From: Candidatus Omnitrophica bacterium UBA6215
Lineage (GTDB): Bacteria > Omnitrophota > Gorgyraeia > Pluralincolimonadales > Pluralincolimonadaceae
Assembly: GCA_002421665.1 (NCBI GenBank)
Contig: DISH01000006.1
Coordinates: forward strand, 217,784 to 281,783
Reading direction: 5' to 3'
Length of the DNA stretch: 64,000 nt
In this document: piece after piece, positions 1 through 64,000 of the stretch
Numbering within the stretch: position 1 is the stretch's first letter
Layout of the letters: every line of letters begins with the position of its first letter
The notes under the pieces: generated by a model
The model's input: only the letters and a program-made list of their open reading frames with translations
What the model was told of the DNA's origin: nothing
Databases searched by the model: none
Program-made: the position numbers and the translations under genes

Positions 1-99
1 GGCGATTTTGGAACCCACAACCTTATATTCACCACTTTAAACCACTTTACTCCACCTAACGCTACAAAGTATACACTCCTCCCCCACCCATGTCAAGAA

Positions 100-143
100 A
101 AAAATGGGAAAAAATATGGGGCTGTCCCGTTAGGAACAGCCCC
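100..143 (-). terminator. Rho-independent terminator downstream of pilT
   Basis: An 8-bp GC-rich inverted repeat GGGGCTGT/ACAGCCCC (about 118-125 and 136-143) with a 10-nt loop. On the minus strand it is followed by a U-rich tract (reverse complement of aaaatgggaaaaaatat). It begins about 35 nt past the pilT stop. Confidence 0.5.
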
Positions 144-180
144 AAAAAATATGTATGATTTTAAAGGAAAACGGCGCTCT

Positions 181-1278
181 TCAGCGCTCGGTGAACGGAG
201 TCCCCCGTTCGGTGCGTTTTATGCCTTTGAGGGCCAATTCGAGGACCGGAATGGAATCGCAGAATCTCTTGGCCTCTTCCGCGGATATCCTGCCGTCAAG
301 ACAGAGTTTCGCAAGGTACTGGTCAAAGGTCTGCATACCGTAGATAGATCCGTCTTCGATGAACTGTATAAGCTCGTTGGTCTTGCCTTCTCTTATAAGC
401 GCGGATATAGTCGGCGTATTCAGCATTATCTCGCAGGCCGGGACCCTTCCCTTGCCTTCCTTGACCGGGATCAGTCTCTGCGATATTATCCCTTTAAGTA
501 AAAGGGAAAGCTGCATCCTGATCTCCTCGTGCTGGTGTGGAGGGTAAAAATTCACTATCCTCTCGACCGTTTGGATGGCATTTATAGAATGTATCGTGCT
601 GACAACAAGCTGCCCGGTCTCGGCCGCGTTCATCGCCGCTGCCATGGTCTGCATATCGCGGATATTCCCTATAAATATTACATCGGGGCTCTGGTACATG
701 ACATGCTTCAAAGCCTCGATATAATCGGGCGTATCGAGGCCTATCTCCCTCTGTTCAATGAGCGACTTCTTGTCGTTGAACACGAACTCTATGGGGTCTT
801 CTATCGTCACAACGTGAGAGGGAAGGTTTTGGTTGATATATTCGATGATGCTGGCTATTGTTGTCGATTTTCCGCTGCCGGTAGCACCGGTTATCAATAT
901 GAGCCCGCGCTTTTCAAGCGAAAGCTTACCCAGAACTTTTGCGGGCAGGTTTAATTCGTTAAATGTCTCTATCTTTCCTTTTATATATCTGAATACCGCC
1001 CCGGGTACGCCGTTTTGGTGGAAGATACTCCCGCGAAACCTGCCGAGTCCTTCTATGTTCATGCCGAAATCTATCTCTCGTTCGGTATCAAAAGCCTTCT
1101 TCTGTGCAGGGTTCAGCATCTCGGCGATCATGCCGGAAATGTCTTTCTCCGTGATCCTTTCCTGGTTCGCCGGTATGAGCGAACCGTCCGTCCGGAAATT
1201 AACAGGGCTTCCGACCTTGAAAAATATATCGGAAGCCCCCGATTCCACCATAGACCTGAAAATAGCTTTTATATCCAT
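181..1278 (-). CDS. pilT: Type IV pilus retraction ATPase PilT/PilU family (twitching motility protein)
   Basis: 365-aa ORF. Walker A GATGSGKST, with PilT-type motifs (IEDPIEF, HLVVSTIHS) and a length typical of PilT rather than PilB. Followed by a hairpin terminator. Confidence 0.9.
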   Translation of the reverse strand: MDIKAIFRSMVESGASDIFFKVGSPVNFRTDGSLIPANQERITEKDISGMIAEMLNPAQKKAFDTEREIDFGMNIEGLGRFRGSIFHQNGVPGAVFRYIKGKIETFNELNLPAKVLGKLSLEKRGLILITGATGSGKSTTIASIIEYINQNLPSHVVTIEDPIEFVFNDKKSLIEQREIGLDTPDYIEALKHVMYQSPDVIFIGNIRDMQTMAAAMNAAETGQLVVSTIHSINAIQTVERIVNFYPPHQHEEIRMQLSLLLKGIISQRLIPVKEGKGRVPACEIMLNTPTISALIREGKTNELIQFIEDGSIYGMQTFDQYLAKLCLDGRISAEEAKRFCDSIPVLELALKGIKRTERGTPFTER

Positions 1279-1302
1279 GCCAGCTCACACTCCTGAAATT
1301 TA

Positions 1303-1653
1303 ATTGGGCAAGCCTGTAAGCCGAGTTCTGTGTGGCCCCGTTAAGGGCCATGGCGGTCATCCATCTGGTCCCCGGATCGCTCCGGGGCTCAAGCAGCCAA
1401 CCCGCACATCCGACCTTAAAGGTCCGGGGCGGACAACCCCGAATGATGCGCCTATTTGGCCTTGCTCCGCGTAGAGATTGCCGCGTTTCACTTCTTCCCG
1501 GCGTTAAGGCCGTCCGGCCTCCCGCATGGGATTGTTCGTCACTGTGGCTCTGATCCTTGCCTTACGGCAGACGGGTATTACCCGCTACGCTGTCCTGTGG
1601 AGCTCGGACTTTCCTCTCCCATTACTGGAAGTAACCGTCCGGCTTGCCCAAAT
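1303..1653 (-). ncRNA. rnpB: RNase P RNA, bacterial type A (rnpB)
   Basis: The reverse complement contains hallmark conserved blocks. These are GAGGAAAGTCCGAGCTCCACAGG (P4 5' strand), GCAAGGCCAAATAGG, and ACAGAACTCGGCTTA (P4 3' strand), with P1 pairing GGGCAAGCC...GGCTTGCCC. Length about 350 nt. It lies in the gap between the pilT start and the rnhA stop. The plus-strand ORFs at 1332-1885 are spurious. Confidence 0.85.
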
Positions 1654-1660
1654 CCTTGTT

Positions 1661-2089
1661 CTAAAAGAGCGATTCCTCACCCACTGCCTTGTCGGCCAAC
1701 CTGTCCGCACCTTTATTGAGCGAACGGTCTATGTGGTTTATCTCATATTTGCTGAAACCCGACAAGAGATGTTCGACCTGCCCGCTAAGCGGTTTCAGAC
1801 CCTTGTCCTTGACCCTATACTCCTTCTTGACCTGCTTCACCATCAGTTCGGAATCACAATTGATTATAACTTCATCAGCCCTTAAAATCAAGGCCTCCTG
1901 CAGACCGTATATGAGCGCCGTATATTCGGCTACGTTATTTGTGGTCTCTCCTATGTATTTGGAGACGTTCCTGACCGTCTCCCCGTTCTCATCGCAGACC
2001 ACAACACCTATACCTGACGGCCCGGGATTTCCGCGTGAACCGCCGTCCGTATAGATAACGAGACGTTTAGGCATCGGCTTCCTTTTCAA
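1661..2089 (-). CDS. rnhA: Ribonuclease HI
   Basis: 142-aa ORF with the RNase H fold motifs TDGGSRGNPGP...NNVAEYTALIYGL...D. The real start may be the internal MPKRL (top about 2074), which overlaps the upstream gene's stop by 8 nt. Confidence 0.85.
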   Translation of the reverse strand: MKRKPMPKRLVIYTDGGSRGNPGPSGIGVVVCDENGETVRNVSKYIGETTNNVAEYTALIYGLQEALILRADEVIINCDSELMVKQVKKEYRVKDKGLKPLSGQVEHLLSGFSKYEINHIDRSLNKGADRLADKAVGEESLF

Positions 2090-2798
2090 TATATAATATA
2101 CGGGCGCAGCTTTCGCAAGTGATTATCTTGTCGCCCATCTTTATCTCATTTATGACCTGCGGGGGGAGGTTCATGAAGCAACCTTGGCATGCCTTGTTCT
2201 TTACTGGAACTATCGCTAAACCGTCCCTGCCCGAAAGGACTTTGTCATAATGCCCGAGGACCTTGTGGTCCACAAGGGCTGCTAACTCCCCGCGTCTAGT
2301 ACTAAGCGCCGCTATTTCATTATCGAGGGAAGTTACCTCCGATTCGATTTTTTTCCTGTCATCGCCAAGGTGCTTGTCTGCCTCGGTAAAAAGGCTTTTC
2401 TCTTTCTCCATCTCTTTGGAAAGGAACTCCGATTCTTCCATGAGGACAAGTATGTCATCCTCTATCCTGGATTTATCGGCCTTCTGCCCTTCTATCTCCT
2501 GCTGCATCGATTGGTATTCCTTGTTAGTCTTGAGCTGATAGAGCTGGGTCTGAAGCTTTTTGATATTTTCTTCTTTCGCCTGGAGGTCGAGTTCCCGCTG
2601 TTTGCGTTTTACCTGGTTGGCCTTGGTTTTCTCCTCGATAGCCTTAACGGCCGCCTGCTCTTCATCCCTCCTGACCTCGAGGTCCTCGATAAGTTTTGGC
2701 TTGGATTCCCGTTCTTTCTTGAGGCGGAAGATATCGCTGTCGACGGCCTGAAGATCGATGAGCCGTCTTATCTGTTCTTCTGCATTTATCTTTTGCAT
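2067..2798 (-). CDS. Coiled-coil protein with C-terminal C4 zinc ribbon (COG1579/DUF164 family)
   Basis: A long coiled-coil region ending in CQGC...CESC. The start is placed at MQKINAEE (ATG top 2798), because the ORF-track N-terminal extension (TTG at 2900) runs through tRNA-Val. Confidence 0.7.
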   Translation of the reverse strand: MQKINAEEQIRRLIDLQAVDSDIFRLKKERESKPKLIEDLEVRRDEEQAAVKAIEEKTKANQVKRKQRELDLQAKEENIKKLQTQLYQLKTNKEYQSMQQEIEGQKADKSRIEDDILVLMEESEFLSKEMEKEKSLFTEADKHLGDDRKKIESEVTSLDNEIAALSTRRGELAALVDHKVLGHYDKVLSGRDGLAIVPVKNKACQGCFMNLPPQVINEIKMGDKIITCESCARILYIEKEADA

Positions 2799-2821
2799 TT
2801 GGCGCTCCCAGAGGTGTGAAA

Positions 2822-2898
2822 TGGTGGGCGATAAAGGATTCGAACCTTTGACCTCCACAATGTGAATGTGGCGCTCTAACCAACTGAGCCAATCGCCC
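2822..2898 (-). tRNA. tRNA-Val (anticodon CAC)
   Basis: A cloverleaf folded by hand from the reverse complement GGGCGATTGGCTCAGTTGGTTAGAGCGCCACATTCACATTGTGGAGGTCAAAGGTTCGAATCCTTTATCGCCCACCA. It has a 7-bp acceptor stem, GCTC/GAGC D stem, CCACA/TGTGG anticodon stem with loop TTCACAT, a TTCGAAT T-loop and an encoded CCA. Confidence 0.85.
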
Positions 2899-2904
2899 AA
2901 AAAA

Positions 2905-2981
2905 TGGTGGGCCCAATAGGACTTGAACCTATGACCCGCTGATTATGAGTCAGCTGCTCTAACCAACTGAGCTATGGGCCC
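2905..2981 (-). tRNA. tRNA-Met (anticodon CAU; elongator Met or possibly Ile2/lysidine type)
   Basis: Reverse complement GGGCCCATAGCTCAGTTGGTTAGAGCAGCTGACTCATAATCAGCGGGTCATAGGTTCAAGTCCTATTGGGCCCACCA. It has a 7-bp acceptor stem, anticodon loop CTCATAA and an encoded CCA. It lacks initiator features (C1:A72 mismatch, three G-C pairs in the anticodon stem). Confidence 0.8.
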
Positions 2982-2997
2982 ATGAAAAGTATTAGAT

Positions 2998-3026
2998 ATG
3001 ATACTATTTCGGGGTATTTTTGGCAA
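2998..3026 (-). promoter_or_regulatory. Putative sigma70 promoter for the tRNA-Met/tRNA-Val transcript
   Basis: On the minus strand, TTGCCA, a 17-nt spacer and TATCAT sit about 16 nt upstream of the tRNA-Met 5' end, in the 67-nt gap between the rpoD stop and the tRNA. Confidence 0.4.
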
Positions 3027-3048
3027 GCCAAAAATTACTGCGGAGGCG

Positions 3049-4644
3049 CTAAGATACGCTCTCCTCTCCCAGTCCCAATCCCATCTCGAGGAAGGTCTTA
3101 AGCTTCTTTGAACGTATGGGATGGCGGAGCTTGCGCAGGGCCTTGGCTTCTATCTGTCTTACCCTCTCCCTGGTAACGTTGAATATCGAGCCGACTTCCT
3201 CGAGCGTCCTGGGACAGCCGTCGCCGATCCCGAAACGCAGCTTAAGGACCTTCTTCTCGCGTTCGGTAAGTGTCGTAAGGACATCTTCGAGTTGTTCCTT
3301 GAGCATTGAATAAGCAGTCGCGTTCGCAGGCGATATGGCCCGTTTATCCTCGATAAAGTCCCCGAAATGGGTGTCGCCTTCATCGCCTACCGGGGTCTGG
3401 AGTGATATAGGTTCCTGCGCTATTTTAAGGATACCGCGGACCTTTTCGGTAGCCATCCTCATCTCGTGCGCTATCTCCTCCGGAAGGGGCTCCCTGCCCG
3501 TCTCCTGTACAAGGTTCCGAGAAACCCTGATAAGCTTGTTTATAGTCTCGGTCATATGGACCGGGATCCTTATAGTGCGCGCTTGGTCGGCTATCGCGCG
3601 CGTTATCGCCTGCCTTATCCACCACGTCGCGTATGTAGAAAATTTATACCCACGCTCGTACTCGAACTTATCGACCGCACGCATGAGACCGATGTTGCCT
3701 TCCTGTATTAAGTCAAGGAACGAAAGCCCCCTGTTAGTGTATTTCTTTGCTATGGATACAACGAGCCTCAGGTTGGCTTCCACCAGTTTCTTCTGCGCAC
3801 TCTCGAACTGCCTCTCCCTTCTCCTGACATAAGCCAGGCGGTCCTTTACCCTGAGGAGGGGCTCGCCAAAATCCACCAAAACCCGGCGTCTCCTATCCTT
3901 GATCTGCTTTACCTGCGCTCTTACGGCCTTGGTGTTCTTCCCTCGCAGCCTGATTATGTCCCTGTCGATCCTCTCAAGCTCCATGACCAGGCGTTTCATC
4001 ATATTGGAGATATCCTCGACCACTGAGGTCGAGAACTTGAAATCCATCAGGAGCGGGACAAGGTTGGTGGTCTTTTTGGCACCGCGAAGCCGCTTGGTAA
4101 GCTTCTGTATCTTCCTTATGACCTTCTCTATCTTATCGGTAGGATCGATATCGATAACCTCGTCGATATTCACCTGCCTGGCAAGGATATCATTGACAAG
4201 TGCAAGTATCTCTTTCCTGCAGAACTTGCATTCAAATACCGATTCCCGGAACCTCAACTCGGCTTCTTTTATTTTCTTTGCCAGTTCAAGCTCCTGCTCG
4301 CGAGTAAGAAGGGATATCTGCCCCATCTGTTTCAGGTACATACGGACGGGATCTTCCATGACCGCCATGCGAGGCATCTCTTCGGCTTCGGCCTCGTGCT
4401 TATGGACCTCTTCTTTCTCTTCCTCAAGAGCTTCCTCCTTGAGGTCCTTCTCTTCTTCTGAATCTACTATCTCTATCTTCTCTTTATCGAGAATGGCAAA
4501 GATCTCATCGATGTCCTCCGAAGAAGTGACTTCCTCGGGCAACAGGTTATTCACCTCTTCGAAGGTAAGGTGCCCCTTCTCTTTCCCGAGAGCTATAAGT
4601 TTCTCGAGGCCTTTTATCTTTTTCCTTATATCGGTCTTCTTCAC
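3049..4644 (-). CDS. rpoD: RNA polymerase sigma factor RpoD/SigA (sigma-70)
   Basis: All sigma70 regions are present, including [37 protein letters not shown] and a region 4 HTH. The start is ambiguous among ATG at 4674 (no SD, 27-nt overlap with dnaG), ATG at 4650 (ATGA overlap with the dnaG stop, SD abutting), and GTG at 4644 (AAGGAG-N6-GTG). GTG is chosen because of the canonical SD spacing. Confidence 0.85.
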
Positions 4645-4646
4645 AG

Positions 4647-6413
4647 TCATCTCCTTACAAACTCTTTCCGGCATTTAACCAACCCGCTATATTCGGCCAC
4701 AAGCTGGCTGACCTTGCCCTCGTCTCCCATCATCTGGGCGGCTTTGATAAGGTTCTGCAATTCGGAGAGCCTCGATTCCGCATGCTTGTACTTCATCCAT
4801 CTTATACAATCCTCGAGGTTCTTCTGTTTATCCTTTATATCATCCACTATACTCGTGGATTCCGCTATAAGTCTGGTAAGCTCCGGCTCGAAAAACCTGT
4901 TTATCATCTGCGAAGGGCTGGCTGACTTTCCGTCCGCCGAGGCGAATATCTCTTCCGCCACTTTCCTGGCAGATGCATCTTCGAAATCCGATGGCTTTAA
5001 ACTGCCCCTGACCTGCTCAACTAACTCATTGTCGTCGAGCATGAGCCCTATTATTATCTTCTCGGCCATGGCCGCCTGCTGCTTCTCTTCGGATACGGTA
5101 TCTTCCGAAAACTCATACCCGCGGTCATGCTTGACCTTCTTGATCTCCGATAGTAATGCCTCTTCCCTTATACGCAGCTTTTCCGATAGCTGCTTTATAT
5201 ATTCGAACTTAAGGACGGCATCGGTAACTTTAGCTATTGTCGGCAGCATCTCCGAACATATCTTCGCTTTCCCCGTAGAGCTGCGGCTGTCATGCCTGGA
5301 TTCGAGTACTCCCAGTTTATATTCAAAAAGGTCCGACGCGGAATTAACCAGCGATTCCAGCGCCGCGGCGCCCTTACTGCGCACGAATGAATCCGGGTCA
5401 AAGCCTTTCGGCAGGACCGCTACCCTGACCGACATACCTTCCTGCAGGAATATGTCAAGCCCCCGCAGGGAGGCCGATTCCCCGGCGGCATCTCCGTCGT
5501 AAAGCATCACTACGTTCTTGGTATACCTTTTTATCAGCCTGGCCTGAGAGTCCGTCAGGCTCGTACCTAGGGAAGCCGAAACATTGGGCAGACCTTCCTG
5601 GTAAGGGATGAGAAAATCGAGGTATCCCTCTACTATGACACAAAGGTCCTTTTCCCTTACGGCCTGCACCGAAAAATTAAATCCGTAAAGATGTCTGCTC
5701 TTTACATATACTTCCGTCTCAGGGGAATTTATGTACTTGGGTAAAGAGTTGTCAAGTACTCTCGCGCCGAAAGCAACTACTTTGCCCTTTATGTCGAAGA
5801 TCGGGAATATGATCTTGTTCCTGAACCTGTCGTAGTGACCGCCTTTTTCACCCGGCAGGACCAGTCCGGCACGTTCCAACAGGTCTGTACCCACGCCTTT
5901 GGTCTTGGCGTAATTTATCAGCTCGCTCCAGCCATCCGGCGCAAACCCGAGACCCGTTTTTTCGGCAGTCTTATCGTTTACACCCCGGCTTTTAAGGTAT
6001 GCCCCGGCACGTTTACCCGCTTCCGTCTTGGAGAGCATGGAGCGGTAAAACTCGGCTGCCAATTCGTTGGCCCTGTATATCTGGACAGCGTAGCTGCTTG
6101 TTTCAAATTGGCCGCGCGTAAAACTCGGCAGCGGCACTCCGGCCCTCTTCGCCAGTATCCTGACCGCCTCCGGGAAATCTATATTTTCCATCTTCATAAC
6201 GAACCCGAAGACGTTACCGCCCGCGCCGCATCCGAAACAATGGTAGATCTGCTTGGAAGGGCTTACCATAAATGAAGGCGTCTTTTCCTTATGGAACGGG
6301 CAGTTGGCCTTGTAGTTCCTGCCGGCACGCCTGAGAGGTATATAGCTCCCGACGACCTCTACTATATCCGACTTACTTTGTACTTCTTCTAACAGCTGCT
6401 CCGAAAACGCCAT
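4647..6413 (-). CDS. dnaG: DNA primase DnaG
   Basis: Zinc-binding [11 protein letters not shown]...[12 protein letters not shown], a TOPRIM domain (EGYLD, YDGDAAG) and a C-terminal helicase-binding region. The start is taken at [10 protein letters not shown], 1 nt past the upstream stop. The ORF-track start at 6449 would overlap nif3 by 37 nt. Confidence 0.9.
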
Positions 6414-7372
6414 TATTTCCTGCGGCTTATCCTTTCGAAACCCGAGCAACCGATGAACTCCACCTTACTTTCCTTCTCAATCTTGTCGAAGAGCAGGTTA
6501 AGGCCGAGGTTATCACTCGAAATATGGCCTGCGATCACTATGTTCATATGCCCTTTTTGGGCGTTCTTGAGATGGTCCTCCCCGAGGTGCATAGCTATTA
6601 TAGTGCCTACGCCCGCGGCCTCGAGTTTTTCGAACATGTTCGTCGGGCCTTCCGTACCGCCGGTCATGTCCACAAAAACCTTGCCGGCCCTGTTCCTGGC
6701 ATCACCGAAGAATACGCGCGGCCCCGCGTTCACCTTCATTGCCTGCTGGTATTCCGGTATACCCTTTAGGATATCTATGACATCCGATACAGTCTCGGGC
6801 TTCTTATCATCCATCATCTTCTGGAGAAACGTGACCACGTGATTATCGGCCGGGGTATGGGCACACATCATGGGAATGTCGAGAAGCCTCGCGGCATCAA
6901 CGGTACGGGTATGGTTCGCGGGCAGGACCCTGCGCTCGACCTCTTTTACCCTGTCCCTCATTATGCCTTCGGCAACATTTATCGGGACCCCGAACTTCGC
7001 CCAGATATCTGGCTGCATATTCATTACTTCGTAGAAGTTCGCCCACGCGCGGCCTTCAGGGTGATGCGCGATCACCAGATCTATCTTCCCGCCTTTATCA
7101 TTGAGCCTGTCCGCGAGCATGATCTCCCCGACTTCCATATCTACACCGACAATCGCGCGCTTGACCTCGGTAGAACCTTCGCCGTACAGTATCCTGGTAT
7201 CCGCATAAGGGTTCGCGAGCCTTTCCTTATCAAAGTATTTCTTGTCGCATTCTTTCAGCGCCTCGAAATCTTTCTTTGCCTTGGTCAATACTTTAGCTAC
7301 GGTCTCTTTGCCGCGCGGATCTGCGGCTATGCCTTCCTCCACCACTTTCTGGTAAATCCTGGATAGCTTCAA
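6413..7372 (-). CDS. Nif3-like dinuclear metal-centre protein (YqfO/YbgI family)
   Basis: 319-aa ORF with metal-ligand motifs VIAHHPE and AGHISSDNLG. It sits in the conserved sigA-dnaG-nif3 neighbourhood. Confidence 0.8.
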   Translation of the reverse strand: MKLSRIYQKVVEEGIAADPRGKETVAKVLTKAKKDFEALKECDKKYFDKERLANPYADTRILYGEGSTEVKRAIVGVDMEVGEIMLADRLNDKGGKIDLVIAHHPEGRAWANFYEVMNMQPDIWAKFGVPINVAEGIMRDRVKEVERRVLPANHTRTVDAARLLDIPMMCAHTPADNHVVTFLQKMMDDKKPETVSDVIDILKGIPEYQQAMKVNAGPRVFFGDARNRAGKVFVDMTGGTEGPTNMFEKLEAAGVGTIIAMHLGEDHLKNAQKGHMNIVIAGHISSDNLGLNLLFDKIEKESKVEFIGCSGFERISRRK

Positions 7373-7394
7373 TTCTTCCTCCTGTTTATTCGGA

Positions 7395-7919
7395 TTATTT
7401 CAATTTGTCTTCCGGAGAGGTCTTCCCGACTACCTTATAAGCATACGGGACCAGCTGCCTGATGTAAGGACCCGACAGTGAGCGTTCGTCAACCGACCTT
7501 ACCAGATAATCCACATTCAAGATATTGAACAGCATAAAGAGAAGGCTTAACAGCAAGGCTCCCCTTAAAAGGCCGGCCAAGAAGCCTCCCCACTTGTCTA
7601 TCTTATCGGCAAAAGAAAGTTTAACGATCTTTGTAAGCCCTAAAGCAACGAGTTTAAGGCTCAACATGGGAAGCAATACCAGCAAAACAAAAGAAAAACC
7701 GTCTACCAGGTCTTGCGGAAGGGAGAGCCCGGCATTTATCCTGCTGCCAAAAGGAGAATAATATTTGGCGGCAACATATAACCCTAATATAACCCCTATT
7801 ATCCTGAAAATCTCTACCGACAGGCCCGTTCTGGCGCCAATATAACATGTTCTTAACAAAAGGATTACGGTTAAGACATCAACCCAATTGACACGCTGGA
7901 AGACTTCCGGCAAGATCAT
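7395..7919 (-). CDS. cvpA: CvpA-family membrane protein (colicin V production protein homologue)
   Basis: Four predicted TM helices with a CvpA-like N-terminus NWVDVLTVILLL. The start is set at MILPE (ATG top 7919), because the ORF-track GTG at 7949 lies inside the gene's own -10 element. Confidence 0.75.
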   Translation of the reverse strand: MILPEVFQRVNWVDVLTVILLLRTCYIGARTGLSVEIFRIIGVILGLYVAAKYYSPFGSRINAGLSLPQDLVDGFSFVLLVLLPMLSLKLVALGLTKIVKLSFADKIDKWGGFLAGLLRGALLLSLLFMLFNILNVDYLVRSVDERSLSGPYIRQLVPYAYKVVGKTSPEDKLK

Positions 7920-7939
7920 TCTCCTGATATTTGGAAGTA

Positions 7940-7968
7940 AGTATACCACATAGGGTTAGAATTGTCAA
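7940..7968 (-). promoter_or_regulatory. Putative sigma70 promoter of cvpA
   Basis: On the minus strand, TTGACA, a 17-nt spacer and TATACT (TGg-extended), 20 nt upstream of the MILPE ATG. Confidence 0.5.
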
Positions 7969-7983
7969 GGTACGGTAAAATAC

Positions 7984-8012
7984 TTGACTTTTTTGGCAAA
8001 AAAGAGTATATT
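7984..8012 (+). promoter_or_regulatory. Putative sigma70 promoter giving a leaderless transcript for the 8020 gene
   Basis: TTGACT (7984-7989), a 17-nt spacer and TATATT (8007-8012). The ATG at 8020 is 7 nt downstream of the -10 and there is no SD, which implies a leaderless mRNA. It is divergent from the cvpA promoter. Confidence 0.5.
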
Positions 8013-8019
8013 TTCCTAA

Positions 8020-9399
8020 ATGGCTAATACGGCTTGCAGCGAAAACCTTAAGGTCAAGAACGAGGTCGCGGACCGCGTTCTTCTTGTATTGAATTCCTAC
8101 GATAAACTTGAATTCTCCCCGGATCTAAGGCAATTCTTCAAAAAGAAATTAAGGGAAAAATACAACAAGGTAATAGAGGTCGAGCTTATAGGCATGGCGG
8201 AGCTCGGGCAGACCAGGGGAAACCTTACCGGTTACCTCAGGACGCACGAGCGTATAAAAAAACTCATGTCAAAGAAAAAACTCGATTCCTTCGATACTAT
8301 CATATACATACATGACGCCGGGTTGGCTACCAGGATCTTCCCCCTCTCTTATGAGTTTGGGACCCCGTCAAAGGCAAGCATAAGGTTCCCCGAAGGCAGG
8401 GCGCCGGACATGCTTCTTCCCTGCATAGCGAAAAGTATCCCGCTTTTAAAGAATACTGTGGTAATATTGCCGATAGACCAGTATTTCGACTATTCGGATA
8501 TAGATATAGGCGGACTCCTCAAGTCCCTCAACAAAAATACCGCTTCCATGCTCTTCACTCCCGTCCAGATAAACAGGGCTCTGGGAAGCCTGGGGACGGC
8601 TAAACTCGGAGAGGACAATTCTATTTCATGTTTCTACGAGAAGACCTTTGACGAAAAATTAATACCCAAATTCGGAAAGAATATGACGCTGGCAAACACT
8701 TTCCAGCTTTTTATGACCAAGGAAGGCATAGACAAGCTCCAAAATGCCCTTGATCTTTTCTGTTCCAAGGAAAAGAACAAGGACTTCATAATCCACTTGA
8801 ACGCAACTGAATGGAGCTTCAATAAACTTGTCTGCGAATCCCTTGTCCTCAACAAAAAAGCCCTCTCAAAGATACAGTTGTCCATGCGTGAATGCCTGCA
8901 GCAATATGAGATAAGCGTAGGCGGCGCGGTAGCCAAGGGATATTGGATAGACTGGGCGTCAAATATAATGACCTACCTGGAACTTTTGAGGAAACTTACG
9001 GCACAAATAGCCAAGCCGGACGAATACGGCAATTATTTCGTCAGGAGCAAGAAGATAAAGCCTTCGAGTAAACTGGAATCGTGCGTATTCATCGATTGCG
9101 ATACCATAGATCTTTTCGGAAGCTATAAGAATTGCATATTCATAGCTTGCGAATGGGTCAGGATAATGAATTGCTTCGAGGGCAACGGCTCCCTGTTCTA
9201 TGCACTCAAAAAGAAGAACTTCCTGCGCAAAGAGATGAATTACAAGCTGTTCGCAAATTTCTTAAGCGGAAGGCGCAATATAGAGTTCGAATGCGACATC
9301 TATGATGACTACAGGAACCTCTATAGCGCAATGAAGAAGGTCAGTGACGACTGGCTCTATTATCACGAAGTCCTGAAGGAAAGCTACAACACTAGGTAA
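8020..9399 (+). CDS. Hypothetical protein with divergent sugar-phosphate nucleotidyltransferase-like (GT-A) segment
   Basis: 459-aa ORF. Residues about 95-160 (HDAGLATRIFPLSYEFGTPSKASIRF...VVILPIDQYFDY) resemble the NTP_transferase signature GxGTRLxPLT...PK...GDhiy, but two of the three signature glycines are replaced. Convergent with the giant gene; the 3' ends overlap by 8 nt. Confidence 0.55.
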   Translation: MANTACSENLKVKNEVADRVLLVLNSYDKLEFSPDLRQFFKKKLREKYNKVIEVELIGMAELGQTRGNLTGYLRTHERIKKLMSKKKLDSFDTIIYIHDAGLATRIFPLSYEFGTPSKASIRFPEGRAPDMLLPCIAKSIPLLKNTVVILPIDQYFDYSDIDIGGLLKSLNKNTASMLFTPVQINRALGSLGTAKLGEDNSISCFYEKTFDEKLIPKFGKNMTLANTFQLFMTKEGIDKLQNALDLFCSKEKNKDFIIHLNATEWSFNKLVCESLVLNKKALSKIQLSMRECLQQYEISVGGAVAKGYWIDWASNIMTYLELLRKLTAQIAKPDEYGNYFVRSKKIKPSSKLESCVFIDCDTIDLFGSYKNCIFIACEWVRIMNCFEGNGSLFYALKKKNFLRKEMNYKLFANFLSGRRNIEFECDIYDDYRNLYSAMKKVSDDWLYYHEVLKESYNTR

Positions 9400-12300
9400 T
9401 CTTCTGGAAGTCTGTCGAGAACGCCTTTATACACCTGGACATATAGATCGTAACAGCTTTCTTGGCCCTTACCTCATCCTCATAAACCCTAACAAGCTTG
9501 GCTTTGTAGGCGCGATCCAGTTTCTTCCAGATATCTTCCATCGCCCTGACGTTCTCGTTAAGCCTGTTAAAATCATTTATGATCACGCTGCTGTAAAACT
9601 TGCCCAGGTAGACCCTGTCATCGGAGGTATGCTCTACGTTCAGGATGAGCATATAGGCCGCCTCCAACACCACAAAAACCCATAGCCAGTGAGAATAGCA
9701 CCTTGCGTTGAACTCTGAGGCAAAATAGAGCAGGAACGTCAACAGGATTGTAAATATGAACACGGCTTTTACCCTGCCCAGCACCCTGTTATACCTTATC
9801 TCTGCCTGCCTGTCGCTCTGTATGAGTTCTTGGTGCGAAAAATACATATCGTCCATAAGATCGGACTTCTGGACCGAAGAAGCAGCCGGGTAACCGGGCA
9901 GGTTATCCTTCAGCCATTTATTCAATCGAGTATAACCGCTGAGCTTCCATTTCAGCAGCGCCCAACCTATCAGGGAAGATATACCCAGAAGTGTATAGAC
10001 CACCGATTCAGGAGACGCGGTAGCCGGCCCCGAAGCTATGGAACTTATACCCAGGACAACACAAACAAACAGCAATGGTATTATCACGAAGTTCCAGAAC
10101 TTCGAGATCGTCAACTCCTTGAAGAGCGCTATAGGCTGTGAATGGGCAAAAAGCGGCATTATTATGAAAGACAACGTCGTGCTTATATACAACGCCGAGA
10201 ATATGAATAATGCTTTGACCGCCAACGACGAGAATATCAGGCCCCACATGACAAAACCCACTCCCGTGAAGACGAGAAGGACTACGGCATATATTATCTG
10301 CAGCTTGATCACGGACATCTTCCCTATATCCCCGTCAGGGACTACCTCGTCACGCCAGTTCTTAAGGTACGGTATGCCTATCTTGTTCCATTTGACCCCG
10401 GCGGTATACATCAGGGCGACTATGGCAAAAGGCAGGAACGGTATGAAGGGGCTAAGCCATAACGGCATCGACTTCGTCGCCACCGCCACATAAGCCAAAG
10501 GCAGGCCTATTATCGTGCTGAACATGGAGGCCTTCAGTATGTCCCTCTTCTCCCCCCAGATGATCTTAAGCGGTAAATGTCCGAGGTTCCACCCCTTCGG
10601 GCTTATTATGAATATAGCCTTGCCTTTAAGTCCGGCGAGGAACCCGAAGGCATACGCCGGTATGACCGACGCGTAGAAGAAATGATTCTTCGCAACCAGT
10701 CTTAAATATGCCGAGAAAGATTTCTTGAACCCAAAATGTTCAAGCAGGTATGCGATACCTGTTGCGGTTATCGATTGGTTGAAAAGCAGCCCTAAGATAC
10801 CGAATACTATAGGATACGGCACGGCCATGAAACCGTTTATACCCCAGCATATCATCAGCCACAAGTAAAGGAAATTGATTATGAACATGAGCGGCGTCTG
10901 GTAGAAGAATGAGAACCCGAACATAAGCATGAACTTCTGGGCTACGTGCAGGTTCTCGGAATTCAATATACCGGGGATGACCCTGCCTATGGCGGCATCG
11001 GAAGAACCCATGGCCCACTTTGTAAGCGGGACTAGGCTGGTAAAATATGAGGTCTCCCTGCCTTTACCGAAGAGCAGGTATTCCTTATGAGCGGTCCTGA
11101 AACCTTTCTTCCAAAGAGATGTCGCCAACAGTATATCTTCTGATATGTAGTCCTGCGGGAAACCTCCCGCAGCTGTTATCATATCGGTCCTTATGATCGC
11201 ACTATGGCCGTAAAAACCGCAGGCCTGGAATATGTTCAGGGTGCGCTGCGTAACGGATACGAACGTCTCCTCGTTGAAACCTATTGCCTGAGATATCCAT
11301 GAGTAATTTTTGTTGAATATATACTCCGCGAAGAGAACTTCGCCGAGAGCAGGGTCACTCCTGAATTCCGATAATGCCACCGGTATCTTGACGGCGTCCT
11401 CTACCCTGACAGAACAGTTGGCATCGAAGAAAAGTACGGTCTCGCCTTTTATGAAAGGCAGGGCCTGGTTAAGGCCGCTCGGCTTGCCTTTCTTAACGGG
11501 CGCTACAAAAGGTGCGGTCTCTATAAGTTCTATCCTGCCGGAAGTCTCATCATACCTGTGCAGGCCGCAGTCACTGCCCTTGGAATAGGTAACGGCCGTT
11601 TCGTTTTCCCCGGATGTGTAATCGGCATCGCTGGCAAACCAATAAACGTTGAGCTTCGGCATCTCTTTCATCAATCTTCTCAGGGCTATCCTGTCCGAAT
11701 CCTTGGTCGCGGGGCTGTGATATCCCTCATAGTTGAGCAATATCTGGACCTTCTCGGAAACCATGCGCTCTATCTCTCCATCGGAAGACCCCGGGTAGCA
11801 GATGCGGGCGTACATAGCGAAAGCGTCCCGTATCTTGTATACTTCTACGGCCGTCTTCTCAACACACTGGACGGTAAGATTAGCCCACTTGCGTATCTTT
11901 TCCCTGAGCTGTTCGGGCAACCCTTCCGGGAGCCTCTTAAGGCCGAATAACAACTTGAGTTGCTCCCGTGTAACAAATTGCCCCAGATCGGAACTGCCAA
12001 GCCTGTTGACGAATTCTTCCCACTGGGGCCTGTAAAAACCTATAAGGTGGTTTAGCCTGGTAACTTCGGCGCCCCTGTCGCAACCGTTGAGCTCGTCGAA
12101 AGTAAAGCTGACAGGTTCGTTAAAAGCGGTTATCATTGCCGTCAGCGAAGGCAGATCTGTCCAGGATTCCGCCTTTGGCATTTCCATGAGCCAGCTGTTA
12201 ATATAGACCCTTATCCTTTCCGAAGCTTCTTCGGCGCGTGGCGGCCTGTCAATTTTCGGAGTGGGATTCCCGGATGAATAGACAAGCGACTCCTTCTCTT

Positions 12301-15300
12301 TCCCGCTTATGACATAGTAATCGTGGAGTTCCTTTATCATTGCATTCCAATAGGATTTCCACGTCTCATCAGCGAGGCCGGAAGCCTTCCCCCCTGACGA
12401 CATCATTACATCCGAGAAACGCTGCCTCGATAACCCGAATTTCCTTCTCAACTGGCCCCAGGATATGACCTGCCCGACCCCCTCCCTCTTGCCCCGGTAA
12501 AAACCTATAAGGGCTATTATTATATAGAACAGGGAGAAGAAACTTGAGAGTATAAAAGTAAACGTAAGCAGCAGCGCGCTTAAGTTAATGAACAAACCCC
12601 AACCAGCGTTCACGAACGTAAGTTTGATTATTATCCTGACCGTCCAGATTATCACGAATATACTGAACAGGCCCCACAGGTACGATGCGGAAAAGAACAT
12701 AACCCAGAACAATCTGGTGGAGCGTCTTATCTCGCCGCTTTCCGCGCTTGCAAGGCAAGCCGGCCTGTAGTTGCCAAGGCTCCGTTTCATTAATAGCACT
12801 GTCAGCATTACACCGGCCAGGATCAAGAGGGTTATCTCTATGAACACGGCCAACACGTTCGGGGACAAACGCACGATCGGAGAAAGAATATCGACAAGGT
12901 GGACGGACAATTGCTCTATCCTCCCGGCGAACGGCAAGAGCTTCAAGGCTATAGCCGCTCCGCCGAGGATGACAACGGAAAATATCGGTACGTGAAACTC
13001 CCAGAACCTGCGCAAGTTATCTACGAATTGCGGTATGCCGGCCTTGTCCGGGAACGTCTTCATCCACGCATAGCTTTTATAAGACTTCGGGTCCGATGAG
13101 GGCTCCTTGCCGCCTTTTGTCTCCAGGAACAAAAGTTTCTGTTCCGCGGAAGCTCCCGTAAGTTTAGAGAAGGAAGGTATGAATCCCGGCCTCCTGCCCT
13201 CGAAAAGGTCGTTCATGTCGTCATAAGTGAATATATACTCCTTTATAAGGCCGAGTTTCTTATCATATCCCGGCCTCAAAACTTCTATGAATACCTGCAC
13301 ATCGCTTCGGATCTCTTTTAATACATCAGGCCCTTTGCCGGAACGCAGTATGCCAAGCGATTTATCAAACAGGTAATTCCTGAAACCCGGTACCGCCGCC
13401 CTGAATTCCACGGATTCGTCAAATATCAGGCGGAACAATACTACAAGCGCGAGTTCATCCGGCTTATTCCCAAAACCCGACAGCTTGATCCCGCTTCCGT
13501 TCTTGCCCGACCACTTCTCGAACTCCCTCGCCTCAACTGCAAACAGGTTCCCGAGAATTATCTCCTCGCGTCCTACCCTGTCGGCTATCCTCTTTACAAT
13601 GACATTTATACCGGCGGAATGCCTTGAAGGATCTGCGCCAAAATCGCGGAAACGTTCTTCCAGCAAAGGACGGAACGTTTCCATGACCGCGGCAAAAAGT
13701 ACGGACGTAGGCTTATTCCCTTCGTATACATCTATGCATGCTTTCTTGACTTCTTCAGGAAGGCTCGACCTTTCCAATAAGGCCCTGCTAAACGGCGCTA
13801 TGGCGCCTTTCGGCGGCACCTGCGCCTTTGCTTCATCCTCGGCGACCTTTATCCTGCGGGCCCTGCCTGCTTTCAGCCTCCGCCTGGATATATACCCGAA
13901 CATGAAGAGTGTGCCGGCAAATAATGCGGCAAAGAGGATAGGTTTCTGCCATCTTATGGTCTTCATGAGGTATACTGAACTGCTTTCTATATGTTCCTTC
14001 TTGTATTTATACACACCGTTGTCATCAAATTCGTAGTCCGACCTTATCCAGTGTTCGATATCGAACGGCCTGCGTTCGAGGAATGTCTGTGTCTGCCATC
14101 CGTTGCGATGGTAAACGCTGGCATCTCCGAGGAAAACCGCTACTATCTGAGTACCCGGTTTTGTGCCTTCCGGCTGGGTACCCGGTTTGAAATATCTTTC
14201 TATCTTTATGGGCCTTAGGTATGAATACGGGACAAGCGGATCATAATACTCCGTCTGCCTTCCCCCCTGTATCGGGAGTATGTTCATAAGCCTCAATATT
14301 ATGAAGCGGCGCTCGAGAACGATCAGCTGCCCGCTCAGGGAATGGACATCGTAAAAAGCGTAATCGGAATTCAAGACACCGTATTTGACGCCCCTTATAG
14401 GAGGTCCGTCAGGCAGCTTGAACGGTTTCACCTCAGGCTCATAAGGAACCCTGATCATCGGGTGGCTAAATACGCTGCGCGGATATTCGAGCGTTCCGGA
14501 GAAATATTTGATCTCTCCGACGCGCCCGCCTGGTTCTATGGTATGGTAACCGGGCAGCGTCCCGAACGGGGCTTTTTCCACATTATTCATCGCTTCATCA
14601 AGCGCCTTGCGTTTGATGAGCTTCCCGTACTCGGTCTTCAGTAACTCCCTGAGCTGGTCGACCTCCAGGCCTTCCTTGTACCATTCATAGATTACCGTAT
14701 CTTCCTTCTTGGCTATGGCACGGGTACGGTCTTCTCCCCGGTCATCCTTCCAGGATTCCAGCAGGGTATCCCTGCCGAATATGTTCTTCTTGAGCTTGAG
14801 CTTGCTTCCTTTATGCAATGTCGTCTCATCGCCGAGCATCACGAACTTGACGTTCACCAATTCCCTTCCAAGCACGTCATCGGGAATCATATAACTGACC
14901 GTTGTTATGGCTACGGTATTAGTGAAATGCGGGAACCCGTCTTCCCCGGTAACCATCCTGAATATCCTCTTCTTCATCTGAGGCAACAGGGTGTCGGCAT
15001 ATATGCCCAGAGGCTCCATTCTCTTTATATATTTGGGAGAAAGCACCGAATCGGCGCGGACAGAGTTATCGACATCGCTTATAGATACAAGTTCTCCCGC
15101 GAGATTGAACGTCAGGGTCTTTGCCGGTATTTCGGTCTCGGCTATCCAATCTACCGGGACCTCTAAGGTACCGCCGCGAACTATTAACCTCTGCCTGCCA
15201 AGGCTGTCTCCCGGTTCATAGAAAACGAAATAAGGTGTCTCTCCGGGGGCATTAGGGTCACCGGTAAGGTTGCTTGTTACCTCGTTCTCTTCCAGAATAA

Positions 15301-18300
15301 GGCTGTCGCTGACTCTTCCTACCTTCTCGGCACCGAGCCTGTTAAGTATAAGGACGGCCTGCCTCTCCCTTTCATCTTCGGGCAAAGACGTAAGCGACTT
15401 GGTCAGCGCTTCCTTGAAATTCATGATCTTCCCGGTTGTCTTGTAACGGCGCACCCACGCGAGGCCTTGGGTCAGATTCTCCAGGTTAGGAACTTCCTCC
15501 GATAAAGCCTTTCCGGGTGATTCAAGAAAGACTTCCTTGGTGACCTCCTGGTCGGGCCCGTATTTTACTATGGTTATTATGTTCTTGACTATCTGAGCGG
15601 ATATATCCCCTTCCGGAGTATAATATTCCATTTTCTTTGTGTACCGGGCCTTGCCATCCTCGAATATTATCCTCCCGTTCTCATCTTTGGCAAATACATG
15701 CACTTCCGAGACAAAATATTTCTTATCCGGCGTGTAACCTTTGAATATGCTCTCGGATAAGTCGGAAAACCACTCACCGCTCTCGTCAGTACGATAAGTA
15801 TGGCTGCCCACAACCTGAAGCGTGTCCTTGTCATACTCGATATCCGTCCTGATATCGGAAGTGACGACTTTTGTGAGCGGGTCTATTTGTATATTCTCGG
15901 AATATATTGTCTCGAGGTTACCGGCAATATCATAGACCTCCACATAAAGGACCCTCCCGGTAGCCTCATTGATCACCTTGAGCCAGACCCTGCCCGAAGC
16001 ATCGCGCAGATCTCGTCCGAATTCGTCCTTGCCCAGTATGGACTCATAGCTCCTTAGGGTGGATTCGGCCCTTTCTTTTGCCACCTCAAATTCGCCTAAC
16101 CTTTTTTCGGCTGCTTTTGCGCCATAATATATTACGTGGATAAACCCGTCGTCGTCATACCAGGCCAATTCGTTGGAAAGGCGGTCATACTGTTCGATCA
16201 GTTCGAGGCGGGTCTGCGCATCCTTCTCTTCCCTGACCCTTTTGAGCAGTTCAAGCAGCCTTTCCTTGAATTCTTTTGTCTCCGAAGCTATTACGTCATC
16301 GCCGAGGTATATCCATAGCGGCTGCGTAGGGGTAGGCCTGCTTCCGGTGAATTCCTCCCTGGGCTTTATTACCATGCCCTCAATAAGGCCCCTCTCGTAT
16401 TTCACGGCATTCAACTTCGAAGTCTCGCTCGTCCTCCAATTCGTGAGGTTGAACTTGGTACCCATGACTATTTCCTGGCCGCTCTTGACCGAGACGCCTC
16501 CCACCCTCAATCGCCTTGTCTCATCAAGCCCAAGAACCCTGGCGTAGTACATGCCGCGTTCCTGGGTAGCAAGCATACCCTTGTCGTCAGGAACCACACC
16601 GGCCGATATCAGGTCCGCTCTTTGCCAGTCCTGAGCGTTTATATACTTCTTGTATTCCTGTTCGGTAATAGGCACTTTAGAGACGAGGCCCGGCAGGTCC
16701 TCCACGGAATCATAATATTGAAGTATATTCATATCCGCGTCCACCTCGAGGGCGGTAAAATACCTGGCTATCAAATGGCCTTCGGGCAGATTTTTTGCGG
16801 ACTGGAACTGCTGTGCCGGGTTCTTAAGGTCTTCCCTGTTGGCCTCAGGCAAATCGTTCTCGGAAGAGAACTGCCTTACTATGTTGTAGTCGCCGTCTAT
16901 CTCAAAAGCATAATAAGGCTTATAATTACCGTCCAGGCGCAGGTTGTACTTCGGCGCTATCCTCCATTTGATGCCGGTCGAATCGTCGAAATAAGCATAT
17001 TCCGACTTGATCGCTTTGCTCAGGGGCTCCGGGAGATCCGAGAACTTCTTGTAGATTATCTTGAAACCACCGTCAACACCTATAACATCATAATCCCGTT
17101 TTTGCGTATCCAACACCCCGTCAAACCAGCAATTATAGCTCGTCATAAGGACCGCTATGGCCTTCTTCCTGGCTATCGTAGAATCCTTGAGGACCTGATC
17201 GTAAAGGACCTTATAATAAACTATGGGTTTCTTGAGGGCGGCATCCCTGATGGCTTCCTGCTGCGCGATAAGCTCCGCTTCGGATATCACTCTTTCCTGT
17301 TCCGGGATAACTATCGCCTTGGAGGGTTTTGTCACCTTGCCAGGTTCGTTCATCCATTTAGCGATATCCTTGAGCGAGTCGCGTAACGCGAATCCGTTGA
17401 GGTCAAACGGGTTAAACCCAGAAAGAGGGAATGACGCCCATGTGGCCGAGATGTCGGCATCCGCCTGCGGAGTAAGCCAGTTATCGAATGGGTAGCGCCT
17501 TATACCTTTTTCGGAAGCGTAAGGAAGCGACGCGGAAACATCCATCCTTGCGGCCATACGCCCCAGGTTATCGAGGTATAACTTTGCCGCATCGACAAAC
17601 TTTACTGCGGTTTCATTATCCCCCTTATCCCTTGCATGCTTGGCCATGACAAGATAAGCTAACGCAACCTGAGAAGAGAACTCCGGAGACAGCACAGGCT
17701 TTCTGCCCGGCCTGCCGAATTTATCGGTAAAGTCGAATCCTTCTACGCCTTTGACCTTTACCCCGCTAGGATGCAAATAATCTACTTTTACCCTTGCCCT
17801 TTCCAGGCTCTCAAGCAGCCTGCGGCTCGTGTGGATACCGCCGAATTTCACTCCAAACTCCGAATCCAGGACCTCGGGCCCCAGGATTATAATGGCAAGC
17901 GCGTTCGCATCGGTCGCATAAACATCATTTATCTCGTCCTTAGAAGTACCGGCTGTAAAATATCCTCCTCTTACGTTGTACACGCCGCTCGATACCATCC
18001 ATTTAAGGATATTGTCCATCGCATTCTTGTAAATACCCTTCCCGGTGATATCATAAAGCATGCCGAACAGGACGTAACAGTCCAGGTTCTCTTCTGTTGA
18101 CTTAGCATAATATTCCGCATTGCCCTGGAATGGATATTTCCTTATTCCCCCGTTATCCGCCTGGAGATTGATAAGGAACTCGGCACGGCGTTCAGCCGCG
18201 GAAAGCCATTTTTCATCGCCGTTCAATTGATATTCCCTTACGAAGCTTATTCCCCACCAGGCGTTGGGTCCTGCCGTTATGAGGGGATCTTCGCTCAAGC

Positions 18301-18757
18301 CGGTCCTTACGTCAAGGCCGTTGGGGATGTCCCTGGTCTCCCCTCTTTCCATCAACAACCCGGCAACTTTGGAAGAAAATTCGTACTGGCCGGCCATAAC
18401 CATATTCTGGTGGGCAAGAGCCTGCGGATACACATAAGACATCTCCGCAAAGGGGTTCTTCTCGCCTGACTTGGCTATCATTGTAGGCACAAGGCCCGTA
18501 TCGGGATTAGACCATTCGAGTATGAAAGTTGCCAGCTCGCCGGCATTTATTGGGCCATCCTTTTGCTTTGCATTATCCAGGGGATTCGCCGCGGTAACCG
18601 GTATCGCCTTTTTAGACCCATCCGGAGAAGATTCCCTGACGGACACCTTGAAGGCAGGCCTGTGGCATGAACGCATGGCAAGCAGTACCGCCAGCGCCGC
18701 TATCAATACTATAACTATAATTACCTTTTTGCCGTTTTTGGCCATCTCCGGTCTCAT
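9392..18757 (-). CDS. Giant 3121-aa multidomain envelope protein with a glycosidase-like ectodomain and a GT2-like processive glycosyltransferase core
   Basis: An uninterrupted 9.37 kb ORF. N-terminal signal anchor (KKVIIVIVLIAALAVLLA), then about 1650 aa predicted extracytoplasmic, including a six-hairpin glycosidase-like region (aa about 60-470). A TM helix follows at about aa 1695 and TM clusters at about 2050-2250 and about 2700-3121. Between the clusters is a GT-A region with DxD-like LFFDANCSV, a TED-like ISEDILLATSLW and QxxRW-like LVPLTKWAMG. Its ATG overlaps the stop of the upstream OEP gene (ATGA). Confidence 0.8.
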   Translation of the reverse strand: MRPEMAKNGKKVIIVIVLIAALAVLLAMRSCHRPAFKVSVRESSPDGSKKAIPVTAANPLDNAKQKDGPINAGELATFILEWSNPDTGLVPTMIAKSGEKNPFAEMSYVYPQALAHQNMVMAGQYEFSSKVAGLLMERGETRDIPNGLDVRTGLSEDPLITAGPNAWWGISFVREYQLNGDEKWLSAAERRAEFLINLQADNGGIRKYPFQGNAEYYAKSTEENLDCYVLFGMLYDITGKGIYKNAMDNILKWMVSSGVYNVRGGYFTAGTSKDEINDVYATDANALAIIILGPEVLDSEFGVKFGGIHTSRRLLESLERARVKVDYLHPSGVKVKGVEGFDFTDKFGRPGRKPVLSPEFSSQVALAYLVMAKHARDKGDNETAVKFVDAAKLYLDNLGRMAARMDVSASLPYASEKGIRRYPFDNWLTPQADADISATWASFPLSGFNPFDLNGFALRDSLKDIAKWMNEPGKVTKPSKAIVIPEQERVISEAELIAQQEAIRDAALKKPIVYYKVLYDQVLKDSTIARKKAIAVLMTSYNCWFDGVLDTQKRDYDVIGVDGGFKIIYKKFSDLPEPLSKAIKSEYAYFDDSTGIKWRIAPKYNLRLDGNYKPYYAFEIDGDYNIVRQFSSENDLPEANREDLKNPAQQFQSAKNLPEGHLIARYFTALEVDADMNILQYYDSVEDLPGLVSKVPITEQEYKKYINAQDWQRADLISAGVVPDDKGMLATQERGMYYARVLGLDETRRLRVGGVSVKSGQEIVMGTKFNLTNWRTSETSKLNAVKYERGLIEGMVIKPREEFTGSRPTPTQPLWIYLGDDVIASETKEFKERLLELLKRVREEKDAQTRLELIEQYDRLSNELAWYDDDGFIHVIYYGAKAAEKRLGEFEVAKERAESTLRSYESILGKDEFGRDLRDASGRVWLKVINEATGRVLYVEVYDIAGNLETIYSENIQIDPLTKVVTSDIRTDIEYDKDTLQVVGSHTYRTDESGEWFSDLSESIFKGYTPDKKYFVSEVHVFAKDENGRIIFEDGKARYTKKMEYYTPEGDISAQIVKNIITIVKYGPDQEVTKEVFLESPGKALSEEVPNLENLTQGLAWVRRYKTTGKIMNFKEALTKSLTSLPEDERERQAVLILNRLGAEKVGRVSDSLILEENEVTSNLTGDPNAPGETPYFVFYEPGDSLGRQRLIVRGGTLEVPVDWIAETEIPAKTLTFNLAGELVSISDVDNSVRADSVLSPKYIKRMEPLGIYADTLLPQMKKRIFRMVTGEDGFPHFTNTVAITTVSYMIPDDVLGRELVNVKFVMLGDETTLHKGSKLKLKKNIFGRDTLLESWKDDRGEDRTRAIAKKEDTVIYEWYKEGLEVDQLRELLKTEYGKLIKRKALDEAMNNVEKAPFGTLPGYHTIEPGGRVGEIKYFSGTLEYPRSVFSHPMIRVPYEPEVKPFKLPDGPPIRGVKYGVLNSDYAFYDVHSLSGQLIVLERRFIILRLMNILPIQGGRQTEYYDPLVPYSYLRPIKIERYFKPGTQPEGTKPGTQIVAVFLGDASVYHRNGWQTQTFLERRPFDIEHWIRSDYEFDDNGVYKYKKEHIESSSVYLMKTIRWQKPILFAALFAGTLFMFGYISRRRLKAGRARRIKVAEDEAKAQVPPKGAIAPFSRALLERSSLPEEVKKACIDVYEGNKPTSVLFAAVMETFRPLLEERFRDFGADPSRHSAGINVIVKRIADRVGREEIILGNLFAVEAREFEKWSGKNGSGIKLSGFGNKPDELALVVLFRLIFDESVEFRAAVPGFRNYLFDKSLGILRSGKGPDVLKEIRSDVQVFIEVLRPGYDKKLGLIKEYIFTYDDMNDLFEGRRPGFIPSFSKLTGASAEQKLLFLETKGGKEPSSDPKSYKSYAWMKTFPDKAGIPQFVDNLRRFWEFHVPIFSVVILGGAAIALKLLPFAGRIEQLSVHLVDILSPIVRLSPNVLAVFIEITLLILAGVMLTVLLMKRSLGNYRPACLASAESGEIRRSTRLFWVMFFSASYLWGLFSIFVIIWTVRIIIKLTFVNAGWGLFINLSALLLTFTFILSSFFSLFYIIIALIGFYRGKREGVGQVISWGQLRRKFGLSRQRFSDVMMSSGGKASGLADETWKSYWNAMIKELHDYYVISGKEKESLVYSSGNPTPKIDRPPRAEEASERIRVYINSWLMEMPKAESWTDLPSLTAMITAFNEPVSFTFDELNGCDRGAEVTRLNHLIGFYRPQWEEFVNRLGSSDLGQFVTREQLKLLFGLKRLPEGLPEQLREKIRKWANLTVQCVEKTAVEVYKIRDAFAMYARICYPGSSDGEIERMVSEKVQILLNYEGYHSPATKDSDRIALRRLMKEMPKLNVYWFASDADYTSGENETAVTYSKGSDCGLHRYDETSGRIELIETAPFVAPVKKGKPSGLNQALPFIKGETVLFFDANCSVRVEDAVKIPVALSEFRSDPALGEVLFAEYIFNKNYSWISQAIGFNEETFVSVTQRTLNIFQACGFYGHSAIIRTDMITAAGGFPQDYISEDILLATSLWKKGFRTAHKEYLLFGKGRETSYFTSLVPLTKWAMGSSDAAIGRVIPGILNSENLHVAQKFMLMFGFSFFYQTPLMFIINFLYLWLMICWGINGFMAVPYPIVFGILGLLFNQSITATGIAYLLEHFGFKKSFSAYLRLVAKNHFFYASVIPAYAFGFLAGLKGKAIFIISPKGWNLGHLPLKIIWGEKRDILKASMFSTIIGLPLAYVAVATKSMPLWLSPFIPFLPFAIVALMYTAGVKWNKIGIPYLKNWRDEVVPDGDIGKMSVIKLQIIYAVVLLVFTGVGFVMWGLIFSSLAVKALFIFSALYISTTLSFIIMPLFAHSQPIALFKELTISKFWNFVIIPLLFVCVVLGISSIASGPATASPESVVYTLLGISSLIGWALLKWKLSGYTRLNKWLKDNLPGYPAASSVQKSDLMDDMYFSHQELIQSDRQAEIRYNRVLGRVKAVFIFTILLTFLLYFASEFNARCYSHWLWVFVVLEAAYMLILNVEHTSDDRVYLGKFYSSVIINDFNRLNENVRAMEDIWKKLDRAYKAKLVRVYEDEVRAKKAVTIYMSRCIKAFSTDFQKIT

Positions 18758-21700
18758 TTTGACACGTAAGTTATATATGAATCAATACCCTTGGCTGTAT
18801 ACCTCATAAGGTACCGGTCAAGCTCGTTCATAAGGCTGACCATGTGGTAATAAGCCTGTATATTCTTTATTTTGTTGTTCAACAGGGTCTCTTTTATCTC
18901 CCTGATCCTTACGACGGACATGTCCCCGGTTGCTTCTTCAGCGCGCATGAGTTCGTTCATCCGTTCCTCGAGTACGGATACGTTCTTTTTAAAATTCTCG
19001 TAGTCCAAAACGGCCATCTTATAATCGGTGAAAATCCTTAAAGCATTCTGGAGTACCTCAGACATGTACGACTTCGACTTGAGGGCCGTTATCTTCTCCT
19101 GTAACGCTGCCACTCTCGCCTTGGTGGCCGTGGTAGGGTCGAATATCTTATCCATGGAATTAAGGGATATGAACTCCGAGAGAGAATTATAGCGGGAGAA
19201 TATGGCTTCATTCCTTGTTACTGATCCCATGAAGTCGGTAAGATAAGTATACTCGAGATTGAAAGTCAGGGACTTGATCTGCTTTGATATGGCCTCGGTA
19301 TCAAGCCTGGTCATCTTTATATTGTATTCGATCCGTTTCAGCAGGTCTTCGCGCAGCGGCACCTCCAGATCCTTCTTCGCCAGCCCAAGTTCTGCAGCAA
19401 GCCTTTCTTTTATATCACAGTCATCGGCCAACGTCACTCTCTTGGACAATTCGTCATAGACCTCGATATTCATTATGGAGAACCTGGGGTCAAGCCCTCC
19501 GACTACTATACCGAGATTGCTCCTGTAGCCCTCGCAATATTTACGGGCATCTATTGTTTTTTGCAGAAGGCTTTCTACGAATTCCTTTTGTTTGAGATAA
19601 TCGACATGGGCTACCGCTCCCGCCGTGTAAAGCTCCTCGACCCCTGCAAGAACCGCTTTCTGTTTCTCGCATTCATCGTTTACCTGCGAATATTCCGCGA
19701 GCGAAGCCAGGTAATCGCAATACGCATCCACCACTTTTACGCTGAGGTCGAACTTGGCCTGCTCGAGGTCTTTCCTGGCAAGTTCAACCCTCAATTCCTG
19801 TTTCTTTACCATAAGCTTGTTCACAAGATCCACTTCCGCGGAAACGACCGCCCCGGTCGTCTGGACGGTCTTTTTCTTCTGGGAACCCCTGTTATCCATC
19901 ACATAATAACCTTTGCTTACGTTGCCGTTGACCCTTATCATCTTATAATAGTTCAGGGACTCTTCCTCAAGTAAGAGGGCTTCCTCGTATTTTTTGACCT
20001 CGCGGCTGTTACGCAAAGCGATATCCAGGGCCTCCTGAAGACCCGACAGAAGTATCTTATCGCTTCCTTCCTGCCGGGCGTCTTTCTCCACAAAGAGGAT
20101 CTCCCTTGCGCTTGCGTAGTAATTATCGAACACTGACTCTTCATAGGTCAGCTGGGAGACAAGGTAATCAAGGCGGGCATCCGCCCATTGACGTTTTGTC
20201 CTTCCCCCGAACTTGTAAAGTTCATCCGTTATCTTGAACTGGTTCCCGGAATTCTCCATCTTGTTACGCAGATCATTGAGAAGGTCGTTCGAGGCGTCGT
20301 ATGCGGATTTTACGGCAAACTTCTCTTTCTCGTAAGAATCCATGCTCTTCGCGTACTCTATCTCCGATTTTATACGGTCCCTGGCGGCTTCAGACATCGC
20401 TATCTTCTCGGCATGGTCTCCCCAAGGTATAGAGACGCTGAAGGAAAGCTGCTTGTCCGGGTCTTCCCAGCCGTCATAATCTGAACCTTTGGTCTCATAC
20501 CTGACCTGCCATATTGCCCCTTCATAGGCCAAGGCCTTGGCCTCGCCCGCCCTCTTCCTCTCAACGGTATTGAGCGCCTGCTTTACGGAAGCCATGCCGT
20601 CATAATAAGGCTCTACCTTCTCTTTCAGCATCATCTTGAAATCGGACAACCCCTCTTCGCTTCCGAACAGGGCAGGTTCCTTGACCGTTATGGTCTCATT
20701 AAGCGGTATCCCCGTCCATCTCTTGAGATTATACTCGGCTACCGCCAGGGAAAATTCGACATTCGAGATCTCCTTGTCCACTTCAAGCCGCTGGAGGACA
20801 AGAGGAAGTATGTCAGAGTTGGTATACTTGGGGTTTTTCCCCTTCATATCCTCGAGCATATCGTTTATAAGGTCGTTTTTGAGTCGTTTTATCTCGTCAA
20901 GCTTTTTAAGGGTATTACCGAAACGCAGGACGAGGAGATAGTTCCTTATTACCTCATCGGCAACTACGCTCTGTAGGGCCCTGCCCCCGCATTCGGCCTC
21001 CTTGAGCCCTGCTCTGGCGGCTTTTACCGCCGCTCCGACCTTATTGTCGAGTATGCGGCCTTCCAGGGCAAGGAATGCCCTTGTATTCTTAGAAGGAGTC
21101 CCGTTTATGTTCACGTTCTCCAGGACCGCCGCTCCGTAAAGTTTCGGAAGATAACCGGCCTTCTCCGCGCCAATGCGCACCTTTTCTATTTTTATCCTCT
21201 TCTCTGCTATCTGCCTTGCCGTAAGAAGGTCCGCCCTCTCTCCCCTTGAGATCAGGTCCTCGAGCCCCATATCCTGGTAGGTCGGGCTGGTATTCTCCGG
21301 CTTGAGCTCTATCCCGTTGAGATTCGATAAAGTTACCGTATAATCGCTCAGGGCCTGCTGCAAAGCGTATTTGGCCTTGTATAGGTTATCGCTCATCCTT
21401 ATTATCTCGATGACCGGGAGCGAAAGCTTCTCTCTTAGCATCCTCAGGGTGTCTTCCGTCTTCGCTATGTACTCCCTATAGTTATCTATCTTATCCCTGA
21501 GGTCGGTTATTTTCGCGTTCCCTTTGAGGTCGTCGCACTCGAGGTCCTCCGAAGCCTTCAATACCTCAAGCCTGGCTATTTGAGATTCCAGGCTCTTCGT
21601 ATGGTTCAGGCCTTCGGAATGGCCGAAATCCGTAACGAATAACTCCAACTGGGTATCGGTTATTACCTTCCTTTCGAACCTTGTGCCTTTGCCTTCCGCC

Positions 21701-22602
21701 AGGCCGAGTATAGTCGTTGAGGTCAGTTTCAGGCGGGGATTATTGCCTATATGGGCCGCTACGGAAGCTTCCTCGCTCCTCTTCTTGATTATATCAAGCG
21801 TATAGCTTTTGGGTCTTATCTCCGCCTTTTCGGCGAAGACCGGGTCCCTGTTCACGTTACCGGGAAGCTCCTGGACAACTATATCAAGGTCATCGTTGTC
21901 CTCCAACCCCAGCAATCCCCTGAGATCCCGCCTTGTATTAATGAGGGTGTTCAGAGCCCCTATCTTCCTCTCGTTGACTATGCCCAGATAATTCTTCAAT
22001 TCGAGTTTTTCCGTCTCCGTATATTCAGGACTGTCTTTTATAATGCCTATTACCTTCTCGACGGTCTCGACGTTATCGCAACTCATGCGATAATTCTCCT
22101 GCGCCGCGGCAACCGCATAATAAACCGATATAAGTTTCCTTGTTTTCCATGTGACAGCCTGTTTGACCTCAAGCAGGCTTGCCTCATAGTTCTTCCTGTC
22201 TTTGGAGATATAATTAAGGCTGTCGGAAGTGATAGACATCTCTATCACCAATTGCTGTTCCGAGAAAAGGTCTGTCTGCTGGTCGAGGTCACTGAAGAGG
22301 TCGAACGGTTTTACCACGCTTCCCGCTACGCTGATCTTAGGAAGGAAGGTGTCCATCTTCCTTGCCTTTATCCCAAGCACGGCGGCATCGGAGGAAAGTT
22401 TGGCTATCTGGATATCCCTGTCAACTTCATAAAGCTTGTTAAGGGCTGACTCAAGCGAAAGATTACTGCAATCTATTCCTGCCTGTAATTCCTCAGCAGA
22501 ATAAGGTTCTTCCGCACCGCCCGGACAGGATACGAGCATTACCGATACTGTCAACGCGGTAAAAACTACTGCTATAATTTTGATCGATCTTCGGCTAAGC
22601 AT
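18754..22602 (-). CDS. Outer-membrane efflux protein (TolC/OprM/NodT family) lipoprotein, 1282 aa, about three OEP units long
   Basis: Lipobox LVSC in the signal peptide and an OEP-family N-terminal signature LSLESALNKLYEVDRDIQIAKLSSDAAVLGIKARKMDTFLPKISVAG. OEP-like half-repeat starts recur at about aa 245, 445, 640, 830 and 1030. Highly coiled-coil. SD AAAGGGG upstream. Confidence 0.75.
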   Translation of the reverse strand: MLSRRSIKIIAVVFTALTVSVMLVSCPGGAEEPYSAEELQAGIDCSNLSLESALNKLYEVDRDIQIAKLSSDAAVLGIKARKMDTFLPKISVAGSVVKPFDLFSDLDQQTDLFSEQQLVIEMSITSDSLNYISKDRKNYEASLLEVKQAVTWKTRKLISVYYAVAAAQENYRMSCDNVETVEKVIGIIKDSPEYTETEKLELKNYLGIVNERKIGALNTLINTRRDLRGLLGLEDNDDLDIVVQELPGNVNRDPVFAEKAEIRPKSYTLDIIKKRSEEASVAAHIGNNPRLKLTSTTILGLAEGKGTRFERKVITDTQLELFVTDFGHSEGLNHTKSLESQIARLEVLKASEDLECDDLKGNAKITDLRDKIDNYREYIAKTEDTLRMLREKLSLPVIEIIRMSDNLYKAKYALQQALSDYTVTLSNLNGIELKPENTSPTYQDMGLEDLISRGERADLLTARQIAEKRIKIEKVRIGAEKAGYLPKLYGAAVLENVNINGTPSKNTRAFLALEGRILDNKVGAAVKAARAGLKEAECGGRALQSVVADEVIRNYLLVLRFGNTLKKLDEIKRLKNDLINDMLEDMKGKNPKYTNSDILPLVLQRLEVDKEISNVEFSLAVAEYNLKRWTGIPLNETITVKEPALFGSEEGLSDFKMMLKEKVEPYYDGMASVKQALNTVERKRAGEAKALAYEGAIWQVRYETKGSDYDGWEDPDKQLSFSVSIPWGDHAEKIAMSEAARDRIKSEIEYAKSMDSYEKEKFAVKSAYDASNDLLNDLRNKMENSGNQFKITDELYKFGGRTKRQWADARLDYLVSQLTYEESVFDNYYASAREILFVEKDARQEGSDKILLSGLQEALDIALRNSREVKKYEEALLLEEESLNYYKMIRVNGNVSKGYYVMDNRGSQKKKTVQTTGAVVSAEVDLVNKLMVKKQELRVELARKDLEQAKFDLSVKVVDAYCDYLASLAEYSQVNDECEKQKAVLAGVEELYTAGAVAHVDYLKQKEFVESLLQKTIDARKYCEGYRSNLGIVVGGLDPRFSIMNIEVYDELSKRVTLADDCDIKERLAAELGLAKKDLEVPLREDLLKRIEYNIKMTRLDTEAISKQIKSLTFNLEYTYLTDFMGSVTRNEAIFSRYNSLSEFISLNSMDKIFDPTTATKARVAALQEKITALKSKSYMSEVLQNALRIFTDYKMAVLDYENFKKNVSVLEERMNELMRAEEATGDMSVVRIREIKETLLNNKIKNIQAYYHMVSLMNELDRYLMRYTAKGIDSYITYVSK

Positions 22603-22629
22603 GACCCCTTTAGATAAGTTAAGGTAATG

Positions 22630-22824
22630 CTATTTTTTTGCCTTAAGGCCCTGAGAATGCATCTTAAGCCACTCATCTATATCCTGCTTATTGAACAGGT
22701 ATTTCCTCAAAACTTTAACATGCGGGAAACTCTGTTCTTTAATAAGCTTACGGATACTTCCTTCGCTGAGGCTTAGATATCTCGAGACCTCATCCATTGT
22801 TATATATTTCGTGCTTGTATCCAT
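22630..22824 (-). CDS. Small helix-turn-helix DNA-binding protein (excisionase/MerR-like HTH family)
   Basis: 64-aa ORF with the pattern ITMDEVSRYLSLSEGSIRKLIKEQSFPHVKV...DIDEWL typical of excisionase-family HTH proteins. Strong SD (AAGGAG-N8-ATG). Only 27 nt upstream of the OEP gene. Confidence 0.7.
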   Translation of the reverse strand: MDTSTKYITMDEVSRYLSLSEGSIRKLIKEQSFPHVKVLRKYLFNKQDIDEWLKMHSQGLKAKK

Positions 22825-22856
22825 TTAGCCTCTCCTTCCCTCATATTTCGTATATA

Positions 22857-22885
22857 ATTGTATTACACGTATTAAGGCTCGTCAA
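22857..22885 (-). promoter_or_regulatory. Putative sigma70 promoter for the HTH-OEP-giant gene operon
   Basis: On the minus strand, TTGACG, a 17-nt spacer and TACAAT, about 30 nt upstream of the SD AAGGAG and the ATG of the HTH gene. Confidence 0.5.
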
Positions 22886-22924
22886 GGATTTTATTGTTAC
22901 AGGAAGAATTGAAGGATAGTGGTT

Positions 22925-24217
22925 CTATTCTGCGGGTTTTTCGGTTTCCCTAAGCTTGCCGTTCTCGTCAAAACTTATCTTTGAACCTTTCGGGTAAAAG
23001 CGCCCCTGCACGTCTTGGTCTCGGCCCAAGATCACATAGCGCAATTTCCCGGATTCCCCAAGGCCCACTATAGTGTCCCTCATAAAAAGGGTCTCTCCTA
23101 TCTTATGGTCTTTGGCCAAGGAAGCATATTGCAGGCTGCCCGATTCATAAAGATCGACCTTTGTGTTCGCTGCACAAGGTATACCGCTTATCTCATTTTC
23201 TTCGCCGAGCGTCGCATATTGCAGTTTCCCGGATTCGTAGAGTCCCGCGACCGTACACTTAGCGCAGGGAATACCGTTTATTTTTTGCCTGGATACAAGC
23301 GTTCCGAATTGCAATTTTCCTGAAAGATAAAAACCGGCTTTACTACCCTTGGCATAATATATGCCGTTTATGTTCTGGTCGTCCGCCAACGTGGCATACT
23401 GCAGGTTCCCAGACTGGTAAAAACCTATGGTGGAACCTTTCGCGCACATGATACCCTGGACCTTGCTGATCTCATTGAGAACCGCCCAATCTACTTTCCC
23501 GTTCTCGTAAAAACTAACACTTGGACCGCTTGCGCAGGTGATACCCATCACCTCGGTAGGCGAAACCAGATACGCGTTCTTTATGCTGCCGGATTCATAA
23601 AAGACGAAGTAAGTCCCCTGCCTGAACTTTACTCCGCCCATGTCGACATCCGCCGGGATCGTAACGTACTGCAGTCTTCCGGATTCATAAAAACCGGCGG
23701 GAAAACCTTTGGCACAAACGATACCCTGTATATCCTGGTCTTTGGCCAATGTGGCATACTGCAATTTCCCGGATTCATAAAAACCGGCTTTTGTGCCTTT
23801 CGCGCAATATATCCTTTGGACCTCTTCATCGGCAGCAAAGACGGCATGTAAAAGCTTTCCGGCCCTACTGAAATACAATGAGGTGCCCTTGGCAAATGGT
23901 ATCCCATAGACCTGCTGGTCCGCGCCAAGGTAGGCGTAATCGAGCTTTCCCGCTTCGTTGAAATATACCGAAGTACCTTTTGTAAAAAAAATACCCGATA
24001 CATGCTGGTCCGCGCCAAGGTAGGCGTACTGTAATCTTCCGGCTTCCGTAAAATAAACAAGCGTTCCCTTAGGGAAATCTATACCCTGTATAGTCTCGGC
24101 TTTTTTCAGGACTTTATCGCGTATGATGACATCGGCGGAAGCGGGAAAACCCGCGGATAGGGCAGCCGCAATGAAGACGGCCGACAGTAAAAACCGGGTC
24201 AGATCTGGACGACGCAA
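22925..24217 (-). CDS. Secreted protein composed of 13 tandem 30-residue repeats (MORN-like/YwqK-like motif)
   Basis: 430-aa ORF. N-terminal signal peptide (FLLSAVFIAAALSAGFPASA), then 13 imperfect repeats of 30 aa with consensus GIxCAKGTxxGFYESGKLQYATLAxDQxIx. No other domain. Confidence 0.75.
   Translation of the reverse strand: MRRPDLTRFLLSAVFIAAALSAGFPASADVIIRDKVLKKAETIQGIDFPKGTLVYFTEAGRLQYAYLGADQHVSGIFFTKGTSVYFNEAGKLDYAYLGADQQVYGIPFAKGTSLYFSRAGKLLHAVFAADEEVQRIYCAKGTKAGFYESGKLQYATLAKDQDIQGIVCAKGFPAGFYESGRLQYVTIPADVDMGGVKFRQGTYFVFYESGSIKNAYLVSPTEVMGITCASGPSVSFYENGKVDWAVLNEISKVQGIMCAKGSTIGFYQSGNLQYATLADDQNINGIYYAKGSKAGFYLSGKLQFGTLVSRQKINGIPCAKCTVAGLYESGKLQYATLGEENEISGIPCAANTKVDLYESGSLQYASLAKDHKIGETLFMRDTIVGLGESGKLRYVILGRDQDVQGRFYPKGSKISFDENGKLRETEKPAE
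22928..24085 (-). repeat. 90-nt periodic tandem coding repeat (13 copies) within the repeat-protein gene
   Basis: The recurring plus-strand element ttcccggattcataaaaaccgg and its variants are spaced 90 nt apart. This corresponds to the 30-aa protein repeat. Confidence 0.7.
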
Positions 24218-25776
24218 TTTCTTCCTTTGTCCTTAGCTTGATAAAGGGCGACGTCCACCCGTTTCAGGAAATCATGGGGAAATATGTCTTTCTTTATGTC
24301 GTCTTCCGAGAGCGTCGTCACTCCGATACTTACGGTAACTTTCAATTTCTTGTCCTCATATTCGACTATAACATCCTCGGCTATCTTCTTGCGTATTCTC
24401 TCCGCCAATATATATATGCCTTCCCTGTCTGTCTCGGTGGCAAGCACTACAAGCTCCTCGCCGCCATACCTTGAAGCAACATCGGACTCCCTAAGGCTGG
24501 CCTTAAGCATATCGGAGATCTTGATCAGGACCTCATCGCCTACCTGGTGGCCGTAGTTGTCGTTGAATGACTTGAAATGGTCGATATCGAGCATCATGAG
24601 CGACAACCTGGTCCTGTACCTCTTAGCCCTGTAAACTTCGGCTTTCAACGTCTCCAGGAAGTAGGAATGTGTATAAAGGTGAGTCAATTCATCCGTTATG
24701 GCTCTCTCCCTCTGTTTCTTCAATTCAATGGTCATCATGTTGAACGACCTGGCGAGCTCGCCTATCTCGTCATCAGTCTTTATGTCTATCTTGTGGTTAA
24801 GGTCGCCTTCACCGACTATCTTAGTACCTATAAGCAGCTTCCTGACCGATACAAGCATGCTGTTTGAAAGCACCAGCCCTATTGCTATAGCCACCATTAT
24901 GCTCAGGATAAGCAGGATGAGGGATTGGCTTCTCATCTTCGCCACGCCGTAAAGAGCTTCCTGGGCAGGCTGCTTTACCACGACCGTACCTTTGATATTC
25001 CCTGACAACGGAAGGTATGATACCAGCATGTCGCCTATATTAGCGCTCCCGGTCTTACCCTCAAGGGCAAGTTTCACCGTATTGTCGTTATACAGGTTTC
25101 CGGTATCCGCATCTCCCGTCTTGTATATAAGGTTACCTTTTTTGTCTGTCACGATTATCGTTCCCCTCTCGCCTATCTTGGTCTGGTCCAGCATAGGCCA
25201 AAGGCTGCGAAGCTTGACCGCGGTCACAAGTACGCCTATCCTCCTGCCGTAGCTGTCATAATCAAATATCGGGGAAGCTATCGTAACAAAAGGCTGGCCG
25301 CCCGAAGAAAAATATATATCCGATATATAACTCTTCTTCTTGGATTTCAGGAAGATGTCGCTTAAGGACATGTCTTTGTTCTGGTCACCCGGGTTCCGGG
25401 AAGCTATCTCTATGCCCTGCTCGTTAAGCACGGCCACGGGGTCCAGCATCTCGTGTTCCGAGATGATCTCATACATCATCTTGTCTATCTGGAAGAGGTC
25501 GAAATCCTTTATGCTGGGCATGAGGGTCATGAGTTCGACTGAAGATTTGGCCTGTTGCAGGAAGTTATCTATCTTGCTGCGTACGTTCTCGCACGCGGTG
25601 AGGTTCCTCTTGAGGACGGCATCTTCCAAGGAACTCTGCCCCTGGTAGATGAGGATCATCCCGCTCAGGAATGTGGTAAATGTCACGAGCAGGATAAATA
25701 TCAGGATAAACCTGAAATTAATGCTGGAAGTAAAAGGGATCTTCTCTCTTGTACTGGTAAGCGGAACTTCTGCCAA
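24199..25776 (-). CDS. Sensor diguanylate cyclase (N-terminal TM, periplasmic dCache-like sensor, HAMP, GGDEF domain)
   Basis: 525-aa ORF with two TM segments flanking an approximately 250-aa periplasmic region. A HAMP-like linker is followed by a GGDEF domain with the active-site variant RYGGEEL and an I-site-like RESD. Overlaps the downstream gene by 19 nt. Confidence 0.85.
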   Translation of the reverse strand: MAEVPLTSTREKIPFTSSINFRFILIFILLVTFTTFLSGMILIYQGQSSLEDAVLKRNLTACENVRSKIDNFLQQAKSSVELMTLMPSIKDFDLFQIDKMMYEIISEHEMLDPVAVLNEQGIEIASRNPGDQNKDMSLSDIFLKSKKKSYISDIYFSSGGQPFVTIASPIFDYDSYGRRIGVLVTAVKLRSLWPMLDQTKIGERGTIIVTDKKGNLIYKTGDADTGNLYNDNTVKLALEGKTGSANIGDMLVSYLPLSGNIKGTVVVKQPAQEALYGVAKMRSQSLILLILSIMVAIAIGLVLSNSMLVSVRKLLIGTKIVGEGDLNHKIDIKTDDEIGELARSFNMMTIELKKQRERAITDELTHLYTHSYFLETLKAEVYRAKRYRTRLSLMMLDIDHFKSFNDNYGHQVGDEVLIKISDMLKASLRESDVASRYGGEELVVLATETDREGIYILAERIRKKIAEDVIVEYEDKKLKVTVSIGVTTLSEDDIKKDIFPHDFLKRVDVALYQAKDKGRNCVVQI

Positions 25777-25804
25777 AGCGATCCCCCCTCTTTTAAAGGA
25801 GAAA

Positions 25805-27046
25805 TTACTTCTTGAGTATCTCCTTGAACTTCTGGGTCAGGGCCGGGACTACCTCGTAAAGGTCACCGACTATCCCATACGTAGCTACTGAGAATATGGG
25901 CGCCTGAGAGTCTTTGTTTATCGCAATTATTATCTCGGACGAGGACATGCCTGCCAAATGCTGTATCTGGCCGGATATACCGCAGGCTATATATATTTTC
26001 GGGCAAACGGTCTTTCCCGTCTGGCCGACCTGATGCGAATACGGTATCCACTCCGCGTCAACCGCGGACCTGGAAGCGCCTACCGCGCCTCCAAGCACCT
26101 TAGCCAGTTCCTCGATGACCTTGAACCCCTCGGCCTTGCCTAATCCCCTTCCGCCCGAGACTATGATGTCCGCCTCGGTAAGGTTCACTGTTGAGGAGAT
26201 CTCCTCAACTACGTCGGATATCCTGGTACGGGAAGCCAAAAGGTTGTCAGGATAGGACTTTTTCACGACCTGCCCTTTCCTGGACTTATCGACCTGCGCT
26301 TCCTTGAATACTTTATGGCGGACAGTCGCCATCTGGGGCCGGTAGTTCTCGCAAAGGATCGTAGCCATTATGTTACCGCCGAACGCCGGGCGCGTCTGCA
26401 GGAGGATCTTCTTCTCCTTGTCGATATCAAGCGCGGTACAATCTGCGGTCAGGCCGGTATAAAGTTTTACCGCTATGCGGGAAGCCAGCGATCTGCCGAT
26501 CGATGTCGCCCCGTAAAGAAGGATCTCCGGCTTGAACTCTTTGACAAGCTCTACTATTATATTTGTATAAGGCTCGTCTTGGTAACTCTTGAGCCCGGCA
26601 TTCTCAACCAAGTACACTTTATCCGCCCCGCGCCAGAAAAGCTCTTCCGCCTGGGCTTCTACAGCATCTCCTATAAGGACAGCGGCGAGTTCCGTACCCA
26701 GGGCGTCGGCAAGCTCCCTGCCCTTCCCGAGCAGCTCATATACCACGCTCTGGACTTTGCCTTTCTTCTGCTCCGCGAATACCCATACTCCCTTGTAATC
26801 ACCGAGGGCGACCTTCGGGGCGACTTTGCATACGGTCATCTCTATGGCCTTGAACTTACATGATTCCACGCAGGCCCCGCAAAGCGTGCACTTCATATAA
26901 TCTATCACCGCAAGCTTGCCCTTCTTCGCCTCGGCCGAGTCGACCATCGATATAGCGCCGAACGGACAGGTCTTTACGCACATGGTGCAGCCGGTGCAAT
27001 TACCGGTTATTATTTGTATTGAACAATCCTTTGGTTTATCTGTCAT
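25805..27046 (-). CDS. etfA: Electron transfer flavoprotein alpha subunit fused to an N-terminal 2x[4Fe-4S] ferredoxin domain
   Basis: N-terminal CTGCTMCVKTCP and CTLCGACVESC cluster motifs, followed by the EtfA FAD-binding domain (VSGGRGLG...YIACGISGQIQHLAG). Confidence 0.9.
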   Translation of the reverse strand: MTDKPKDCSIQIITGNCTGCTMCVKTCPFGAISMVDSAEAKKGKLAVIDYMKCTLCGACVESCKFKAIEMTVCKVAPKVALGDYKGVWVFAEQKKGKVQSVVYELLGKGRELADALGTELAAVLIGDAVEAQAEELFWRGADKVYLVENAGLKSYQDEPYTNIIVELVKEFKPEILLYGATSIGRSLASRIAVKLYTGLTADCTALDIDKEKKILLQTRPAFGGNIMATILCENYRPQMATVRHKVFKEAQVDKSRKGQVVKKSYPDNLLASRTRISDVVEEISSTVNLTEADIIVSGGRGLGKAEGFKVIEELAKVLGGAVGASRSAVDAEWIPYSHQVGQTGKTVCPKIYIACGISGQIQHLAGMSSSEIIIAINKDSQAPIFSVATYGIVGDLYEVVPALTQKFKEILKK

Positions 27047-27047
27047 T

Positions 27048-27854
27048 TTATGTCTTGCTCACCGATATGACTACGTCTTTTATGGAATCCGCTAATTTAT
27101 TCACGATATCCGGAACCTCTCCCTGTAATACCTGTCCTCCGGTTCTCTTTGGGGGCGTAAAGATCTTTTTCACGGCTGTCGGGGAACCCTGAAGGCCGAG
27201 CCTGTCCGGGTCAACCTCTAGATCTTTCGCGCCCAGGACCGTCGCCTTCGACTGCTTGGCCTTTATCTTTCCTTTAAGTGACGGCAAGCGCGGTATGTTT
27301 ATCTCTTTTACAACGGTTATCAGGCAAGGCAACGGGGTCTCTATGACTTCATAACCTTCCTCGGTCATCCTCTCGAACTTAGCCAAACCCTCTTTTATGT
27401 CTTCGGTCTTCTTTACATACGTGACCTGCGGTATATCCAATGTGGCCGCGATTCCGGGTCCAACCTGTGCGGTGTCCCCGTCTATGGCCTGCTTGCCGCA
27501 GATTATCAGGTCGAACTTCCCGAGTTTCTGTATACCCTTTGCAAGTGTATAACTCGTGGCCCAGGTATCCGAACCCGCAAAAGCGCGATCACTCATAAGG
27601 ACCATCTCGTCGGCGCCCATGGATACGGCTTCGCGCAGCGCCTCTTCAGCCTGGGACGGGCCCATGCTCAAAACCGTCACTTTCGTTGACGCGGCACCCA
27701 GCCTCTCTTTTATCCTCAGGGCTTCCTCGATGGCGTACATATCGAACGGATTGACTATCGACTGCACCCCCTCGCGCATCAGGGTGTTCGTTTCGGGATT
27801 TATCCTTATGTCCTGGGTATCCGGAACCTGTTTGATACAGACTATTATGTTCAT
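27048..27854 (-). CDS. etfB: Electron transfer flavoprotein beta subunit
   Basis: 268-aa ORF. EtfB signature [12 protein letters not shown]...[19 protein letters not shown]. Adjacent to etfA with a 1-nt gap. Confidence 0.9.
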
Positions 27855-29005
27855 CCTCTTAACTGCTCTTTCAGTAATTCCAACGCTATGACATTGCGCT
27901 GGATCTGGTTAGTACCCTCGTATATCTGGGTTATCTTCGCATCACGCATGTATTTTTCCACGGGATAATCACGCATGTAACCGTAACCGCCCAGGACCTG
28001 TATGGCATCGGTCGTCACTTTCATCGCCACGTCGGAGGCAAAGAGCTTGGCCATAGCGGATTCCTTGGAAACATCTTTCGCGCCGGTATCGACCATCTTG
28101 GCCACTGAATACGTAAGAGCACGGGCAGCCTCAACTTCTGTGGCCATATCGGCCAGCATGAACTGCAACCCCTGGAACGACGATATAGTCTTGCCGAATT
28201 GTTTACGTTCGCGGGAATATTTGACTGCGTGGTCTAAAGCACCCTGCGCAATACCAACGGCCTGCGCGGCTACACCCGGACGGGACTTATCAAAGGTCTT
28301 CATCGCAACTATAAAACCCATACCTTCGCGTCCCAGTAAATTCGCCTTGGGTATCTTGCATTCGTTAAATACAAGCTCGCGGGTAGCGGAGGCGCGTATA
28401 CCAAGCTTCTTCTCTTTCTTGCCGAAATCAAAACCCGGGGTGCCTTTCTCAATGATAAAAGCGCTGGCGCCGCGCGCGCCCTTTTCCCTGTCGGTCATCG
28501 CTATGACCGTGTAGACTTCCGCTTCACCGCCGTTGGTTATCCATTGCTTGACGCCGTTAAGCACATAATGATCGCCCTCTTTCCTGGCTGTTGTAGCTAT
28601 TGCGCCCGCATCCGAACCTGCGCCGGCTTCGGTCAAAGCAAAAGCGGCAAGTTTCTTGCCGCTTGCTATATCCGGGAGATATTTCTGCTTCTGTTCATCG
28701 TTACCGAACAATATTATGGGGTACGTCCCGAGAGCCGTGGCAGCAAAACATATGGCAATACCGCCGCACGCGCGCGAAAGTTCTTCGGTCACGAGGCAAA
28801 GCTCCATAGCACCACCGCCTAAGCCTCCGTACTTTTCCTCGATGTAGACACCGCAAAGGTCGGATTCTGCCATAACCTTCATGATCTCCCAAGGAAAAGT
28901 CTCTTTTTCGTCATGCTCGGCCGCGACGGGCGTAATCTTTTCTTTCGCAATCTTGCGCGCCAGATCGCGCACCATAATCTGCTGCTCTGTAAGTAAATAA
29001 TCCAT
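27851..29005 (-). CDS. Acyl-CoA dehydrogenase (butyryl-CoA dehydrogenase-like, short-chain)
   Basis: 384-aa ORF with ACAD motifs ([23 protein letters not shown]). 4-nt overlap with etfB, giving a bcd-etfBA arrangement. Confidence 0.9.
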
Positions 29006-29034
29006 AATCTCACCCCTTTTGCGAATTATTCGGG

Positions 29035-30282
29035 TTACGGAAGGAACTTTTTAACAGCGATGCAGGCGTTGTGCCCGCCGAAACCGAAGGCATTTGATAT
29101 CGCAACATCTACCTTGGCCTTCCTTGCTTTATTTGGTACATAATCGAGATCGCAATCGGGATCCTGCGTCTCGTAATTTATGGTAGGAGGTATTATATCC
29201 TCTTTCACGGACATGGTGCAGGCGATAAATTCTATCCCGCCTGCGGCGCCAAGGCAATGGCCTGTCATAGATTTGGTTGAACTGACTGGTATCTTATATG
29301 CCATCTCGCCGAATACCTTCTTTATGGCCAGGGACTCTATCTTATCGTTCAATTCGGTGGAGGTCCCGTGCGCGTTTATATATGATACACCGCCGGCCGT
29401 CAACCCTCCATCCTGCAAAGCAAGCTTCATGCACATCGCGGCCCCTTCCCCTTTAGGGTCGGGCGCAGTCATGTGATAGGCGTCGCCGGACATCCCGTAA
29501 CCGGCCAACTCGGCGTATATCTTGGCTCCGCGCTTTTGAGCGTGATCCAGAGATTCTATGACGGCGATGCCGCAACCTTCCCCGATAACAAAACCGTCCC
29601 TGTTCTTATCGAACGGCCTGCTTGCTTTTTCGGGTTCGTCATTCCTCTTCGAAAGCGCCGTAAGAGCACAAAAACCTCCGACACCTGTCGGTACAACCGC
29701 CGCTTCGGTCCCTCCGGTTATCATGACATCGGCGTAACCATGCTGTATGAGCCTCAGGGCTTCCCCTATCGAATGGTTGCCGGTAGCGCAGGCAGTAGCA
29801 ACACAGGAGTTCGGACCTTTGAGCCCGAACTGTATGGATATCTGGCCCGGCGCCATATTTACTATAAGCATCGGTATGAGCAACGGGGCCAGCCTGGAAG
29901 GACCTTTTTCCTTCCAGATAAGGGTCTGGTCCTGTATAACCTTTAATCCCCCTATACCCGAACCCACGAGGACCCCTATCCTGTAAGGGTCCTCTTTTGA
30001 GATATCAAGTCCGGAATCCTCGATGGCCATCTTGGAGCAACAGACCGCGAATTGGACGAACCGGTCCATTCTCCTGATATCCTTCGGATTGCTTATATGA
30101 AGGGAGGGATCGAATCCCTTGACCTCGCAGGCTATCTGGCTGTCAAAACCGGTGGGATCGAACTGCGTAATCTTTCCGGCGCCGCTTTTGCCCGCAAGCA
30201 GGGATGCCCAAAACTCATCCTTGGTATTGCCTACGGGTGTAACGGCTCCAAGGCCCGTTACTACTACTCTTCTTCTCTCCAT
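29035..30282 (-). CDS. fabF: 3-oxoacyl-ACP synthase II
   Basis: 415-aa ORF with the KAS II catalytic triad context (CATG...HGTST...GHNACIAV). Confidence 0.9.
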
Positions 30283-30291
30283 TAAGCTCTA

Positions 30292-30537
30292 TTAAGCCTT
30301 GTTTCCGGTCTTTTCTTCTATATACTTGATGGCTTCGCCTACCGTCTTCATCTTCTCGGCGTCCTCATCGGGTATCTCTGCCTTGAACTCTTCCTCAAGC
30401 GCCATAACGATCTCAACCGTATCCAGGGAATCCGCGCCAAGGTCATCTATGAACGTCGCCTGGGGGGTAACTTCTTCCAGTTTTACACCTAACTGCTTCG
30501 CTATTATCTCCCTAACTTTATCTGCAACAGCCGACAT
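30292..30537 (-). CDS. acpP: Acyl carrier protein
   Basis: 81 aa with the phosphopantetheine attachment motif LGADSLD. Confidence 0.9.
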
Positions 30538-30561
30538 GTACTCTCCTCCTTGTTGGGTTGA

Positions 30562-31302
30562 CTACATGACCATCCCGCCGTCAATCTTTATTACCTGTCC
30601 GGTTATGTATGACGACGCGTCAGATGCCAGGAACATCGCCAGTTCAGCTACGTCGCTTGCTTTTCCGAATCTATTTAATGGGATCATCGACAACATCTGG
30701 GCTTTCACGTTTTCAGGAAGCTTTGCGGTCATGTCTGTAGCTATGAAGCCCGGAGCAATAGCGTTCACGTTAACGTTCCTTGATGCCAGTTCTTTTGCTA
30801 CGCTCTTTGTGATCCCTATTATCCCCGCCTTGGAGGCCGCGTAATTGGCCTGTCCGGCATTACCCATTATACCGATTATTGAGGCTATGGAAACTATCTT
30901 GCCGTAACGCTGCTTCATCATAACCTTTGAGGCCGCCTTTGTGCAATTAAATGTCCCTTTTAGGTTTACGGCGATTACGGAATCGAATTCCTGCTCGCTC
31001 ATCCGGACGATCAAAGCGTCTCTGGTTATGCCTGCATTGTTAATCAGTATATCGATTTTCTGGAATTTGTCAAGCGTCTTATTGACCATATCCTCGACCT
31101 GGGAGAAGTTGGTCACGTCTACAACGAAAGTGGCGCTTTTGCGCCCCAGGGACTCTATCTCCTTGCTCGTAGAGTCCAGGGCATCCTGGTTCACATCGCA
31201 AAGGACTATGTCGCAGCCTTCCTTCGCGAAAGCCAGGGCTATCTCCCTGCCTATACCCCTCGCCCCTCCGGTTATTAAGCATACCCTGTCCTTAAATATC
31301 AT
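30562..31302 (-). CDS. fabG: 3-oxoacyl-ACP reductase
   Basis: 246-aa SDR with TGGARGIG NAD(P)-binding motif and YAASKAG catalytic motif. Confidence 0.9.
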   Translation of the reverse strand: MIFKDRVCLITGGARGIGREIALAFAKEGCDIVLCDVNQDALDSTSKEIESLGRKSATFVVDVTNFSQVEDMVNKTLDKFQKIDILINNAGITRDALIVRMSEQEFDSVIAVNLKGTFNCTKAASKVMMKQRYGKIVSIASIIGIMGNAGQANYAASKAGIIGITKSVAKELASRNVNVNAIAPGFIATDMTAKLPENVKAQMLSMIPLNRFGKASDVAELAMFLASDASSYITGQVIKIDGGMVM

Positions 31303-31317
31303 TGCCGTCTCCTCTCT

Positions 31318-32253
31318 TTACTCGCGCAATAAAGCATCTTTCACGGACAAAACATCGGAAGATGCCTCTACGTTAAGGCATTCAAGCGCCGGATCTATCC
31401 TCCTTAACAAACCGGCCAGGACCTTGCCCGGGCCGACTTCTATATACCTTTTTATCCCGCGTCCGGAAAGGAACTTTATAGAATCCTCCCAAAGCACGGA
31501 CGATTTCACTTGGATTACTAGATTGGACTTGATCTCGTCCGGGGATTCCTCGAAACCGGCATTTACATTAGTCACGACCGGTATCCTGGGAGGCTTTATC
31601 GCCACTTTATCCGCTTCCACGGCAAGCTTTGAAGCCGCCGGTTCCATAAGGCTGGAATGGAAAGCACCGCTTACATCAAGGGGGATGACCTTCCGCGCGC
31701 CCTTTTGCCTGGCCGAATTGGAAGCCGCCTCCACGTTCGCCTTGGTCCCGGATATCACGATCTGTCCGGGAGAGTTCAGGTTAGCTATCTCCGCACCCGT
31801 CTCCAAACAGGCCTTTCTGGTCTCTTCAAGGGAAAGCCCTATTACCGAAGCCATAGTGCCGGGATTCTGCTTGGATGCTTCTTCCATGAATTGACCGCGT
31901 TTTCTTACAAGCATTACCGCATCGTCAAAAGAGATCGAACCTGCCGCAACGAGCGCAGTATACTCGCCGAGACTGAGCCCCAGCACAGCCTTCGGCACAA
32001 GCGGAGCCTCTAGAGCCGACTCAAGGGCCCTCAATGCGGCTATCGAGGCCGTTAATATAGCCGGCTGGCAGATATCCGTCCTTGTCAACTCTTCCTTGGG
32101 CCCGTCAAAACATAACTTTGCTATGTCAAAACCAAGGATGTTATTGGCTTTTTCGAATATGACTTTTGAAGCGGGGAATTGCCCGTATAATTCCTTGCCC
32201 ATTCCTACGTACTGGGCACCCTGTCCCGGGAATATTATGGCAGCATCTACCAT
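31318..32253 (-). CDS. fabD: Malonyl-CoA:ACP transacylase
   Basis: GQGAQ, GLSLGE and catalytic Ser/His motifs. The start is taken at MVDAAIIFPGQG, just after the fabH stop. The ORF-track start at 32274 would overlap fabH. Confidence 0.9.
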   Translation of the reverse strand: MVDAAIIFPGQGAQYVGMGKELYGQFPASKVIFEKANNILGFDIAKLCFDGPKEELTRTDICQPAILTASIAALRALESALEAPLVPKAVLGLSLGEYTALVAAGSISFDDAVMLVRKRGQFMEEASKQNPGTMASVIGLSLEETRKACLETGAEIANLNSPGQIVISGTKANVEAASNSARQKGARKVIPLDVSGAFHSSLMEPAASKLAVEADKVAIKPPRIPVVTNVNAGFEESPDEIKSNLVIQVKSSVLWEDSIKFLSGRGIKRYIEVGPGKVLAGLLRRIDPALECLNVEASSDVLSVKDALLRE

Positions 32254-33230
32254 TCTATTACGCATGACCCCCATACAAAACCGCTTCCGAAAGCAACCAT
32301 GAGCACCTTGTCGCCCTTCTTTACCCTGCCTTCTTTTACAGCTTCATACAGGGCAACTATAGCGGAAGCCGCCGACATATTGCCGTATCTTTCCACGTTC
32401 ACGAACGCCCTATCGGAAGGTATGCCTACGCGTTCGATAACGGCTTCTATTATCCTCCTGTTGGCTTGGTGGGGTATTATGCAATCGATATCCTTCGTAG
32501 TAAGTCCGGCTTTCTCAATGGCCCTGTTCACCGCATCGGTCATTACCCTTACTGCGTTTTTGAAGACTTCGTTGCCTTCCATCTTAAGGAAATGCAACCC
32601 TTGGGTTACGGTCTCGTGTGAGGCCGGATTGACTGAACCTCCTGCCGGGAACATCAGCAGCCTGCTCTTTGTCCCGTCCGCACCGAGATACGATGACAAT
32701 AGCCCTCCCGATTTGACGGGCGCTATGACGGCAGCGCCTGCCCCGTCACCGAACAAAACGCACGTCGAACGGTCATTCCAATCTATAAAACGCGACAACA
32801 GTTCAACGCCAATGACGAGTATCCTTTTGTACATGCCCGTCTCGATGAACTGCTGGGCTATCGTAAGCTCGTGGATAAAACCCGAACAGGCTGCGTTGAT
32901 GTCAAAACAGGCCGCGTTCTTAGCCCCAAGCTTGGCCTGCACGAAACAGCTTGTCGCCGGAAAAGGCATATCGGGTGTTATGGTGGCAAGTATGATAAGT
33001 TCTATGTCCTCGGGCATAAGGTTGGCATCCTTAAGGGCCATGCGGGCGGCGTGGACAGCCAGGTCCGAAGTAGTCTCTTCCTTATGGGCTATCCTCCTCT
33101 CGGATATTCCCGTCCTTGTACGTATCCACTCGTCCGAAGTCTCGACAAGTTTTTCGAGATCGGCATTGGTCATTACCTTCTCGGGCAGATATGCCCCCAG
33201 ACCTATAATTCCGGCTTTTGTCTTCATCAT
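32247..33230 (-). CDS. fabH: 3-oxoacyl-ACP synthase III
   Basis: FabH motifs (ACSGF, HQANRRI, GNMSAASA). The start is set at MMKTKAGIIG, whose ATG overlaps the plsX stop (ATGA). The ORF-track start at 33350 is an upstream in-frame ATG inside plsX. Confidence 0.9.
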   Translation of the reverse strand: MMKTKAGIIGLGAYLPEKVMTNADLEKLVETSDEWIRTRTGISERRIAHKEETTSDLAVHAARMALKDANLMPEDIELIILATITPDMPFPATSCFVQAKLGAKNAACFDINAACSGFIHELTIAQQFIETGMYKRILVIGVELLSRFIDWNDRSTCVLFGDGAGAAVIAPVKSGGLLSSYLGADGTKSRLLMFPAGGSVNPASHETVTQGLHFLKMEGNEVFKNAVRVMTDAVNRAIEKAGLTTKDIDCIIPHQANRRIIEAVIERVGIPSDRAFVNVERYGNMSAASAIVALYEAVKEGRVKKGDKVLMVAFGSGFVWGSCVIEW

Positions 33231-34219
33231 TTGGGGTTGTTTATTGAATCGAGGATGTGATTGTTTACCTTGTGGTCTACAAATTCCCCGGCGACCCTTA
33301 TGGCGTTCTTTATGGCTTTCGCGGAAGAGCGTCCGTGACTTATTATGCATATCCCGTTGACGCCCAGCAGGGGCGCACCGCCGTATTCCGCATAGTCTAT
33401 TTGCTTCTTCACGGCTTCCAGCGCCGGCTTGGTCAATAATCCGCCTATTATCCTTAACGGGTCTTTCTTTATCTGGTCTTTTATGAAGGATGCTATGGTA
33501 GAAGCTATGGATTCCGAGACCTTCAGGACCACATTACCGGTATAACCGTCGCATATTACAACATCAAAAACACCGGTAAATATATCTTTGCCTTCGGCAT
33601 TCCCTTTGAAATTAAGCTTGCTTGATTCCAGCAGCTGGTGGGTTTTTTTGAGGTAATCAGGCCCCTTGGAAGATTCTTCTCCTATATTAAGAAGGCCTAT
33701 GGAAGGGTTCTTTCTCCCGAATATATGTTTTGCGTATACGTCACCCATCAAGCCGAATCCCATAAGATGCTCGGGTTCGGGGTTTATAGTGGCGCCCACA
33801 TCTATAAGTAATACCGGACCCTTAATAGAAGGTAACGGTATCGCTATGCCGGGGCGCTCCACTCCCGGAAGCCTCCTGAGCGACAGCATGGCCGCGCTTA
33901 CGAAAGCCGCCGTATTACCGGCCGATACAACCGCGTCGGCTTTACCTTCTTTGGCAAGCTCGGTTGCAACGCATATAGAAGAATCCTTTTTGGCCCTGGC
34001 GCTGGCGGCGCCGGGCTCATGCATATCTATTATCTCGGAAGCATGATGTATTTTTACGTTGGAAGGGACATGGCCTGTTTTTTTGAGCTCAGCCTCAAGC
34101 CTGGCCTTGTCTCCAACCAAAATTATCTCGGAACCGTACTCTAACGCGGCTTGGACCGCCCCCTCGACAACTACCTTCGGGGCATAATCACCGCCCATGC
34201 CATCGACGGCTATCCTCAT
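33227..34219 (-). CDS. plsX: Phosphate acyltransferase PlsX
   Basis: 330-aa ORF with an MRIAVDGMGGDYAP N-terminus typical of PlsX. Confidence 0.9.
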   Translation of the reverse strand: MRIAVDGMGGDYAPKVVVEGAVQAALEYGSEIILVGDKARLEAELKKTGHVPSNVKIHHASEIIDMHEPGAASARAKKDSSICVATELAKEGKADAVVSAGNTAAFVSAAMLSLRRLPGVERPGIAIPLPSIKGPVLLIDVGATINPEPEHLMGFGLMGDVYAKHIFGRKNPSIGLLNIGEESSKGPDYLKKTHQLLESSKLNFKGNAEGKDIFTGVFDVVICDGYTGNVVLKVSESIASTIASFIKDQIKKDPLRIIGGLLTKPALEAVKKQIDYAEYGGAPLLGVNGICIISHGRSSAKAIKNAIRVAGEFVDHKVNNHILDSINNPK

Positions 34220-34413
34220 TTCTTCTTCTCTTCCTTGACCTTAACGTCAAGGACTTTGCGTCCTTTGTAATAACCGCAGCTGGGGCATGCGTGGTGTGAT
34301 TTTACATACGCAAAACACTGGGGACATTTAGATACGGCCGGCGCTGAAAGTACCTGATGGGTACGCGATTTATCACGCCTTGCTTTTGAATGTTTTCTTT
34401 TTGGCAGTGCCAT
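34216..34413 (-). CDS. rpmF: 50S ribosomal protein L32
   Basis: 65 aa, MALPKRKHSKARRDKSR...CPQC...CPSCG. Confidence 0.9.
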   Translation of the reverse strand: MALPKRKHSKARRDKSRTHQVLSAPAVSKCPQCFAYVKSHHACPSCGYYKGRKVLDVKVKEEKKK

Positions 34414-34430
34414 TTATCTCTTCTCCTTCG

Positions 34431-34877
34431 TTAATTGCCGCTTTTCTTGGCTTCGCTCCACCTGTCTGCATCCGGCTTGTGCCCGCAATCGCCTTCGTTA
34501 AGGTTCTTGCCGCAAACCTGGCAGAGCCCTTTGCAGTTCTCACTGCAAAGAGGTTTTACCGGATACTCCAATATTATTTCCTGCCTTATATCATCGGTCA
34601 GGTCCAGGACGGTCTTCCCTTTGACGTCGTAGCTGAAATCGAATTCCTTGTTGAAATTTATAATGTATGCCGCGAGGCAACGTCCGCATACCGCCTCGAT
34701 CCTGCCTTCCGCCGACACATGGGCGTAGACATCATCTGTGTCGCGCGTTATGAACGCCTTCAATGTTATAGGTGTTACGAACTTGAGGTCATCCCTAGCC
34801 AGGTCAAGGGCCGCGGCATCATGCTGTTCCTCAAGCGTCAACCCTTCCTGCGGTATGTCATTGACCTTTATCTTCAT
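34431..34877 (-). CDS. yceD: YceD/DUF177 family protein (large-subunit rRNA accumulation protein)
   Basis: 148 aa with C-terminal CxxC...CxxC. Sits in the conserved position upstream of rpmF-plsX. Confidence 0.8.
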   Translation of the reverse strand: MKIKVNDIPQEGLTLEEQHDAAALDLARDDLKFVTPITLKAFITRDTDDVYAHVSAEGRIEAVCGRCLAAYIINFNKEFDFSYDVKGKTVLDLTDDIRQEIILEYPVKPLCSENCKGLCQVCGKNLNEGDCGHKPDADRWSEAKKSGN

Positions 34878-35353
34878 CTTAGTTTGCGTGTCAGGGCCTT
34901 GGCGACAAAAGGCGGGACAAAATCCCTTACATCTGCGCCAAAGGCGAACGCTTCCTTTATAAGTTTCGATGAAATATACGAGTATGATTCCGAAGGCATC
35001 ATGAATATCGTCTCTATGTCCTGGGCAAGTTTCCTGTTCGTAAGGGCCATCTGAAATTCATATTCGAAATCCGAGAGCATCCTGAGCCCGCGCACCATGA
35101 CAACGGAGCCCTTCTCCCTGACATAGTCTACGGCAAGGTTGTCAAAACTTTCTATCTCAACCCCCCTCATGCCCTTGGTCGCCTGCCTGAGCAAGGCCAG
35201 CCTTTCTTCCACACTGAACAAGGGTTTTTTTTCGGCGTTACGCGCCACGGCTATCACGACCGTATCAAAGATCTTCAGGGCCCTTTTAATCAGGTCTATG
35301 TGGCCGTATGTAACCGGATCGAAAGTCCCTGGATAGACCGCTTTTTTCTTCAT
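34874..35353 (-). CDS. coaD: Phosphopantetheine adenylyltransferase
   Basis: 159 aa with motifs YPGTFDPVTYGHID and RGLRMLSDFEYE. Confidence 0.9.
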   Translation of the reverse strand: MKKKAVYPGTFDPVTYGHIDLIKRALKIFDTVVIAVARNAEKKPLFSVEERLALLRQATKGMRGVEIESFDNLAVDYVREKGSVVMVRGLRMLSDFEYEFQMALTNRKLAQDIETIFMMPSESYSYISSKLIKEAFAFGADVRDFVPPFVAKALTRKLR

Positions 35354-35363
35354 GGTTAGCCTT

Positions 35364-35927
35364 TTAATCCTTGCGGTAAAATGAAACCAGCGTATCGCCG
35401 TACCTGGCAGTACGCAAGAGCTTTAAACTCCCGCTTGAATCGGGCATCTTATCATGCTTGGAATGCTCTATGACCGCTACGCCAGTCGCAGACAATATAT
35501 CATAATCACCAAGCAAAAACAAGGTTTTTTTGGCCAAATCCTTGTAATAAGGCGGGTCCATCAACACTATATCGAAGGCCGCGGCATCCCTGGAGAGTCT
35601 TTCGATGGCTGCGGAAGAATCCGCATATATAACGGCCGCCGGATACGGGGCTTGCGCCGCCGAAACAAGCCCAAGCAAGCCGAGATTGTCTTTTATCGCC
35701 TTTATAGAGGCCCTGCTGTTATCCACGAACGTGCACGAAGCCGCCCCCCTGCTTATGGCCTCTATGCCGAGAGCACCGGAACCGGCAAAGAGATCCAGCA
35801 CTTTTGAGCCCTTCACGGACTCCCCGAGTATATCGAATATAGCCTTCCTAACGTTATCAAGGGTAGGCCTTATACTGGAGGGGGCCTTTATTATCCTGCT
35901 TTTATGTGTTCCGCTTGTTATCCGCAT
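35364..35927 (-). CDS. rsmD: 16S rRNA (guanine966-N2)-methyltransferase RsmD
   Basis: 187 aa with SAM-binding VLDLFAGSGALGIEA and a DPPY catalytic motif. Confidence 0.85.
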   Translation of the reverse strand: MRITSGTHKSRIIKAPSSIRPTLDNVRKAIFDILGESVKGSKVLDLFAGSGALGIEAISRGAASCTFVDNSRASIKAIKDNLGLLGLVSAAQAPYPAAVIYADSSAAIERLSRDAAAFDIVLMDPPYYKDLAKKTLFLLGDYDILSATGVAVIEHSKHDKMPDSSGSLKLLRTARYGDTLVSFYRKD

Positions 35928-37995
35928 CCGGGAATTTCCTCCTCAAAATCTCCCTTAACCCTGAGTTTTCCGGCTTTTTGAGGCCGGTATCATACTGCAT
36001 TAGGCCGAAAGCCTCTTTCCTGGCCGACTCAAGCTGCTTAACATTCGAGACAAGATTGGCATACTTGAGTTCCGGAAGCCCATGCTGCCTTGTACCGAAG
36101 AACTGTCCCGGACCTCTCAAATTGAGGTCCTCCTCCGCTATATTAAACCCGCTTGTCGTCCCTATAAGCGCTCTTAAGCGCTTCTTCGCTTCTTCCGACT
36201 CCGTGTCGGAAATAAGGATACAGTAAGAACGCTGGCTGCCCCTGCCTATCCTGCCGCGCAACTGGTGCAGCTGGCTCAACCCGAACCTTTCGGGATTCTC
36301 GATAAGCATGACCGATACATTAGGGTTGTCTATTCCTACTTCGATAACGGTAGTTGAAACAAGTATACGGACCTTGCCTGACCCGAAATCCGACATCACC
36401 TTCTCCCTTTGCGCGTTATCCAGCCTGCCGTGTACCAGGCCTATACCAAAACCGGGAAATACCGAGTCCCTGAACCTGGCGTACATCTCGGCGGCAGACT
36501 TAAGCTCTTCGTTCTTTGATCTGCTTATAATGGGGCACACTATGAAGGCCTGCTTACCGGCAGATACTTCCTGATATATGAATTTGTATACCCCCCGGCG
36601 CTTGTCTTCCCCGACCAGGTACGATCTTGAAGGTATCCGGCCCCGGGGCATTTCATCCAATACGGACAGGTCCAGGTCACCGTACAACGTCATGGCAAGC
36701 GTCCTCGGAATAGGGGTCGCTGTCATAAAAAGCATATCCGGGTTCAAACCTTTGCGGCCCAATTGCGCTCTCTGGTCGACCCCGAATTTATGCTGTTCGT
36801 CAATAACGGCAAGACCCAGGTCATTGAAGACCACTCCCTCCTGGACGAGGGCATGCGTGCCAATCACTATATCGGCCCGGCCTTCTTTTATCATGCGAAG
36901 CGCCTCTTCACGGTCCTCTCCAGTAACGCTATTGGTAAGAAGGACTATATTAACCCCCAGAGGGCTGAGCAGCCTGTTGAGGTTATTGAAATGCTGCTGC
37001 GCTAAAATTTCGGTAGGGGCCATCAAGGCCCCCTGGTGGGCATTGGAAACCGTAAGTACCAACGCATATGCGGCCACTATTGTCTTGCCGGAACCCACAT
37101 CCCCTTCAAGCAGGCGGCTCATCGGCTTGCTGCTGGCCATATCTTCCTCTATGTCAGATATAGCGCGCTTCTGTGCATCTGTAAATCTGAAGGGGAGCAG
37201 CTGGCTGAACGAAGCCGTCAAGTCCCCCCCTACTTTATGGATTATGCCGTTGCCCGAAGACAAGGAGCTCGTTTTTCTGCGCGCAAGCGCCAGCTGCAGG
37301 ATAAAAAACTCGTCAAAAACTATCCTGTCATATGCAGCCTTGCGGGAGGTTTCGTCGGGAGGGAAATGAATGTCCGAAAGTGCCTGCCTTAGCCCCGGCA
37401 GATCGTTCCTATCCATTATAGCCGTGGGTATGAACTCCTCCACATCGTCAATATATCTGTCGAGAAGGTTTTTTATCACCGACCTCATCCCCCTCTGGCT
37501 TATACCTTCGGTTAACGGGTAAATAGGCACTATCCTTCCCGTATGGATGGTCTCGCCGTCCTGATCGTTGATGATCTCGAAATCGGGGTTCGCCATCTGT
37601 TGAAAATCCTTGTATCTCTCCACCTTGCCATATAGGATGACTTTATCACCGACCTTGAAAACGTTCTGCATATACGGCTGGTTGAACCAAAGCGCGTAGA
37701 TAACGCCTGTTTCGTCCCCGAAGGCCATCTTATATACGGCCATCTTCCCTCCCCGGCGCACCCCTGAGGTTAATACCTCGCCCTTTACGGCAATATGCAA
37801 ACCGGGCTTAAGCTTATTTATCGGCTCAAAATGGCTGCGGTCCTCATAGCGGCGGGGAAAGTGATAAAGAAGGTCCTCGACCGTCTCTATATCCAGTTTA
37901 CGGAGTATTTCGGACCTGGCGGGACCTACTCCCTTGACAAAACGCACCGGGATATCGCATATGGCTTGTTTTTTAGTATTGATGTTTTGGGTCAT
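35902..37995 (-). CDS. recG: ATP-dependent DNA helicase RecG
   Basis: 697 aa with an N-terminal wedge domain and helicase motifs (GDVGSGKT, DEQHKFG, QLRGRIGRG). Confidence 0.9.
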   Translation of the reverse strand: MTQNINTKKQAICDIPVRFVKGVGPARSEILRKLDIETVEDLLYHFPRRYEDRSHFEPINKLKPGLHIAVKGEVLTSGVRRGGKMAVYKMAFGDETGVIYALWFNQPYMQNVFKVGDKVILYGKVERYKDFQQMANPDFEIINDQDGETIHTGRIVPIYPLTEGISQRGMRSVIKNLLDRYIDDVEEFIPTAIMDRNDLPGLRQALSDIHFPPDETSRKAAYDRIVFDEFFILQLALARRKTSSLSSGNGIIHKVGGDLTASFSQLLPFRFTDAQKRAISDIEEDMASSKPMSRLLEGDVGSGKTIVAAYALVLTVSNAHQGALMAPTEILAQQHFNNLNRLLSPLGVNIVLLTNSVTGEDREEALRMIKEGRADIVIGTHALVQEGVVFNDLGLAVIDEQHKFGVDQRAQLGRKGLNPDMLFMTATPIPRTLAMTLYGDLDLSVLDEMPRGRIPSRSYLVGEDKRRGVYKFIYQEVSAGKQAFIVCPIISRSKNEELKSAAEMYARFRDSVFPGFGIGLVHGRLDNAQREKVMSDFGSGKVRILVSTTVIEVGIDNPNVSVMLIENPERFGLSQLHQLRGRIGRGSQRSYCILISDTESEEAKKRLRALIGTTSGFNIAEEDLNLRGPGQFFGTRQHGLPELKYANLVSNVKQLESARKEAFGLMQYDTGLKKPENSGLREILRRKFPDADNKRNT

Positions 37996-38034
37996 CTGTG
38001 TTATTATTATACTCCAATAAATAAGGAGAAAACA

Positions 38035-38262
38035 ATGTCAAAGGTATGTGATATATGCGGAAAAGGCAAACTTGCCGGCATGTCTATAAAGCGCCGCGGT
38101 ATGGCTAAAAAGGACGGCGGTGTAGGCCGTAAGATAACCGGAAGGAGCATAAGGCGTTTTTCACCCAACCTTCAGAAGGTCAAGGTGAACATGAAGGGCG
38201 TAATAAAGACGATTAAGGTCTGCACTTCCTGCATAAGGTCGGGTAAGATAGTAAAGGCCTAA
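38035..38262 (+). CDS. rpmB: 50S ribosomal protein L28
   Basis: 75-aa MSKVCDICGKG...RRFSPNLQKVKV. AAGGAG SD sits 5 nt upstream of ATG 38035. The ORF-track N-terminal extension from 37795 has no support. The 3' end overlaps the recJ stop by 4 nt (convergent). Confidence 0.85.
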   Translation: MSKVCDICGKGKLAGMSIKRRGMAKKDGGVGRKITGRSIRRFSPNLQKVKVNMKGVIKTIKVCTSCIRSGKIVKA

Positions 38263-39983
38263 CTCAATTTCAAGTCCTTCAATTGTAACTGCACCATCTC
38301 CTGCCCCTGCCACACATTAATAGAAGGCGTAAAAGCAAGGTCGAATATTGAAGAGGCGGCATCAAGTTTATAATCAAGGGCTTTCCTGAAGCCAACCGCC
38401 TCGTAGGTCGTCTGTCCGTCAGTCACCCATATCTTTAGGGTGTTTGACCCCATTACCTTTGGCGGGGTTTTAAGCTTAAGACCTTTGACGGCAAATACCG
38501 GCTTCCTGTTACCTACCCCATAAGGCTCCAGGAGGGCAAGCTCCTTCATGAGTTTATCGGTTATATCCTTAAGTAAAACCCAGGCGTCTATATCCAACGT
38601 GGGGACCAGGTCAAGCGGTTGGAGAACATCATGCGCTACGGCATTCAAAGCATCGCGGAAATTACCCATGTTTTCCCTGGTAATGCTTATTCCCGCGGCA
38701 TGCTCATGGCCGCCGAACTCGATAAGATGCTCTTTGCATTTCGACAGGGCATCAAAAAGGTGAAAATTCTTTATTGACCTTCCGGAGCCTTTACCGTGAA
38801 GACGACCGTCCTCATCGAACGCCACCAGGACAGTAGGTCTATAGTACCTTTCTACGATACGCGAAGCCACGATCCCTATGACACCGGGATGCCACCTGTC
38901 CCCGTGCAATACTATTACCTTGTGCTCCTTAAAATTCACTTCGCGCTCTACTTTGGAAACGGCGTCCCTTAGGATCGCTTCCTCCATCTTCTGGCGTTCC
39001 CTGTTACTCCTGTCCAACTCGGCCGCAAGGTTAACCGCTTCCTCTTTATCTTCGGTAAGAAGCAGTTTAAGCGAATGCGCGGAAGTCCCCATCCTGCCCG
39101 AAGCATTTATGCGCGGACCCAGGATAAAAGCCACTGTTTCTGAATAAAATTCCTTCTTCCTTCCTATGCCGGCCGCTTCCATAAGTGCCCTCAAGCCGGC
39201 GCGCTTGGTCTTCGCAAGATACTTCAACCCGTGCTTGACCAATATCCTGTTCTCTCCGGTAAGCGGGGCCACATCGGCTATAGTCCCCAATGCCACGAGA
39301 TCCAGGTCCTCCTCCAACGGCCGGATCTCGCTCCCTTTCGGGCGTTCCAAAACCTTTCTTAACGCCTGTGCGAGTTTATATACAAGCCCGACACCGGCAA
39401 GATGTTTATACGGATACCCGGAACCCGCCACAAGGGGATTGAGTATGCCGTAAGAACGGGGTATCTTGCTTTCGAGAGGCTCATGGTGGTCGATTATAAC
39501 GGAATCTATGCCGTTACCGTTAAGAAGGTCTATCTCTTCCGCTGCGGTTATACCGCAATCGACGGATATGGCAAGGTCCATGCCGGTTTTACGTTCCTTC
39601 TCCAAAGCTTGCCGGCTTAAGCCGTAGCCTTCCCTTACGCGATCGGGTATATAAGTCCGGACAACGGCGCCATAATCTTTTAAAGTATTATATAAAAGTG
39701 CCGTAGCCGTAAGGCCGTCTACATCATAGTCGCCGAAGATAACGATCTTCTGCCTGTTCTTGACGGCCAGACCTATCCTTCCGACAACCTTCTGCATGTC
39801 CTTGAAAAGAAACGGATCGTGGAGGGAGGAAAGTTCGCAGGCCAGGAAAGCGCGCGCCTCTGCGGCTGTCTTTACGCCTCTCTTCAGCAACAGGTGCGCA
39901 ACAAGCGGCGATATGCCCGTATCTTCACAAACAGCCCTTGTCTTTTCGGTATCCGGAGAATCTATTTCCCAGGCCTTCTGCAT
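38259..39983 (-). CDS. recJ: Single-stranded-DNA-specific exonuclease RecJ
   Basis: 574 aa with DHH (DYDVDG, DHH) and DHHA1 motifs. Confidence 0.9.
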   Translation of the reverse strand: MQKAWEIDSPDTEKTRAVCEDTGISPLVAHLLLKRGVKTAAEARAFLACELSSLHDPFLFKDMQKVVGRIGLAVKNRQKIVIFGDYDVDGLTATALLYNTLKDYGAVVRTYIPDRVREGYGLSRQALEKERKTGMDLAISVDCGITAAEEIDLLNGNGIDSVIIDHHEPLESKIPRSYGILNPLVAGSGYPYKHLAGVGLVYKLAQALRKVLERPKGSEIRPLEEDLDLVALGTIADVAPLTGENRILVKHGLKYLAKTKRAGLRALMEAAGIGRKKEFYSETVAFILGPRINASGRMGTSAHSLKLLLTEDKEEAVNLAAELDRSNRERQKMEEAILRDAVSKVEREVNFKEHKVIVLHGDRWHPGVIGIVASRIVERYYRPTVLVAFDEDGRLHGKGSGRSIKNFHLFDALSKCKEHLIEFGGHEHAAGISITRENMGNFRDALNAVAHDVLQPLDLVPTLDIDAWVLLKDITDKLMKELALLEPYGVGNRKPVFAVKGLKLKTPPKVMGSNTLKIWVTDGQTTYEAVGFRKALDYKLDAASSIFDLAFTPSINVWQGQEMVQLQLKDLKLS

Positions 39984-39984
39984 G

Positions 39985-40851
39985 TCAGGCGGGCTCTATA
40001 TGGACCATGACATCCGTAACGCCCTGGAATTTTTCGCGTATGCGTTTCTCGATCACGGTAGCAAGGTCATGGGACTTGCCTACTGTCATGTTCCTGTCAA
40101 CGGTTATATGCAGGTCTACATGTATGTCATCCGCCCTTCCGCGCGTACGTATCCTGTGGCAACCGACCACATCCTTCAGGTCGGAAAGAGCTTCGTTAAT
40201 GTCCTGGCTGTTGATGACGGCATAATCGGTAAGGACCCTGGAGGTGTCCCTTAGTATCCCGACCCCGACATAGCCGATAAGTAAAGCTATTATCATCCCG
40301 GCTATGACATCTATGATGGGCAGGCCGAGCCTGACGCTTATCAAGCTGACCACTACCATTACGGAAGCGAGTATGTCCGATCCGGTATGGAGGGAATCCG
40401 CTATCAGGAAGTCGCTGTTTAGCTCCCTGCCCTTCTTCATCTCGTACCTGACAACCCAGACATTGACCAAAAGGGTTATACCCATTACGACAAAACTCAG
40501 GACCGTAGCTTCCGGAACTATAAGCTCTTGGTGAATAAGCTTGTGTACGGAATTACTCAACAGCCTGAATGCCACAAGGAAGAGCGCAACCGCTATAGCC
40601 ATGGAAGCCAGGGTCTCGTACTTCCTGTGTCCGTAAGGATGGCCTACGTCACGGGGGCGTGCCGCCACTCCTATACCGATAAGCCCTATGATATTCGATG
40701 ACCCGTCGGAAAGCGAGTGCACGCCGTCCGCGAACATCGAGACCGAGTTCGTAATGTGGCCGTAGACCATCTTCGCGACAGCCACGCCCCAGTTAAGGAG
40801 CAATATCGCTATGAGAAGACGGCGTATCTGCGAAAACTTGTTTTCGCTCAT
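39985..40851 (-). CDS. Cation diffusion facilitator family metal efflux transporter
   Basis: 288 aa. Six TM helices with conserved HSLSD/HTGSD metal-site motifs and a C-terminal cytoplasmic domain. Confidence 0.85.
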   Translation of the reverse strand: MSENKFSQIRRLLIAILLLNWGVAVAKMVYGHITNSVSMFADGVHSLSDGSSNIIGLIGIGVAARPRDVGHPYGHRKYETLASMAIAVALFLVAFRLLSNSVHKLIHQELIVPEATVLSFVVMGITLLVNVWVVRYEMKKGRELNSDFLIADSLHTGSDILASVMVVVSLISVRLGLPIIDVIAGMIIALLIGYVGVGILRDTSRVLTDYAVINSQDINEALSDLKDVVGCHRIRTRGRADDIHVDLHITVDRNMTVGKSHDLATVIEKRIREKFQGVTDVMVHIEPA

Positions 40852-43067
40852 AACCCTTTCTTTTTATTCCCGTGGAACAGAAGCATGAGCGGGCTGGCTA
40901 TGAAGACCGTCGAATAGACGCCCGATATAAAACCTACGAGCAGGCAGAAAGCGAAATCATTGAGCACCTCTCCGCCGTAGAAATAGAGTATCGCAACAAC
41001 AACCAGCACGGTAAAAGAAGTAAGAAGCGTCCTGGACATCGTCTGGTTGACGCTCAGGTTTATCAGGTCCTTAAGCGACATCTTGGGATTGATCCTGGCG
41101 TTCTCCCTTATCCTGTCATAGATAACTATCGTGTCGTTTATGGAAAAACCCGCGATAGTAAGAAGACCGGAGACTATAAGCAGCGACATCTCGCGTCCGG
41201 TCAGCGCCATGAAGCCCATGGCTACGAATACATCGTGGAAAAGCGCGAGTACGCCCGCCAAGGCAAAATACCAGTGCTTGAACCTGAAAGCCACATAAGC
41301 CATAATGCCTATCATGGAGAATACGATGGCATACGTCGCCTTTGTTCGCAGCTGGTTTCCTACCGAAGGACCGACTTTTTCTATCCTTATGACCTCTGCC
41401 TTGTTATCCTTGAAGGCCGATTCGAATTTCTTCGTTATCTCGTTCGTTACTTCCCCTGAAGTGCGTACTATGAACTCCTTTGGATCGTCTCTCAGCTGTT
41501 GGACGGAAGCATCTCCCAATCCGATCTCTGCCAGGGCGCTGCGCACATCCTTGACATCCACGAGTTTCTGGAACCTGAATTCCTGGACCTGGCCTCCTTT
41601 AAAATCGACACCGTAGACATCCGAACCCCTCATGAAGAAAGTGCCCATCCCTACGATGAGGACAGCGGCGGACAGCGCATAGCATATCCAGCGTATTTTG
41701 ATGTAATTTATCTTGGGCGTACCGATTATCTTGAGCATCGGAAGGCCCTTGATAAGTTTCATGCCCATAAGAAGCTCGAATATAACCCTCGTTACGAATA
41801 CAGATGTGAACATGCTGATAAGAAGACCTATGATAAGGGTAAGGGCAAAACCGCGGATCGGGCCGGTACCGAACTGGAACAAGAAGATCGCCGCCACTAC
41901 GGTAGTAAGGTTGGAGTCTATGATTGCGCTCATCGCCCTGTCGTAACCGAGCCTTATGGCTTGCCCCAGTGTTTTCCCCGATTCAAGCTCTTCCCTCATT
42001 CTCTCCTGTATAAGGACATTTGCGTCAACGGCCATACCCAGGGTAAGTACTATACCCGCTATACCGGGCAGGGTAAGCGTTACATGAAAATACGCCATGG
42101 ACCCGAGCAGTAACACAAGGTTCAGGACAAGCGCTATGTCCGCGACAAAACCCGCAAGCAGGTAATAGACAAGCATGAAAGCACCGACAAAAGCAGCGCC
42201 AAGGAGAGTGGCCCTTATACCAGCGTTTATGGAATCCTGCCCGAGCAGCGGTCCTATGGTCCTCTCCTCTTCGATATATACCGGCGCGGGAAGCGCACCG
42301 ACCTTAAGGACTATAGCAAGGTCTCCTGCCTCTTCTTTCGAGAACCTGCCGGTGATCTGAGCCTGGCCCGAAGGTATCGCTTCGCGTATCTGCGGAGCAG
42401 ACTTGACCTTTCCGTCAAGGACGATAGCAAGCCTGCGACCCACGTTCTCCTGGGTTATCTTGGCGAATTTCTTTGCGCCTTCGGCATTGAACTGTATGGA
42501 GACATAGGGTTCGTTGAAATGCGATTGGTCAAAACTCATGAATGCAGCCGTAAGGGCATCGCCGGTAAGGACCGCGGTCTTTTCAAGCAGCAACGGGTTT
42601 TCATCTTCATCTTTTGTCAGTTCATATCCCGCCGGGACTTCACCTTGAAGAGCCTTATTCAATCTTTCGGCATCGCTTGATACCAGCTTGAACTCGAGTT
42701 GCGCGGTCTTGCCTATAAGCTGGAGAGCGCGCTCTCTGTCCGTTATACCCGGCAGCTGGACGACTATCTCATCCTTGCCCTGCGGGGATATCTGCGGCTC
42801 CTTAACGCCGAACTCGTCTATCCTGTTGCGGATTACTTCCAGGGCCCTCTCCGCCGCGTCCTTCCTGGCTTCTTCGGGTATCTTGGAAGTATCAACCTTC
42901 AGTACAAGATGCATACCTCCCTGCAGGTCGAGGCCGAGATTTATCCTGCCCTCCCGCGTAACATTCCCGTCCTTGTCCTTTACATCAAACGGAGGGTATA
43001 TAAAGTACAGTGAGGCTCCTACGAGAGCGACTACCAGCAATAATTTCCACAGAAGCCCCTTTTTCAT
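40848..43067 (-). CDS. secDF: Protein translocase subunit SecDF (fused SecD-SecF)
   Basis: 739 aa. A SecD periplasmic domain plus a 6-TM bundle, followed by a SecF-like second half beginning around KIIGTPKINYIKIRW. Confidence 0.9.
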   Translation of the reverse strand: MKKGLLWKLLLVVALVGASLYFIYPPFDVKDKDGNVTREGRINLGLDLQGGMHLVLKVDTSKIPEEARKDAAERALEVIRNRIDEFGVKEPQISPQGKDEIVVQLPGITDRERALQLIGKTAQLEFKLVSSDAERLNKALQGEVPAGYELTKDEDENPLLLEKTAVLTGDALTAAFMSFDQSHFNEPYVSIQFNAEGAKKFAKITQENVGRRLAIVLDGKVKSAPQIREAIPSGQAQITGRFSKEEAGDLAIVLKVGALPAPVYIEEERTIGPLLGQDSINAGIRATLLGAAFVGAFMLVYYLLAGFVADIALVLNLVLLLGSMAYFHVTLTLPGIAGIVLTLGMAVDANVLIQERMREELESGKTLGQAIRLGYDRAMSAIIDSNLTTVVAAIFLFQFGTGPIRGFALTLIIGLLISMFTSVFVTRVIFELLMGMKLIKGLPMLKIIGTPKINYIKIRWICYALSAAVLIVGMGTFFMRGSDVYGVDFKGGQVQEFRFQKLVDVKDVRSALAEIGLGDASVQQLRDDPKEFIVRTSGEVTNEITKKFESAFKDNKAEVIRIEKVGPSVGNQLRTKATYAIVFSMIGIMAYVAFRFKHWYFALAGVLALFHDVFVAMGFMALTGREMSLLIVSGLLTIAGFSINDTIVIYDRIRENARINPKMSLKDLINLSVNQTMSRTLLTSFTVLVVVAILYFYGGEVLNDFAFCLLVGFISGVYSTVFIASPLMLLFHGNKKKGL

Positions 43068-43357
43068 TTCTCCTCTCCCGACCTCTTCTTTACCATATAA
43101 GAGATAGCGTATTTATCGACTTCCATCTTCGCATTATCGTCTATTCGCAATACCACGGAGGTCTCTTTTACGTTGACTATCGTCCCGTGTATCCCCCCGG
43201 ACGTAACGACCTCGTCGTTCTTGGCAAGACTCTTTACCATCTCCTGATGGCGCTTGCGTTCCTTCTGTTGGGGCCTGATCAAAAGGAAATAGAATATGAC
43301 AAAAACCAGTATAAGCGGTATGAAACTGCCTATCGATCCTGCAGCCTGTGGGTCCAT
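43064..43357 (-). CDS. yajC: Preprotein translocase subunit YajC
   Basis: 97 aa with a single TM and the conserved FLLIRPQQKR motif. Confidence 0.85.
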   Translation of the reverse strand: MDPQAAGSIGSFIPLILVFVIFYFLLIRPQQKERKRHQEMVKSLAKNDEVVTSGGIHGTIVNVKETSVVLRIDDNAKMEVDKYAISYMVKKRSGEEK

Positions 43358-44466
43358 TTTTCCATCCTTTCGTTTTTGTATTCCGTGAACTTGCCTTCCT
43401 TTATCGCCTGCCTTATCCCGCGCATAAGTCTCTGGTAAAAATAAATGTTATGCAAAGAGACGAGCTTGAGCCCGAGAATCTCATCCGTGTTGAACAGGTG
43501 CCTGATGTAGCTGCGCGTATGGTTCCTGCATGCGTAACAACCACACCCCTCCTCTATCGGGGAGAGGTCGGACGAGTTAACGGCTGTCCTTACGGAAAAC
43601 CTGCCTTCAGACGTGAACGCCGTCCCGTTGCGCCCGTTCCTGGTCGGAACTACGCAATCGAACATGTCTATGCCGTGCGAAACCGCTTCCAGTATATCAC
43701 GGGGTTCGCCTACCCCCATAAGGTATCTCGGCTTGTCTTCCGGCAGCAGCGACACGGTAAAATCCGTAATCTCGCTGGTTATCTCCCTGGGTTCGCCTAC
43801 CGCAAGACCGCCTAAAGCATAACCGTCGAAATCCATTCCTACAAGCTCTTCGGCGCATTCCTTCCTGAGGTCCTCATACGAGGCACCCTGCACTATCCCG
43901 AATAGATGCTGTTCCCGGTTGGGGCCGGGACCGGTATCGGCAAAAGCGGTTTTCGAAAGACGGGCCCATTCAAGGGTCCTCTTAACTGCCCGTTTGGCCA
44001 TCCCGTGCTCGCATGGGTAATGTACGCACTCATCAAGGACCATCATTATATCACTTCCGAGCGCGGTTTGGAACTCTAACATGCTCCTTGGGGTGAGGAA
44101 ATGCTTAGAGCCGTCTATGTGTGATTGGAACTCAACTCCCTCATCCGTCACTTTTCGCAGGACTGCAAGGCTAAAAACCTGGAAACCGCCCGAGTCGGTC
44201 AGTATGGGCCTGTCCCAATTCATGAACCTATGCAGACCGCCCGCATTCCTTATTATATCCGCACCCGGCCTGAGATACAAGTGGTACGCGTTTGACAGCA
44301 GTATCTGGACGCCGCAACCCTTTAATTCATCGTTGGAAAGGGTCTTTACGGTGGCCTGCGTACCCACCGGCATGAACGCGGGGGTCTCGAACTCCCCGTG
44401 GGAAGTTTTTACTTTGCCTGACCTGGCACGCGTCGATATGTCTTTTGCGGTTATCTCTATTTTCAT
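43330..44466 (-). CDS. tgt: Queuine tRNA-ribosyltransferase
   Basis: 378 aa. Motifs GEFETPAFMPVGTQATVK, a DSGGFQ catalytic Asp and a zinc site CxCxxC...H. Confidence 0.9.
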   Translation of the reverse strand: MKIEITAKDISTRARSGKVKTSHGEFETPAFMPVGTQATVKTLSNDELKGCGVQILLSNAYHLYLRPGADIIRNAGGLHRFMNWDRPILTDSGGFQVFSLAVLRKVTDEGVEFQSHIDGSKHFLTPRSMLEFQTALGSDIMMVLDECVHYPCEHGMAKRAVKRTLEWARLSKTAFADTGPGPNREQHLFGIVQGASYEDLRKECAEELVGMDFDGYALGGLAVGEPREITSEITDFTVSLLPEDKPRYLMGVGEPRDILEAVSHGIDMFDCVVPTRNGRNGTAFTSEGRFSVRTAVNSSDLSPIEEGCGCYACRNHTRSYIRHLFNTDEILGLKLVSLHNIYFYQRLMRGIRQAIKEGKFTEYKNERMEKWTHRLQDR

Positions 44467-45506
44467 ATTATGAGCATGGAATCGCCGTAGCTGTAAAACC
44501 TGTATTTCTCCTTTACGGCCTCTTCATAAGCCTGAAACATTATCTCTTTCCCGCAAAAAGCCGCGACAAGCATAAGCAGCGTGGTCTTGGGCAAATGGAA
44601 ATTCGTAATAAGTGCATCGACGAACTTGAAATTATACGGCGGATAGATGAAAAGATTGGTCCAGCCCTTCCCCTGTTCCACCTTGTTCCTGGTCCCCTTT
44701 ACAAGCCGTGCCTGGTTCTCTATAACCCGGCACGTGGTAGTCCCCACGGCGAATATCTTACCGCCGCGCTCCTTTACCGAATTGAGCTTTTGGGTCGTCT
44801 CCGGTTTCAGCTCGAACAATTCGGGTTCCATCTTGTGCCTCAAGACTTCGTCTACCATGACCGGCTTGAAGGTCCCGTAACCGACGTGGAGGGTCAACGA
44901 CTCCACCGAAGCGCCCCTGGATTCGATATTCCTTATAAGGTCATCCGTAAAATGTAAACCTGCTGTAGGGGCTGCCACTGCCCCTGGTGCCCTGGCGTAT
45001 ACTGTCTGGTACCTCTCCTCATCGGATTTCTCCGGGACCCTTTTGATATAAGGAGGCAGCGGAACTATGCCTATATTTTCCAGGACGGAATTGAAATCGC
45101 TTCCGTTAACGTTAAACTCAATGAGCCTTATCCCGTCGCTTTCGCCGCGGATGGTCCCCGTAACATCCCCCTCGCCGAATGCCAGCTTCGTCCCCACCCT
45201 GATCTTGGTGGAAGTATCGATGAGGCATTTATACAGGCGATCGCTCATCTTCTCGATAAGCATAACTTCCGCCTTACCGCCGGTATCTGCACGCTTTCCT
45301 GGGAGGCGGGCCTTTATGACCTTCGTGTCATTGACCACCAGGCAATCGCCCGGGTTTATATAACCCGCGATATCGCAAAAGTTCCTGTGCTCGATCTTCT
45401 TCGATATCTTATGCACTACCATGAGACGCGAAGCATCACGCGCCTGCGCGGGATACTGCGCTATCAGTTCTTCGGGAAGCTTATAATTAAACTCGCTGAC
45501 TTTCAT
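44463..45506 (-). CDS. queA: S-adenosylmethionine:tRNA ribosyltransferase-isomerase QueA
   Basis: The start is set at MKVSEFNYKLPEELIAQYP, directly after the spoIID-like stop. The ORF-track start at 45641 extends 45 codons into the upstream gene. Confidence 0.9.
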   Translation of the reverse strand: MKVSEFNYKLPEELIAQYPAQARDASRLMVVHKISKKIEHRNFCDIAGYINPGDCLVVNDTKVIKARLPGKRADTGGKAEVMLIEKMSDRLYKCLIDTSTKIRVGTKLAFGEGDVTGTIRGESDGIRLIEFNVNGSDFNSVLENIGIVPLPPYIKRVPEKSDEERYQTVYARAPGAVAAPTAGLHFTDDLIRNIESRGASVESLTLHVGYGTFKPVMVDEVLRHKMEPELFELKPETTQKLNSVKERGGKIFAVGTTTCRVIENQARLVKGTRNKVEQGKGWTNLFIYPPYNFKFVDALITNFHLPKTTLLMLVAAFCGKEIMFQAYEEAVKEKYRFYSYGDSMLII

Positions 45507-46672
45507 TTTGCGTTTTTTTCTCCATAGTTGTCCATGATCTTGGAACCGGGATAATAGAAATACAATATCTCGTCGGCTTTCTTCCCTGCGCGCGACATGT
45601 AATACGCGCCCCACTGGCATAGCCCTACGCCGTGGCCCCATCCAAGTCCTTCGAACGCTACATATTCGCCTATCACAGTGACCTTGAAGTTCGTGCTCCT
45701 GACCGTATCCGAACCCATTATCCTCCTGAAATCCTTCGCGAGCAGCACGGAATCGCCTTTCGTCCCCTTTACTCGCAACTCCGATATCCTGCCGGAATGG
45801 TCCCTTCGTATGACATCAAAACCCAGGATATCGCCGACGGGGTAACCTGCTTCATCTAACCTTTGTTCGGCCTCGTTTACGGGCATCCAGCGCTCCCAAT
45901 AATAATGCGGCGACTTCCTGCACCAGTTGCATTTAACGCCTTTCAACGGCGGCAGGTCTATATTCCAGAGGTTTGCGGCATCGAACGTGCTGCCCCCGCA
46001 CGTCGCATGGAAGAACGCGGGGAATACCGCCCCCTTATAGGTAAGGACCTGTCCTCGCGTCTGTTCGACCGCCCTGTTCGTCCTCCATTTTTCGGAGAAT
46101 ATTCCTCCGTATACCTGTGAATTCACGTCGGCGTATACGTCATAATCCTTGCCCTTCGATTCGTTGATCTGGTTAAGGGCATATGTCCTGGCGGCTATAG
46201 CCTGGGCCTTCAGCGCTTCCATCGGCCACCATGTCGATACCTCATTCCGTATTACGCCATACAAATACTCCTCTAGGTCAACGGTATTTATCACCATGAC
46301 CTTGCCCGATATGTTATATATCTTTATCTCGCCCCGGAATACCCTCTCGTTTATATAGGCCCGAGCACCGCCTAAAGGCTCTATCTCGACTGCCGGAGAG
46401 TCGATCGCGGAACCGCCTATATCGAAACCCGCCCCGGAAGGTTTGAGAAACGAGTCTCCCAGGTACTTGCCTTCAAGCAGTGGTTTTTTGGAGACTAGGT
46501 CCGATATCCTGTAATTACCCGCTATGCGTAACCTTACGGCATCCGCGTCTTTTACAACAGATACGCGGACAAGCGGGGTCTTGCAGGTATCCTGCGCAGA
46601 TGCGGCAACCGGCAAAGACGCCAAAAAGACAAGAACGGCGATATCTATTATCGGGCGCAGGCGTCTTATCAT
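45503..46672 (-). CDS. SpoIID/LytB-domain protein (peptidoglycan amidase enhancer family)
   Basis: 389 aa with a signal peptide and the SpoIID signature EEYLYGVIRNEVSTWWPMEALKAQAIAARTYAL. Confidence 0.85.
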   Translation of the reverse strand: MIRRLRPIIDIAVLVFLASLPVAASAQDTCKTPLVRVSVVKDADAVRLRIAGNYRISDLVSKKPLLEGKYLGDSFLKPSGAGFDIGGSAIDSPAVEIEPLGGARAYINERVFRGEIKIYNISGKVMVINTVDLEEYLYGVIRNEVSTWWPMEALKAQAIAARTYALNQINESKGKDYDVYADVNSQVYGGIFSEKWRTNRAVEQTRGQVLTYKGAVFPAFFHATCGGSTFDAANLWNIDLPPLKGVKCNWCRKSPHYYWERWMPVNEAEQRLDEAGYPVGDILGFDVIRRDHSGRISELRVKGTKGDSVLLAKDFRRIMGSDTVRSTNFKVTVIGEYVAFEGLGWGHGVGLCQWGAYYMSRAGKKADEILYFYYPGSKIMDNYGEKNAK

Positions 46673-46678
46673 GACCGG

Positions 46679-47731
46679 CTAAAATAACTCCTTCTGCGAT
46701 TCTCTTTTGGGCGGGATTTTGAGGTGGACGCGGGCGGCATCAGTAACTTCCCTGCCCCTTGGCGTCCTCTTAAGAAAACCTATCTTGAGAAGGAAGGGTT
46801 CTACTACATCGGATATCGTGTCCGGCTCCTCGTTTAGGGTCGCTGAGATCGAGTCTATACCGACCGGACCGCCTTTATAGGTATCGATTATCGCTTTTAG
46901 AACTTTTCTATCGAGGCCGTCCAGGCCCATCTGGTCTATTCCAAGCATGGACAACGACCTATCAACGGTAGCGGCATCGACCTTACCCGAGTTCTTGACC
47001 TCTGCATAATCCCTTACCCTGCGGAGGAGCCTGTTGGCTATTCGAGGGGTGCCGCGGGACCTGCGGGATATCTCGCCGGCGCTTTCCTTGTCCAGGCTTA
47101 TCTTGAGGATCTTTGCCGACCTCTTGACTATCTGGACAAGTTCCTCCGGAGAATAGAAATCTAATGTATAGAGCATGCCAAACCTTCCCCTCATGGGAGC
47201 GCTCAACAAGCCCGAACGGGTCGTAGCTCCGACAAGGGTAAAATGCTTTAAATTGAACTTGATTGTCTTTGCGTAAGGCCCCTTGTCTATGGTGAAATCT
47301 ATCTGGTAGTTCTCCATGGCCGGGTAAAGGAACTCCTCGACAACCTTGGAGAGACGATGTATCTCATCGATAAAAAGTATATCCCCTTCGCCGAGATTCG
47401 TAAGTATCCCTATCAGGTCGCCGGCGCGTTCGATGGCCGGGCCTGAGGTGGCCGTTATCTTGGTACCCATCTCGCCGGCTATTATATGGGCAAGAGTGGT
47501 CTTGCCGAGGCCCGGAGGACCGGAAAAAAGCACATGCTCAAGGGGCTCATCCCTCTTTTTCGCCGCCGCAATGGCGATTAGGACATTATCGACCACGGAC
47601 TTTTGCCCGACAAAATCGCCTATACTCCCCGGACGCAGTGACAGGTTAAGTATAGCATCTTCCTCGGTCTCCTGCGCAAAGACCAGCTTCTCGCGCAATG
47701 ATGCCTGCCTGTTCTCTTTTTCGGGGCTCAT
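46679..47731 (-). CDS. ruvB: Holliday junction branch migration helicase RuvB
   Basis: 350-aa AAA+ protein with GPPGLGKTT and a winged-helix C-terminus. Confidence 0.9.
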   Translation of the reverse strand: MSPEKENRQASLREKLVFAQETEEDAILNLSLRPGSIGDFVGQKSVVDNVLIAIAAAKKRDEPLEHVLFSGPPGLGKTTLAHIIAGEMGTKITATSGPAIERAGDLIGILTNLGEGDILFIDEIHRLSKVVEEFLYPAMENYQIDFTIDKGPYAKTIKFNLKHFTLVGATTRSGLLSAPMRGRFGMLYTLDFYSPEELVQIVKRSAKILKISLDKESAGEISRRSRGTPRIANRLLRRVRDYAEVKNSGKVDAATVDRSLSMLGIDQMGLDGLDRKVLKAIIDTYKGGPVGIDSISATLNEEPDTISDVVEPFLLKIGFLKRTPRGREVTDAARVHLKIPPKRESQKELF

Positions 47732-48396
47732 CCCTTATCTTTCCTGTTCTTATAGACTTCGTTGAGCAGGTCTTCGGCGGTATTGCACTTTGGCGAACGC
47801 TGTAAGGCTTTTCCTACCATCTCCTTCGCTTCCTGTTTTGTATACTGTAATTGCAGGAGCACATCGACCGCTTCTTCCGCGAAATCCTGCGCACCCGTCG
47901 CCGCAACTTCAATACCATACTCCTGTATAAGCCCAAACTTGCCAAGCTTGTTCTGGAGCTTTGCGACTATCTCTTTGGCCCTTTGTTCCCCTATACCCGG
48001 GAGGGACCTGAGGGTGGAAAGATCCCCGTCGGCTATGGCCTTTACTACCTGCGGGATGGAAGCATTCAATGCCTTGACCGCGGCTTTAGGCCCTATACCG
48101 GAGACCGTTATGAACTTTTCAAAAAATTCCTTTTCTATCTCGTTCAGGAAACCGATCAGAACGGGAATGCTGCGAGCAGGATCGGTATGGTAATAATGGT
48201 AAGTTATAAGCTGTATTGTGCCGTCAGGGGAAATGTTGGAGTCTATGGCCTTCATCACGCAGCCGGGTATCAGGACTTCATAGGAAAGCCCTCCGCCAAC
48301 ATCGATTATAAGCGACGAAATTTTACGTTTGGCTATCTTTCCGTGGATATGGGATATGATCCTATTGCCCTCCTGATTTCCGAGCAATGTACGCAT
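47728..48396 (-). CDS. ruvA: Holliday junction DNA helicase RuvA
   Basis: An OB domain (IIDVGGGLSYEV) plus paired HhH motifs. The start is uncertain; MRTLLG at top 48396 is chosen over the ORF-track 48420, and both overlap ruvC. Confidence 0.8.
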   Translation of the reverse strand: MRTLLGNQEGNRIISHIHGKIAKRKISSLIIDVGGGLSYEVLIPGCVMKAIDSNISPDGTIQLITYHYYHTDPARSIPVLIGFLNEIEKEFFEKFITVSGIGPKAAVKALNASIPQVVKAIADGDLSTLRSLPGIGEQRAKEIVAKLQNKLGKFGLIQEYGIEVAATGAQDFAEEAVDVLLQLQYTKQEAKEMVGKALQRSPKCNTAEDLLNEVYKNRKDKG

Positions 48397-48850
48397 GCGC
48401 GACCGCAAGCGCCAGAGCATCCGAGATGTCCGGCGGCTCAGGCGCCGCTTCCATGCCGAAAAGGTTCTGGATCATGCGCTGCATCTGGTATTTACTGGCA
48501 TGCCCGGCTCCAGTAACGGCTTTCTTTACGCGGGTAGCCGGGTAACCTACAAGTTCGGCTCCCGACTTCTTTGCGAGAAGGCACACGACCCCTCTCGCGT
48601 GACCCATAAGTATCGCCGTCATCGGGTGTTTGTAATGCGAATAAAGTTGCTCGAGTACCAGGACTTCCGGCTTGTGCTCTTTTACAAGCCCTTCCAAGCC
48701 GTCATATATCTTCCCAAGCCTTGCTTCCAGGTTTTCATTTGTACGGGTCCTGACGACGCCCGCTTCTATCAATCTCAGGTTACGGGGCCCCGCTTCTATG
48801 AGGCCGTAGCCCGTAATGCACAGACCTGGGTCAATACCCAGAATCTTCAT
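48362..48850 (-). CDS. ruvC: Crossover junction endodeoxyribonuclease RuvC
   Basis: 162 aa, MKILGIDPGL..., with the catalytic acidic residues conserved. Confidence 0.9.
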   Translation of the reverse strand: MKILGIDPGLCITGYGLIEAGPRNLRLIEAGVVRTRTNENLEARLGKIYDGLEGLVKEHKPEVLVLEQLYSHYKHPMTAILMGHARGVVCLLAKKSGAELVGYPATRVKKAVTGAGHASKYQMQRMIQNLFGMEAAPEPPDISDALALAVAHAYIARKSGGQ

Positions 48851-48852
48851 TA

Positions 48853-49602
48853 TCAGTCCTTATCCTGCTCCAGCATCTCATCGGGAATATCAAAATTCGC
48901 ATACACGTTCTGGACATCCTCATAATCTTCCAGCGCGTCTACCAGAGACAGGACCTGCTTGGCCTGGTCACCGGCAACTTTTATGGTCATCGTCGGGACC
49001 ATCGTCACCTCGGCAACCTGGCATTCCACCTTACTGTCATCGAGCGCCTTCTTTACCTTCTCGAACTCCTTCGGGTCGGTGGTAACCTCGTATGTATTCC
49101 CTTCGGTCTTCATGTCCTCAGCGCCGGCGTTCAATACTATGCCCATCAAATTGTCTTCTTCTATCTTCGACTTATCGATGACAACAAGCCCTTTCTTATG
49201 GAAAAAACGTGATACGGCGCCGGGGCCTGCCATATTCCCGCCCTTGCGCGAAAGGATGTTCTTGATCTCCGCCGCCGCCCTGTTCTTGTTGTCGGTAAGG
49301 GCCTCGACCATTATAGCTACGCCGCCCGGTCCGTATACCTCATAGACTATCGTTTCATATACTACTCCGGGAAGCTCCCCCGTGCCCTTCTTTATCGCCT
49401 TTTCGACGTTGTCCTTCGGCATATTGACTTCCTTCGCCTTCGCTAACGCAAGGCGCAGCCTCGGGTTCATGTCTGGATTGCCGCCCCCGTCCCTGGCGGC
49501 AACGGTTATTTCTTTAGTGACCTTGGTAAAAAGCTTACCTTTGACGGCATCAGCGGCAGCCTTTTTATGCTTTGTAGTGGCCCATTTCGAATGTCCGGAC
49601 AT
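48853..49602 (-). CDS. yebC: YebC/PmpR family DNA-binding transcriptional regulator
   Basis: 249-aa MSGHSKWATTKHKK... with full-length YebC family similarity. Confidence 0.9.
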   Translation of the reverse strand: MSGHSKWATTKHKKAAADAVKGKLFTKVTKEITVAARDGGGNPDMNPRLRLALAKAKEVNMPKDNVEKAIKKGTGELPGVVYETIVYEVYGPGGVAIMVEALTDNKNRAAAEIKNILSRKGGNMAGPGAVSRFFHKKGLVVIDKSKIEEDNLMGIVLNAGAEDMKTEGNTYEVTTDPKEFEKVKKALDDSKVECQVAEVTMVPTMTIKVAGDQAKQVLSLVDALEDYEDVQNVYANFDIPDEMLEQDKD

Positions 49603-49650
49603 CTCAGGAAATACCTCCGATTAGGATTATTTTGTGGATTTGAATACAAG

Positions 49651-49680
49651 ATTATACCACTCCCGGCGACGGGCTGTAAA
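49651..49680 (-). promoter_or_regulatory. Putative sigma70 promoter for the yebC-ruvCAB transcription unit
   Basis: On the minus strand, TTTACA, an 18-nt spacer and an extended -10 TGgTATAAT. Transcription would start about 40 nt before the SD GGAGG and the yebC ATG. Confidence 0.5.
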
Positions 49681-49702
49681 GTTAATTCTGGCGGGTTTAA
49701 AG

Positions 49703-51745
49703 CTATTTGTGGTGTTCGTGGCCGTGGTTTGCCCCGGCTTCCTCGGTTGCCTTTTTGGCGCCGGCAACGATCCCCTGGGTGATCTTAGCGGGGACTTCCT
49801 CATAATGGTCGAATTTCATGGAGTAAGAACCGCGGCCGCCTGTCATCGAACGCAACTCCGTGGCATATTTGAACATCTCGGCCAAAGGTATCAGGGCTTT
49901 GACGTACTCCTGCTTGCCCCGGCCCTCTATTCCCATTATCCTGCCGCGGCGCGAATTAATGTCACCCGTTATCTGCCCGAGGTAATCGTTAGGGACTATG
50001 ATCTCCACGCTCATGACAGGCTCAAGGAGAACCGGGCTCGCCTGCTCTTGTCCGTTCTTGAAGGCCATAGACCCGGCTATCTGGAAAGCCATGTCGGAAG
50101 AATCGACTTCGTGGAACGAGCCGTCATATACGGTTACCCTTACGTCGACCACCGGGTACCCGGCAAGGAAACCTTTTGTCATGGCATCCTTAACCCCTTT
50201 CTCAACAGAAGGGATATACTGCCTGGGGATGGCGCCTCCAACGACTTTATCGACGAATTCAAAGGCTTTTCCATGGGGCAGCGGTTCAAGCTCCAGCCAG
50301 CAATCGCCGTATTGGCCTCGGCCGCCGGACTGCCTCTTGAACTTACCCTGTACCTTGACGGTCTTCTTTATGGTCTCTTTATACGGGACTTTCGGGACGC
50401 CTACTTCCACTTCCACCCCAAAACGTTTCTTCATCCTGTCAAGCATGACATCCAGATGCAGGTCCCCCATGCCGGAAATTACCAATTCATGGGTCTGTTC
50501 GTCACGACTTATACGGAAGGTCGGGTCTTCTGAAACAAGCCGCGTAAGCGCAGCCATGATCTTTTCTTCATCCTGGCGTGTCTTGGGCTTTACCGAGTTC
50601 GATATGCACGGTTCCGGGAAACCGGTAGGAGTAAAAACAACCGGATTTTTATCGTCACAAACGGTGTCGTTATTATGGGTATCCTTAAGTTTGGCTACGG
50701 CGGCAATATCCCCTGCGGCGGCTTTTTGCACAGGTATCTGTTCCTTACCCTGAAGGATATATATCTGTCCTATCCTCTCCTTCAAGTCCCTTGAAGAATT
50801 ATAGAAACCCGAGTTGGACTCGACTGCCCCGGAATATACCCTGAAAAGCGTAAGATGGCCTACGTATGGATCGAAGATATCCTTGAATATAAAAGCTGAA
50901 AAGGGCCCGTCTTCGACGGGGCTTCTCGAGACGGCTTCTTTTGTCTTAGGGTTGACCCCTTCGACCGCTTGCCTATCCGCAGGAGAAGGCAGGAGGTCGA
51001 CTATGCCGTCCAATAGCTCCTGGACGCCAATGTTCTGCACCGCGGACCCGCAAAAAACCGGTACTATTTTTCCCGATATGCAGGCGGCTTTAAGGGCTTT
51101 CGTGATCTCGTCAGGGGACAACTCCTTCCCTTCAAGATATTTTTCCGTGAGCGAATCATCGGTCTCCACAACAGCGTCAAGGAGGTCTTCTTTAAGCTTC
51201 CCTCCTTTTGCCAAAACGTTCTCGACCGATTTAAAGGAAAGCTGTTCCCCCACCGGGCAGTTCAATGCCACGCACTGCCGCCCGAAGCGCTCACGTATCG
51301 CCTCCAGAGTATTTTCAAAACTGGCGTTCTCCTTATCCAGTTTGTTCAGGAATATGATGCGGGGGATCGCGCTATCCTCCAGTAACCCCCATACGCGTTC
51401 CGTACCCACTTCTATCCCGTGAACAGTCTCAACGATGAGAACGGCCGCGTCCGCGGCGCGCATCGGAGCTATGACATCTCCTACAAAATCGGCATAACCG
51501 GGCGTGTCCAGGATATGTACACGCGTATTCTTCCATATAAGATGCAGGAACTTTGAGCTAATGGATATCTTCCGCTCTATCTCATCGGAGTTGTAATCGG
51601 AATGGGTATTGCCCTCGGATATCTTACCGAGGCGTGTCGTCATCTTGGAATCGAACAAAAGCGCTTCAATCAATGATGTCTTCCCCGAACCGGAGTGCGA
51701 AACGAAGATCACGTTGCGGATGTCTTTTGAGGGATATCTTTCCAT
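49703..51745 (-). CDS. Elongation factor G paralogue (EF-G2-like translational GTPase)
   Basis: 680 aa with the five-domain EF-G architecture. G motifs are DTPGYADF and NKLD. G1 is divergent: SHSGSGKTS instead of AHIDAGKTT. SD AAGGAAGGA. Confidence 0.85.
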   Translation of the reverse strand: MERYPSKDIRNVIFVSHSGSGKTSLIEALLFDSKMTTRLGKISEGNTHSDYNSDEIERKISISSKFLHLIWKNTRVHILDTPGYADFVGDVIAPMRAADAAVLIVETVHGIEVGTERVWGLLEDSAIPRIIFLNKLDKENASFENTLEAIRERFGRQCVALNCPVGEQLSFKSVENVLAKGGKLKEDLLDAVVETDDSLTEKYLEGKELSPDEITKALKAACISGKIVPVFCGSAVQNIGVQELLDGIVDLLPSPADRQAVEGVNPKTKEAVSRSPVEDGPFSAFIFKDIFDPYVGHLTLFRVYSGAVESNSGFYNSSRDLKERIGQIYILQGKEQIPVQKAAAGDIAAVAKLKDTHNNDTVCDDKNPVVFTPTGFPEPCISNSVKPKTRQDEEKIMAALTRLVSEDPTFRISRDEQTHELVISGMGDLHLDVMLDRMKKRFGVEVEVGVPKVPYKETIKKTVKVQGKFKRQSGGRGQYGDCWLELEPLPHGKAFEFVDKVVGGAIPRQYIPSVEKGVKDAMTKGFLAGYPVVDVRVTVYDGSFHEVDSSDMAFQIAGSMAFKNGQEQASPVLLEPVMSVEIIVPNDYLGQITGDINSRRGRIMGIEGRGKQEYVKALIPLAEMFKYATELRSMTGGRGSYSMKFDHYEEVPAKITQGIVAGAKKATEEAGANHGHEHHK

Positions 51746-51817
51746 AAGGTCCTTCCTTTAAATTAGATTTATTGGTGAGGTCTGCCTTTTTGGACACTAC
51801 AGATATGTATATGGTAA

Positions 51818-51846
51818 AATATAACTCGCCCGTGAAATGTTGTCAA
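51818..51846 (-). promoter_or_regulatory. Putative strong sigma70 promoter for the EF-G paralogue
   Basis: On the minus strand, a perfect TTGACA, a 17-nt spacer and TATATT, about 70 nt upstream of the ATG. It lies in the 113-nt gap downstream of the pilin-like array. Confidence 0.55.
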
Positions 51847-51858
51847 GCAAAAATCAGG

Positions 51859-54800
51859 TCAAAACTCCTTGAAATACAAGATATCCGTCTTCGGAAGATA
51901 TGTAACGGTAATGTCCTCCAAGACGGGGGTCTCAAGCGCCGGGGTCCCGGTCGTCGAGATCGCCGACTGCTGCAGGACAAAACCGTCCCAGTAATTATCC
52001 GTAGGTATCCACTTACCCCAAACACCTATCCCGGCGCGCACTTTCGTCGCGGATGTCGGGGCCGCAACCCAGCCCATATCCATAAATATATAATCACTAC
52101 CAACGTTAGTGCCCGATGAGACCGGCGTCGAACCTGAGTAAACAATGTTGCCTGCACTATCATAAAATTTCAGTTCAAGATCTCCGTGCCAACTGCCGCA
52201 GTCTGCGGACCATGAATACCATCCGCTGAATCTGTATTTGGCGCCTTTAACGCACGGCACCTCCTGATATATTTCGGTATCCAATTTACTGCTGTTGCTG
52301 CCGGAGCGCCTGCCGTGTCGCAGGCTATATGCTCCTTCATGCGGCTTGAGAGTGCTTGCAGTAGCGCCATTTGCCAATGCAACCGTCCAGTTGCTCAAAC
52401 TCCCGCTTTCGAAGCCGCCGTTCACTAAGACATTATCAACCTCTTGGACAGTTTCAGTCCCCGTAGCAATTAATTCCGCTTTAACCGCCAATTTGTCACT
52501 AACCGTATTTATAGCCCGCCCCGCGGAGGGATCGGTCCACTCCCCTGTCCATGAGGTCTTTGCACCTGTCGTATCCACGGATACCGTAATTCCGCCGCCT
52601 TCATCGGCTATTTCGTCCGGCACGGCTTGCGTCCATGTTATGGTCCCAAGCAGGACATTTTTCCCGAAGTCGATCTCCGGGGACTCATAACTACCGTTCA
52701 TGACATAAATACCGTTGTTCATATCCGCGACGATCTCGTAATCAGACCGTTGGGTATCCCACATCCAGACCGAACCTATCACCGAGTTGGAAAACTCGTA
52801 GCTGCCTTCACTTACATTCCACTTGCTGTATTCGTTTCCGCACATGAAATCATAATCTATATCGGATTTATCCTCGTAATCGGGATGATAATAATAAACG
52901 TTTATATCGTTAGATCCGTCCGAACCGCAATTATAAAAGAGCTTCAGTTCCCCGTTCAAATATACGTACATAGGGCATACGGAGGAATTGTACGTCCCCT
53001 CCGGGTTTCCTTCTATCGGAGAAGGATTAGTCCACGTAACCGCCAGATGATTCCACTTACCCGCATCCCAATGGCCCCAACTCCTGCTGCCATAAGGCCA
53101 TCCAAAGCCGGTATCCCCCCATTTGAACAACCCTTCGGAAAACCCCCATTTTGAAGTCGACGGGCTCCATCGCCCTCCTCCCCACTTAGCCTCAGCGTAA
53201 GTCCCCCCTCCGTCGGACCACATGAATAACGCCATAAATGGCATTCCGGCGGGATCGTCATAGCCGTCTATGGCGCTTCCGCTCGTAAGTCTTAGCATCT
53301 TCCTGTCCACATCGCTGTCCCCATACATCATGGAATCGATACTGTTCCATTGGGTCTTGAACCATATCTCAAGCGTCCCCTTACTGGCGGAAACATTCCC
53401 GGGGCATTTATATGCGGCGTTTACCTTATCGAACATGTCGGAAAGCATTCCGTCGGGCATAAGGTCCCCGCGGGTCAGGTAATCCGCAATACTTCCAATA
53501 TTTGGCTTTGTCCCGCTCCCGCTCGCCTTGACATCGGAAAGGGATTTATTGCCGCCCGCACTCTGGGCATCCAACGACTTCCTGTAATTAGCGTTGAACC
53601 AGGAGGTGCAGCTCGTCCCATCCGGGCCGCCAACGGTCTTCTTGGCGAGCATTATCTGTCCGTCGTATGCCGCCGCGGACGGACGCAGGTCCGTATCTTC
53701 CACCTCGACCGGCTCGGGATAAGTCGTGATATCCGTCTTGGAAGAGCCCGTCGCCTCAAACTGCTGCTGGCTCGTTAACCTGTACTGGTCAAATATCTTG
53801 GCAATACATATCACGTTCTTCTTCGCAACGGTTATCGGAGGTCTGCTTACCGTGCCCACAGAGGTTATCTCGTAGTAACCGCCGGAATTAAAACTGAACT
53901 CCGTAGTGTTGACACTAAAACCTCTGTCGTCCGAGTCCGCCGCACCGTTCTTGTTCCAATCCATGAGATATTTCCCGATATACCCCATCTTTGACGCCCA
54001 GCCGTAATTACGTATCCATGAAAACCCGGTATTCGGATTCGCGTTAGCCATAACCAAATCGGCGTCCCTGGAGCCTATCGAACTGCATCCTGCTATTGAC
54101 TCATAAAACTGCGGCCATCCTGAATAAGGCCTATGGTCTATTATATACTGGGCCAAAACATTCGCTTCATCAGCCGTTATCTCAAGAGTACCGGTCCCGG
54201 AACATGCATCGCATGCAACGGGCCCGATCAATGATGTCCCGGCCAGTGAACCGTCTCCCCCGCATTTCGGGCAGGCGTGTATCGCTTTTATCCCCCTGAG
54301 GACGGCCCTAAGGACTTCTTTTGAAGCGGTATTCACGTTGATCGGAGCCCTCGGCTGCAACGCATAAGGCGTAACCAAATCTGTAGGGTTTACCACGGAA
54401 GTATCGATAAAACCGTAGATGGTAAGGTAATCGGCGACCCCGGCGTACTTTTCCTCGATCTCGGCTTTTGTGGAACCGCTTATATATAACTTTATCTCTT
54501 CTTTCGCGGAATAAGGCGCATGCGAAGCTATGTTATCGCAATCGGCATCGGTAAGCAGCGCGGGACTTGAGGTAGCGCTCAAGTTCTTTAATATCTGGGC
54601 AAGGTTTGGATTGCCGTCATTAAGGTTTATCCGGCTGGCGCAATCTACCGCGGTAACGCTATATGAACCGGCAAGGCCCCTGTCGAAGGTAAACGTTCCG
54701 TCATACGATACTTCGGACGTATCAACGGCATCCGCAGTCGCCCCGTTGTCCCCCGTCCTCAATTCGGCTATCGCTTTCGCTATACCGGCATCCGCCATCA

Positions 54801-54942
54801 TCGACGCCTTTTTCGCGTAATAATAATTAAACGCCGATTTGAGACCTAATATAGAATTTATGGTAAAACTTACGCCAATAAAGGACATAAAGGTCAACGC
54901 GCCCAAGGCTATAAGTATAGCGACGCCTTTTCTTTTCCGCAT
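51859..54942 (-). CDS. Giant (1027 aa) PilX/GspK-like minor-pseudopilin protein with DnaJ-type zinc knuckle, LamG/ConA-like and CBM4/9-like modules (paralogue 1)
   Basis: N-terminus MRKRKGVAILIALGALTFMSF...AKAIAEL resembles PilX_N/GspK. GspK-like NLN (SYSVTAVDCASRINLND) and NVNTAS (INVNTASKEVLRAVL) motifs are present. Zinc knuckle CPKCGGDG...CDACSGTG. LamG-like GKWNHLAVTW...YVYLNGEL. CBM4/9-like VNGGFESGSLSNWT...YRFSGW. The C-terminus PVLEDITVTYLPKTDILYFKEF is shared with the paralogues. Confidence 0.75.
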   Translation of the reverse strand: MRKRKGVAILIALGALTFMSFIGVSFTINSILGLKSAFNYYYAKKASMMADAGIAKAIAELRTGDNGATADAVDTSEVSYDGTFTFDRGLAGSYSVTAVDCASRINLNDGNPNLAQILKNLSATSSPALLTDADCDNIASHAPYSAKEEIKLYISGSTKAEIEEKYAGVADYLTIYGFIDTSVVNPTDLVTPYALQPRAPINVNTASKEVLRAVLRGIKAIHACPKCGGDGSLAGTSLIGPVACDACSGTGTLEITADEANVLAQYIIDHRPYSGWPQFYESIAGCSSIGSRDADLVMANANPNTGFSWIRNYGWASKMGYIGKYLMDWNKNGAADSDDRGFSVNTTEFSFNSGGYYEITSVGTVSRPPITVAKKNVICIAKIFDQYRLTSQQQFEATGSSKTDITTYPEPVEVEDTDLRPSAAAYDGQIMLAKKTVGGPDGTSCTSWFNANYRKSLDAQSAGGNKSLSDVKASGSGTKPNIGSIADYLTRGDLMPDGMLSDMFDKVNAAYKCPGNVSASKGTLEIWFKTQWNSIDSMMYGDSDVDRKMLRLTSGSAIDGYDDPAGMPFMALFMWSDGGGTYAEAKWGGGRWSPSTSKWGFSEGLFKWGDTGFGWPYGSRSWGHWDAGKWNHLAVTWTNPSPIEGNPEGTYNSSVCPMYVYLNGELKLFYNCGSDGSNDINVYYYHPDYEDKSDIDYDFMCGNEYSKWNVSEGSYEFSNSVIGSVWMWDTQRSDYEIVADMNNGIYVMNGSYESPEIDFGKNVLLGTITWTQAVPDEIADEGGGITVSVDTTGAKTSWTGEWTDPSAGRAINTVSDKLAVKAELIATGTETVQEVDNVLVNGGFESGSLSNWTVALANGATASTLKPHEGAYSLRHGRRSGSNSSKLDTEIYQEVPCVKGAKYRFSGWYSWSADCGSWHGDLELKFYDSAGNIVYSGSTPVSSGTNVGSDYIFMDMGWVAAPTSATKVRAGIGVWGKWIPTDNYWDGFVLQQSAISTTGTPALETPVLEDITVTYLPKTDILYFKEF

Positions 54943-56010
54943 CTAATAACCTGTCCCTGTTGTTATCGAAGCTTCTTTTCTGATATAACTCGTCAATTCC
55001 TCAAATCCGTCCTCGTCGAGAAGCTTTTTCATTACCTCAGGATTTATCCTCGTATTCGGGTCGTTCTTCACCTTATTATAGACGGATGGATTTTTAAACT
55101 CAAGGTCGCAGTATTGCTGTAATTTTAAAAGTGAGTTAGCGGCAACTGTCACTGCATCTTCCGCACCCGGATGGAGAACATTTCTGGCATCGCTCTTCTT
55201 CTGCAACCCCCTTAAATAAAGCGCCCATGAGTTTGCCCATTTATTCCACTCTTTCGCGTTGAATTTCCTCTTCGAAGACTCATACATCCTGCATAGTTCC
55301 GAACGCGACGCCTCAAGCTTGGAGATCGAGGAACAAACCCTGCCCTTAAACTCCGCCTCCGTGCAGAGTATCTCCTTCATCCCGCCAGCATAAAGCAGGC
55401 AGCGCGACTCTGCCGTTCTTGCCTTGGTGCCTGAGGCAAAATTGGTCAACAACAGTTTTTTGATATCCTCTGTTTGTCTCTCCGGGGTAAAGATCGCCGT
55501 GACCGTATACACGGAAGGAAGCAGCCTTCTTTTTGAAAATTTGAAATCCATGAAGAACTTGTTTCCGAATACGCTTGTCCTGCCCGAAGCCATGACCACT
55601 CCGCGTCTTGCTATTAGAAGTTCTATAGAGGCGCCGTCGGGAAAAACGGCATCACCTTCAACGTCAACGATCACGGTATCTCCCTGACGGTCATAAAAAG
55701 CCCTTACCGACAGATCATAGGGCATGGCCTTGTCTTTATCTTCCTGGGGGTTAACCGGGGAGGGGGCCGATTCGGTCTTGGAGAAAAAATCTTCCGGCAG
55801 GGGCTTCTTTTCTATGGATCCTACATCACTCAAGCTGAATTTTACCTTACCTGCCTTCATCCTGAAGATCAGGCAGTTGCTATCCTCTTCCGTGATCTCG
55901 CCTTCAAACACTTTGCCGTTCTTAAGCCTGATCTCGTCCGCGAACGAACCCTGCAGGACAAAAAAAAGACTGGCGCAGATAACAATTATCCGGCCGGCCT
56001 TTGATAGCAT
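54943..56010 (-). CDS. Secreted hypothetical protein, paralogue family member 1 (355 aa)
   Basis: Sec signal peptide (cleavage near SFA/DE). N-terminal IRLKNGKVFEGEITEE beta-hairpin motif, a beta-sandwich-like middle and a W-rich helical C-terminus EWNKWANSWALYLRGL. Paralogous to the 343-aa and 403-aa genes. No gap from the upstream pilin-like gene. Confidence 0.7.
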   Translation of the reverse strand: MLSKAGRIIVICASLFFVLQGSFADEIRLKNGKVFEGEITEEDSNCLIFRMKAGKVKFSLSDVGSIEKKPLPEDFFSKTESAPSPVNPQEDKDKAMPYDLSVRAFYDRQGDTVIVDVEGDAVFPDGASIELLIARRGVVMASGRTSVFGNKFFMDFKFSKRRLLPSVYTVTAIFTPERQTEDIKKLLLTNFASGTKARTAESRCLLYAGGMKEILCTEAEFKGRVCSSISKLEASRSELCRMYESSKRKFNAKEWNKWANSWALYLRGLQKKSDARNVLHPGAEDAVTVAANSLLKLQQYCDLEFKNPSVYNKVKNDPNTRINPEVMKKLLDEDGFEELTSYIRKEASITTGTGY

Positions 56011-56013
56011 GTA

Positions 56014-59000
56014 TCAAAACTCTCTGGTGTAGAGCACCTGTGTCTTCGGCAGGTACGTAAAAGTCACGTCCTCGATAACAGGCGTATCAGTAAGAGGGAC
56101 AAGCGTCGTCGCTCCCTGCTCGATGAGCTTAAGGTCGTCAAAACTGGCGGGAATATACGCCCCGGAAGCCCAGCTGCATAGAGATATAGTGCAAAGGGTC
56201 GCGTCAGCGGGAGCCGTTACCCAGCTGCCGTTGGTAGGTATGCGCGTGTAAAGCCACGCGTCGCGAGTCCCCATGATAGATACTTCACCGCTGTTATAAC
56301 CGCCCGTCCCGTTGAACCACATCGTATAATAACAATTAATTGTTCCATACCCGCTCGGAAGGTAGGAATATCCTTCGAACTTGTATGCCTTTCCTCCGGT
56401 TATCGGCACGTCTATAGATACCCTGGCACTGCCGAAATTACCTGCGGACCAGGTCCCGCCGTGGACCGGACGGGCTTTAGTGCTAAGGAAAGTCCCCCAA
56501 CTCGGCGAGGCGCCCCAGCCTGAAGGAAGCGGGGCTTCGCTGCCGCCCAAGCCGGGATCATGCGTTTCAAAAGTCGGATCGGTGCAATCTTGCATGACAT
56601 CCGCGTCGGGCTGCGCAGCCGTACCCTTGGTCGAATTGAATACGCTTCTGAAGCGTATGGAACTGCTCCTTACGCGGTTATTGGAATTATTGACTATCGC
56701 CTCTCCTGATGATGAGCCGGTAGACTCCCAATCCCCGTAATAGGTCCCGGATATCGCCGGGTCAACAGCCATAGTTATCGTCTCTTCCGTACTCGGAGTT
56801 ATGGCGGTCCAGCTTGCCGTAGCCCACGTAACCGGGGTCCCGGTATCCGGAGAAGGCAGCGTTAATGTCGGAGATACATACGTCCCGGTCTTCCGGAACA
56901 GGCCGTTGCCGTATTCGGTCAGTATCTGGGCATTCGAAAGCTGCTGGTCCCATATCCTTACCGACGCCACAACCCCGTTCAACTGGCTGCGCTGGAAATG
57001 TGAAACCGTGCCGCTGCCCGCCCACCACTCGTTCCCAAGCATGAGGTATTGGGCGGAAGTGCTATCAAGATATTCCAAGTGGTGGAAATTCTGGTCCGTA
57101 CTCCTCTGTTTCCCGTCAAAATAGACTTTAAGGTCCTTCGGATAAATGCCCGGCCATGTAGACGTACTGTTAGCCGGATTACATTTGCCGTCATTAGCCG
57201 GTTCTTTCCAGCTGATCACATACTGGTGCCATTTACCGGAATTCCACGTACCCAAGGCCTCGGACCCTACATAGTTCCTGCAAAATTCTATGGCGTATTC
57301 GTTGCTTCCTTCTCCCTTGGAAGGATAATATTGCCAACTGGTACCGTTCCAGTACCCGTATCCCTGGGCGCCTATGGAACAGCCTTTCTGTGTCCCGCTG
57401 AAATTCTGCGAATAAAAAACATACGTGGAGAACGGCCATGTCTTGGTTCCGCTGCCGGTTATCTCGTCTTTGCTCATCAGTCGGTATATCTTGCGGTCCT
57501 TACAATCATCGTTATAAAGCATCGTATCGTTGCTGTTCCACATCGACTTGAACCATATCTCCATAGTACCGGCGCTGTAAGTGATATTATTGTTAGCCAG
57601 GTAGTCCGGGCAGACCACGTCATATGTATCGATAAGCATGCCGTCGGGCATCAATTCACCCCTTGAGCCCGCGGAAGCCACGCTGCCGATATTGGGCTTG
57701 GTCGCCAAAGTTCCGGAACCCGGGTTCGGCGGGTTTTGCAAAGCCGAGCTCCCCCCCGCGGCATTGGCATTCAACGAGGTGGTATAAGTAGCCCTGAAAA
57801 ATTTTCCGGAATTAGGCGTAGTACGGCTGACCCTGTCCATCATTATTTGCCCGTCATACGCCGCAGCTGTCACGCCTACCCCGGCAGGTTCCGGGTAAGT
57901 AGTCGTATTGGTTTTTACGTTCCCCGCCGAATCGAACTGCTGCTGATTGGCGGCTTTAACTATACCGAAAAGCCTGGCTGTCTCAGATATACCTCGCTGG
58001 GCGAGCAACACACCCGCAACCGTCCTGTAAGTACCGGTGGACCTTATCTCGTAATAGCCGCCCGAGTTAAAACTGAATTCCGTCGTGCTCTTCCTGAGCC
58101 CTTTATCGGTCGCCTCAACGGTCCCGTTCTTGTCGATATCTATCATATACTTACCCACATAACCCAGTCGCAATGCCCACGCATCATTACGGGCCCACGA
58201 AAAACCCGTATTGGGGTTAGCGTTAGCCATCACCACTTCCTGGTCGGACGAATATGTCCCGTTATTAAAGAACGCCTTTATCGAAGAATAGAAAGACTCC
58301 CAGCTTATATAGGGCCTGTGCGCCACTATGTAATTGGCCAGGTCCTGGGCTTCGGTCGAGTTTATTATCAGGTTACCCGTAATATTTGAAGGAGAGCCCC
58401 CTCCGTCGCAATACGGACAATCCAGGTGGGTACCTAACACGTCAAAATAATAACCGTCCCCTCCGCATTTCGGGCATGAATGGTCGGCCTCTATATTCAT
58501 CAGCAGGGCTCGAAGGACCTCAGCCGAAGCCGTATTGACGTTCACCGGGGAACGCGGCTGCAGCGCGTATGGAGTAGTTATATCCTGCGGATCGATCGTC
58601 GTAGGATCGACATAGCCGTATATTGTTATATAATCGGCTATCTTCGCGTACTTCGCTTCCGATATTCCCGCTTTTACCTTGATCTCTTCTTTCGTGGTAT
58701 AAGGCCTGTTGGCGGCTATGTTGTCGCACTCGGCGGTTGTCAGGCCCGCTGAGACAACGGTATTGAGGTTTTGCAATATCTGGGAAAGGCGCGCGTTGCT
58801 GTTGCTGTCGCTGAGGTTTATGCGGCTGGCACAGTCGATAACCGTAACGCTGTAACTGCCGCGGTTGCCAAGAAGGGAATTATCGGAAAACCCGCTTGAA
58901 AAAGCCGTTTCCGCAAGACTGTCTATGGCGTCATTAAAGGCGCCCTGATTGCCGTACCTGAGTTCGGCTATGGCCTTAGCTACACCGGCTTCCGCAAGCA

Positions 59001-59139
59001 TCCTGGCTTTGACATTAGCATTAAAATTATGCGCCGCTTTCTGCTCCATTATAACCGAAAGCACCATGGTCGAGCCTATAAGCGAGAGCATGGCCAGAAC
59101 ACCAAGAGCGAAGACTATAGCGAGTCCTTTTCTCATCAT
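56014..59139 (-). CDS. Giant (1041 aa) PilX/GspK-like minor-pseudopilin protein with zinc knuckle, LamG-like and CBM-like modules (paralogue 2)
   Basis: The N-terminal ~430 aa are co-linear with paralogue 1 (AKAIAELRYG, SYSVTVIDCASRINLSD, VNVNTASAEVLRALL, CPKCGGDG...CPYCDGGG, ANANPNTGFSW, TEFSFNSGGYYEI). LamG-like GKWHQYVISW...LKVYFDGKQ. C-terminus PVIEDVTFTYLPKTQVLYTREF. Confidence 0.75.
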   Translation of the reverse strand: MMRKGLAIVFALGVLAMLSLIGSTMVLSVIMEQKAAHNFNANVKARMLAEAGVAKAIAELRYGNQGAFNDAIDSLAETAFSSGFSDNSLLGNRGSYSVTVIDCASRINLSDSNSNARLSQILQNLNTVVSAGLTTAECDNIAANRPYTTKEEIKVKAGISEAKYAKIADYITIYGYVDPTTIDPQDITTPYALQPRSPVNVNTASAEVLRALLMNIEADHSCPKCGGDGYYFDVLGTHLDCPYCDGGGSPSNITGNLIINSTEAQDLANYIVAHRPYISWESFYSSIKAFFNNGTYSSDQEVVMANANPNTGFSWARNDAWALRLGYVGKYMIDIDKNGTVEATDKGLRKSTTEFSFNSGGYYEIRSTGTYRTVAGVLLAQRGISETARLFGIVKAANQQQFDSAGNVKTNTTTYPEPAGVGVTAAAYDGQIMMDRVSRTTPNSGKFFRATYTTSLNANAAGGSSALQNPPNPGSGTLATKPNIGSVASAGSRGELMPDGMLIDTYDVVCPDYLANNNITYSAGTMEIWFKSMWNSNDTMLYNDDCKDRKIYRLMSKDEITGSGTKTWPFSTYVFYSQNFSGTQKGCSIGAQGYGYWNGTSWQYYPSKGEGSNEYAIEFCRNYVGSEALGTWNSGKWHQYVISWKEPANDGKCNPANSTSTWPGIYPKDLKVYFDGKQRSTDQNFHHLEYLDSTSAQYLMLGNEWWAGSGTVSHFQRSQLNGVVASVRIWDQQLSNAQILTEYGNGLFRKTGTYVSPTLTLPSPDTGTPVTWATASWTAITPSTEETITMAVDPAISGTYYGDWESTGSSSGEAIVNNSNNRVRSSSIRFRSVFNSTKGTAAQPDADVMQDCTDPTFETHDPGLGGSEAPLPSGWGASPSWGTFLSTKARPVHGGTWSAGNFGSARVSIDVPITGGKAYKFEGYSYLPSGYGTINCYYTMWFNGTGGYNSGEVSIMGTRDAWLYTRIPTNGSWVTAPADATLCTISLCSWASGAYIPASFDDLKLIEQGATTLVPLTDTPVIEDVTFTYLPKTQVLYTREF

Positions 59140-60350
59140 CAGTTTATCTCCCTGGGGGCGGATGACAGCTCGGAATTCATGATGCCCACCAGTTTCTGCA
59201 ACTCCATCTCCAAAGCGTAACGTTTCTTCTCCATATCGGCTTTCTTTGCGGCACCTGCCTCGGAAGACCGGGTCTTAAGGCTATCGGTCATTATAACATA
59301 TATATCGGAAAGATACTTTACCGCAATAGGCAGGCCCTTCTCGCACTCCGGATACAGGGCCGCCGCGTCTTTCCTTCCGTTCTTTAGGCTGTTACTCAAC
59401 TTTTTAAGGCGGAAACGCCACCTATCGGACCATTCATCCCACGTCACGGCGTTAAAATCGTTAAGGGACAAAGCATAGACATCTTTGAGTTCTTTATATA
59501 ATTCTTCTACGGAAGACACCTCGAGCGCAGTGTCGCTCTTCTCGTTCTTTTCGTTCTTCGCGGCTTCGGAAGCCCTTCCTATAACTACGTCGGCACTCGA
59601 AGCCGTGTAAGGTATCTTACCGTTTAAAGCTGCCTTCTTGAACTCCGGCCTCTGCATGTCAGGGATGAACACTGCTTCCACTTTATATTTGCCCGCGGCC
59701 AATTCCGTCCCGAAAGGTCCGAACGATATACTGAAGGAGTTACCCATAACGACCGACTCCCCCATGGTGATCACATTATCTATGCGTTTCAAGAATATCT
59801 TCAGGACGGCCCAATCAGGCAGCCCCGTCTTGCCGTCTACATGCAGTATTATCTTGTTCCCGTATTGTTCGATGGAATTCGATATCTCTATCCCGTAAGG
59901 GGATATCTCTGCCTCTTCTTCCCCGGCATCAAGAGGAATAGAGGCCTCCACGCCTTTTAATTGTCCGCCGGGACCTCCTGTTTTCATAGAACTGATCACG
60001 CTATCAACCTGTTTCTCTGGAAAGAACAGTACCTGCACTTCATATTTCCCGGACAGCGGTTTATCTAAAGGCCCGAGCGTAACATAATATTTGCCGGGAG
60101 AGACTTTTATGTCTTTAAAAGCGACCGGACTGCCGTTCTTCTTAACAAAAACCGATACTACGGCATCCCTCGGAAGAGTAGTCTCCCCTGAAACACTTAC
60201 TTTCGGGCCTTCCTTGGTCCTCAGGTAAAGCGCCTTATCAATGGTTATCTCGAATACAGTGTCACCGTCCGCCGCGGGGGCCAAAAAACAAAAAAAGCCG
60301 GCAACAAGTATAATTATATTAACGGCTTTTGGAAGTAACTCTCTTTTCAC
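59139..60350 (-). CDS. Secreted hypothetical protein, paralogue family member 2 (403 aa, two beta-sandwich-like repeats)
   Basis: GTG start with SD GGGAGGG at N7. Signal peptide (APAA/DG). Two repeats of a ...GKYxVxxxFxPxxQ module. W-rich C-terminal motif TWDEWSDRWRFRLKKL. 1-nt overlap with the downstream giant gene. Confidence 0.7.
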   Translation of the reverse strand: MKRELLPKAVNIIILVAGFFCFLAPAADGDTVFEITIDKALYLRTKEGPKVSVSGETTLPRDAVVSVFVKKNGSPVAFKDIKVSPGKYYVTLGPLDKPLSGKYEVQVLFFPEKQVDSVISSMKTGGPGGQLKGVEASIPLDAGEEEAEISPYGIEISNSIEQYGNKIILHVDGKTGLPDWAVLKIFLKRIDNVITMGESVVMGNSFSISFGPFGTELAAGKYKVEAVFIPDMQRPEFKKAALNGKIPYTASSADVVIGRASEAAKNEKNEKSDTALEVSSVEELYKELKDVYALSLNDFNAVTWDEWSDRWRFRLKKLSNSLKNGRKDAAALYPECEKGLPIAVKYLSDIYVIMTDSLKTRSSEAGAAKKADMEKKRYALEMELQKLVGIMNSELSSAPREIN

Positions 60351-60406
60351 GGTTTATCCCTCCCACCCGGCTATTTGACCACGCTGTTCAATTAAAATAT
60401 ATCATA

Positions 60407-61438
60407 TTATTGCCTGTTCTTCAAGTCGGCGGCTACAGCGGAAACATCCTGCTTTGTCTCTTCCAGCGCCTGTTCAAACGACCTCTTAAGAAGCGCGACG
60501 TCCTGCACAGGGAACCCCGTTTTCGCAGGTTTTGAATCCAGGGAGTTCAGCTTGATCGTATATGCCCTTAAAAGCAACGGCAGCTGGTTAAAACAGAACC
60601 GGATCCTCCTCTGGGACAGGGCATGGGTAGACACAACATAGGCCTTGGCTTCTTCTTCAAATTTCTGCCTGGCGGCACTGACCTTAGAGAACCACCTCCC
60701 CGACCAGTCTTCCCATTTCTGCGCGCTATACGAGGACCTGCTCTTCTCATATTCCGCATTAAGCTCTTTGTAAAGGGCTTCCGCCCCTGAAGCCGTCCGG
60801 TTGAGGTATTCCCTGGTCTTAGTCTCGTCGGTTTCCGCGCGTTCCCGGCTGCCTATCATCAATTCGTAAGGCTTCGAATATAACCTGTTATTGGTGCCGG
60901 TCATCGCCTCCGCCTGAACGGTATACACTCCTGATATCATGCGATTTTCGAACGGACCGAATACCACGTAGAACTCCCCTCTCTTTACGCGGGATTCTTT
61001 CATGTTTATTACCCCTCCCGCCTGCATGAAATATACCCTCAAAGGTGTGTTGTTGGCAAGTTCGCTCGTTCCGCTGACGTATATCTTGCCTCTCTTGTAT
61101 TCCGCCTTCACTTTTATGCTCGCGGAAAATACCTGCGGGGCTTCTTCCGTTTTCGGTTCCGGCTCGGGTTCGGTATTTATCTCGGGGAGCGCCGCGGTCG
61201 AATATCCCTCGGCCGGCTCCCTGGCTTCGAAAGAGCTTACATCCTTCCTGGCTATCCTCATCTTGCCTGAGCCCAATTTGATCTCGATATAATCTATTGT
61301 CTTATCGGTTATCTTCCCCTCTATAGTCCTCCCGTTCCGCAGGAAGATTATATCGGCACGTGACGAAGCCGCCATAAATAACCATATTAGCGAGATCGAT
61401 ATTATCTTAGCCGGCCTTATCATTGTCCTTCTCTCCAA
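60407..61438 (-). CDS. Secreted hypothetical protein, paralogue family member 3 (343 aa)
   Basis: Signal peptide (SSRA/D). IIFLRNGRTIEGKITDK N-terminal motif as in the 355-aa paralogue, and a W-rich KWEDWSGRWFSKV motif. The start may be the internal MIRPAK (top about 61423), which overlaps the upstream stop in ATGA fashion. Confidence 0.7.
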   Translation of the reverse strand: MERRTMIRPAKIISISLIWLFMAASSRADIIFLRNGRTIEGKITDKTIDYIEIKLGSGKMRIARKDVSSFEAREPAEGYSTAALPEINTEPEPEPKTEEAPQVFSASIKVKAEYKRGKIYVSGTSELANNTPLRVYFMQAGGVINMKESRVKRGEFYVVFGPFENRMISGVYTVQAEAMTGTNNRLYSKPYELMIGSRERAETDETKTREYLNRTASGAEALYKELNAEYEKSRSSYSAQKWEDWSGRWFSKVSAARQKFEEEAKAYVVSTHALSQRRIRFCFNQLPLLLRAYTIKLNSLDSKPAKTGFPVQDVALLKRSFEQALEETKQDVSAVAADLKNRQ

Positions 61439-64000
61439 TACTCAACCTCAACCTTAGGCAGGAAAGTTACGGTTATATCCTCAAGAACGGGAGTCCTGGA
61501 ACTCGCTGAATACTGGTCCCTGCTTATACTCGACGATGAAAGTACCGCCTTATACTGAATAAAGGGATCCGTCCCTGAAAGCTGCGCCCCATTGGTAAGC
61601 GATGACCCCCACGATGTATCCCCGGTAGGCAGACCTGAAGCGGTAGACGCTATCCTGGCATACATAGTGACGTTTGTGCTGGACATGGGTTGGGTCTGGG
61701 GGGACCACGAAACGGTTCCCCATATTACCGATGAGCCCGCGCAGAACGGCGTCGACACTAAATAACCGTTCTCGGGTATTCCCCGGATATCATCCCAATG
61801 CGTCTGCAGGACTGTTACCGCGCCGGCCTTATCAAAATCCGCCGGCCCTATGGTACACTGTCCCCTGTTGAAATCCGACCAGTCCCAACCGAGGTATTGG
61901 TTATTGGCTATATATTTGAAGATCTGGGTATTAGCCCCAAGCGTGCCCGGCGACCAGGTAGACAGGGCTCCTGAAGTACCGTTTACGAAGGACCTGTACG
62001 ATACGCTCGTCCCGGAATTCGCGCCGGCCATCCCGATGGTCTTCTCCGGCAGGTAATTGAACTGAGTATAGAACATCTTTGTATACATCCTTATCTCGTT
62101 GGTATCGCCGAAACAATAAAGAGGTTTGGGCTCAGTGGTAACGTTGGTATTGCCATGGCTGTCGTTGAGCAGGCATTTGTAGCCTCTTGCCGTCATCGTT
62201 TGCCCGCCGTATCCGGTAGGCCATGTATCATCCTGCACGCCCTTGGCGAATATCCAGCATCCGCAGAACGGCGCTTCAGGCTGCCAGTAAGTATAGCTTC
62301 CAGGAGAAGGTATCGTCTCAAGTTCCCAACTTGCCGGCCGCGTCGGGTTGTATATGTAAGTCGGGTTTCCGCTCGCGTCATAAACCGGATACACCTCCGG
62401 CTCCCCGTAACGGCCCTCAAGGCTCCCGTCAAAGACACCGTTACCGTTCTGGTCATAATAATAGACATACCTGCTGCTGCCTGAATACAGGCGCGTCGTG
62501 GGAGGCGGGAAAGACAGCGGATATACCGTTCCGTTGCCGCGCCATGCTATCCTGGTAGAAGGCGCGGGTTCTTTTACGTATGCCCTTACAAAAACGGAAT
62601 TCGTGTTAGGTCTGAAATAGTTCCTGTTGACCTCGAAATGTTTGCTTTCAAAAGTGTTGACCTCTATATATACCTCCCTGTCGCCGTCAGTATCATTATC
62701 CTGGAAATCCTGGTAACTAACGTTAAATTCGCTAGTCCCCCACCACGACCTGTTCGCGACATAACCTTTCATCATGACGGCCGAGAACGCCGGATCCTCG
62801 TCAAAATTATCCCAATACCCGAGCTTAAGAGAATCCGGAGTTGTCGCGTAACCCGGGACCTCCCATTGCATCTTGCCCGCCCCGGAATTCCAACTGTCTT
62901 CTACAGTAGGACACTCGTCAAGCCAATTAACATTGAAGACCTCCCCGTCCTGGAAGTTGCCGTATCTGCCGAACCAGGCGGCATAAAACTCTTCTTTGGT
63001 GGTCTGCGTCCACGTACCGAATACCTTGACGACCGCGGAAAGCTGTTTTACGGAAGCCGTCTGCGTGCCATTAAGCTCCCTGGCGGTAACGCCTATCGTA
63101 TAGATCCCCGCGTGGTTATATCCGCTCGTAAGTTCTGTCCTCGGGTCATACCCGAGCCTCTCAGCAGGTATAGGCGCGGCCGAAGCGAAGGAGGCCGATT
63201 TCCACTTCAACTGCACCGAATTATGGAACAATTGGTCATAGTATTCCAGGCGTATCCTGTGCCAACCGGGATTCGCGAATGTATAAGTCCCCGACGCGGT
63301 CCTGTCCCACGGATAATTTTCCGAACTTTGCTTATCCGTCCAACGGGAACAGACTAAAGTATCATTTATATAGAACCTTGCACCGTCATCGCAGGCTATC
63401 CAGAAGGTTATCGGAGTATTGACCTCGGAATCCGTTATCTCTATATAACCGGTCCAGATGACCCCGAATGTGGTAAGCCCGTAATCGCCTACCGTGGCGA
63501 TGGTCCCTCCTCCGGCAAATTCAGCGTCATGCGTCTCCGCCCAAGTATCGCCTCCGTCACCGTCGGTCCCGGGCATTACCGCGTCATCAGGAGTCTGGTA
63601 TATCTGTCCGATCTCCACTATCTTTTCGCAAAAACTTGACTTGTCAATAGCTACGTTAGGAGTTGAACCTGTCAGGTTGCTGTAATACTTGCCCAGGAGG
63701 CCGCCCCTGATTATAGGCTTATTCACCGTCAATTTGTTCTTATTAGCTTCGAAAACCGCCTGGGTAATACCGGTTGCCATCCTGATCTCGGAAATGGCGT
63801 CAAAAGGCGCGTTCTTGCATTGCGCGGACCCCTCGATATTACCGGAAACGCCTCCTACTGCGGTATTGACCGCGTCGGAGTCCCTGTAGTCTATTATGTT
63901 GGCGATCTGCTGGTTAGAAAGGAAGGTTTGGAGTATAGTTATCTGGCTTGAGTCGGTTTCATCAAAGGTATTTATATTTACCTTATCCTCCTCTGAGGAT
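61420..64000 (-). CDS. Giant PilX/GspK-like minor-pseudopilin protein with PA14 domain (paralogue 3; 5'-partial, N-terminus beyond window end)
   Basis: The reading frame stays open from the track's M at 63780 to the window edge. In that upstream part it encodes a GspK-like ANIIDYRDSD motif. It contains a PA14-like segment (GTYTFANPGWHRIRLEYYDQLFHNSVQLKWKS) and ends with PVLEDITVTFLPKVEVEYWREGQ, like paralogues 1 and 2. Confidence 0.7.
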   Translation of the reverse strand, partial: SSEEDKVNINTFDETDSSQITILQTFLSNQQIANIIDYRDSDAVNTAVGGVSGNIEGSAQCKNAPFDAISEIRMATGITQAVFEANKNKLTVNKPIIRGGLLGKYYSNLTGSTPNVAIDKSSFCEKIVEIGQIYQTPDDAVMPGTDGDGGDTWAETHDAEFAGGGTIATVGDYGLTTFGVIWTGYIEITDSEVNTPITFWIACDDGARFYINDTLVCSRWTDKQSSENYPWDRTASGTYTFANPGWHRIRLEYYDQLFHNSVQLKWKSASFASAAPIPAERLGYDPRTELTSGYNHAGIYTIGVTARELNGTQTASVKQLSAVVKVFGTWTQTTKEEFYAAWFGRYGNFQDGEVFNVNWLDECPTVEDSWNSGAGKMQWEVPGYATTPDSLKLGYWDNFDEDPAFSAVMMKGYVANRSWWGTSEFNVSYQDFQDNDTDGDREVYIEVNTFESKHFEVNRNYFRPNTNSVFVRAYVKEPAPSTRIAWRGNGTVYPLSFPPPTTRLYSGSSRYVYYYDQNGNGVFDGSLEGRYGEPEVYPVYDASGNPTYIYNPTRPASWELETIPSPGSYTYWQPEAPFCGCWIFAKGVQDDTWPTGYGGQTMTARGYKCLLNDSHGNTNVTTEPKPLYCFGDTNEIRMYTKMFYTQFNYLPEKTIGMAGANSGTSVSYRSFVNGTSGALSTWSPGTLGANTQIFKYIANNQYLGWDWSDFNRGQCTIGPADFDKAGAVTVLQTHWDDIRGIPENGYLVSTPFCAGSSVIWGTVSWSPQTQPMSSTNVTMYARIASTASGLPTGDTSWGSSLTNGAQLSGTDPFIQYKAVLSSSSISRDQYSASSRTPVLEDITVTFLPKVEVEYWREGQ

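What the first reader, a model, noticed from the sequence alone, without database searches (positions are those of the whole stretch)
9392..18757. 3121-aa giant envelope protein combining a glycosidase-like ectodomain with a GT2-like processive synthase: a single-polypeptide exopolysaccharide machine?
The 9.37 kb ORF appears to fuse several normally separate components:
- an N-terminal signal anchor;
- ~1650 extracytoplasmic residues, including an (alpha/alpha)6 glycoside-hydrolase-like region;
- a long uncharacterised beta-rich stretch;
- a polytopic membrane synthase core whose cytoplasmic loop carries GT2-type D/DxD/(T)ED/Q(x)xRW-like motifs (ISEDILLATSLW..., LVPLTKWAMG), between two TM clusters.

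In cellulose or curdlan systems these roles are separate proteins: BcsA-type synthase, BcsB-type periplasmic subunit and BcsZ-type hydrolase. The fusion is therefore unusual.

Its start is translationally coupled (ATGA) to the stop of a TolC-like outer-membrane factor, suggesting a built-in export route.

Its size places it among rare giant bacterial genes, as reported for some uncultivated lineages such as Omnitrophota (lineage guess only).
Basis: partly seen in the sequence, partly recalled or inferred. Interest (0 to 1): 0.8.

Follow-up and report, generated by a model that had tools for sequence, protein, structure and literature searches.

The report
Bacterial FKS-like glucan synthase fused to ectodomain
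A real, conserved 3,121-residue inner-membrane protein of uncultivated Omnitrophota joins a large periplasmic domain to a sugar-polymer synthase whose closest relatives are the fungal and plant beta-1,3-glucan synthases (FKS1, callose synthase), an enzyme family generally treated as eukaryotic.

Summary
The 9,366-nt ORF (9392-18757, minus strand, 3,121 aa) is real. Fourteen full-length relatives (43-96% identity) occur in independent Omnitrophota assemblies.

The synthase is not BcsA/GT2-like:
- Its best match is Pfam Glucan_synthase (GT48): 94 bits against a cutoff of 37.
- Yeast FKS1 is the best solved relative.
- It has the FKS-specific DAN motif and 12 of 15 mutationally tested FKS1 active-site residues.

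The GH76-like region is probably an (alpha/alpha)6 toroid without the GH76 catalytic Asp pair. The other ~1,100 ectodomain residues are orphan.

In other bacteria the ectodomain (1,661 aa) and synthase (1,447 aa) are adjacent separate genes, so this is a true fusion.

The conserved operon also encodes:
- a triple-length, six-repeat TolC-like lipoprotein;
- a secreted MORN-like repeat protein;
- a dCache-HAMP-GGDEF cyclase.

Most likely this is a synthase-dependent beta-glucan secretion machine built on a GT48-type core. The product and the c-di-GMP receptor are untested. GT48-like modules are widespread in giant Omnitrophota proteins.

The parts
9392..18757 (-). Whole giant ORF, 3,121 aa
   Evidence: 14 full-length homologues; uninterrupted in 9 GTDB species loci
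18668..18736 (-). N-terminal signal-anchor TM helix (aa ~8-30)
   Evidence: hydropathy
17318..18658 (-). GH76-like, probable (alpha/alpha)6 toroid domain (aa 34-480). It has the invariant GPNAWWG and KSTEEN motifs and lacks the GH76 Asp-Asp pair.
   Evidence: Pfam GH76 27.9 bits against a cutoff of 25.9, over aa 164-272 only. Profile against PDB: alpha-1,6-mannanases at E 6e-8, plus weaker GH88, isomerase and PL10 toroids. Alignment A4. Catalytic-pair mapping through PMC4321491.
13946..17317 (-). Orphan, mostly beta-rich periplasmic region (aa 481-1604)
   Evidence: No Pfam hit, no PDB hit, no BcsB similarity. The AlphaFold model is poor, pLDDT 46. The region is conserved at 45% identity to the most distant members.
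13883..13945 (-). Second TM helix (aa 1605-1625). It corresponds to the C-terminal anchor of the separate ectodomain protein in split loci.
13013..13882 (-). Cytoplasmic N-domain of the synthase module (aa 1626-1915). No family match.
   Evidence: Pfam gives nothing. It aligns to the N-terminus of the stand-alone synthase P0021.
12485..13012 (-). TM cluster A (aa 1916-2091), about four long helices in the model
10943..12484 (-). Cytoplasmic GT-A glycosyltransferase domain, GT48/FKS-like (aa 2092-2605)
   Evidence: PF02364 94.2 bits. FKS1 E 6e-11 against BcsA 4e-7. pLDDT 80-93. Foldseek ranks Fks1/2 first.
11417..11425 (-). DAN motif D2445-A-N2447 (= FKS1 D1102-A-N1104)
11135..11140 (-). ED motif E2540-D2541 (= FKS1 E1221-D1222, the finger-helix catalytic base position)
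11057..11065 (-). K2565-G-R2567 (= FKS1 K1246/R1248)
9629..10942 (-). TM cluster B (aa 2606-3043), eight or more helices. It contains K2580-W2581 in the interface-helix motif LTKWAMGS.
9392..9628 (-). Cytoplasmic helical C-tail (aa 3044-3121) plus stop codon. No PilZ domain.
18754..22602 (-). Upstream 1,282-aa lipoprotein with six OEP repeats (three TolC-protomer equivalents). Its stop overlaps the giant's start (ATGA).
   Evidence: It lies directly upstream of the synthase in every related locus.
22925..24217 (-). 430-aa secreted protein with about 17 tandem 23-aa MORN_2-like repeats
   Evidence: A 337-424-aa unannotated gene occupies the same position in L001, L005, L006 and L002.
24199..25776 (-). 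dCache-HAMP-GGDEF diguanylate cyclase (RESD I-site, GGEEL)
   Evidence: It is conserved next to the system in L001, L005, L006 and L002.
8020..9399 (+). Convergent 459-aa conserved cytoplasmic protein overlapping the giant's 3' end. Its function is unknown.
   Evidence: 52% identical to its counterpart in the split locus L009. The L009 copy gives only a weak NTP_transferase hint, E 0.0015. No PDB match.

Best explanation
The ORF encodes the inner-membrane core of a synthase-dependent polysaccharide secretion system. Its catalytic module is a bacterial relative of the eukaryotic GT48 beta-1,3-glucan synthases (FKS1, callose synthase).

Shown:
- The C-terminal ~1,500 residues form a complete FKS-type unit: cytoplasmic N-domain, TM cluster, GT-A domain with DAN / ED / K-x-R motifs, and a second TM cluster.
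- The N-terminal ~1,600 residues are a periplasmic partner protein with a TM helix at each end. It is a separate gene in some bacteria and is fused here.
- The operon also carries a six-repeat TolC-like lipoprotein, a secreted repeat protein and a diguanylate cyclase.

Inferred mechanism:
1. A nucleotide sugar, most likely UDP-glucose, binds at E2214, K2425 and D2445/N2447.
2. D2541 on the finger helix acts as base for processive inverting transfer.
3. The chain is pushed through a channel formed by the helices flanking the GT domain, as in FKS1 and BcsA.
4. It emerges beneath the tethered ectodomain. The toroid cleft and beta-rich body of that domain receive, guide or remodel it, a role analogous to BcsB, whose topology it shares.
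5. The polymer leaves through the single-chain TolC-like duct.
6. Output is tuned by c-di-GMP from the co-operonic cyclase, through a receptor not yet identified.

The most likely product is a beta-1,3-linked glucan.
For: Match to GT48:
- PF02364 scores 94.2 bits against a cutoff of 37.2 over aa 2174-2644.
- The best solved relatives are FKS1/GSC2 at E 6e-11, with BcsA at 4e-7.
- DAN, ED and K-G-R are invariant in the family and across 18 diverse bacterial cores.
- 12 of 15 FKS1 residues shown by mutagenesis to be essential are conserved. The residues come from PMC10499315 and were mapped through the alignment.
- DAN is described as FKS-specific, in contrast to the DxD of GT2 (PMC12715860).
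- In the AlphaFold model the GT domain has pLDDT 80-93. Foldseek ranks 1-13 are Fks1/Fks2 over 1,115-1,332 aligned columns at E 2e-20 to 2e-14, with BcsA next at E 4e-8.

Fusion and topology:
- The split arrangement is in L008/L009 and L020.
- The ectodomain gene of the split locus is 47% identical to the window's N-terminus and has TM helices at both ends.

Operon:
- The four-gene operon with overlapping genes is seen in L006 and is conserved in L001, L005 and L002/3.
- The neighbour has six OEP repeats.
- The cyclase has an I-site and GGEEL.

Context hints for a beta-glucan:
- GH16 lies 5 kb upstream in L004.
- GH94 lies in L009.
- A PGM and a PilZ protein lie in L002.
Against: - No activity, product or donor has been tested. 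Identity to FKS1 is only about 15-25%, and linkage specificity cannot be read from sequence.
- PF02364 matches only profile positions 4-502 of 819; the TM half is not matched by sequence.
- Three tested FKS1 residues differ: D1080 is K, K1172 is N, N1220 is S.
- The interface-helix motif LTKWAMGS keeps the Trp of the GT2 QxxRW motif, so the enzyme is intermediate between GT2 and GT48.
- No c-di-GMP receptor domain was found in the giant.
- The ectodomain's function is pure inference: the model was poor and nothing homologous was found.
- TolC-type ducts are not the usual outer-membrane exit for synthase-dependent polysaccharides.
Confidence: 0.72

Rival explanations
1. One reading: a GT2 BcsA/CrdS-type cellulose or curdlan synthase fused to BcsB-like and BcsZ-like parts.
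For: - Glyco_trans_2_3 scores 34 bits, above its cutoff.
- The LTKWAMGS motif resembles QxxRW.
- A c-di-GMP cyclase lies in the operon.
Against: - GT48 scores far higher: 94 against 34 bits, and E 8e-27 against 3e-8.
- TIGR03030 CelA scores 27 bits against a cutoff of 699.
- The motif is DAN, not DxD, and Q and R of QxxRW are replaced.
- No PilZ domain is present.
- The ectodomain shows no similarity to BcsB.
- The GH76-like region is unrelated to GH8 BcsZ and lacks the GH76 catalytic pair.
- A large cytoplasmic N-domain and a TM cluster precede the GT domain, as in FKS1.
Confidence: 0.1
2. The synthase makes an envelope-retained or periplasmic glycan, or a prey- or host-attachment structure, rather than a secreted exopolysaccharide. 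Under this reading the ectodomain is an enzyme (transglycosylase or hydrolase) that uses the invariant E222-E223 pair to attach or trim the polymer. The TolC-like protein serves another cargo.
For: - Omnitrophota are reported as ultra-small, host-dependent or predatory (PMC10066038 abstract; 10.1101/2023.11.21.568195).
- GT48-like modules sit in many 5,000-7,900-aa Omnitrophota proteins.
- An invariant consecutive carboxylate pair lies in the toroid domain, KSTEEN.
- Fungal GH76 Dfg5-type proteins are described as transferases acting on wall glucan (PMC12295086 abstract).
- An MFP plus ABC transporter lies next to the system in L006.
Against: - The TolC-like gene is translationally coupled here and is directly upstream of the synthase in every locus examined, including the split one. 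That argues for a shared pathway.
- No evidence bears on localisation of the product.
- The MFP/ABC pair is not conserved across loci.
Confidence: 0.15
3. The giant ORF is an artefact: an assembly chimera, or a read-through of two genes created by a sequencing error.
For: The two halves are separate genes in some genomes. No reads are available to map.
Against: - The same fused frame of 3,035-3,136 aa occurs in 14 protein clusters from NCBI, JGI, ENA and Logan assemblies.
- It also occurs in 9 GTDB species representatives.
- Conservation runs across the junction, and composition is uniform.
Confidence: 0.02

Closest known systems
Fungal FKS1/FKS2 and plant or protist callose synthases (CAZy GT48, Pfam PF02364)
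   Same: - GT-A domain with DAN, ED and K-x-R motifs, and 12 of 15 tested active-site residues.
- Order of parts: cytoplasmic N-domain, TM cluster, GT domain, TM cluster.
- Best sequence and Foldseek match.
   Different: - Bacterial, at about 15-25% identity.
- Only the first ~500 of 819 Pfam positions match.
- The motifs are FYGHS rather than HYGHPDF, and K-W rather than K-I in the interface helix.
- There is no Rho1 context.
- It is fused to a 1,600-aa periplasmic domain and sits in an operon with a TolC-like duct and a GGDEF cyclase.
- It belongs to a bacterial branch (type I) separate from the branch nearest to eukaryotes.
Bacterial cellulose synthase BcsA-BcsB with BcsC/BcsZ, and c-di-GMP control
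   Same: - A processive membrane GT-A synthase with a channel.
- A large periplasmic partner anchored by a C-terminal TM helix next to the synthase.
- A dedicated outer-membrane exit.
- c-di-GMP signalling genes in the locus.
- From my own knowledge, fused BcsA-BcsB exists in some acetic acid bacteria.
   Different: - The catalytic family differs (GT48-like, DAN).
- The fusion order is partner first, then synthase.
- No BcsB sequence similarity and no PilZ domain.
- The exit is a TolC-like alpha/beta duct rather than a BcsC TPR plus 16-strand barrel.
Curdlan synthase CrdS (bacterial beta-1,3-glucan synthase, GT2)
   Same: If the product is beta-1,3-glucan, this is the known bacterial route to the same polymer.
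   Different: CrdS is a ~650-aa GT2 enzyme related to cellulose synthases (established knowledge; PMC6821405 abstract). The present protein is GT48-like and five times longer.
Omnitrophota giant proteins ('Archaeovorins', very long multi-domain membrane proteins)
   Same: Same phylum and the same habit of very long multi-domain membrane proteins. Related GT48-like modules occur in 5,000-7,900-aa Omnitrophota proteins.
   Different: - At 3,121 aa it is below the size class those papers treat.
- It has a simple two-part architecture.
- The papers held here list GT1, GT5 and other domains but never glucan synthase or GT48.
TolC/OprM outer-membrane factors (for the neighbouring gene)
   Same: OEP repeats and an N-terminal lipobox like NodT/OprM-type factors.
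   Different: It has six repeats in one 1,251-1,370-aa chain, where the usual form is two repeats per protomer of a trimer. It is paired with a glycan synthase rather than an efflux pump.

Membership tests
GT48 (FKS1 / callose synthase; Pfam PF02364 Glucan_synthase) | Passes the curated Pfam threshold for PF02364 | tested here: met
   94.2 bits against a cutoff of 37.2, E 8e-27, aa 2174-2644. Only profile positions 4-502 of 819 are covered.
GT48 (FKS1 / callose synthase; Pfam PF02364 Glucan_synthase) | DAN motif in place of the metal-binding DxD of GT2 | tested here: met
   FFD2445-A-N2447 aligns to FKS1 D1102-A-N1104. It is invariant in 15 family members, and D and N are invariant in 18 diverse bacterial cores. 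The motif is described in PMC10499315 and PMC12715860.
GT48 (FKS1 / callose synthase; Pfam PF02364 Glucan_synthase) | FKS1 active-site residues shown essential by mutagenesis (E851, D1080, K1082, D1102, N1104, E1155, K1172, E1173, H1195, N1220, E1221, D1222, K1246, R1248, K1261) | tested here: met
   12 of 15 are conserved: E2214, K2425, D2445, N2447, E2478, E2496, H2518, E2540, D2541, K2565, R2567, K2580. Three differ: K2423, N2495, S2539. The mapping was done by hand from the phmmer alignment and the residue list.
GT48 (FKS1 / callose synthase; Pfam PF02364 Glucan_synthase) | Overall FKS architecture and fold: GT-A domain between two TM clusters, superposable on Fks1 | tested here: inconclusive
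   [not shown]
GT48 (FKS1 / callose synthase; Pfam PF02364 Glucan_synthase) | UDP-glucose-dependent synthesis of beta-1,3-glucan | not testable with these tools
   This needs a biochemical assay.
GT2 processive synthases (BcsA / CesA / CrdS type) | DxD metal-binding motif and Q(Q/R)xRW motif | tested here: not met
   DAN replaces DxD. The motif PLTKW keeps only the W, and has K where R is expected.
GT2 processive synthases (BcsA / CesA / CrdS type) | Passes the curated model for cellulose synthase catalytic subunit (TIGR03030), with a C-terminal PilZ domain | tested here: not met
   27.4 bits against a cutoff of 699. No PilZ hit in Pfam.
GH76 alpha-1,6-mannanase / Dfg5 family | Pfam PF03663 above threshold across the catalytic domain | tested here: inconclusive
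   27.9 bits against a cutoff of 25.9, covering profile positions 88-204 of 366 only. The profile against PDB gives E 6e-8 over 88 residues, with weaker hits to other (alpha/alpha)6 toroid families.
GH76 alpha-1,6-mannanase / Dfg5 family | Consecutive catalytic carboxylates three to four residues before the conserved Trp (D124-D125 in BcGH76; D143-E144...W147 in BT2949) | tested here: not met
   The corresponding positions are the invariant G163-P164 in GPNAWWG. This comes from ungapped extension of the alignment and the numbering in PMC4321491. It is an inference, not a structural superposition.
BcsB (cellulose synthase periplasmic subunit) | Sequence homology to BcsB | tested here: not met
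   hhalign of the ectodomain profile against E. coli BcsB gives probability 0.8%. No BcsB Pfam hit. Only the topology is shared: a periplasmic body with a C-terminal TM anchor.
TolC / outer-membrane factor family (neighbouring gene 18754-22602) | OEP repeats (PF02321), normally two per protomer | tested here: met
   Each third of the protein has two OEP stretches and passes the cutoff on its own: 32, 36 and 40 bits against 22. That makes six repeats in one chain. Similarity between the thirds is weak (hhalign T1-T2 E 0.0018).
Synthase-dependent exopolysaccharide secretion systems (Bcs, Pel, Pga, Alg type) | Inner-membrane processive synthase, periplasmic partner, outer-membrane exit and c-di-GMP receptor encoded together | tested here: inconclusive
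   The synthase, partner, outer-membrane protein and diguanylate cyclase are co-encoded and syntenic. No c-di-GMP receptor was identified. The outer-membrane component is TolC-like, not a TPR-porin.

The most novel reading that the evidence does not exclude
The window protein belongs to a large, previously undescribed prokaryotic radiation of GT48-like synthases, centred on Omnitrophota: 660 cluster representatives, many inside 5,000-7,900-aa proteins. This radiation would be the source of the eukaryotic beta-1,3-glucan synthases.

In a BcsA-rooted NJ tree all eukaryotic sequences form one clade. These include chytrids, oomycetes, plants and Cyanophora. Their clade is nested next to one bacterial branch (type II). 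The window's clade lies on the other bacterial branch and keeps GT2-like features such as the interface-helix Trp. That would make it a living intermediate between cellulose-synthase-type GT2 enzymes and FKS/callose synthases.
Probability: 0.3. Interest if true: 0.9.

Novelty: new variant of a known kind. Interest (0 to 1): 0.72.

Why it matters
- **Taxonomic reach of GT48.** GT48 enzymes make the main wall glucan of fungi, where they are the echinocandin and ibrexafungerp target, and callose in plants. They are treated as eukaryotic, and published GT48 trees held here are midpoint-rooted without prokaryotic outgroups. No paper in the held library links glucan synthase or GT48 with Omnitrophota or with prokaryotes.
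- **Tractable relatives.** A conserved bacterial relative, plus stand-alone ~1,450-aa versions, would offer smaller and possibly more tractable systems for FKS-type catalysis and translocation.
- **Origin of the eukaryotic enzymes.** It would supply an outgroup for asking where they came from.
- **A new way to build a secretion machine.** It shows a bacterial polysaccharide system assembled differently: a GT48-like core, a covalently fused periplasmic partner and a single-chain TolC-like duct.
- **Annotation.** These proteins are now labelled 'GH76 family protein' or 'GT2 family protein', which is misleading.

Tried and rejected
1. AlphaFold of the ectodomain, aa 480-1604, with a 7-sequence alignment gave mean pLDDT 46 and pTM 0.28. 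It was too poor for a fold search, so none was run.
2. A profile of that region against PDB sequences found nothing. hhalign against E. coli BcsB found nothing.
3. The cytoplasmic N-domain and the C-tail gave no credible Pfam hit.
4. The 459-aa neighbour has no Pfam hit and no PDB hit with a 4-sequence profile. One homologue gives NTP_transferase at E 0.0015, below the cutoff. I keep this only as a hint.
5. The third homologous-protein search, with 18 diverse cores, returned mostly short fragments and added little.
6. The afdb50 fold library was unavailable.
8. hhalign between the thirds of the TolC-like protein gave only weak similarity. The six-repeat claim rests on Pfam.
9. P0024 is binned as a Njordarchaeales (Asgard) archaeon but sits on a 2.9-kb contig carrying only this gene. 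I do not use it as evidence for archaeal occurrence.
10. The phylum labels 'Planctomycetia', 'Spirochaetes' and 'Elusimicrobia' in record titles are submitters' names and were not verified.

Full report
**Observation**

The window holds an ATG-to-stop ORF at 9392..18757 on the minus strand, 3,121 aa. Its start overlaps the stop of the upstream gene (18754..22602) in an ATGA. Composition is even across the region.

Hydropathy gives a helix at aa 5-33, a second at 1605-1625, and clusters at 1918-2088 and 2609-3042. The segment after the second helix starts RRRLKAGRARRIK, which fits a cytoplasmic location.

**Reality of the ORF**

- A search of 5.8 billion proteins found 14 full-length relatives of 3,035-3,136 aa (43-96% identity). 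They come from NCBI, JGI, ENA and Logan assemblies, and those that carry names are Candidatus Omnitrophota MAGs.
- A scan of GTDB species representatives gave 19 loci. In nine of them the frame runs uninterrupted for 1,837-1,936 aa upstream of the synthase module.
- All regions are conserved. Identity to the four most distant members is 45% for the orphan ectodomain and 55% for the GT domain.
- An assembly or frameshift artefact is therefore excluded for practical purposes, although reads could not be mapped.

**What the synthase is**

Sequence evidence:
- Pfam's best hit is PF02364 Glucan_synthase, the GT48 family of FKS1 and callose synthase. It scores 94.2 bits against a cutoff of 37.2 over aa 2174-2644. 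Glyco_trans_2_3 scores 34 bits.
- NCBIfam's cellulose synthase model reaches 27 bits against a cutoff of 699.
- Against all PDB sequences the best relatives are yeast FKS1/GSC2 at E 6e-11 (aa 2170-2593 against FKS1 807-1274). BcsA follows at 4e-7.

Active-site mapping:
- The alignment places FFD2445-A-N2447 on the FKS1 DAN motif, E2540-D2541 on E1221-D1222, and K2565/R2567 on K1246/R1248.
- The FKS1 structure paper lists 15 residues whose mutation abolishes function (PMC10499315). Mapped through, twelve are conserved here. Three differ: D1080 is K, K1172 is N, N1220 is S.
- DAN is described as a metal-independent peculiarity of Fks1, in contrast to the DxD of GT2 (PMC12715860).
- The family also keeps LTKWAMGS where FKS1 has TTKIGAGMG and GT2 enzymes have QxxRW. 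It therefore retains the GT2 tryptophan.

Structure prediction:
- An AlphaFold model of aa 1900-3060 from a 21-sequence alignment has mean pLDDT 68 and pTM 0.63. The GT domain reaches pLDDT 80-93.
- Foldseek against the PDB puts 13 Fks1/Fks2 chains first, at E 2e-20 to 2e-14, TMq 0.36-0.50 and 1,115-1,332 aligned columns. BcsA follows at E 4e-8, then hyaluronan, chitin and plant cellulose synthases.
- The processive membrane GT-A synthase fold is thus well supported. The preference for FKS over BcsA rests on sequence and Foldseek.

**The ectodomain**

- Residues 34-480 give a marginal GH76 hit of 27.9 bits against 25.9, over 117 of 366 profile positions.
- A family profile finds alpha-1,6-mannanases at E 6e-8 over 88 residues. 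It also finds weaker hits to GH88, sugar isomerases and PL10, all of them (alpha/alpha)6 toroids. The fold assignment is reasonable.
- GH76 enzymes have consecutive catalytic carboxylates three to four residues before a conserved Trp: D143-E144...W147 in BT2949 and D124-D125 in BcGH76 (PMC4321491). The equivalent positions here are the invariant G163-P164 of GPNAWWG. The canonical GH76 catalytic pair is absent.
- The family has its own invariant E222-E223-N224, whose role is unknown.
- Residues 481-1604 have no Pfam, PDB or BcsB similarity, and their AlphaFold model was unusable.

**Fusion**

- A profile of the synthase module found stand-alone proteins of 1,447-1,547 aa: P0019, P0021 and P0022.
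- In the P0021 locus, on a 1.99-Mb contig, the gene order is as follows:
  1. a 1,321-aa OEP protein;
  2. a 1,661-aa GH76-like protein;
  3. the 1,447-aa synthase;
  4. a convergent 447-aa gene.
- The 1,661-aa protein is 47% identical to the window's N-terminus. It has TM helices at both ends, which is the topology of BcsB.
- The Omnitrophota gene is therefore a head-to-tail fusion of a periplasmic partner and its synthase.

**Operon**

- In every related locus a 1,251-1,370-aa OEP protein lies directly upstream.
- In the window it has a lipobox (LVSC). Each third of the protein passes the Pfam OEP cutoff on its own with two stretches, at 32, 36 and 40 bits. That gives six repeats, the content of a whole TolC trimer in one chain. 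Similarity between the thirds is weak.
- Upstream of it lie a secreted protein of about 17 MORN_2-like repeats and a dCache-HAMP-GGDEF cyclase with an RESD I-site and GGEEL.
- In L006 the four genes overlap one another.
- The convergent 459-aa gene is 52% identical to its counterpart in the split locus. Its function remains unknown.
- Context hints for glucan metabolism are weak: GH16 in L004, GH94 in L009, and a PGM and a PilZ protein in L002.

**Wider family**

- An exhaustive profile search of 1.84 billion representatives found 660 proteins at E 1e-3 or better, and 109 at 1e-30 or better. Many are 5,000-7,900 aa. The named top hits are Omnitrophota.
- Motifs separate two bacterial types:
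  - the window's type: FFDANxSVR, FYGHS, SEDxxLA;
  - a second type: DINQDFY, HYGHPD, NEDIFGGY. This one resembles eukaryotic FKS/CalS.
- I built an NJ tree from 210 columns and 65 sequences, rooted on E. coli BcsA. Eukaryotic sequences formed one clade in 87 of 100 bootstraps. Their names were checked and include chytrids, oomycetes and Cyanophora.
- That clade grouped with bacterial type II in 55 of 100 bootstraps. The window's clade lay on the other bacterial branch.
- This result is suggestive only.

**Literature**

- No paper in the held library links glucan synthase, GT48 or PF02364 with Omnitrophota or prokaryotes.
- The two papers on giant Omnitrophota proteins do not mention it.
- I cannot exclude reports outside this library, or entries in CAZy.

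**Verdict**

This is a new variant of a known kind: a synthase-dependent glycan secretion system whose core is GT48/FKS-like rather than GT2. It is fused to its periplasmic partner and paired with a single-chain TolC-like duct. The product (beta-1,3-glucan is the likeliest), the role of the ectodomain and the c-di-GMP receptor are all inferred.

Noticed in passing
window 18754-22602 (-): A 1,282-aa lipoprotein in which each third independently passes the Pfam OEP cutoff. That gives six repeats, equal to a whole TolC trimer in one polypeptide. Relatives are 1,251-1,370 aa, and the gene always lies directly upstream of the synthase.
   Followed up: partly
window 22925-24217 (-): A 430-aa protein with a signal peptide and about 17 tandem 23-aa MORN_2-like repeats (G.xF.KGT.v.FyEsGkLqyAtL). 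A gene of similar size sits between the cyclase and the TolC-like gene in related loci.
   Followed up: partly
window 8020-9399 (+): A 459-aa convergent gene that overlaps the giant's 3' end by 8 nt. It is conserved, at 52% identity, beside the split version of the system. It contains IHDAGLATRIFPLS, which is reminiscent of sugar-phosphate nucleotidyltransferase signatures, but the only support is one sub-threshold Pfam hint.
   Followed up: partly
proteins P0027, P0033, P0034, P0035, P0049, P0106, P0110, P0015 (not in the window): GT48-like synthase modules are embedded in Omnitrophota proteins of 5,000-7,900 aa. P0015 also carries a Nudix box. The giant-gene papers held here do not list this domain.
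   Followed up: partly
L010 (P0024), contig JBQSHT010000227.1: A close relative of the synthase core, about 53% identical, lies on a 2.9-kb contig binned as Candidatus Njordarchaeales (Asgard archaea). The contig carries only this gene, so the binning cannot be checked.
   Followed up: no
L004 3673-4590; L009 17357-23372; L002 22214-26686: Glucan-related neighbours appear in some related loci: GH16 (laminarinase type) in L004; GH35/42 and GH94 phosphorylase in L009; phosphoglucomutase and a 444-aa PilZ protein in L002. None is conserved across loci.
   Followed up: no
[not shown]
   Followed up: no
window 1-8000 and 25800-30300: The flanking genes are in the same order as in Omnitrophota MAG loci L001 and L005. 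On one side these are sigma-70, DnaG primase, a NIF3-like gene and a colicin V-like gene; on the other, ETF alpha/beta and an acyl-CoA dehydrogenase. This supports the lineage assignment. They are ordinary housekeeping genes.
   Followed up: partly

What the first reader, a model, noticed from the sequence alone, without database searches (positions are those of the whole stretch)
9392..25776. Putative envelope-biogenesis operon (HTH regulator, OEP, giant synthase) flanked by a repeat protein and a GGDEF sensor
Three features suggest one transcription unit:
- a sigma70-like promoter (TTGACG-17-TACAAT);
- tight spacing, with 27 nt between the HTH and OEP genes;
- an ATGA overlap between the OEP and giant genes.

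The unit would encode a small excisionase-type HTH protein, the outer-membrane factor and the giant glycosyltransferase-like protein.

Immediately upstream lie a secreted 13-repeat protein and a membrane dCache-HAMP-GGDEF diguanylate cyclase.

This resembles c-di-GMP-controlled exopolysaccharide loci. However, no PilZ domain is evident in the giant protein.
Basis: inference. Interest (0 to 1): 0.55.

Follow-up and report, generated by a model that had tools for sequence, protein, structure and literature searches.

The report
Bacterial callose-synthase-type glucan export locus
An uncultured Omnitrophota bacterium has a conserved gene set pairing a giant membrane enzyme of the fungal/plant beta-1,3-glucan synthase type, for which I found no bacterial report, with a triple-length TolC-like outer-membrane channel, apparently to make and export a glucan.

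Summary
In detail: gene order, the 27-nt gap, the ATGA overlap and the promoter are all present. The promoter hexamers are invariant in five relatives while the spacer upstream varies.

The interpretation needs sharpening.
- **Giant protein (3,121 aa).** Its C-terminal half is a GT48 (FKS1/callose-synthase) domain, Pfam PF02364 at 94 bits. Eleven of 14 FKS1 active-site residues are conserved and invariant in the family. About 1,575 N-terminal residues are predicted periplasmic and include a GH76-like stretch.
- **"OEP" (1,282 aa).** It is three times normal size. All six ~200-aa segments hit Pfam OEP, so it is probably a single-chain TolC-like channel.
- **Conservation.** This gene sits directly upstream of the giant gene in all 16 loci that cover that end.
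- **Other partners.** The GGDEF/13-repeat pair and a missed GlgC-like gene (8020-9399) recur even where gene order differs. The HTH gene is clade-specific.
- **c-di-GMP.** No PilZ domain, other receptor motif or riboswitch was found.

The likely function is synthesis and export of a beta-glucan. Product, export route and c-di-GMP control are inferred. Both AlphaFold models failed. All named close relatives are Omnitrophota MAGs, and I found no literature on bacterial GT48.

The parts
24199..25776 (-). Membrane sensor diguanylate cyclase (dCache_1-HAMP-GGDEF, 525 aa). It has an RxxD I-site and a GGEEL active-site motif.
   Evidence: Pfam gives GGDEF 1.6e-43, dCache_1 4.9e-19 and HAMP 9e-11. The motif RESDVASRYGGEEL is GGEEF or GGDEF in the orthologues. 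A 46%-identical orthologue lies downstream of the giant gene in L004. It is also present in L016.
22925..24217 (-). Secreted repeat protein (430 aa) of 13 units of exactly 30 residues, MORN_2-like. Its start overlaps the GGDEF stop by 19 nt.
   Evidence: Pfam MORN_2 scores 33.3 bits against a cut-off of 29.6. The repeat register is shown and the overlap. A 37%-identical orthologue again follows the GGDEF gene in L004.
22857..22885 (-). Sigma-70-type promoter TTGACG-17-TACAAT in the 100-nt gap upstream of the HTH gene.
   Evidence: The consensus scan finds it. Both hexamers and the sequence down to the ribosome-binding site are invariant in six clade members, while the upstream spacer varies.
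22630..22824 (-). Small HTH_17 (excisionase/MerR-type) DNA-binding protein, 64 aa. It is a clade-specific first gene of the unit.
   Evidence: Pfam HTH_17 3.3e-12 and TIGR01764 2.7e-12. It is present only in loci at about 74% identity or more, and absent from L004, L006 and L020.
18754..22602 (-). Triple-length TolC-like outer-membrane lipoprotein (1,282 aa). It has an LVSC lipobox and six OEP-type helix/beta-hairpin/helix units. The proposed thirds are 21277-22515, 20059-21276 and 18757-20058.
   Evidence: Each of six ~220-250-aa segments (they overlap) has Pfam OEP as its top hit, with E from 1.9e-10 to 0.054. In the 28%-identical L004 homologue, five of six segments hit OEP. The profile of the last third hits OprJ, CmeC and NodT structures. 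Family lengths are 1,251-1,350 aa. The gene is directly upstream of the giant gene in 16 of 16 loci. The fold was not confirmed, because the AF2 model had pLDDT 39.
9392..18757 (-). Giant 3,121-aa inner-membrane protein, conserved along its whole length.
   Evidence: Fourteen full-length homologues of 3,035-3,136 aa share 43-96% identity. Mean column identity is 66% across the whole alignment.
18668..18724 (-). N-terminal signal-anchor helix (residues 12-30).
   Evidence: Hydropathy is 2.83, and the preceding sequence MRPEMAKNGKK is positively charged.
17318..18667 (-). Predicted periplasmic domain (residues 31-480) with a GH76-like stretch of about 90 residues, consistent with an (alpha/alpha)6-type fold.
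   Evidence: Pfam Glyco_hydro_76 scores 27.9 bits over residues 164-272. The family profile matches alpha-1,6-mannanase 4BOJ at E 4.4e-9 over 88 residues. Catalytic residues were not tested.
13943..17317 (-). Predicted periplasmic region of unknown fold (residues 481-1605), strongly conserved.
   Evidence: There is no Pfam hit and no PDB profile hit. Many columns are invariant. The location is inferred from the flanking helices.
13886..13942 (-). Transmembrane helix (residues 1606-1624) that returns the chain to the cytoplasm.
   Evidence: Hydropathy is 1.77, and the helix is followed by RRRLKAGRARRIK, which fits the positive-inside rule.
12992..13885 (-). Cytoplasmic domain of unknown fold (residues 1625-1922), in the position of the FKS1 accessory domain.
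   Evidence: The profile finds no significant PDB hit and Pfam finds no FKS1_dom1. The positional analogy with FKS1 is inference.
12500..12991 (-). First transmembrane bundle (residues 1923-2086), about five or six helices.
   Evidence: Hydropathy peaks.
10826..12250 (-). GT48 (FKS1/callose-synthase-type) catalytic domain (residues 2170-2644). Conserved residues are E2214, K2425, D2445-A-N2447, E2478, E2496, H2518, E2540-D2541 and K2565-G-R2567.
   Evidence: Pfam PF02364 scores 94.2 bits against a cut-off of 37.2. FKS1 structure 7YUY matches at E 6.4e-11, with the alignment shown. The functional FKS1 residues are listed in PMC10499315. The residues are invariant in the family.
9635..10825 (-). 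Second transmembrane bundle (residues 2645-3041), the presumed glucan channel.
   Evidence: Hydropathy peaks. The channel role is inferred from FKS1 and BcsA (PMC10499315).
9395..9634 (-). Conserved basic C-terminal cytoplasmic tail (residues 3042-3121), a candidate regulatory element.
   Evidence: It is 20% Lys+Arg and carries no PilZ motif. It is conserved in the family consensus. A regulatory role is speculation.
8020..9399 (+). It is convergent with the giant gene and overlaps its 3' end by 8 nt.
   Evidence: It neighbours the giant gene in 15 loci, the window included, and has moved upstream in L004/L005. Four of six family members hit TIGR02091 glgC, best E 2.2e-4. Three of six hit Pfam NTP_transferase. 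The motif HDAGLATRxFPL is invariant. The overlap is shown.

Best explanation
This is a conserved Omnitrophota envelope module for making and probably exporting a beta-glucan.

Shown:
- One conserved promoter precedes a small HTH gene, a 1,282-aa TolC-like lipoprotein gene and a 3,121-aa membrane-protein gene.
- The C-terminal half of the giant protein is a GT48 (FKS1/callose-synthase-type) glycosyltransferase set between two transmembrane bundles. Its active-site residues are intact.
- The TolC-like gene always accompanies the giant gene.
- A GlgC-like gene recurs beside the pair in most loci, and a GGDEF cyclase with a secreted repeat protein recurs in several lineages, even where gene order differs.

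Inferred:
- The GlgC-like enzyme makes NDP-glucose.
- The cytoplasmic GT48 domain polymerises it, most likely into a beta-1,3-glucan, and threads it through its own channel, as FKS1 and BcsA do.
- The ~1,575-residue periplasmic arm (GH76-like domain plus an unknown region) receives or trims the chain. It may stand in for the missing membrane-fusion adaptor.
- The six-repeat TolC-like protein forms a complete 12-stranded duct from one chain and carries the polymer across the outer membrane.
- The dCache-HAMP-GGDEF sensor, perhaps modulated by its periplasmic repeat-protein partner, sets c-di-GMP levels. These act through a receptor that is not yet identified.
For: GT48 identity:
- PF02364 scores 94 bits against a cut-off of 37.
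- The best solved structure is FKS1, E 6e-11, ahead of BcsA at 4e-7.
- A family profile finds eukaryotic GT48 proteins from about 1e-25 to 1e-54.

Activity:
- FKS1 residues E851, K1082, D1102, N1104, E1155, E1173, H1195, E1221, D1222, K1246 and R1248 align to identical residues. Their roles are given in PMC10499315.
- Ten of these eleven residues are invariant across 14 homologues and E2496 is conserved in at least 90%.

Topology: hydropathy and charge distribution.

Coupling:
- OEP-giant adjacency in 16 of 16 loci, with gaps of about 30 nt or less, or an overlap.
- The GlgC-like gene and the GGDEF/repeat pair are retained across rearrangements.
- One lineage instead carries a histidine kinase, a response regulator and a GH16 glycoside hydrolase (a family that includes beta-1,3-glucanases) upstream.

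Other points:
- The promoter is conserved.
- Six OEP segments, and OprJ/CmeC/NodT structures are hit by the last third.
- No membrane-fusion, ABC or RND gene lies in any locus examined.
Against: - No biochemical data exist for any bacterial GT48. Linkage type and sugar donor are inferred from eukaryotic enzymes that share about 25% identity in the GT domain.
- Three FKS1 active-site positions differ (D1080, K1172, N1220).
- Only positions 4-502 of the 819-position Pfam profile are matched.
- I know of no precedent for polysaccharide export through a TolC-like duct (own knowledge).
- The single-chain barrel is unconfirmed. The AF2 model had pLDDT 39 and repeat 2 is barely detectable. Internal-repeat tests were uninformative.
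- No c-di-GMP receptor was found and no riboswitch.
- The window cyclase has GGEEL rather than GGEEF.
- The GlgC-like assignment rests on weak hits, best E 2e-4.
- The GH76-like stretch would suit a mannan better than a glucan.
Confidence: 0.55

Rival explanations
1. The glucan stays in the envelope as a periplasmic or wall-like layer. The TolC-like protein does not export it. Instead it anchors the giant protein's periplasmic arm to the outer membrane as a trans-envelope tether.
For: The periplasmic arm is very large and conserved. No adaptor protein is encoded nearby. I know of no precedent for polysaccharide export through TolC-type ducts (own knowledge).
Against: Strict pairing and coupled junctions fit a shared pathway, although they do not exclude a tether. 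OEP-family proteins are channels in every characterised case (own knowledge).
Confidence: 0.2
2. The GT48-like domain does not make a beta-1,3-glucan. It makes another polymer or a glycolipid, for example a mannose-containing or mixed-linkage product, which the GH76-like domain then processes.
For: - GH76 enzymes act on alpha-1,6-mannan, and the N-terminal domain matches them at E 4e-9.
- Identity to eukaryotic GT48 in the GT domain is only about 25%.
- Three active-site positions differ.
- The protein also resembles GT2 cellulose synthases.
Against: - Donor- and acceptor-site residues match FKS1.
- The conserved neighbour resembles glucose-1-phosphate adenylyltransferase.
- One lineage carries a GH16 gene (a family that includes beta-1,3-glucanases) next to the module.
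- The GH76 match covers only 88 residues.
Confidence: 0.15
3. It is a Lap-like or type I secretion system. In that reading, a giant protein is threaded into or through a TolC-like pore under c-di-GMP control.
For: The combination of a giant protein, a TolC-like gene and a GGDEF neighbour superficially resembles LapA/LapE/LapD (own knowledge). The gene content is shown.
Against: - No ABC transporter, membrane-fusion protein, LapG-type protease or LapD-type receptor lies in any locus.
- The giant protein has about 15-19 hydrophobic segments and a cytoplasmic GT48 domain.
- Pfam reported no RTX-type domain in the giant protein.
Confidence: 0.03
4. The genes are unrelated neighbours in a compact genome.
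For: Neighbouring genes are housekeeping genes: fatty-acid synthesis and ETF on one side, and CvpA, NIF3, DnaG and RpoD on the other. Short junctions are common in small genomes.
Against: - OEP-giant adjacency holds in 16 of 16 loci across 44-97% identity.
- The GGDEF/repeat pair and the GlgC-like gene follow the module when order and flanks change.
- The promoter is conserved.
Confidence: 0.03

Closest known systems
Fungal FKS1/GSC2 and plant callose synthases (CAZy GT48, Pfam PF02364)
   Same: - The Pfam match is well above threshold.
- FKS1 is the best solved relative.
- Eleven of 14 active-site residues are identical.
- The GT domain lies between two transmembrane bundles.
   Different: - The host is bacterial (Omnitrophota).
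- Only the first 502 of 819 profile positions match.
- There is no FKS1_dom1 and no Rho1-type regulation.
- A ~1,575-residue periplasmic arm precedes the synthase.
- The partner is a TolC-like protein.
- GT-domain identity is about 25%.
Synthase-dependent exopolysaccharide systems, above all cellulose synthase BcsA/BcsB/BcsC
   Same: - An inner-membrane processive glycosyltransferase with its own channel. BcsA is the second-best solved relative, E 4e-7.
- An adjacent outer-membrane component.
- A periplasmic part.
- Diguanylate cyclase association.
   Different: - The catalytic domain is GT48-type rather than GT2.
- There is no PilZ domain.
- The outer-membrane part is TolC-like, not a BcsC-type porin with TPR repeats.
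- The periplasmic part is fused to the synthase.
TolC/OprM/NodT outer-membrane factors (Pfam OEP)
   Same: OEP repeats are present. The last third hits OprJ, CmeC and NodT structures. An LVSC lipobox is present, as in NodT-type lipoproteins.
   Different: It has six repeats in one 1,282-aa chain, where a normal protomer has two and forms a trimer. No membrane-fusion protein or ABC/RND/MFS pump is encoded nearby.
Cyclic beta-1,2-glucan synthase Cgs (about 2,900 aa; GT84 plus GH94)
   Same: Both are giant inner-membrane glucan synthases that combine a glycosyltransferase domain with a glycoside-hydrolase-like domain (own knowledge).
   Different: There are no GT84 or GH94 hits. Here the hydrolase-like domain is predicted periplasmic.
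Curdlan synthase CrdS, the known bacterial beta-1,3-glucan synthase (GT2)
   Same: It may make the same product in a Gram-negative envelope (own knowledge).
   Different: It belongs to a different glycosyltransferase family. Here the best matches are GT48.
YfiBNR-type control of a membrane diguanylate cyclase by a periplasmic partner
   Same: A membrane GGDEF sensor is translationally coupled to a secreted protein. The pair is conserved together.
   Different: The partner is a 13-unit MORN_2-like repeat protein with no similarity to YfiR. The analogy comes from my own knowledge and was not tested.

Membership tests
GT48 1,3-beta-glucan synthase (PF02364) | Sequence match to the family model above the curated threshold | tested here: met
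   94.2 bits against 37.2. Residues 2174-2644 match profile positions 4-502 of 819.
GT48 1,3-beta-glucan synthase (PF02364) | FKS1 active-site residues for donor binding, acceptor binding and catalysis | tested here: met
   Eleven of 14 residues are identical, ten of them invariant and one at least 90% conserved in 14 homologues. The residue list comes from PMC10499315. D1080, K1172 and N1220 differ.
GT48 1,3-beta-glucan synthase (PF02364) | Cytoplasmic GT domain inserted between transmembrane bundles | tested here: met
   Hydropathy peaks lie at 1923-2086 and 2609-3041, either side of residues 2090-2605. The 3D model was unusable, with pLDDT 47.
GT48 1,3-beta-glucan synthase (PF02364) | N-terminal FKS1_dom1 / accessory domain and Rho-GTPase regulation | tested here: not met
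   There is no PF14288 hit. The profile of residues 1625-1922 has no significant PDB hit.
GT48 1,3-beta-glucan synthase (PF02364) | Makes beta-1,3-glucan from UDP-glucose | not testable with these tools
   This needs an enzyme assay and linkage analysis.
TolC/OMF outer-membrane factor (PF02321) | OEP repeats detected | tested here: met
   The whole protein scores 84 bits. All six segments have OEP as top hit, and five of six do in L004.
TolC/OMF outer-membrane factor (PF02321) | Two repeats per ~450-aa protomer, assembling as a homotrimer | tested here: not met
   The protein is 1,282 aa with about six repeats. Family lengths are 1,251-1,350 aa.
TolC/OMF outer-membrane factor (PF02321) | 12-stranded barrel plus alpha-helical tunnel | tested here: inconclusive
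   - The AF2 model had pLDDT 39.
- Six hairpin-like stretches can be read in the sequence.
- The middle third aligns over 342 columns to a canonical 393-aa OEP, but at only 26% probability.
TolC/OMF outer-membrane factor (PF02321) | Works with a membrane-fusion protein and an ABC, RND or MFS pump | tested here: not met
   No such gene lies in the window locus or in L001-L007.
c-di-GMP-controlled synthase-dependent exopolysaccharide system | c-di-GMP receptor on or beside the synthase (PilZ, I-site protein or MshEN) | tested here: not met
   There is no PilZ Pfam hit and no PilZ or MshEN motif in the giant protein. No c-di-GMP riboswitch was found.
c-di-GMP-controlled synthase-dependent exopolysaccharide system | Conserved association with a diguanylate cyclase | tested here: met
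   The GGDEF/repeat pair lies upstream in the window clade and downstream in L004/L005 and L016. It is replaced by a kinase and regulator in L006.
GH76 alpha-1,6-mannanase | Full-length match and catalytic Asp-Asp pair | tested here: inconclusive
   Only about 90-110 residues match: Pfam 27.9 bits and PDB profile E 4.4e-9. The alignments do not cover the catalytic pair.
Cyclic beta-1,2-glucan synthase (GT84/GH94) | GT84 and GH94 domains | tested here: not met
   Neither Pfam nor NCBIfam reports them.
GlgC-type glucose-1-phosphate nucleotidylyltransferase (for the 459-aa partner) | Match to the family model above threshold | tested here: inconclusive
   All hits are sub-threshold. TIGR02091 is hit by 4 of 6 members, best E 2.2e-4. 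NTP_transferase is hit by 3 of 6. An invariant G-x-x-T-R-x-x-P-L motif is present. The window protein itself has no hit.

The most novel reading that the evidence does not exclude
Omnitrophota and a few related uncultured lineages carry an old and very diverse radiation of GT48 synthases embedded in giant proteins. The eukaryotic FKS/callose-synthase lineage branches from within it.

On this reading, the window locus is a compact, complete bacterial GT48 machine. It uses a natural single-chain TolC-type duct, with no adaptor protein, to export a polysaccharide.

Support so far is limited to two results:
- A profile search found 665 cluster representatives, and about 125 of the best 150 are bacterial-type proteins.
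- In a rough midpoint-rooted neighbour-joining tree, all eukaryote-type sequences form one clade nested seven nodes inside the bacterial diversity.

The tree has no outgroup and no support values, and its distances are saturated.
Probability: 0.3. Interest if true: 0.85.

Novelty: new variant of a known kind. Interest (0 to 1): 0.7.

Why it matters
- **A bacterial model for a drug target.** GT48 enzymes build the fungal cell wall, where echinocandins act, and make plant callose. In the literature I could search they are treated as eukaryotic, and their origin is not discussed. A large bacterial radiation with intact catalytic residues would give tractable prokaryotic models for FKS-type catalysis and translocation. 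It would also make the origin of the family testable.
- **An unusual export route.** A single-chain, six-repeat TolC-like protein paired with a synthase and no adaptor would be a new way to cross the outer membrane with a polymer. It would also be a natural example of a fused pseudo-trimeric channel.
- **Omnitrophota biology.** These are tiny, uncultured, possibly host-dependent cells known for giant genes. This assigns a concrete biochemical role to one family of those genes.
- **Annotation.** NCBI currently names these proteins 'glycoside hydrolase family 76 protein', 'glycosyltransferase family 2 protein' or 'hypothetical protein'.

Tried and rejected
Attempts that gave nothing usable:
- Both AlphaFold2 models were unusable because the alignments were shallow. 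The GT48/TM half (7 sequences) had pLDDT 47. The TolC-like protein (8 sequences) had pLDDT 39. No fold search was run on them.
- A second homologue search with a profile of the TolC-like family returned the same seven proteins.
- Self-BLAST of the TolC-like protein found nothing.
- hhalign between its thirds found nothing significant.
- A leave-one-out HMM of the repeats did not separate real segments from shuffled ones.
- Profiles of the first and second thirds barely hit solved structures.
- Comparison with a canonical 393-aa OEP gave only 26% probability, although over 342 columns.
- Profiles of periplasmic residues 481-1605 and cytoplasmic residues 1625-1922 found no solved relative.
- PilZ, MshEN and GGDEF motif searches in the giant protein were negative.
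- Rfam found no riboswitch in the locus.
- Homologues of the L004 PilZ protein and the L006 GH16 are absent from the window.
- Tandem-repeat DNA search of the repeat-protein gene was negative. The repeats exist at protein level only.
- Literature searches for Omnitrophota with GT48, glucan synthase, callose or TolC, and for single-chain TolC, found nothing relevant.

Readings considered and rejected:
- Cyclic glucan synthase Cgs.
- A Lap/type I secretion system.
- An ordinary tripartite efflux pump.
- Chance adjacency of unrelated genes.

Full report
**1. Observation**

The minus strand carries five consecutive ORFs:
- a 525-aa protein at 24199-25776;
- a 430-aa protein at 22925-24217;
- a 64-aa protein at 22630-22824;
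- a 1,282-aa protein at 18754-22602;
- a 3,121-aa protein at 9392-18757.

Pfam assigns them dCache_1-HAMP-GGDEF, MORN_2-like repeats, HTH_17, OEP, and Glucan_synthase with a weak GH76 stretch.

- The HTH stop and the OEP start are 27 nt apart, with a ribosome-binding site between them.
- The OEP stop and the giant start overlap as ATGA.
- The start of the repeat-protein gene overlaps the GGDEF stop by 19 nt.
- TTGACG-17-TACAAT lies at 22885-22857.

A single promoter-like site means little here, because the region has 40 such sites against 21 expected. Comparison with relatives is more telling. In five relatives whose OEP and giant proteins are about 62-77% identical to the window's, the upstream spacer has diverged. 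The -35 hexamer, the -10 hexamer (TATAAT in two of them) and everything down to the ribosome-binding site are invariant. Terminator-like sites are not enriched, and none lies in the junctions.

The repeat protein has a Sec-type signal peptide and 13 units in an exact 30-residue register.

**2. The giant protein**

*Catalytic domain.*
- Residues 2174-2644 match Pfam PF02364, the catalytic component of fungal and plant 1,3-beta-glucan synthase (CAZy GT48). The score is 94.2 bits against a cut-off of 37.2.
- The best solved relatives are yeast FKS1 and GSC2 (E 6e-11). Bacterial cellulose synthase BcsA is second (E 4e-7).
- Zhao et al. 2023 (PMC10499315) list the FKS1 residues that bind the donor and acceptor or abolish activity when mutated.
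- In the alignment, the following FKS1 residues pair with identical residues in the window protein:

| FKS1 | Window protein |
|---|---|
| E851 | E2214 |
| K1082 | K2425 |
| D1102 / N1104 | D2445 / N2447 |
| E1155 | E2478 |
| E1173 | E2496 |
| H1195 | H2518 |
| E1221 / D1222 | E2540 / D2541 |
| K1246 / R1248 | K2565 / R2567 |

- Ten of these are invariant across 14 homologues, and E2496 is conserved in at least 90% of them.
- Three FKS1 positions differ: D1080, K1172 and N1220.
- This is what an active enzyme looks like, although activity itself is inferred.

*Topology.* Hydropathy and charge suggest the following layout:
- an N-terminal anchor at residues 12-30;
- about 1,575 residues outside the cytoplasm;
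- a return helix at 1606-1624, followed by a strongly basic stretch;
- a 300-residue cytoplasmic domain;
- a transmembrane bundle;
- the GT domain;
- a second bundle and a basic tail.

*Periplasmic arm.*
- The outside part begins with a stretch that matches GH76 alpha-1,6-mannanases over about 90 residues. The profile E-value is 4.4e-9.
- The remaining ~1,100 residues have no detectable relative.
- The arm is nevertheless as conserved as the catalytic half.

**3. The 'OEP'**

At 1,282 aa it is three times the size of a TolC or OprM protomer.
- I cut it into six overlapping pieces of about 220-250 residues. Each piece has Pfam OEP as its top hit, with E-values of 3e-6, 0.054, 2e-4, 9e-5, 2e-10 and 4e-3.
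- In the 28%-identical homologue from L004, five of six pieces hit OEP. In L006, two of the four pieces tested do.
- The second repeat is the weakest.
- A profile of the last third hits OprJ, CmeC and a NodT-family lipoprotein.
- The N-terminus has an LVSC lipobox.
- Six stretches with the look of beta-hairpins sit between long helical segments (read directly).

A normal protomer has two repeats and three protomers build the channel. The simplest reading is therefore a single chain that forms the whole channel. This is inference. The AlphaFold model was unusable and the internal-repeat tests were uninformative.

**4. Conservation**

The giant protein has only 14 full-length relatives in 5.8 billion sequences. 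They share 43-96% identity and are 3,035-3,136 aa long. All named ones come from Candidatus Omnitrophota MAGs.

A scan of GTDB representative genomes found 19 loci. Most are labelled Omnitrophota. A few MAGs are labelled Planctomycetia, Spirochaetes, Elusimicrobia, UBP3 or Auribacterota. Such labels are not reliable.

I searched 27 loci with family profiles.
- The triple-length OEP gene lies directly upstream of the giant gene in all 16 loci that reach the giant gene's 5' end.
- A 459-aa gene, convergent with the giant gene in the window (8020-9399, overlapping its end by 8 nt), recurs in 15 loci, the window included. It has moved upstream in L004/L005.
- The GGDEF and repeat-protein genes lie upstream in the window clade, but downstream of the giant gene in L004/L005 and L016. 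The L004 orthologues share 46% and 37% identity with the window proteins.
- In L020 the repeat gene abuts the OEP gene.
- One lineage (L006/L019) has a histidine kinase, a response regulator and a GH16 glycoside hydrolase (a family that includes beta-1,3-glucanases) in place of the GGDEF pair.
- The HTH gene is confined to the close clade.

The conserved core is therefore OEP plus giant. The GlgC-like gene and a sensor module are regular companions.

**5. The 459-aa partner**

The window protein has no Pfam or NCBIfam hit of its own. Across its family the picture is clearer.
- Four of six members hit TIGR02091, glucose-1-phosphate adenylyltransferase, with best E 2.2e-4.
- Three of six hit Pfam NTP_transferase.
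- The motif HDAGLATRxFPL is invariant and resembles the nucleotidyltransferase signature.

This is a weak but independent hint that the pathway uses NDP-glucose.

**6. c-di-GMP**

The cyclase keeps an RxxD I-site. Its catalytic motif is GGEEL in the window clade, and GGEEF or GGDEF elsewhere.

I found no receptor:
- no PilZ hit;
- no PilZ or MshEN motif in the giant protein;
- no riboswitch.

Control by c-di-GMP therefore rests on conserved neighbourhood alone.

**7. Mechanism proposed**

The steps below are inferred.
- The GlgC-like enzyme supplies NDP-glucose.
- The cytoplasmic GT48 domain polymerises it, most likely into a beta-1,3-glucan.
- The chain passes through the synthase's own channel, as in FKS1 and BcsA.
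- The periplasmic arm receives or trims the chain and may dock to the outer-membrane duct. No adaptor protein is encoded in any locus.
- The single-chain TolC-like protein takes the polymer across the outer membrane.
- The sensor cyclase and its periplasmic repeat partner tune the system.

The shown facts are the domain identities, the conserved residues, the junctions, the promoter footprint and the synteny.

**8. Wider context**

A profile of the GT48/TM half, searched against 1.84 billion cluster representatives, found 665 hits at E up to 1e-3 and 107 at E up to 1e-30.
- Most of the best 150 are giant proteins of up to 7,886 aa.
- Where they are named, they are almost all Omnitrophota. A few are labelled Elusimicrobiota, Patescibacteria or Dehalococcoidia.
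- One relative joins a lytic transglycosylase domain to the GT48 domain.
- About 25 of the 150 are eukaryote-type.

I built a rough neighbour-joining tree of the GT domain. In it, all eukaryote-type sequences form one clade nested inside the bacterial diversity. The tree has no outgroup and no support values, so I treat this as a lead only.

**9. Literature**

Full-text searches found no paper that links Omnitrophota with GT48, glucan synthase, callose or TolC.
- The two papers on Omnitrophota giant proteins mention neither GT48 nor TolC.
- Reviews of FKS and studies of GT48 evolution discuss eukaryotes only.
- No natural single-chain TolC turned up.
- The library lacks most subscription journals, so absence is not proof.

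**10. Verdict**

The locus is real and conserved. I rate it a new variant of a known kind: a synthase-dependent polysaccharide system built from a GT48 synthase and a fused TolC-type duct.

My confidence by claim:

| Claim | Confidence |
|---|---|
| GT48 homology | about 0.95 |
| Functional coupling of the OEP-giant pair | about 0.85 |
| Active enzyme | about 0.8 |
| Single-chain channel | about 0.6 |
| c-di-GMP control | about 0.5 |
| Export through the TolC-like duct | about 0.5 |
| Beta-1,3-glucan product | about 0.45 |

Noticed in passing
window 22826-22868 (-): The stretch from the -10 hexamer to the ribosome-binding site (GTAATACAATTATATACGAAATATGAGGGAAGGAGAG) is almost invariant in six clade members, more than a promoter alone would need. 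It may be an operator for the HTH protein or a 5'-UTR element.
   Followed up: partly
proteins P0026-P0171; tree: There is a large bacterial radiation of GT48-like domains inside giant proteins of up to 7,886 aa, mostly Omnitrophota. In a rough midpoint-rooted NJ tree, all eukaryote-type GT48 sequences form one clade nested within it. The tree has no outgroup or support values.
   Followed up: partly
L006 1219-5303: In one lineage the module is preceded by a dCache-HAMP-PAS histidine kinase, a GH16 glycoside hydrolase (with a weak SKN1/KRE6 match) and a response regulator, in place of the GGDEF/repeat pair. GH16 partners of GT48 synthases are also reported in fission yeast (abstract of PMC13612389).
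   Followed up: no
L028 5-23921: A 6,022-aa relative combines an SLT lytic transglycosylase domain with the GT48 domain. It is followed by a 1,020-aa unknown protein and a glycogen-synthase-like GT5 protein.
   Followed up: no
window 51859-63780 (-): Five consecutive ORFs of 1,027, 355, 1,041, 403 and 343 aa have no Pfam hit. A 786-aa PA14-domain protein lies next to them.
   Followed up: no
window 9392-9399: The convergent giant gene and the GlgC-like gene overlap by 8 nt at their stop codons. That leaves no room for a terminator between them.
   Followed up: no
window 1301-1650 (-), 2825-2898 (-), 2908-2981 (-): A bacterial class A RNase P RNA (208 bits) and two tRNA genes. The locus sits among housekeeping genes: RpoD, DnaG, NIF3 and CvpA on one side, and ETF, acyl-CoA dehydrogenase and fatty-acid synthesis genes on the other.
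   Followed up: no
window 24199-25776 (-): The cyclase of the window clade has GGEEL in place of GGEEF or GGDEF, while keeping the RxxD I-site. Orthologues in other clades have the canonical motif.
   Followed up: partly
L004 25352-26686 (-): A 444-aa membrane protein with a C-terminal PilZ domain lies about 4 kb from the module in L004 (~6 kb from the giant gene's end), next to ATP synthase genes. It has no homologue in the window.
   Followed up: partly
giant protein residues 2577-2584 (window about 11006-11029): The invariant PLTKWAMG resembles the QxxRW motif of GT2 cellulose synthases, whereas FKS1 has TTKIGAG at that position. This suggests the bacterial family sits between GT2 and eukaryotic GT48. 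The comparison with BcsA is from memory and was not tested.
   Followed up: no

Follow-up and report, generated by a model that had tools for sequence, protein, structure and literature searches.

A triple-length TolC-family protein of Candidatus Omnitrophota may be a single-chain duct paired with a giant glucan synthase

TolC-type ducts are described, in the literature that we searched, as multi-chain barrels in which a single subunit holds no barrel. A gene of Candidatus Omnitrophica bacterium UBA6215, found in a 64,000-nucleotide stretch of DNA that we call the window, encodes a protein of this type at triple length, and raises the question of whether one polypeptide could form the entire channel and what such a channel would serve. 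On balance, and by no wide margin, we favor the view that three two-repeat protomers of the TolC/OEP superfamily are fused in one chain, which would act as a monomeric, asymmetric duct for the glucan of a synthase encoded beside it. The literature searched held no precedent for a fused, monomeric or single-chain TolC/OMF, nor for an Omnitrophota TolC or glucan synthase.

Six OEP half-repeats in one reading frame

The gene and its signal peptide are located as follows.

18754..22602, minus strand: triple-length OEP/TolC-family gene, 1282 aa, stop codon included (ORF list and translation)
22525..22602, minus strand: signal peptide with lipobox LVSC, aa 1-26 (read from sequence)

The reading frame is intact and starts with ATG, 4 nt 5´ of which lies an AAAGGGG ribosome-binding site. 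The N-terminus, MLSRRSIKIIAVVFTALTVSVMLVSC followed by PGG, is a signal peptide ending in the lipobox, after which the protein shows the usual OMF opening, NLSLESALNKLYEVDRDIQ. Cys26 is predicted to be lipidated and to be the first residue of the mature protein. The Cys is kept in close homologues but missing from distant ones, whose signal peptide is of the ordinary kind, a difference that parallels the lipidation of OprM but not of TolC. The NodT/OprM lipoprotein profile TIGR01845 gives only 25.1 bits against a cutoff of 210, so the protein is not a member of that group, the lipobox notwithstanding. A preliminary description had claimed a 1282-aa frame at 18754-22602, without giving the strand, and a lipobox followed by an OEP N-terminal signature; both claims held, the latter by sequence reading.

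Pfam OEP (PF02321) matches the whole protein with 84.2 bits (cutoff 22) in four stretches, and because this score is above the cutoff we place the duct protein in the OMF/OEP superfamily. A PF02321 scan of 300-aa tiles of the protein mapped the repeats.

OEP repeat 1, aa 50-185: 26.9 bits
OEP repeat 2, aa 365-429: 14.2 bits, E 0.039, weak
OEP repeat 3, aa 464-631: 27.4 bits
OEP repeat 4, aa 701-823: 27.1 bits
OEP repeat 5, aa 855-1019: 49.0 bits
OEP repeat 6, aa 1092-1265: 17.2 bits, E 0.005, weak

The presence of six half-repeats is thus shown, four of them passing the Pfam cutoff alone and repeats 2 and 6 falling below it by sequence. They fall into three modules, delimited by the OEP tiles and by DSSP.

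21223..22464, minus strand: module 1 (aa 47-460), repeats 1 and 2, hairpins at aa 89-125 and 291-324
20041..21222, minus strand: module 2 (aa 461-854), repeats 3 and 4, hairpins at aa 487-517 and 696-728
18757..20040, minus strand: module 3 (aa 855-1282), repeats 5 and 6, hairpins at aa 889-925 and 1111-1154

Module 3 is the closest to canonical OMFs, since canonical-size OMFs matched only this region in an exhaustive search. When the three thirds were compared with each other by hhalign under a shallow eight-sequence profile, no similarity was found; in-register matches were obtained only with six-repeat slices of a 15-sequence alignment. In these, the odd repeats resemble each other (1 and 5, E 1.7e-4 over 176 columns; 3 and 5, E 0.003; 1 and 3, E 0.012), as do the even repeats 2 and 4 (E 0.003). 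The same slices matched repeat 1 to the canonical N-half and repeats 2, 4 and 6 to the canonical C-half; a small canonical HMM gave ambiguous N-/C-half assignments for single repeats. The repeat-repeat matches support an origin of the chain by triplication of a two-repeat unit.

The family is tiny: 1.84 billion representatives yielded ~8 full-length clusters at 50% identity, and every member that could be located comes from a Candidatus Omnitrophota assembly; this distribution is shown. Full-length homologues (1251-1369 aa, 27-94% identity) occur on many independent contigs, their repeat lengths (221/193/210/184/209/219) are nearly invariant down to 27% identity, and conservation is equal across all six repeats. 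Given this recurrence on independent contigs with near-invariant repeat lengths, the protein is not an assembly or fusion artefact. Sequence search with the duct reached canonical OMFs only at E 1e-5 to 1e-4, no solved OMF was matched when PDB sequences were searched with a profile, and a second word-indexed homologue search with the alignment as query returned no further members.

Predicted structure of the chain

An AlphaFold2 monomer model of the duct, made from an alignment of only 15 sequences and covering aa 47-1246 (aa 1-46 and 1247-1282 are absent), has a pLDDT of 84.4 and a pTM of 0.77. Each of the six repeats runs helix, hairpin, long helix, return helix, a topology that we regard as shown. 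Over the whole chain there are six beta-hairpins, whose 12 strands are 11-16 residues long and alternate in hydrophobicity. The helices are six long ones (61-68 residues), six return helices (31-37 residues) and six upper ones, with six stacked helix pairs. Hairpins start at aa 89, 291, 487, 696, 889 and 1111, and the equatorial linkers are short (17-40 aa), equally within and between modules. TolC helices H3 and H7 are as long as the long helices of the model and, because these have normal TolC length, we conclude that there is no coiled-coil extension.

A Foldseek search of the PDB returned OMF protomers for all of its top 39 matches (TolC, OprM, CusC, SilC, VceC, CmeC, MtrE), each spanning one third of the model (~410-450 residues; TMt 0.6-0.77, TMq ~0.27). 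By the model and these matches the chain has the TolC protomer fold, in which beta-hairpins are combined with long antiparallel helices. The strand and helix totals of the one chain equal those of a whole TolC trimer, namely 12 strands and 12 helical staves. We infer that such a pTM over 1200 residues would be hard to reach unless the three modules pack in a defined arrangement. Closure of a 12-strand barrel by one chain is an inference. The pTM, the element counts and the linker lengths suggest that strand 1 pairs with strand 12, which was not seen on coordinates. The oligomeric state is also inferred, in that a monomer is argued to suffice for the channel from the element counts and the pTM.

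Other claims of the preliminary description can be judged against these results. Six half-repeats every ~200 aa held, with a mean spacing of 204 aa between hairpin starts and two of the six being weak. The suggestion that one chain could form a 12-strand barrel and tunnel is supported by the element counts and pTM, with closure inferred, while the alternative of extreme coiled-coil extensions failed. Neither finding named as a refutation was obtained: there are six OEP-type repeats rather than two OEP hits and a remainder of coiled coil, and, as for a model that closes the barrel only as a trimer, all 12 strands and 12 staves are already present in the monomer model, the bonding of strands 1 and 12 being inferred. 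What was missed is the context that best explains the architecture, namely a giant glucan synthase, itself a single chain, with which the duct is paired in a conserved and apparently translationally coupled way.

Conserved pairing with a giant synthase gene

The genes flanking the duct gene are the following.

9392..18757, minus strand: giant membrane glycosyltransferase, 3121 aa, downstream of the duct gene (Pfam, PDB sequence matches, TM segments)
22630..22824, minus strand: small 64-aa ORF just upstream of the duct gene (read from sequence)
22925..24217, minus strand: 430-aa secreted protein with MORN-variant repeats (Pfam MORN_2; signal peptide)
24199..25776, minus strand: dCache-HAMP-GGDEF diguanylate cyclase (Pfam and NCBIfam)

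The duct gene lies directly upstream of a ~3100-aa synthase gene in 7/7 contexts examined (the window and the loci L001/L002, L003, L010, in which the OMF is 37% identical, L011/L012, and L013, in which the synthase is 44% identical). The duct stop codon overlaps the synthase ATG by 4 nt (ATGA) in the window, and L001, L003 and L010 likewise have a 4-nt overlap. The conserved pairing is shown, and translational coupling is read from the gene overlap. The two families also share the same narrow distribution.

The synthase has a TM anchor, followed by a domain of ~1575 aa that is predicted to be periplasmic (aa 31-1605 in the predicted topology) and contains a GH76-like part; the GT core after it, which is FKS1/BcsA-like, is flanked by two TM bundles. 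Pfam reports Glucan_synthase at 94 bits, GT2_3 and GH76, and the PDB sequence matches are FKS1 (E 4e-10) and BcsA (E 1e-7), the core being nearer to eukaryotic FKS1/callose synthase (GT48) than to BcsA. On these domains, TM bundles and matches, the protein qualifies as a processive inner-membrane glycosyltransferase with a transmembrane channel. A Pfam tile scan found nothing between aa ~420 and ~2170, including no HlyD/MFP domain, and Pfam scans detected no PilZ or other c-di-GMP receptor domain in the synthase. The AlphaFold2 model of aa 406-1605 was too poor to interpret or search with (pLDDT 57, pTM 0.39), and neither it nor the Pfam tiles allowed a docking element for the duct to be identified in the periplasmic domain.

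Other neighbors recur as well. A gene of the same size and position as the 64-aa ORF carries Pfam HTH_17 in L001/L002. The MORN_2 protein, with about fourteen repeats of 28 aa each, has a counterpart of 410-430 aa at the same position in L001, L003 and L010. A diguanylate cyclase lies near the duct gene in 6/7 contexts; GGDEF neighbors are Pfam-annotated in L001/L002 and L011/L012, L003 (525 aa) and L010 (527 aa) are counted only by ORFs matching the cyclase in size and position, and the examined part of L013 had no GGDEF gene. Close to relatives, a separate PilZ protein is encoded (near the module in L011), as is a GH16 glucanase. By Pfam, no HlyD/MFP or pump domains were present in the operon, the synthase tiles, the neighboring genes or related loci. 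No TPR or porin domains were found in the module, where the sole outer-membrane protein is of the OEP type, and Rfam found no riboswitch near the operon.

A proposed secretion machine and its rivals

In our preferred reading, a single polypeptide would make up the entire barrel, with its 12 beta-strands, and the entire periplasmic tunnel, with its 12 helical staves. Since one chain would hold every strand and stave, the duct should be functional as a monomer, and its symmetry would be pseudo-threefold (pseudo-sixfold). So little resemblance is left between the three modules that the six periplasmic helix-turn-helix tips are all different, and the duct should therefore be intrinsically asymmetric. 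It would be translated together with its partner, a giant FKS1/BcsA-like glucan synthase, processive and built from one chain, whose periplasmic domain, and not a hexameric membrane-fusion adaptor, would bridge the periplasm and dock 1:1 on the asymmetric duct. Nascent beta-glucan may then leave the cell via the duct, probably under the control of c-di-GMP from the adjacent diguanylate cyclase. Both the docking and the nature of the cargo are inferred, in organisms that are uncultured.

We put forward more tentatively, as a possibility that the evidence does not yet favor, a bolder reading in which the monomeric duct and the FKS/callose-synthase-like enzyme, docked 1:1 through the periplasmic domain of the latter, constitute an adaptor-free, two-polypeptide, envelope-spanning polysaccharide secretion machine. 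If true, this would define a new class of synthase-dependent secretion system, and its duct would be the first single-chain TolC known from nature.

The rival that survives best, which we nevertheless consider unlikely, is a single-chain TolC-like duct of general use, serving efflux pumps or type I secretion encoded elsewhere, with its adjacency to the synthase lacking mechanistic meaning. In its favor, characterised OMFs all partner an MFP and an RND, ABC or MFS transporter, often encoded elsewhere (general background; review PMC8277102), and the synthase has no identified docking element. Against it, the duct-synthase order is kept family-wide, down to 27-44% identity, with genes overlapping or nearly abutting, and the two families coincide in their narrow distribution. 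Six differing tips would also, we infer, suit a symmetric MFP hexamer poorly. Less probable still is an oligomer of the chain, perhaps a trimer, whose much wider barrel, with as many as 36 strands, would serve a bulky polymer or fibre. In its favor, the canonical members of the family are obligate trimers, and an open 12-strand sheet is not directly excluded, as the model coordinates were not inspected. However, the pTM of the 1200-residue monomer indicates a compact, defined module arrangement, the element counts are exactly those of one TolC trimer, linkers as short between modules as within them fit six neighboring positions in one ring, and the modules have diverged from one another, as expected if each has a unique position. 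The last alternative, an ordinary OMF of two repeats carrying long, unrelated coiled coils or else three neighboring genes joined by artefact, might be argued from the four OEP stretches reported for the intact protein and the dissimilar thirds under the shallow profile, but was rejected almost beyond doubt on the tile scan, the AlphaFold2 model, the normal helix lengths and the invariant repeat lengths of full-length homologues in independent assemblies.

The preferred reading, a monomeric duct dedicated to the synthase, can be compared with known systems. TolC, OprM, CusC and VceC share the repeat unit (helix, beta-hairpin, ~65-residue helix, return helix), and their finished channels have the same 12 strands and 12 staves. 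They reach these totals with three identical ~450-aa chains (protomers ~420-500 aa) of two repeats and four strands each, whereas the duct has one 1282-aa chain with six diverged repeats. Canonical OMFs work with a membrane-fusion adaptor and an RND, ABC or MFS transporter, often co-encoded; the duct operon has neither, and the partner is a polysaccharide synthase.

In Sinorhizobium meliloti, production of the c-di-GMP-controlled mixed-linkage beta-glucan by BgsBA requires TolC (PMC13438883). This system resembles, by inference, the Omnitrophota pair in combining a c-di-GMP-linked processive beta-glucan synthase with a TolC-type duct for production or export. Its TolC, however, is the ordinary trimeric housekeeping protein encoded elsewhere, and the MFP BgsB links synthase to duct; the Omnitrophota duct is single-chain and operon-encoded, in a module with no MFP and a synthase carrying the large periplasmic domain. 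The Bcs cellulose, Pga, Alg and Pel systems likewise have a BcsA-related inner-membrane processive glycosyltransferase, adjacent c-di-GMP genes and a dedicated outer-membrane exit in the same operon. They use a TPR scaffold and a 16-18-strand porin (BcsC, PgaA, AlgK/E, PelB/C), in contrast to the TolC-type barrel and tunnel here. Type V autotransporters build the same 12-strand barrel from one chain (classical) or from 3 x 4 strands (trimeric). This parallel is only conceptual, as fold and function are unrelated to those of the duct and no homology is implied.

A natural single-chain duct would show that a whole 12-strand, 12-helix channel can fold and insert from one polypeptide, and would make it possible to test how barrels of this kind are handled by BAM/TAM. 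As a natural scaffold it would allow each strand, and each of the six periplasmic tips, to be altered on its own; a homotrimer permits this only through engineered concatemers. The partner of the duct, related to fungal FKS1 and plant callose synthase, is a bacterial enzyme with a huge periplasmic domain. The pairing suggests adaptor-free bridging of the periplasm, and would widen the recent finding that beta-glucan synthases can be served by TolC (PMC13438883). We suggest that the reason for the fusion may be that a monomeric, asymmetric inner-membrane partner is matched by a monomeric, asymmetric duct.

Counting against the preferred reading, a canonical 393-aa OEP gene also adjoins the module in L011, and other ducts thus exist in these genomes.

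The triple OMF and its repeats

By sequence and fold, the triple OMF, a predicted lipoprotein of 1282 aa, belongs to the OEP/TolC superfamily. Its start codon is preceded, at a distance of 4 nt, by an AAAGGGG ribosome-binding site, and the N-terminus, MLSRRSIKIIAVVFTALTVSVMLVSC followed by PGG, reads as a signal peptide with the lipobox LVSC, after which comes the usual OMF opening 'NLSLESALNKLYEVDRDIQ'. The lipobox Cys is retained in the close clade only; distant triple OMFs have ordinary signal peptides. Canonical OMFs show the same split, OprM being lipidated and TolC not. On the whole protein, Pfam OEP (PF02321) scored 84.2 bits (cutoff 22) in four stretches, and the only NCBIfam match was outer_NodT, far below threshold (25 bits vs a cutoff of 210). 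The repeats were placed by scanning eight overlapping 300-aa tiles.

Triple OMF gene and OEP matches in tiles
18754..22602, minus strand: triple OMF ORF, ATG start, 1282 codons; plus strand interrupted by stops throughout
aa 50-185: OEP match, 26.9 bits
aa 365-429: OEP match, 14.2 bits, weak
aa 464-631: OEP match, 27.4 bits
aa 701-823: OEP match, 27.1 bits
aa 855-1019: OEP match, 49.0 bits
aa 1092-1265: OEP match, 17.2 bits, weak

Four of the six repeats are thus individually significant, the other two being weak by sequence. The preliminary description had reported a triple-length OEP lipoprotein with six half-repeats, one about every 200 aa, and had expected six OEP domains if the protein were triplicated. 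The observation held, with six matches found by tiles and four stretches on the intact protein.

Comparison of the three modules (repeats 1+2, 3+4 and 5+6) with a shallow profile revealed no mutual similarity. Slices of the six repeats, cut from a 15-sequence alignment, were also compared with each other and with the halves of canonical OMFs. Odd repeats matched in register (1 and 5, E 1.7e-4 over 176 columns; 3 and 5, E 0.003; 1 and 3, E 0.012), as did even repeats 2 and 4 (E 0.003). The N-half of canonical OMFs was matched by repeat 1 (E 4e-6) and the C-half by repeats 2, 4 and 6 (repeat 4, E 5e-5; 2 and 6 more weakly). This pattern is consistent with an (AB)x3 origin, in which a two-repeat protomer was triplicated or fused; we consider this likely. 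The modules are very old copies. None of the three is decaying: conservation among orthologues is about equal for all six repeats, and repeat lengths (221/193/210/184/209/219 aa) are near-invariant down to 27% identity.

The family is small, deep and narrowly distributed, and is not an assembly artefact. A word-indexed search returned seven close homologues (62-94% identity, 1201-1283 aa), called 'TolC family protein [Candidatus Omnitrophota]' where named. Exhaustive phmmer over 1.84 billion cluster representatives gave just 14 matches, seven of them full-length clusters (1266-1369 aa, 27-62% identity), for about eight lineages in all, counting the window's own. A few others were fragments, and four were canonical OMFs of 442-475 aa (E 3e-5 to 4.5e-4) that aligned to module 3 only. 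A profile search of PDB sequences found no OMF. A scan of species-representative genomes located the family at eight loci, of which six belong to Candidatus Omnitrophota MAGs; the bins of the other two are labelled 'uncultured Planctomycetia'.

Predicted structure of the duct

An AF2 monomer model of aa 47-1246 (1200 residues), built on the alignment of 15 family sequences, had a mean pLDDT of 84.4 and a pTM of 0.77. DSSP assigned it six beta-hairpins with a mean spacing of 204 aa (aa 89-125, 291-324, 487-517, 696-728, 889-925 and 1111-1154). An upper helix (15-43 residues) leads into each hairpin, and a long helix (61-68 residues) and a return helix (31-37 residues) come after it. This adds up to 12 strands, whose hydrophobic and polar faces alternate, plus six long helices and six stacked helix pairs. 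That is the complete inventory of a TolC trimer, in which H3/H7 have about 67 residues, a length matched by the long helices of the model. In this prediction, all the elements of a TolC channel are present on one chain. Inter-repeat linkers are 17-40 aa, the same within and between modules, and would be compatible with six adjacent places in one ring. In a Foldseek search of the PDB, the top 39 matches were OMF protomers only (among them TolC, OprM, OprN, CusC, SilC, VceC, CmeC, MtrE, ST50 and TOprJ1), each alignment spanning about 410-450 columns, one third of the query (TMt 0.59-0.77; TMq about 0.27).

The main interpretation in the preliminary description, that one chain could form the whole 12-strand barrel and tunnel, is supported by the monomer model; barrel closure is inferred, and has not yet been seen in coordinates or experiment. 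Its alternative, an OMF with extreme coiled-coil extensions, failed, since the element totals equal those of a TolC trimer and the six repeats carry long helices of normal, H3/H7-like length. In the literature we searched, not exhaustively, TolC-type barrels are described solely as multi-chain assemblies, and one paper states that a single TolC-type subunit holds no barrel. We found no mention of a fused, triplicated or pseudo-trimeric OMF in a comprehensive review of tripartite systems.

Coupling to a giant synthase

In all seven contexts examined, the triple OMF gene is followed by that of a giant membrane glycosyltransferase, and in these contexts the coupling is obligate. In the window, the triple OMF stop overlaps the start of the 3121-aa synthase ORF (...AAATGAGA).

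Triple OMF and synthase genes in the window and in related loci of other assemblies
Window: 4-nt overlap
L001/L002: OMF 62% identical to that of the window; 4-nt overlap
L003: 89% similarity to the window; 4-nt overlap
L010: OMF 37% identical to that of the window; 4-nt overlap
L011/L012: synthase 44% identical; 1350-aa OEP protein 30 nt upstream of the synthase
L013: synthase 44% identical; 1274-aa protein 4 nt upstream of the synthase

Synthase features
9392-18757, minus strand: synthase gene
aa 12-30: N-terminal TM anchor
aa 31-1605: predicted periplasmic segment (~1575 aa; positive-inside rule)
near aa 107-273: GH76-like (alpha-1,6-mannanase-like) region inside that segment
aa 1606-1624: TM segment, then an RRR-rich stretch
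about aa 1918-2086: first TM bundle
aa 2174-2644: cytoplasmic GT core
about aa 2609-3041: second TM bundle

The GT core matched Pfam Glucan_synthase (94 bits) and Glyco_trans_2_3 and, among sequences of solved structures, FKS1/GSC2 (E 4e-10) and BcsA (E 1e-7). By sequence, this bacterial synthase is related to fungal FKS1 and plant callose synthase, with a GT48-like core that is also BcsA-like. All source-named members of its 14 full-length homologues (43-96% identity) are labelled Omnitrophota/Omnitrophica. Next in rank came a 5083-aa Omnitrophica protein matched in the GT region only (E 2e-19), then plant callose synthases (E ~6e-12). The 5083-aa protein (P0035, partial, outside the window) also has a Glucan_synthase domain (the protein is 27% identical across 12% of the query), and suggests more giant FKS-like synthase architectures in the phylum.

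A dCache-HAMP-GGDEF diguanylate cyclase gene adjoins the pair in the window, L001/L002 and L011/L012. L003 and L010 have ORFs of diguanylate-cyclase size at the same position (a match of size and position only, without a domain scan), and the examined part of L013 has no GGDEF gene. Between the GGDEF and OMF genes lies another conserved neighbour (22925-24217, minus strand), encoding a 430-aa secreted MORN-variant protein (Pfam MORN_2) made almost throughout of about fourteen 28-aa repeats (GIxCAKGTxxxFYESGKLQYATL). A small ORF also lies near the pair, and its L001/L002 counterpart carries HTH_17. Neither an HlyD/MFP adaptor nor an RND/ABC pump was found in these operons or the synthase tiles.

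Several other genes accompany the pair. A 459-aa ORF without a Pfam match (8020-9399, plus strand) converges on the synthase gene and is possibly part of the module, since a 459-aa gene has the same position in L001/L002. L011/L012, a distant relative of the module, has a canonical 393-aa OEP gene (2323-3504, minus strand) that is upstream of the 1350-aa triple OMF and divergent from it. Directly downstream of its synthase and GGDEF genes are those for a 444-aa PilZ-domain protein (23352-24686, minus strand) and a phosphoglucomutase. Near the pair in L013 is a GH16 (laminarinase/KRE6-SKN1-like) gene (1673-2590, plus strand), a hint at a beta-1,3- or mixed-linkage glucan as the product.

Proposed mechanism and other genes of the window

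Canonical OMFs are two-repeat protomers of about 450 aa with an MFP and a pump as partners; the triple OMF fails both defining features, and may be part of a synthase-dependent secretion module of a new type. Our literature search on Omnitrophota giant genes, which was not exhaustive, found nothing on the pair. In our model, the duct would be a monomer whose symmetry is pseudo-threefold and whose six periplasmic tips are not equivalent to one another. The synthase periplasmic domain would replace the adaptor hexamer and dock 1:1 on the duct; no docking element was identified in an AF2 model of synthase aa 406-1605 (pLDDT 57, pTM 0.39). Nascent glucan would leave the synthase by its membrane channel and reach the cell exterior by way of the duct, with c-di-GMP putatively tuning production. 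Fusion makes sense in this model: a symmetric adaptor ring is well served by a trimer that is itself symmetric, whereas an asymmetric duct may better recognise a single asymmetric partner; translational coupling would also yield 1:1 stoichiometry. A functional precedent exists in Sinorhizobium meliloti, where BgsA/BgsB make a mixed-linkage beta-glucan under c-di-GMP control for which TolC is essential, and a tripartite BgsA-BgsB-TolC complex was proposed (PMC13438883). The interest lies in the duct itself and in the bacterial FKS-like synthase it would serve.

Among rival explanations, a general efflux or T1SS duct in a coincidental neighbourhood is unlikely, given the strict co-occurrence with the synthase and the lack of adaptor genes in these operons. 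Assembly into a higher oligomer, whose barrel would be much wider, is not directly excluded; we regard it as very improbable, as pTM, element counts, linker lengths and module divergence all oppose it. A coiled-coil extension or chimeric ORF is ruled out by the six-repeat tile scan, the AF2 model, helix lengths and invariant repeat lengths.

Elsewhere in the window, five consecutive large ORFs (51859-61438, minus strand; 1027, 355, 1041, 403 and 343 aa) had no Pfam match at E <= 1e-5; after them comes a 786-aa PA14-domain protein (61420-63780). Bacterial RNase P RNA class A (1301-1650, minus strand; 208 bits) and two tRNA genes (2825-2898 and 2908-2981, both minus strand) are also present; the true start of the listed ORF 2067-2900 is probably further downstream, because the ORF overlaps one tRNA. 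A 739-aa fusion of SecD and SecF (40848-43067, minus strand; Pfam SecD_1st, SecDF_P1_head and two SecD_SecF_C) is another single-chain form of a machine, in this case one usually made of two chains.
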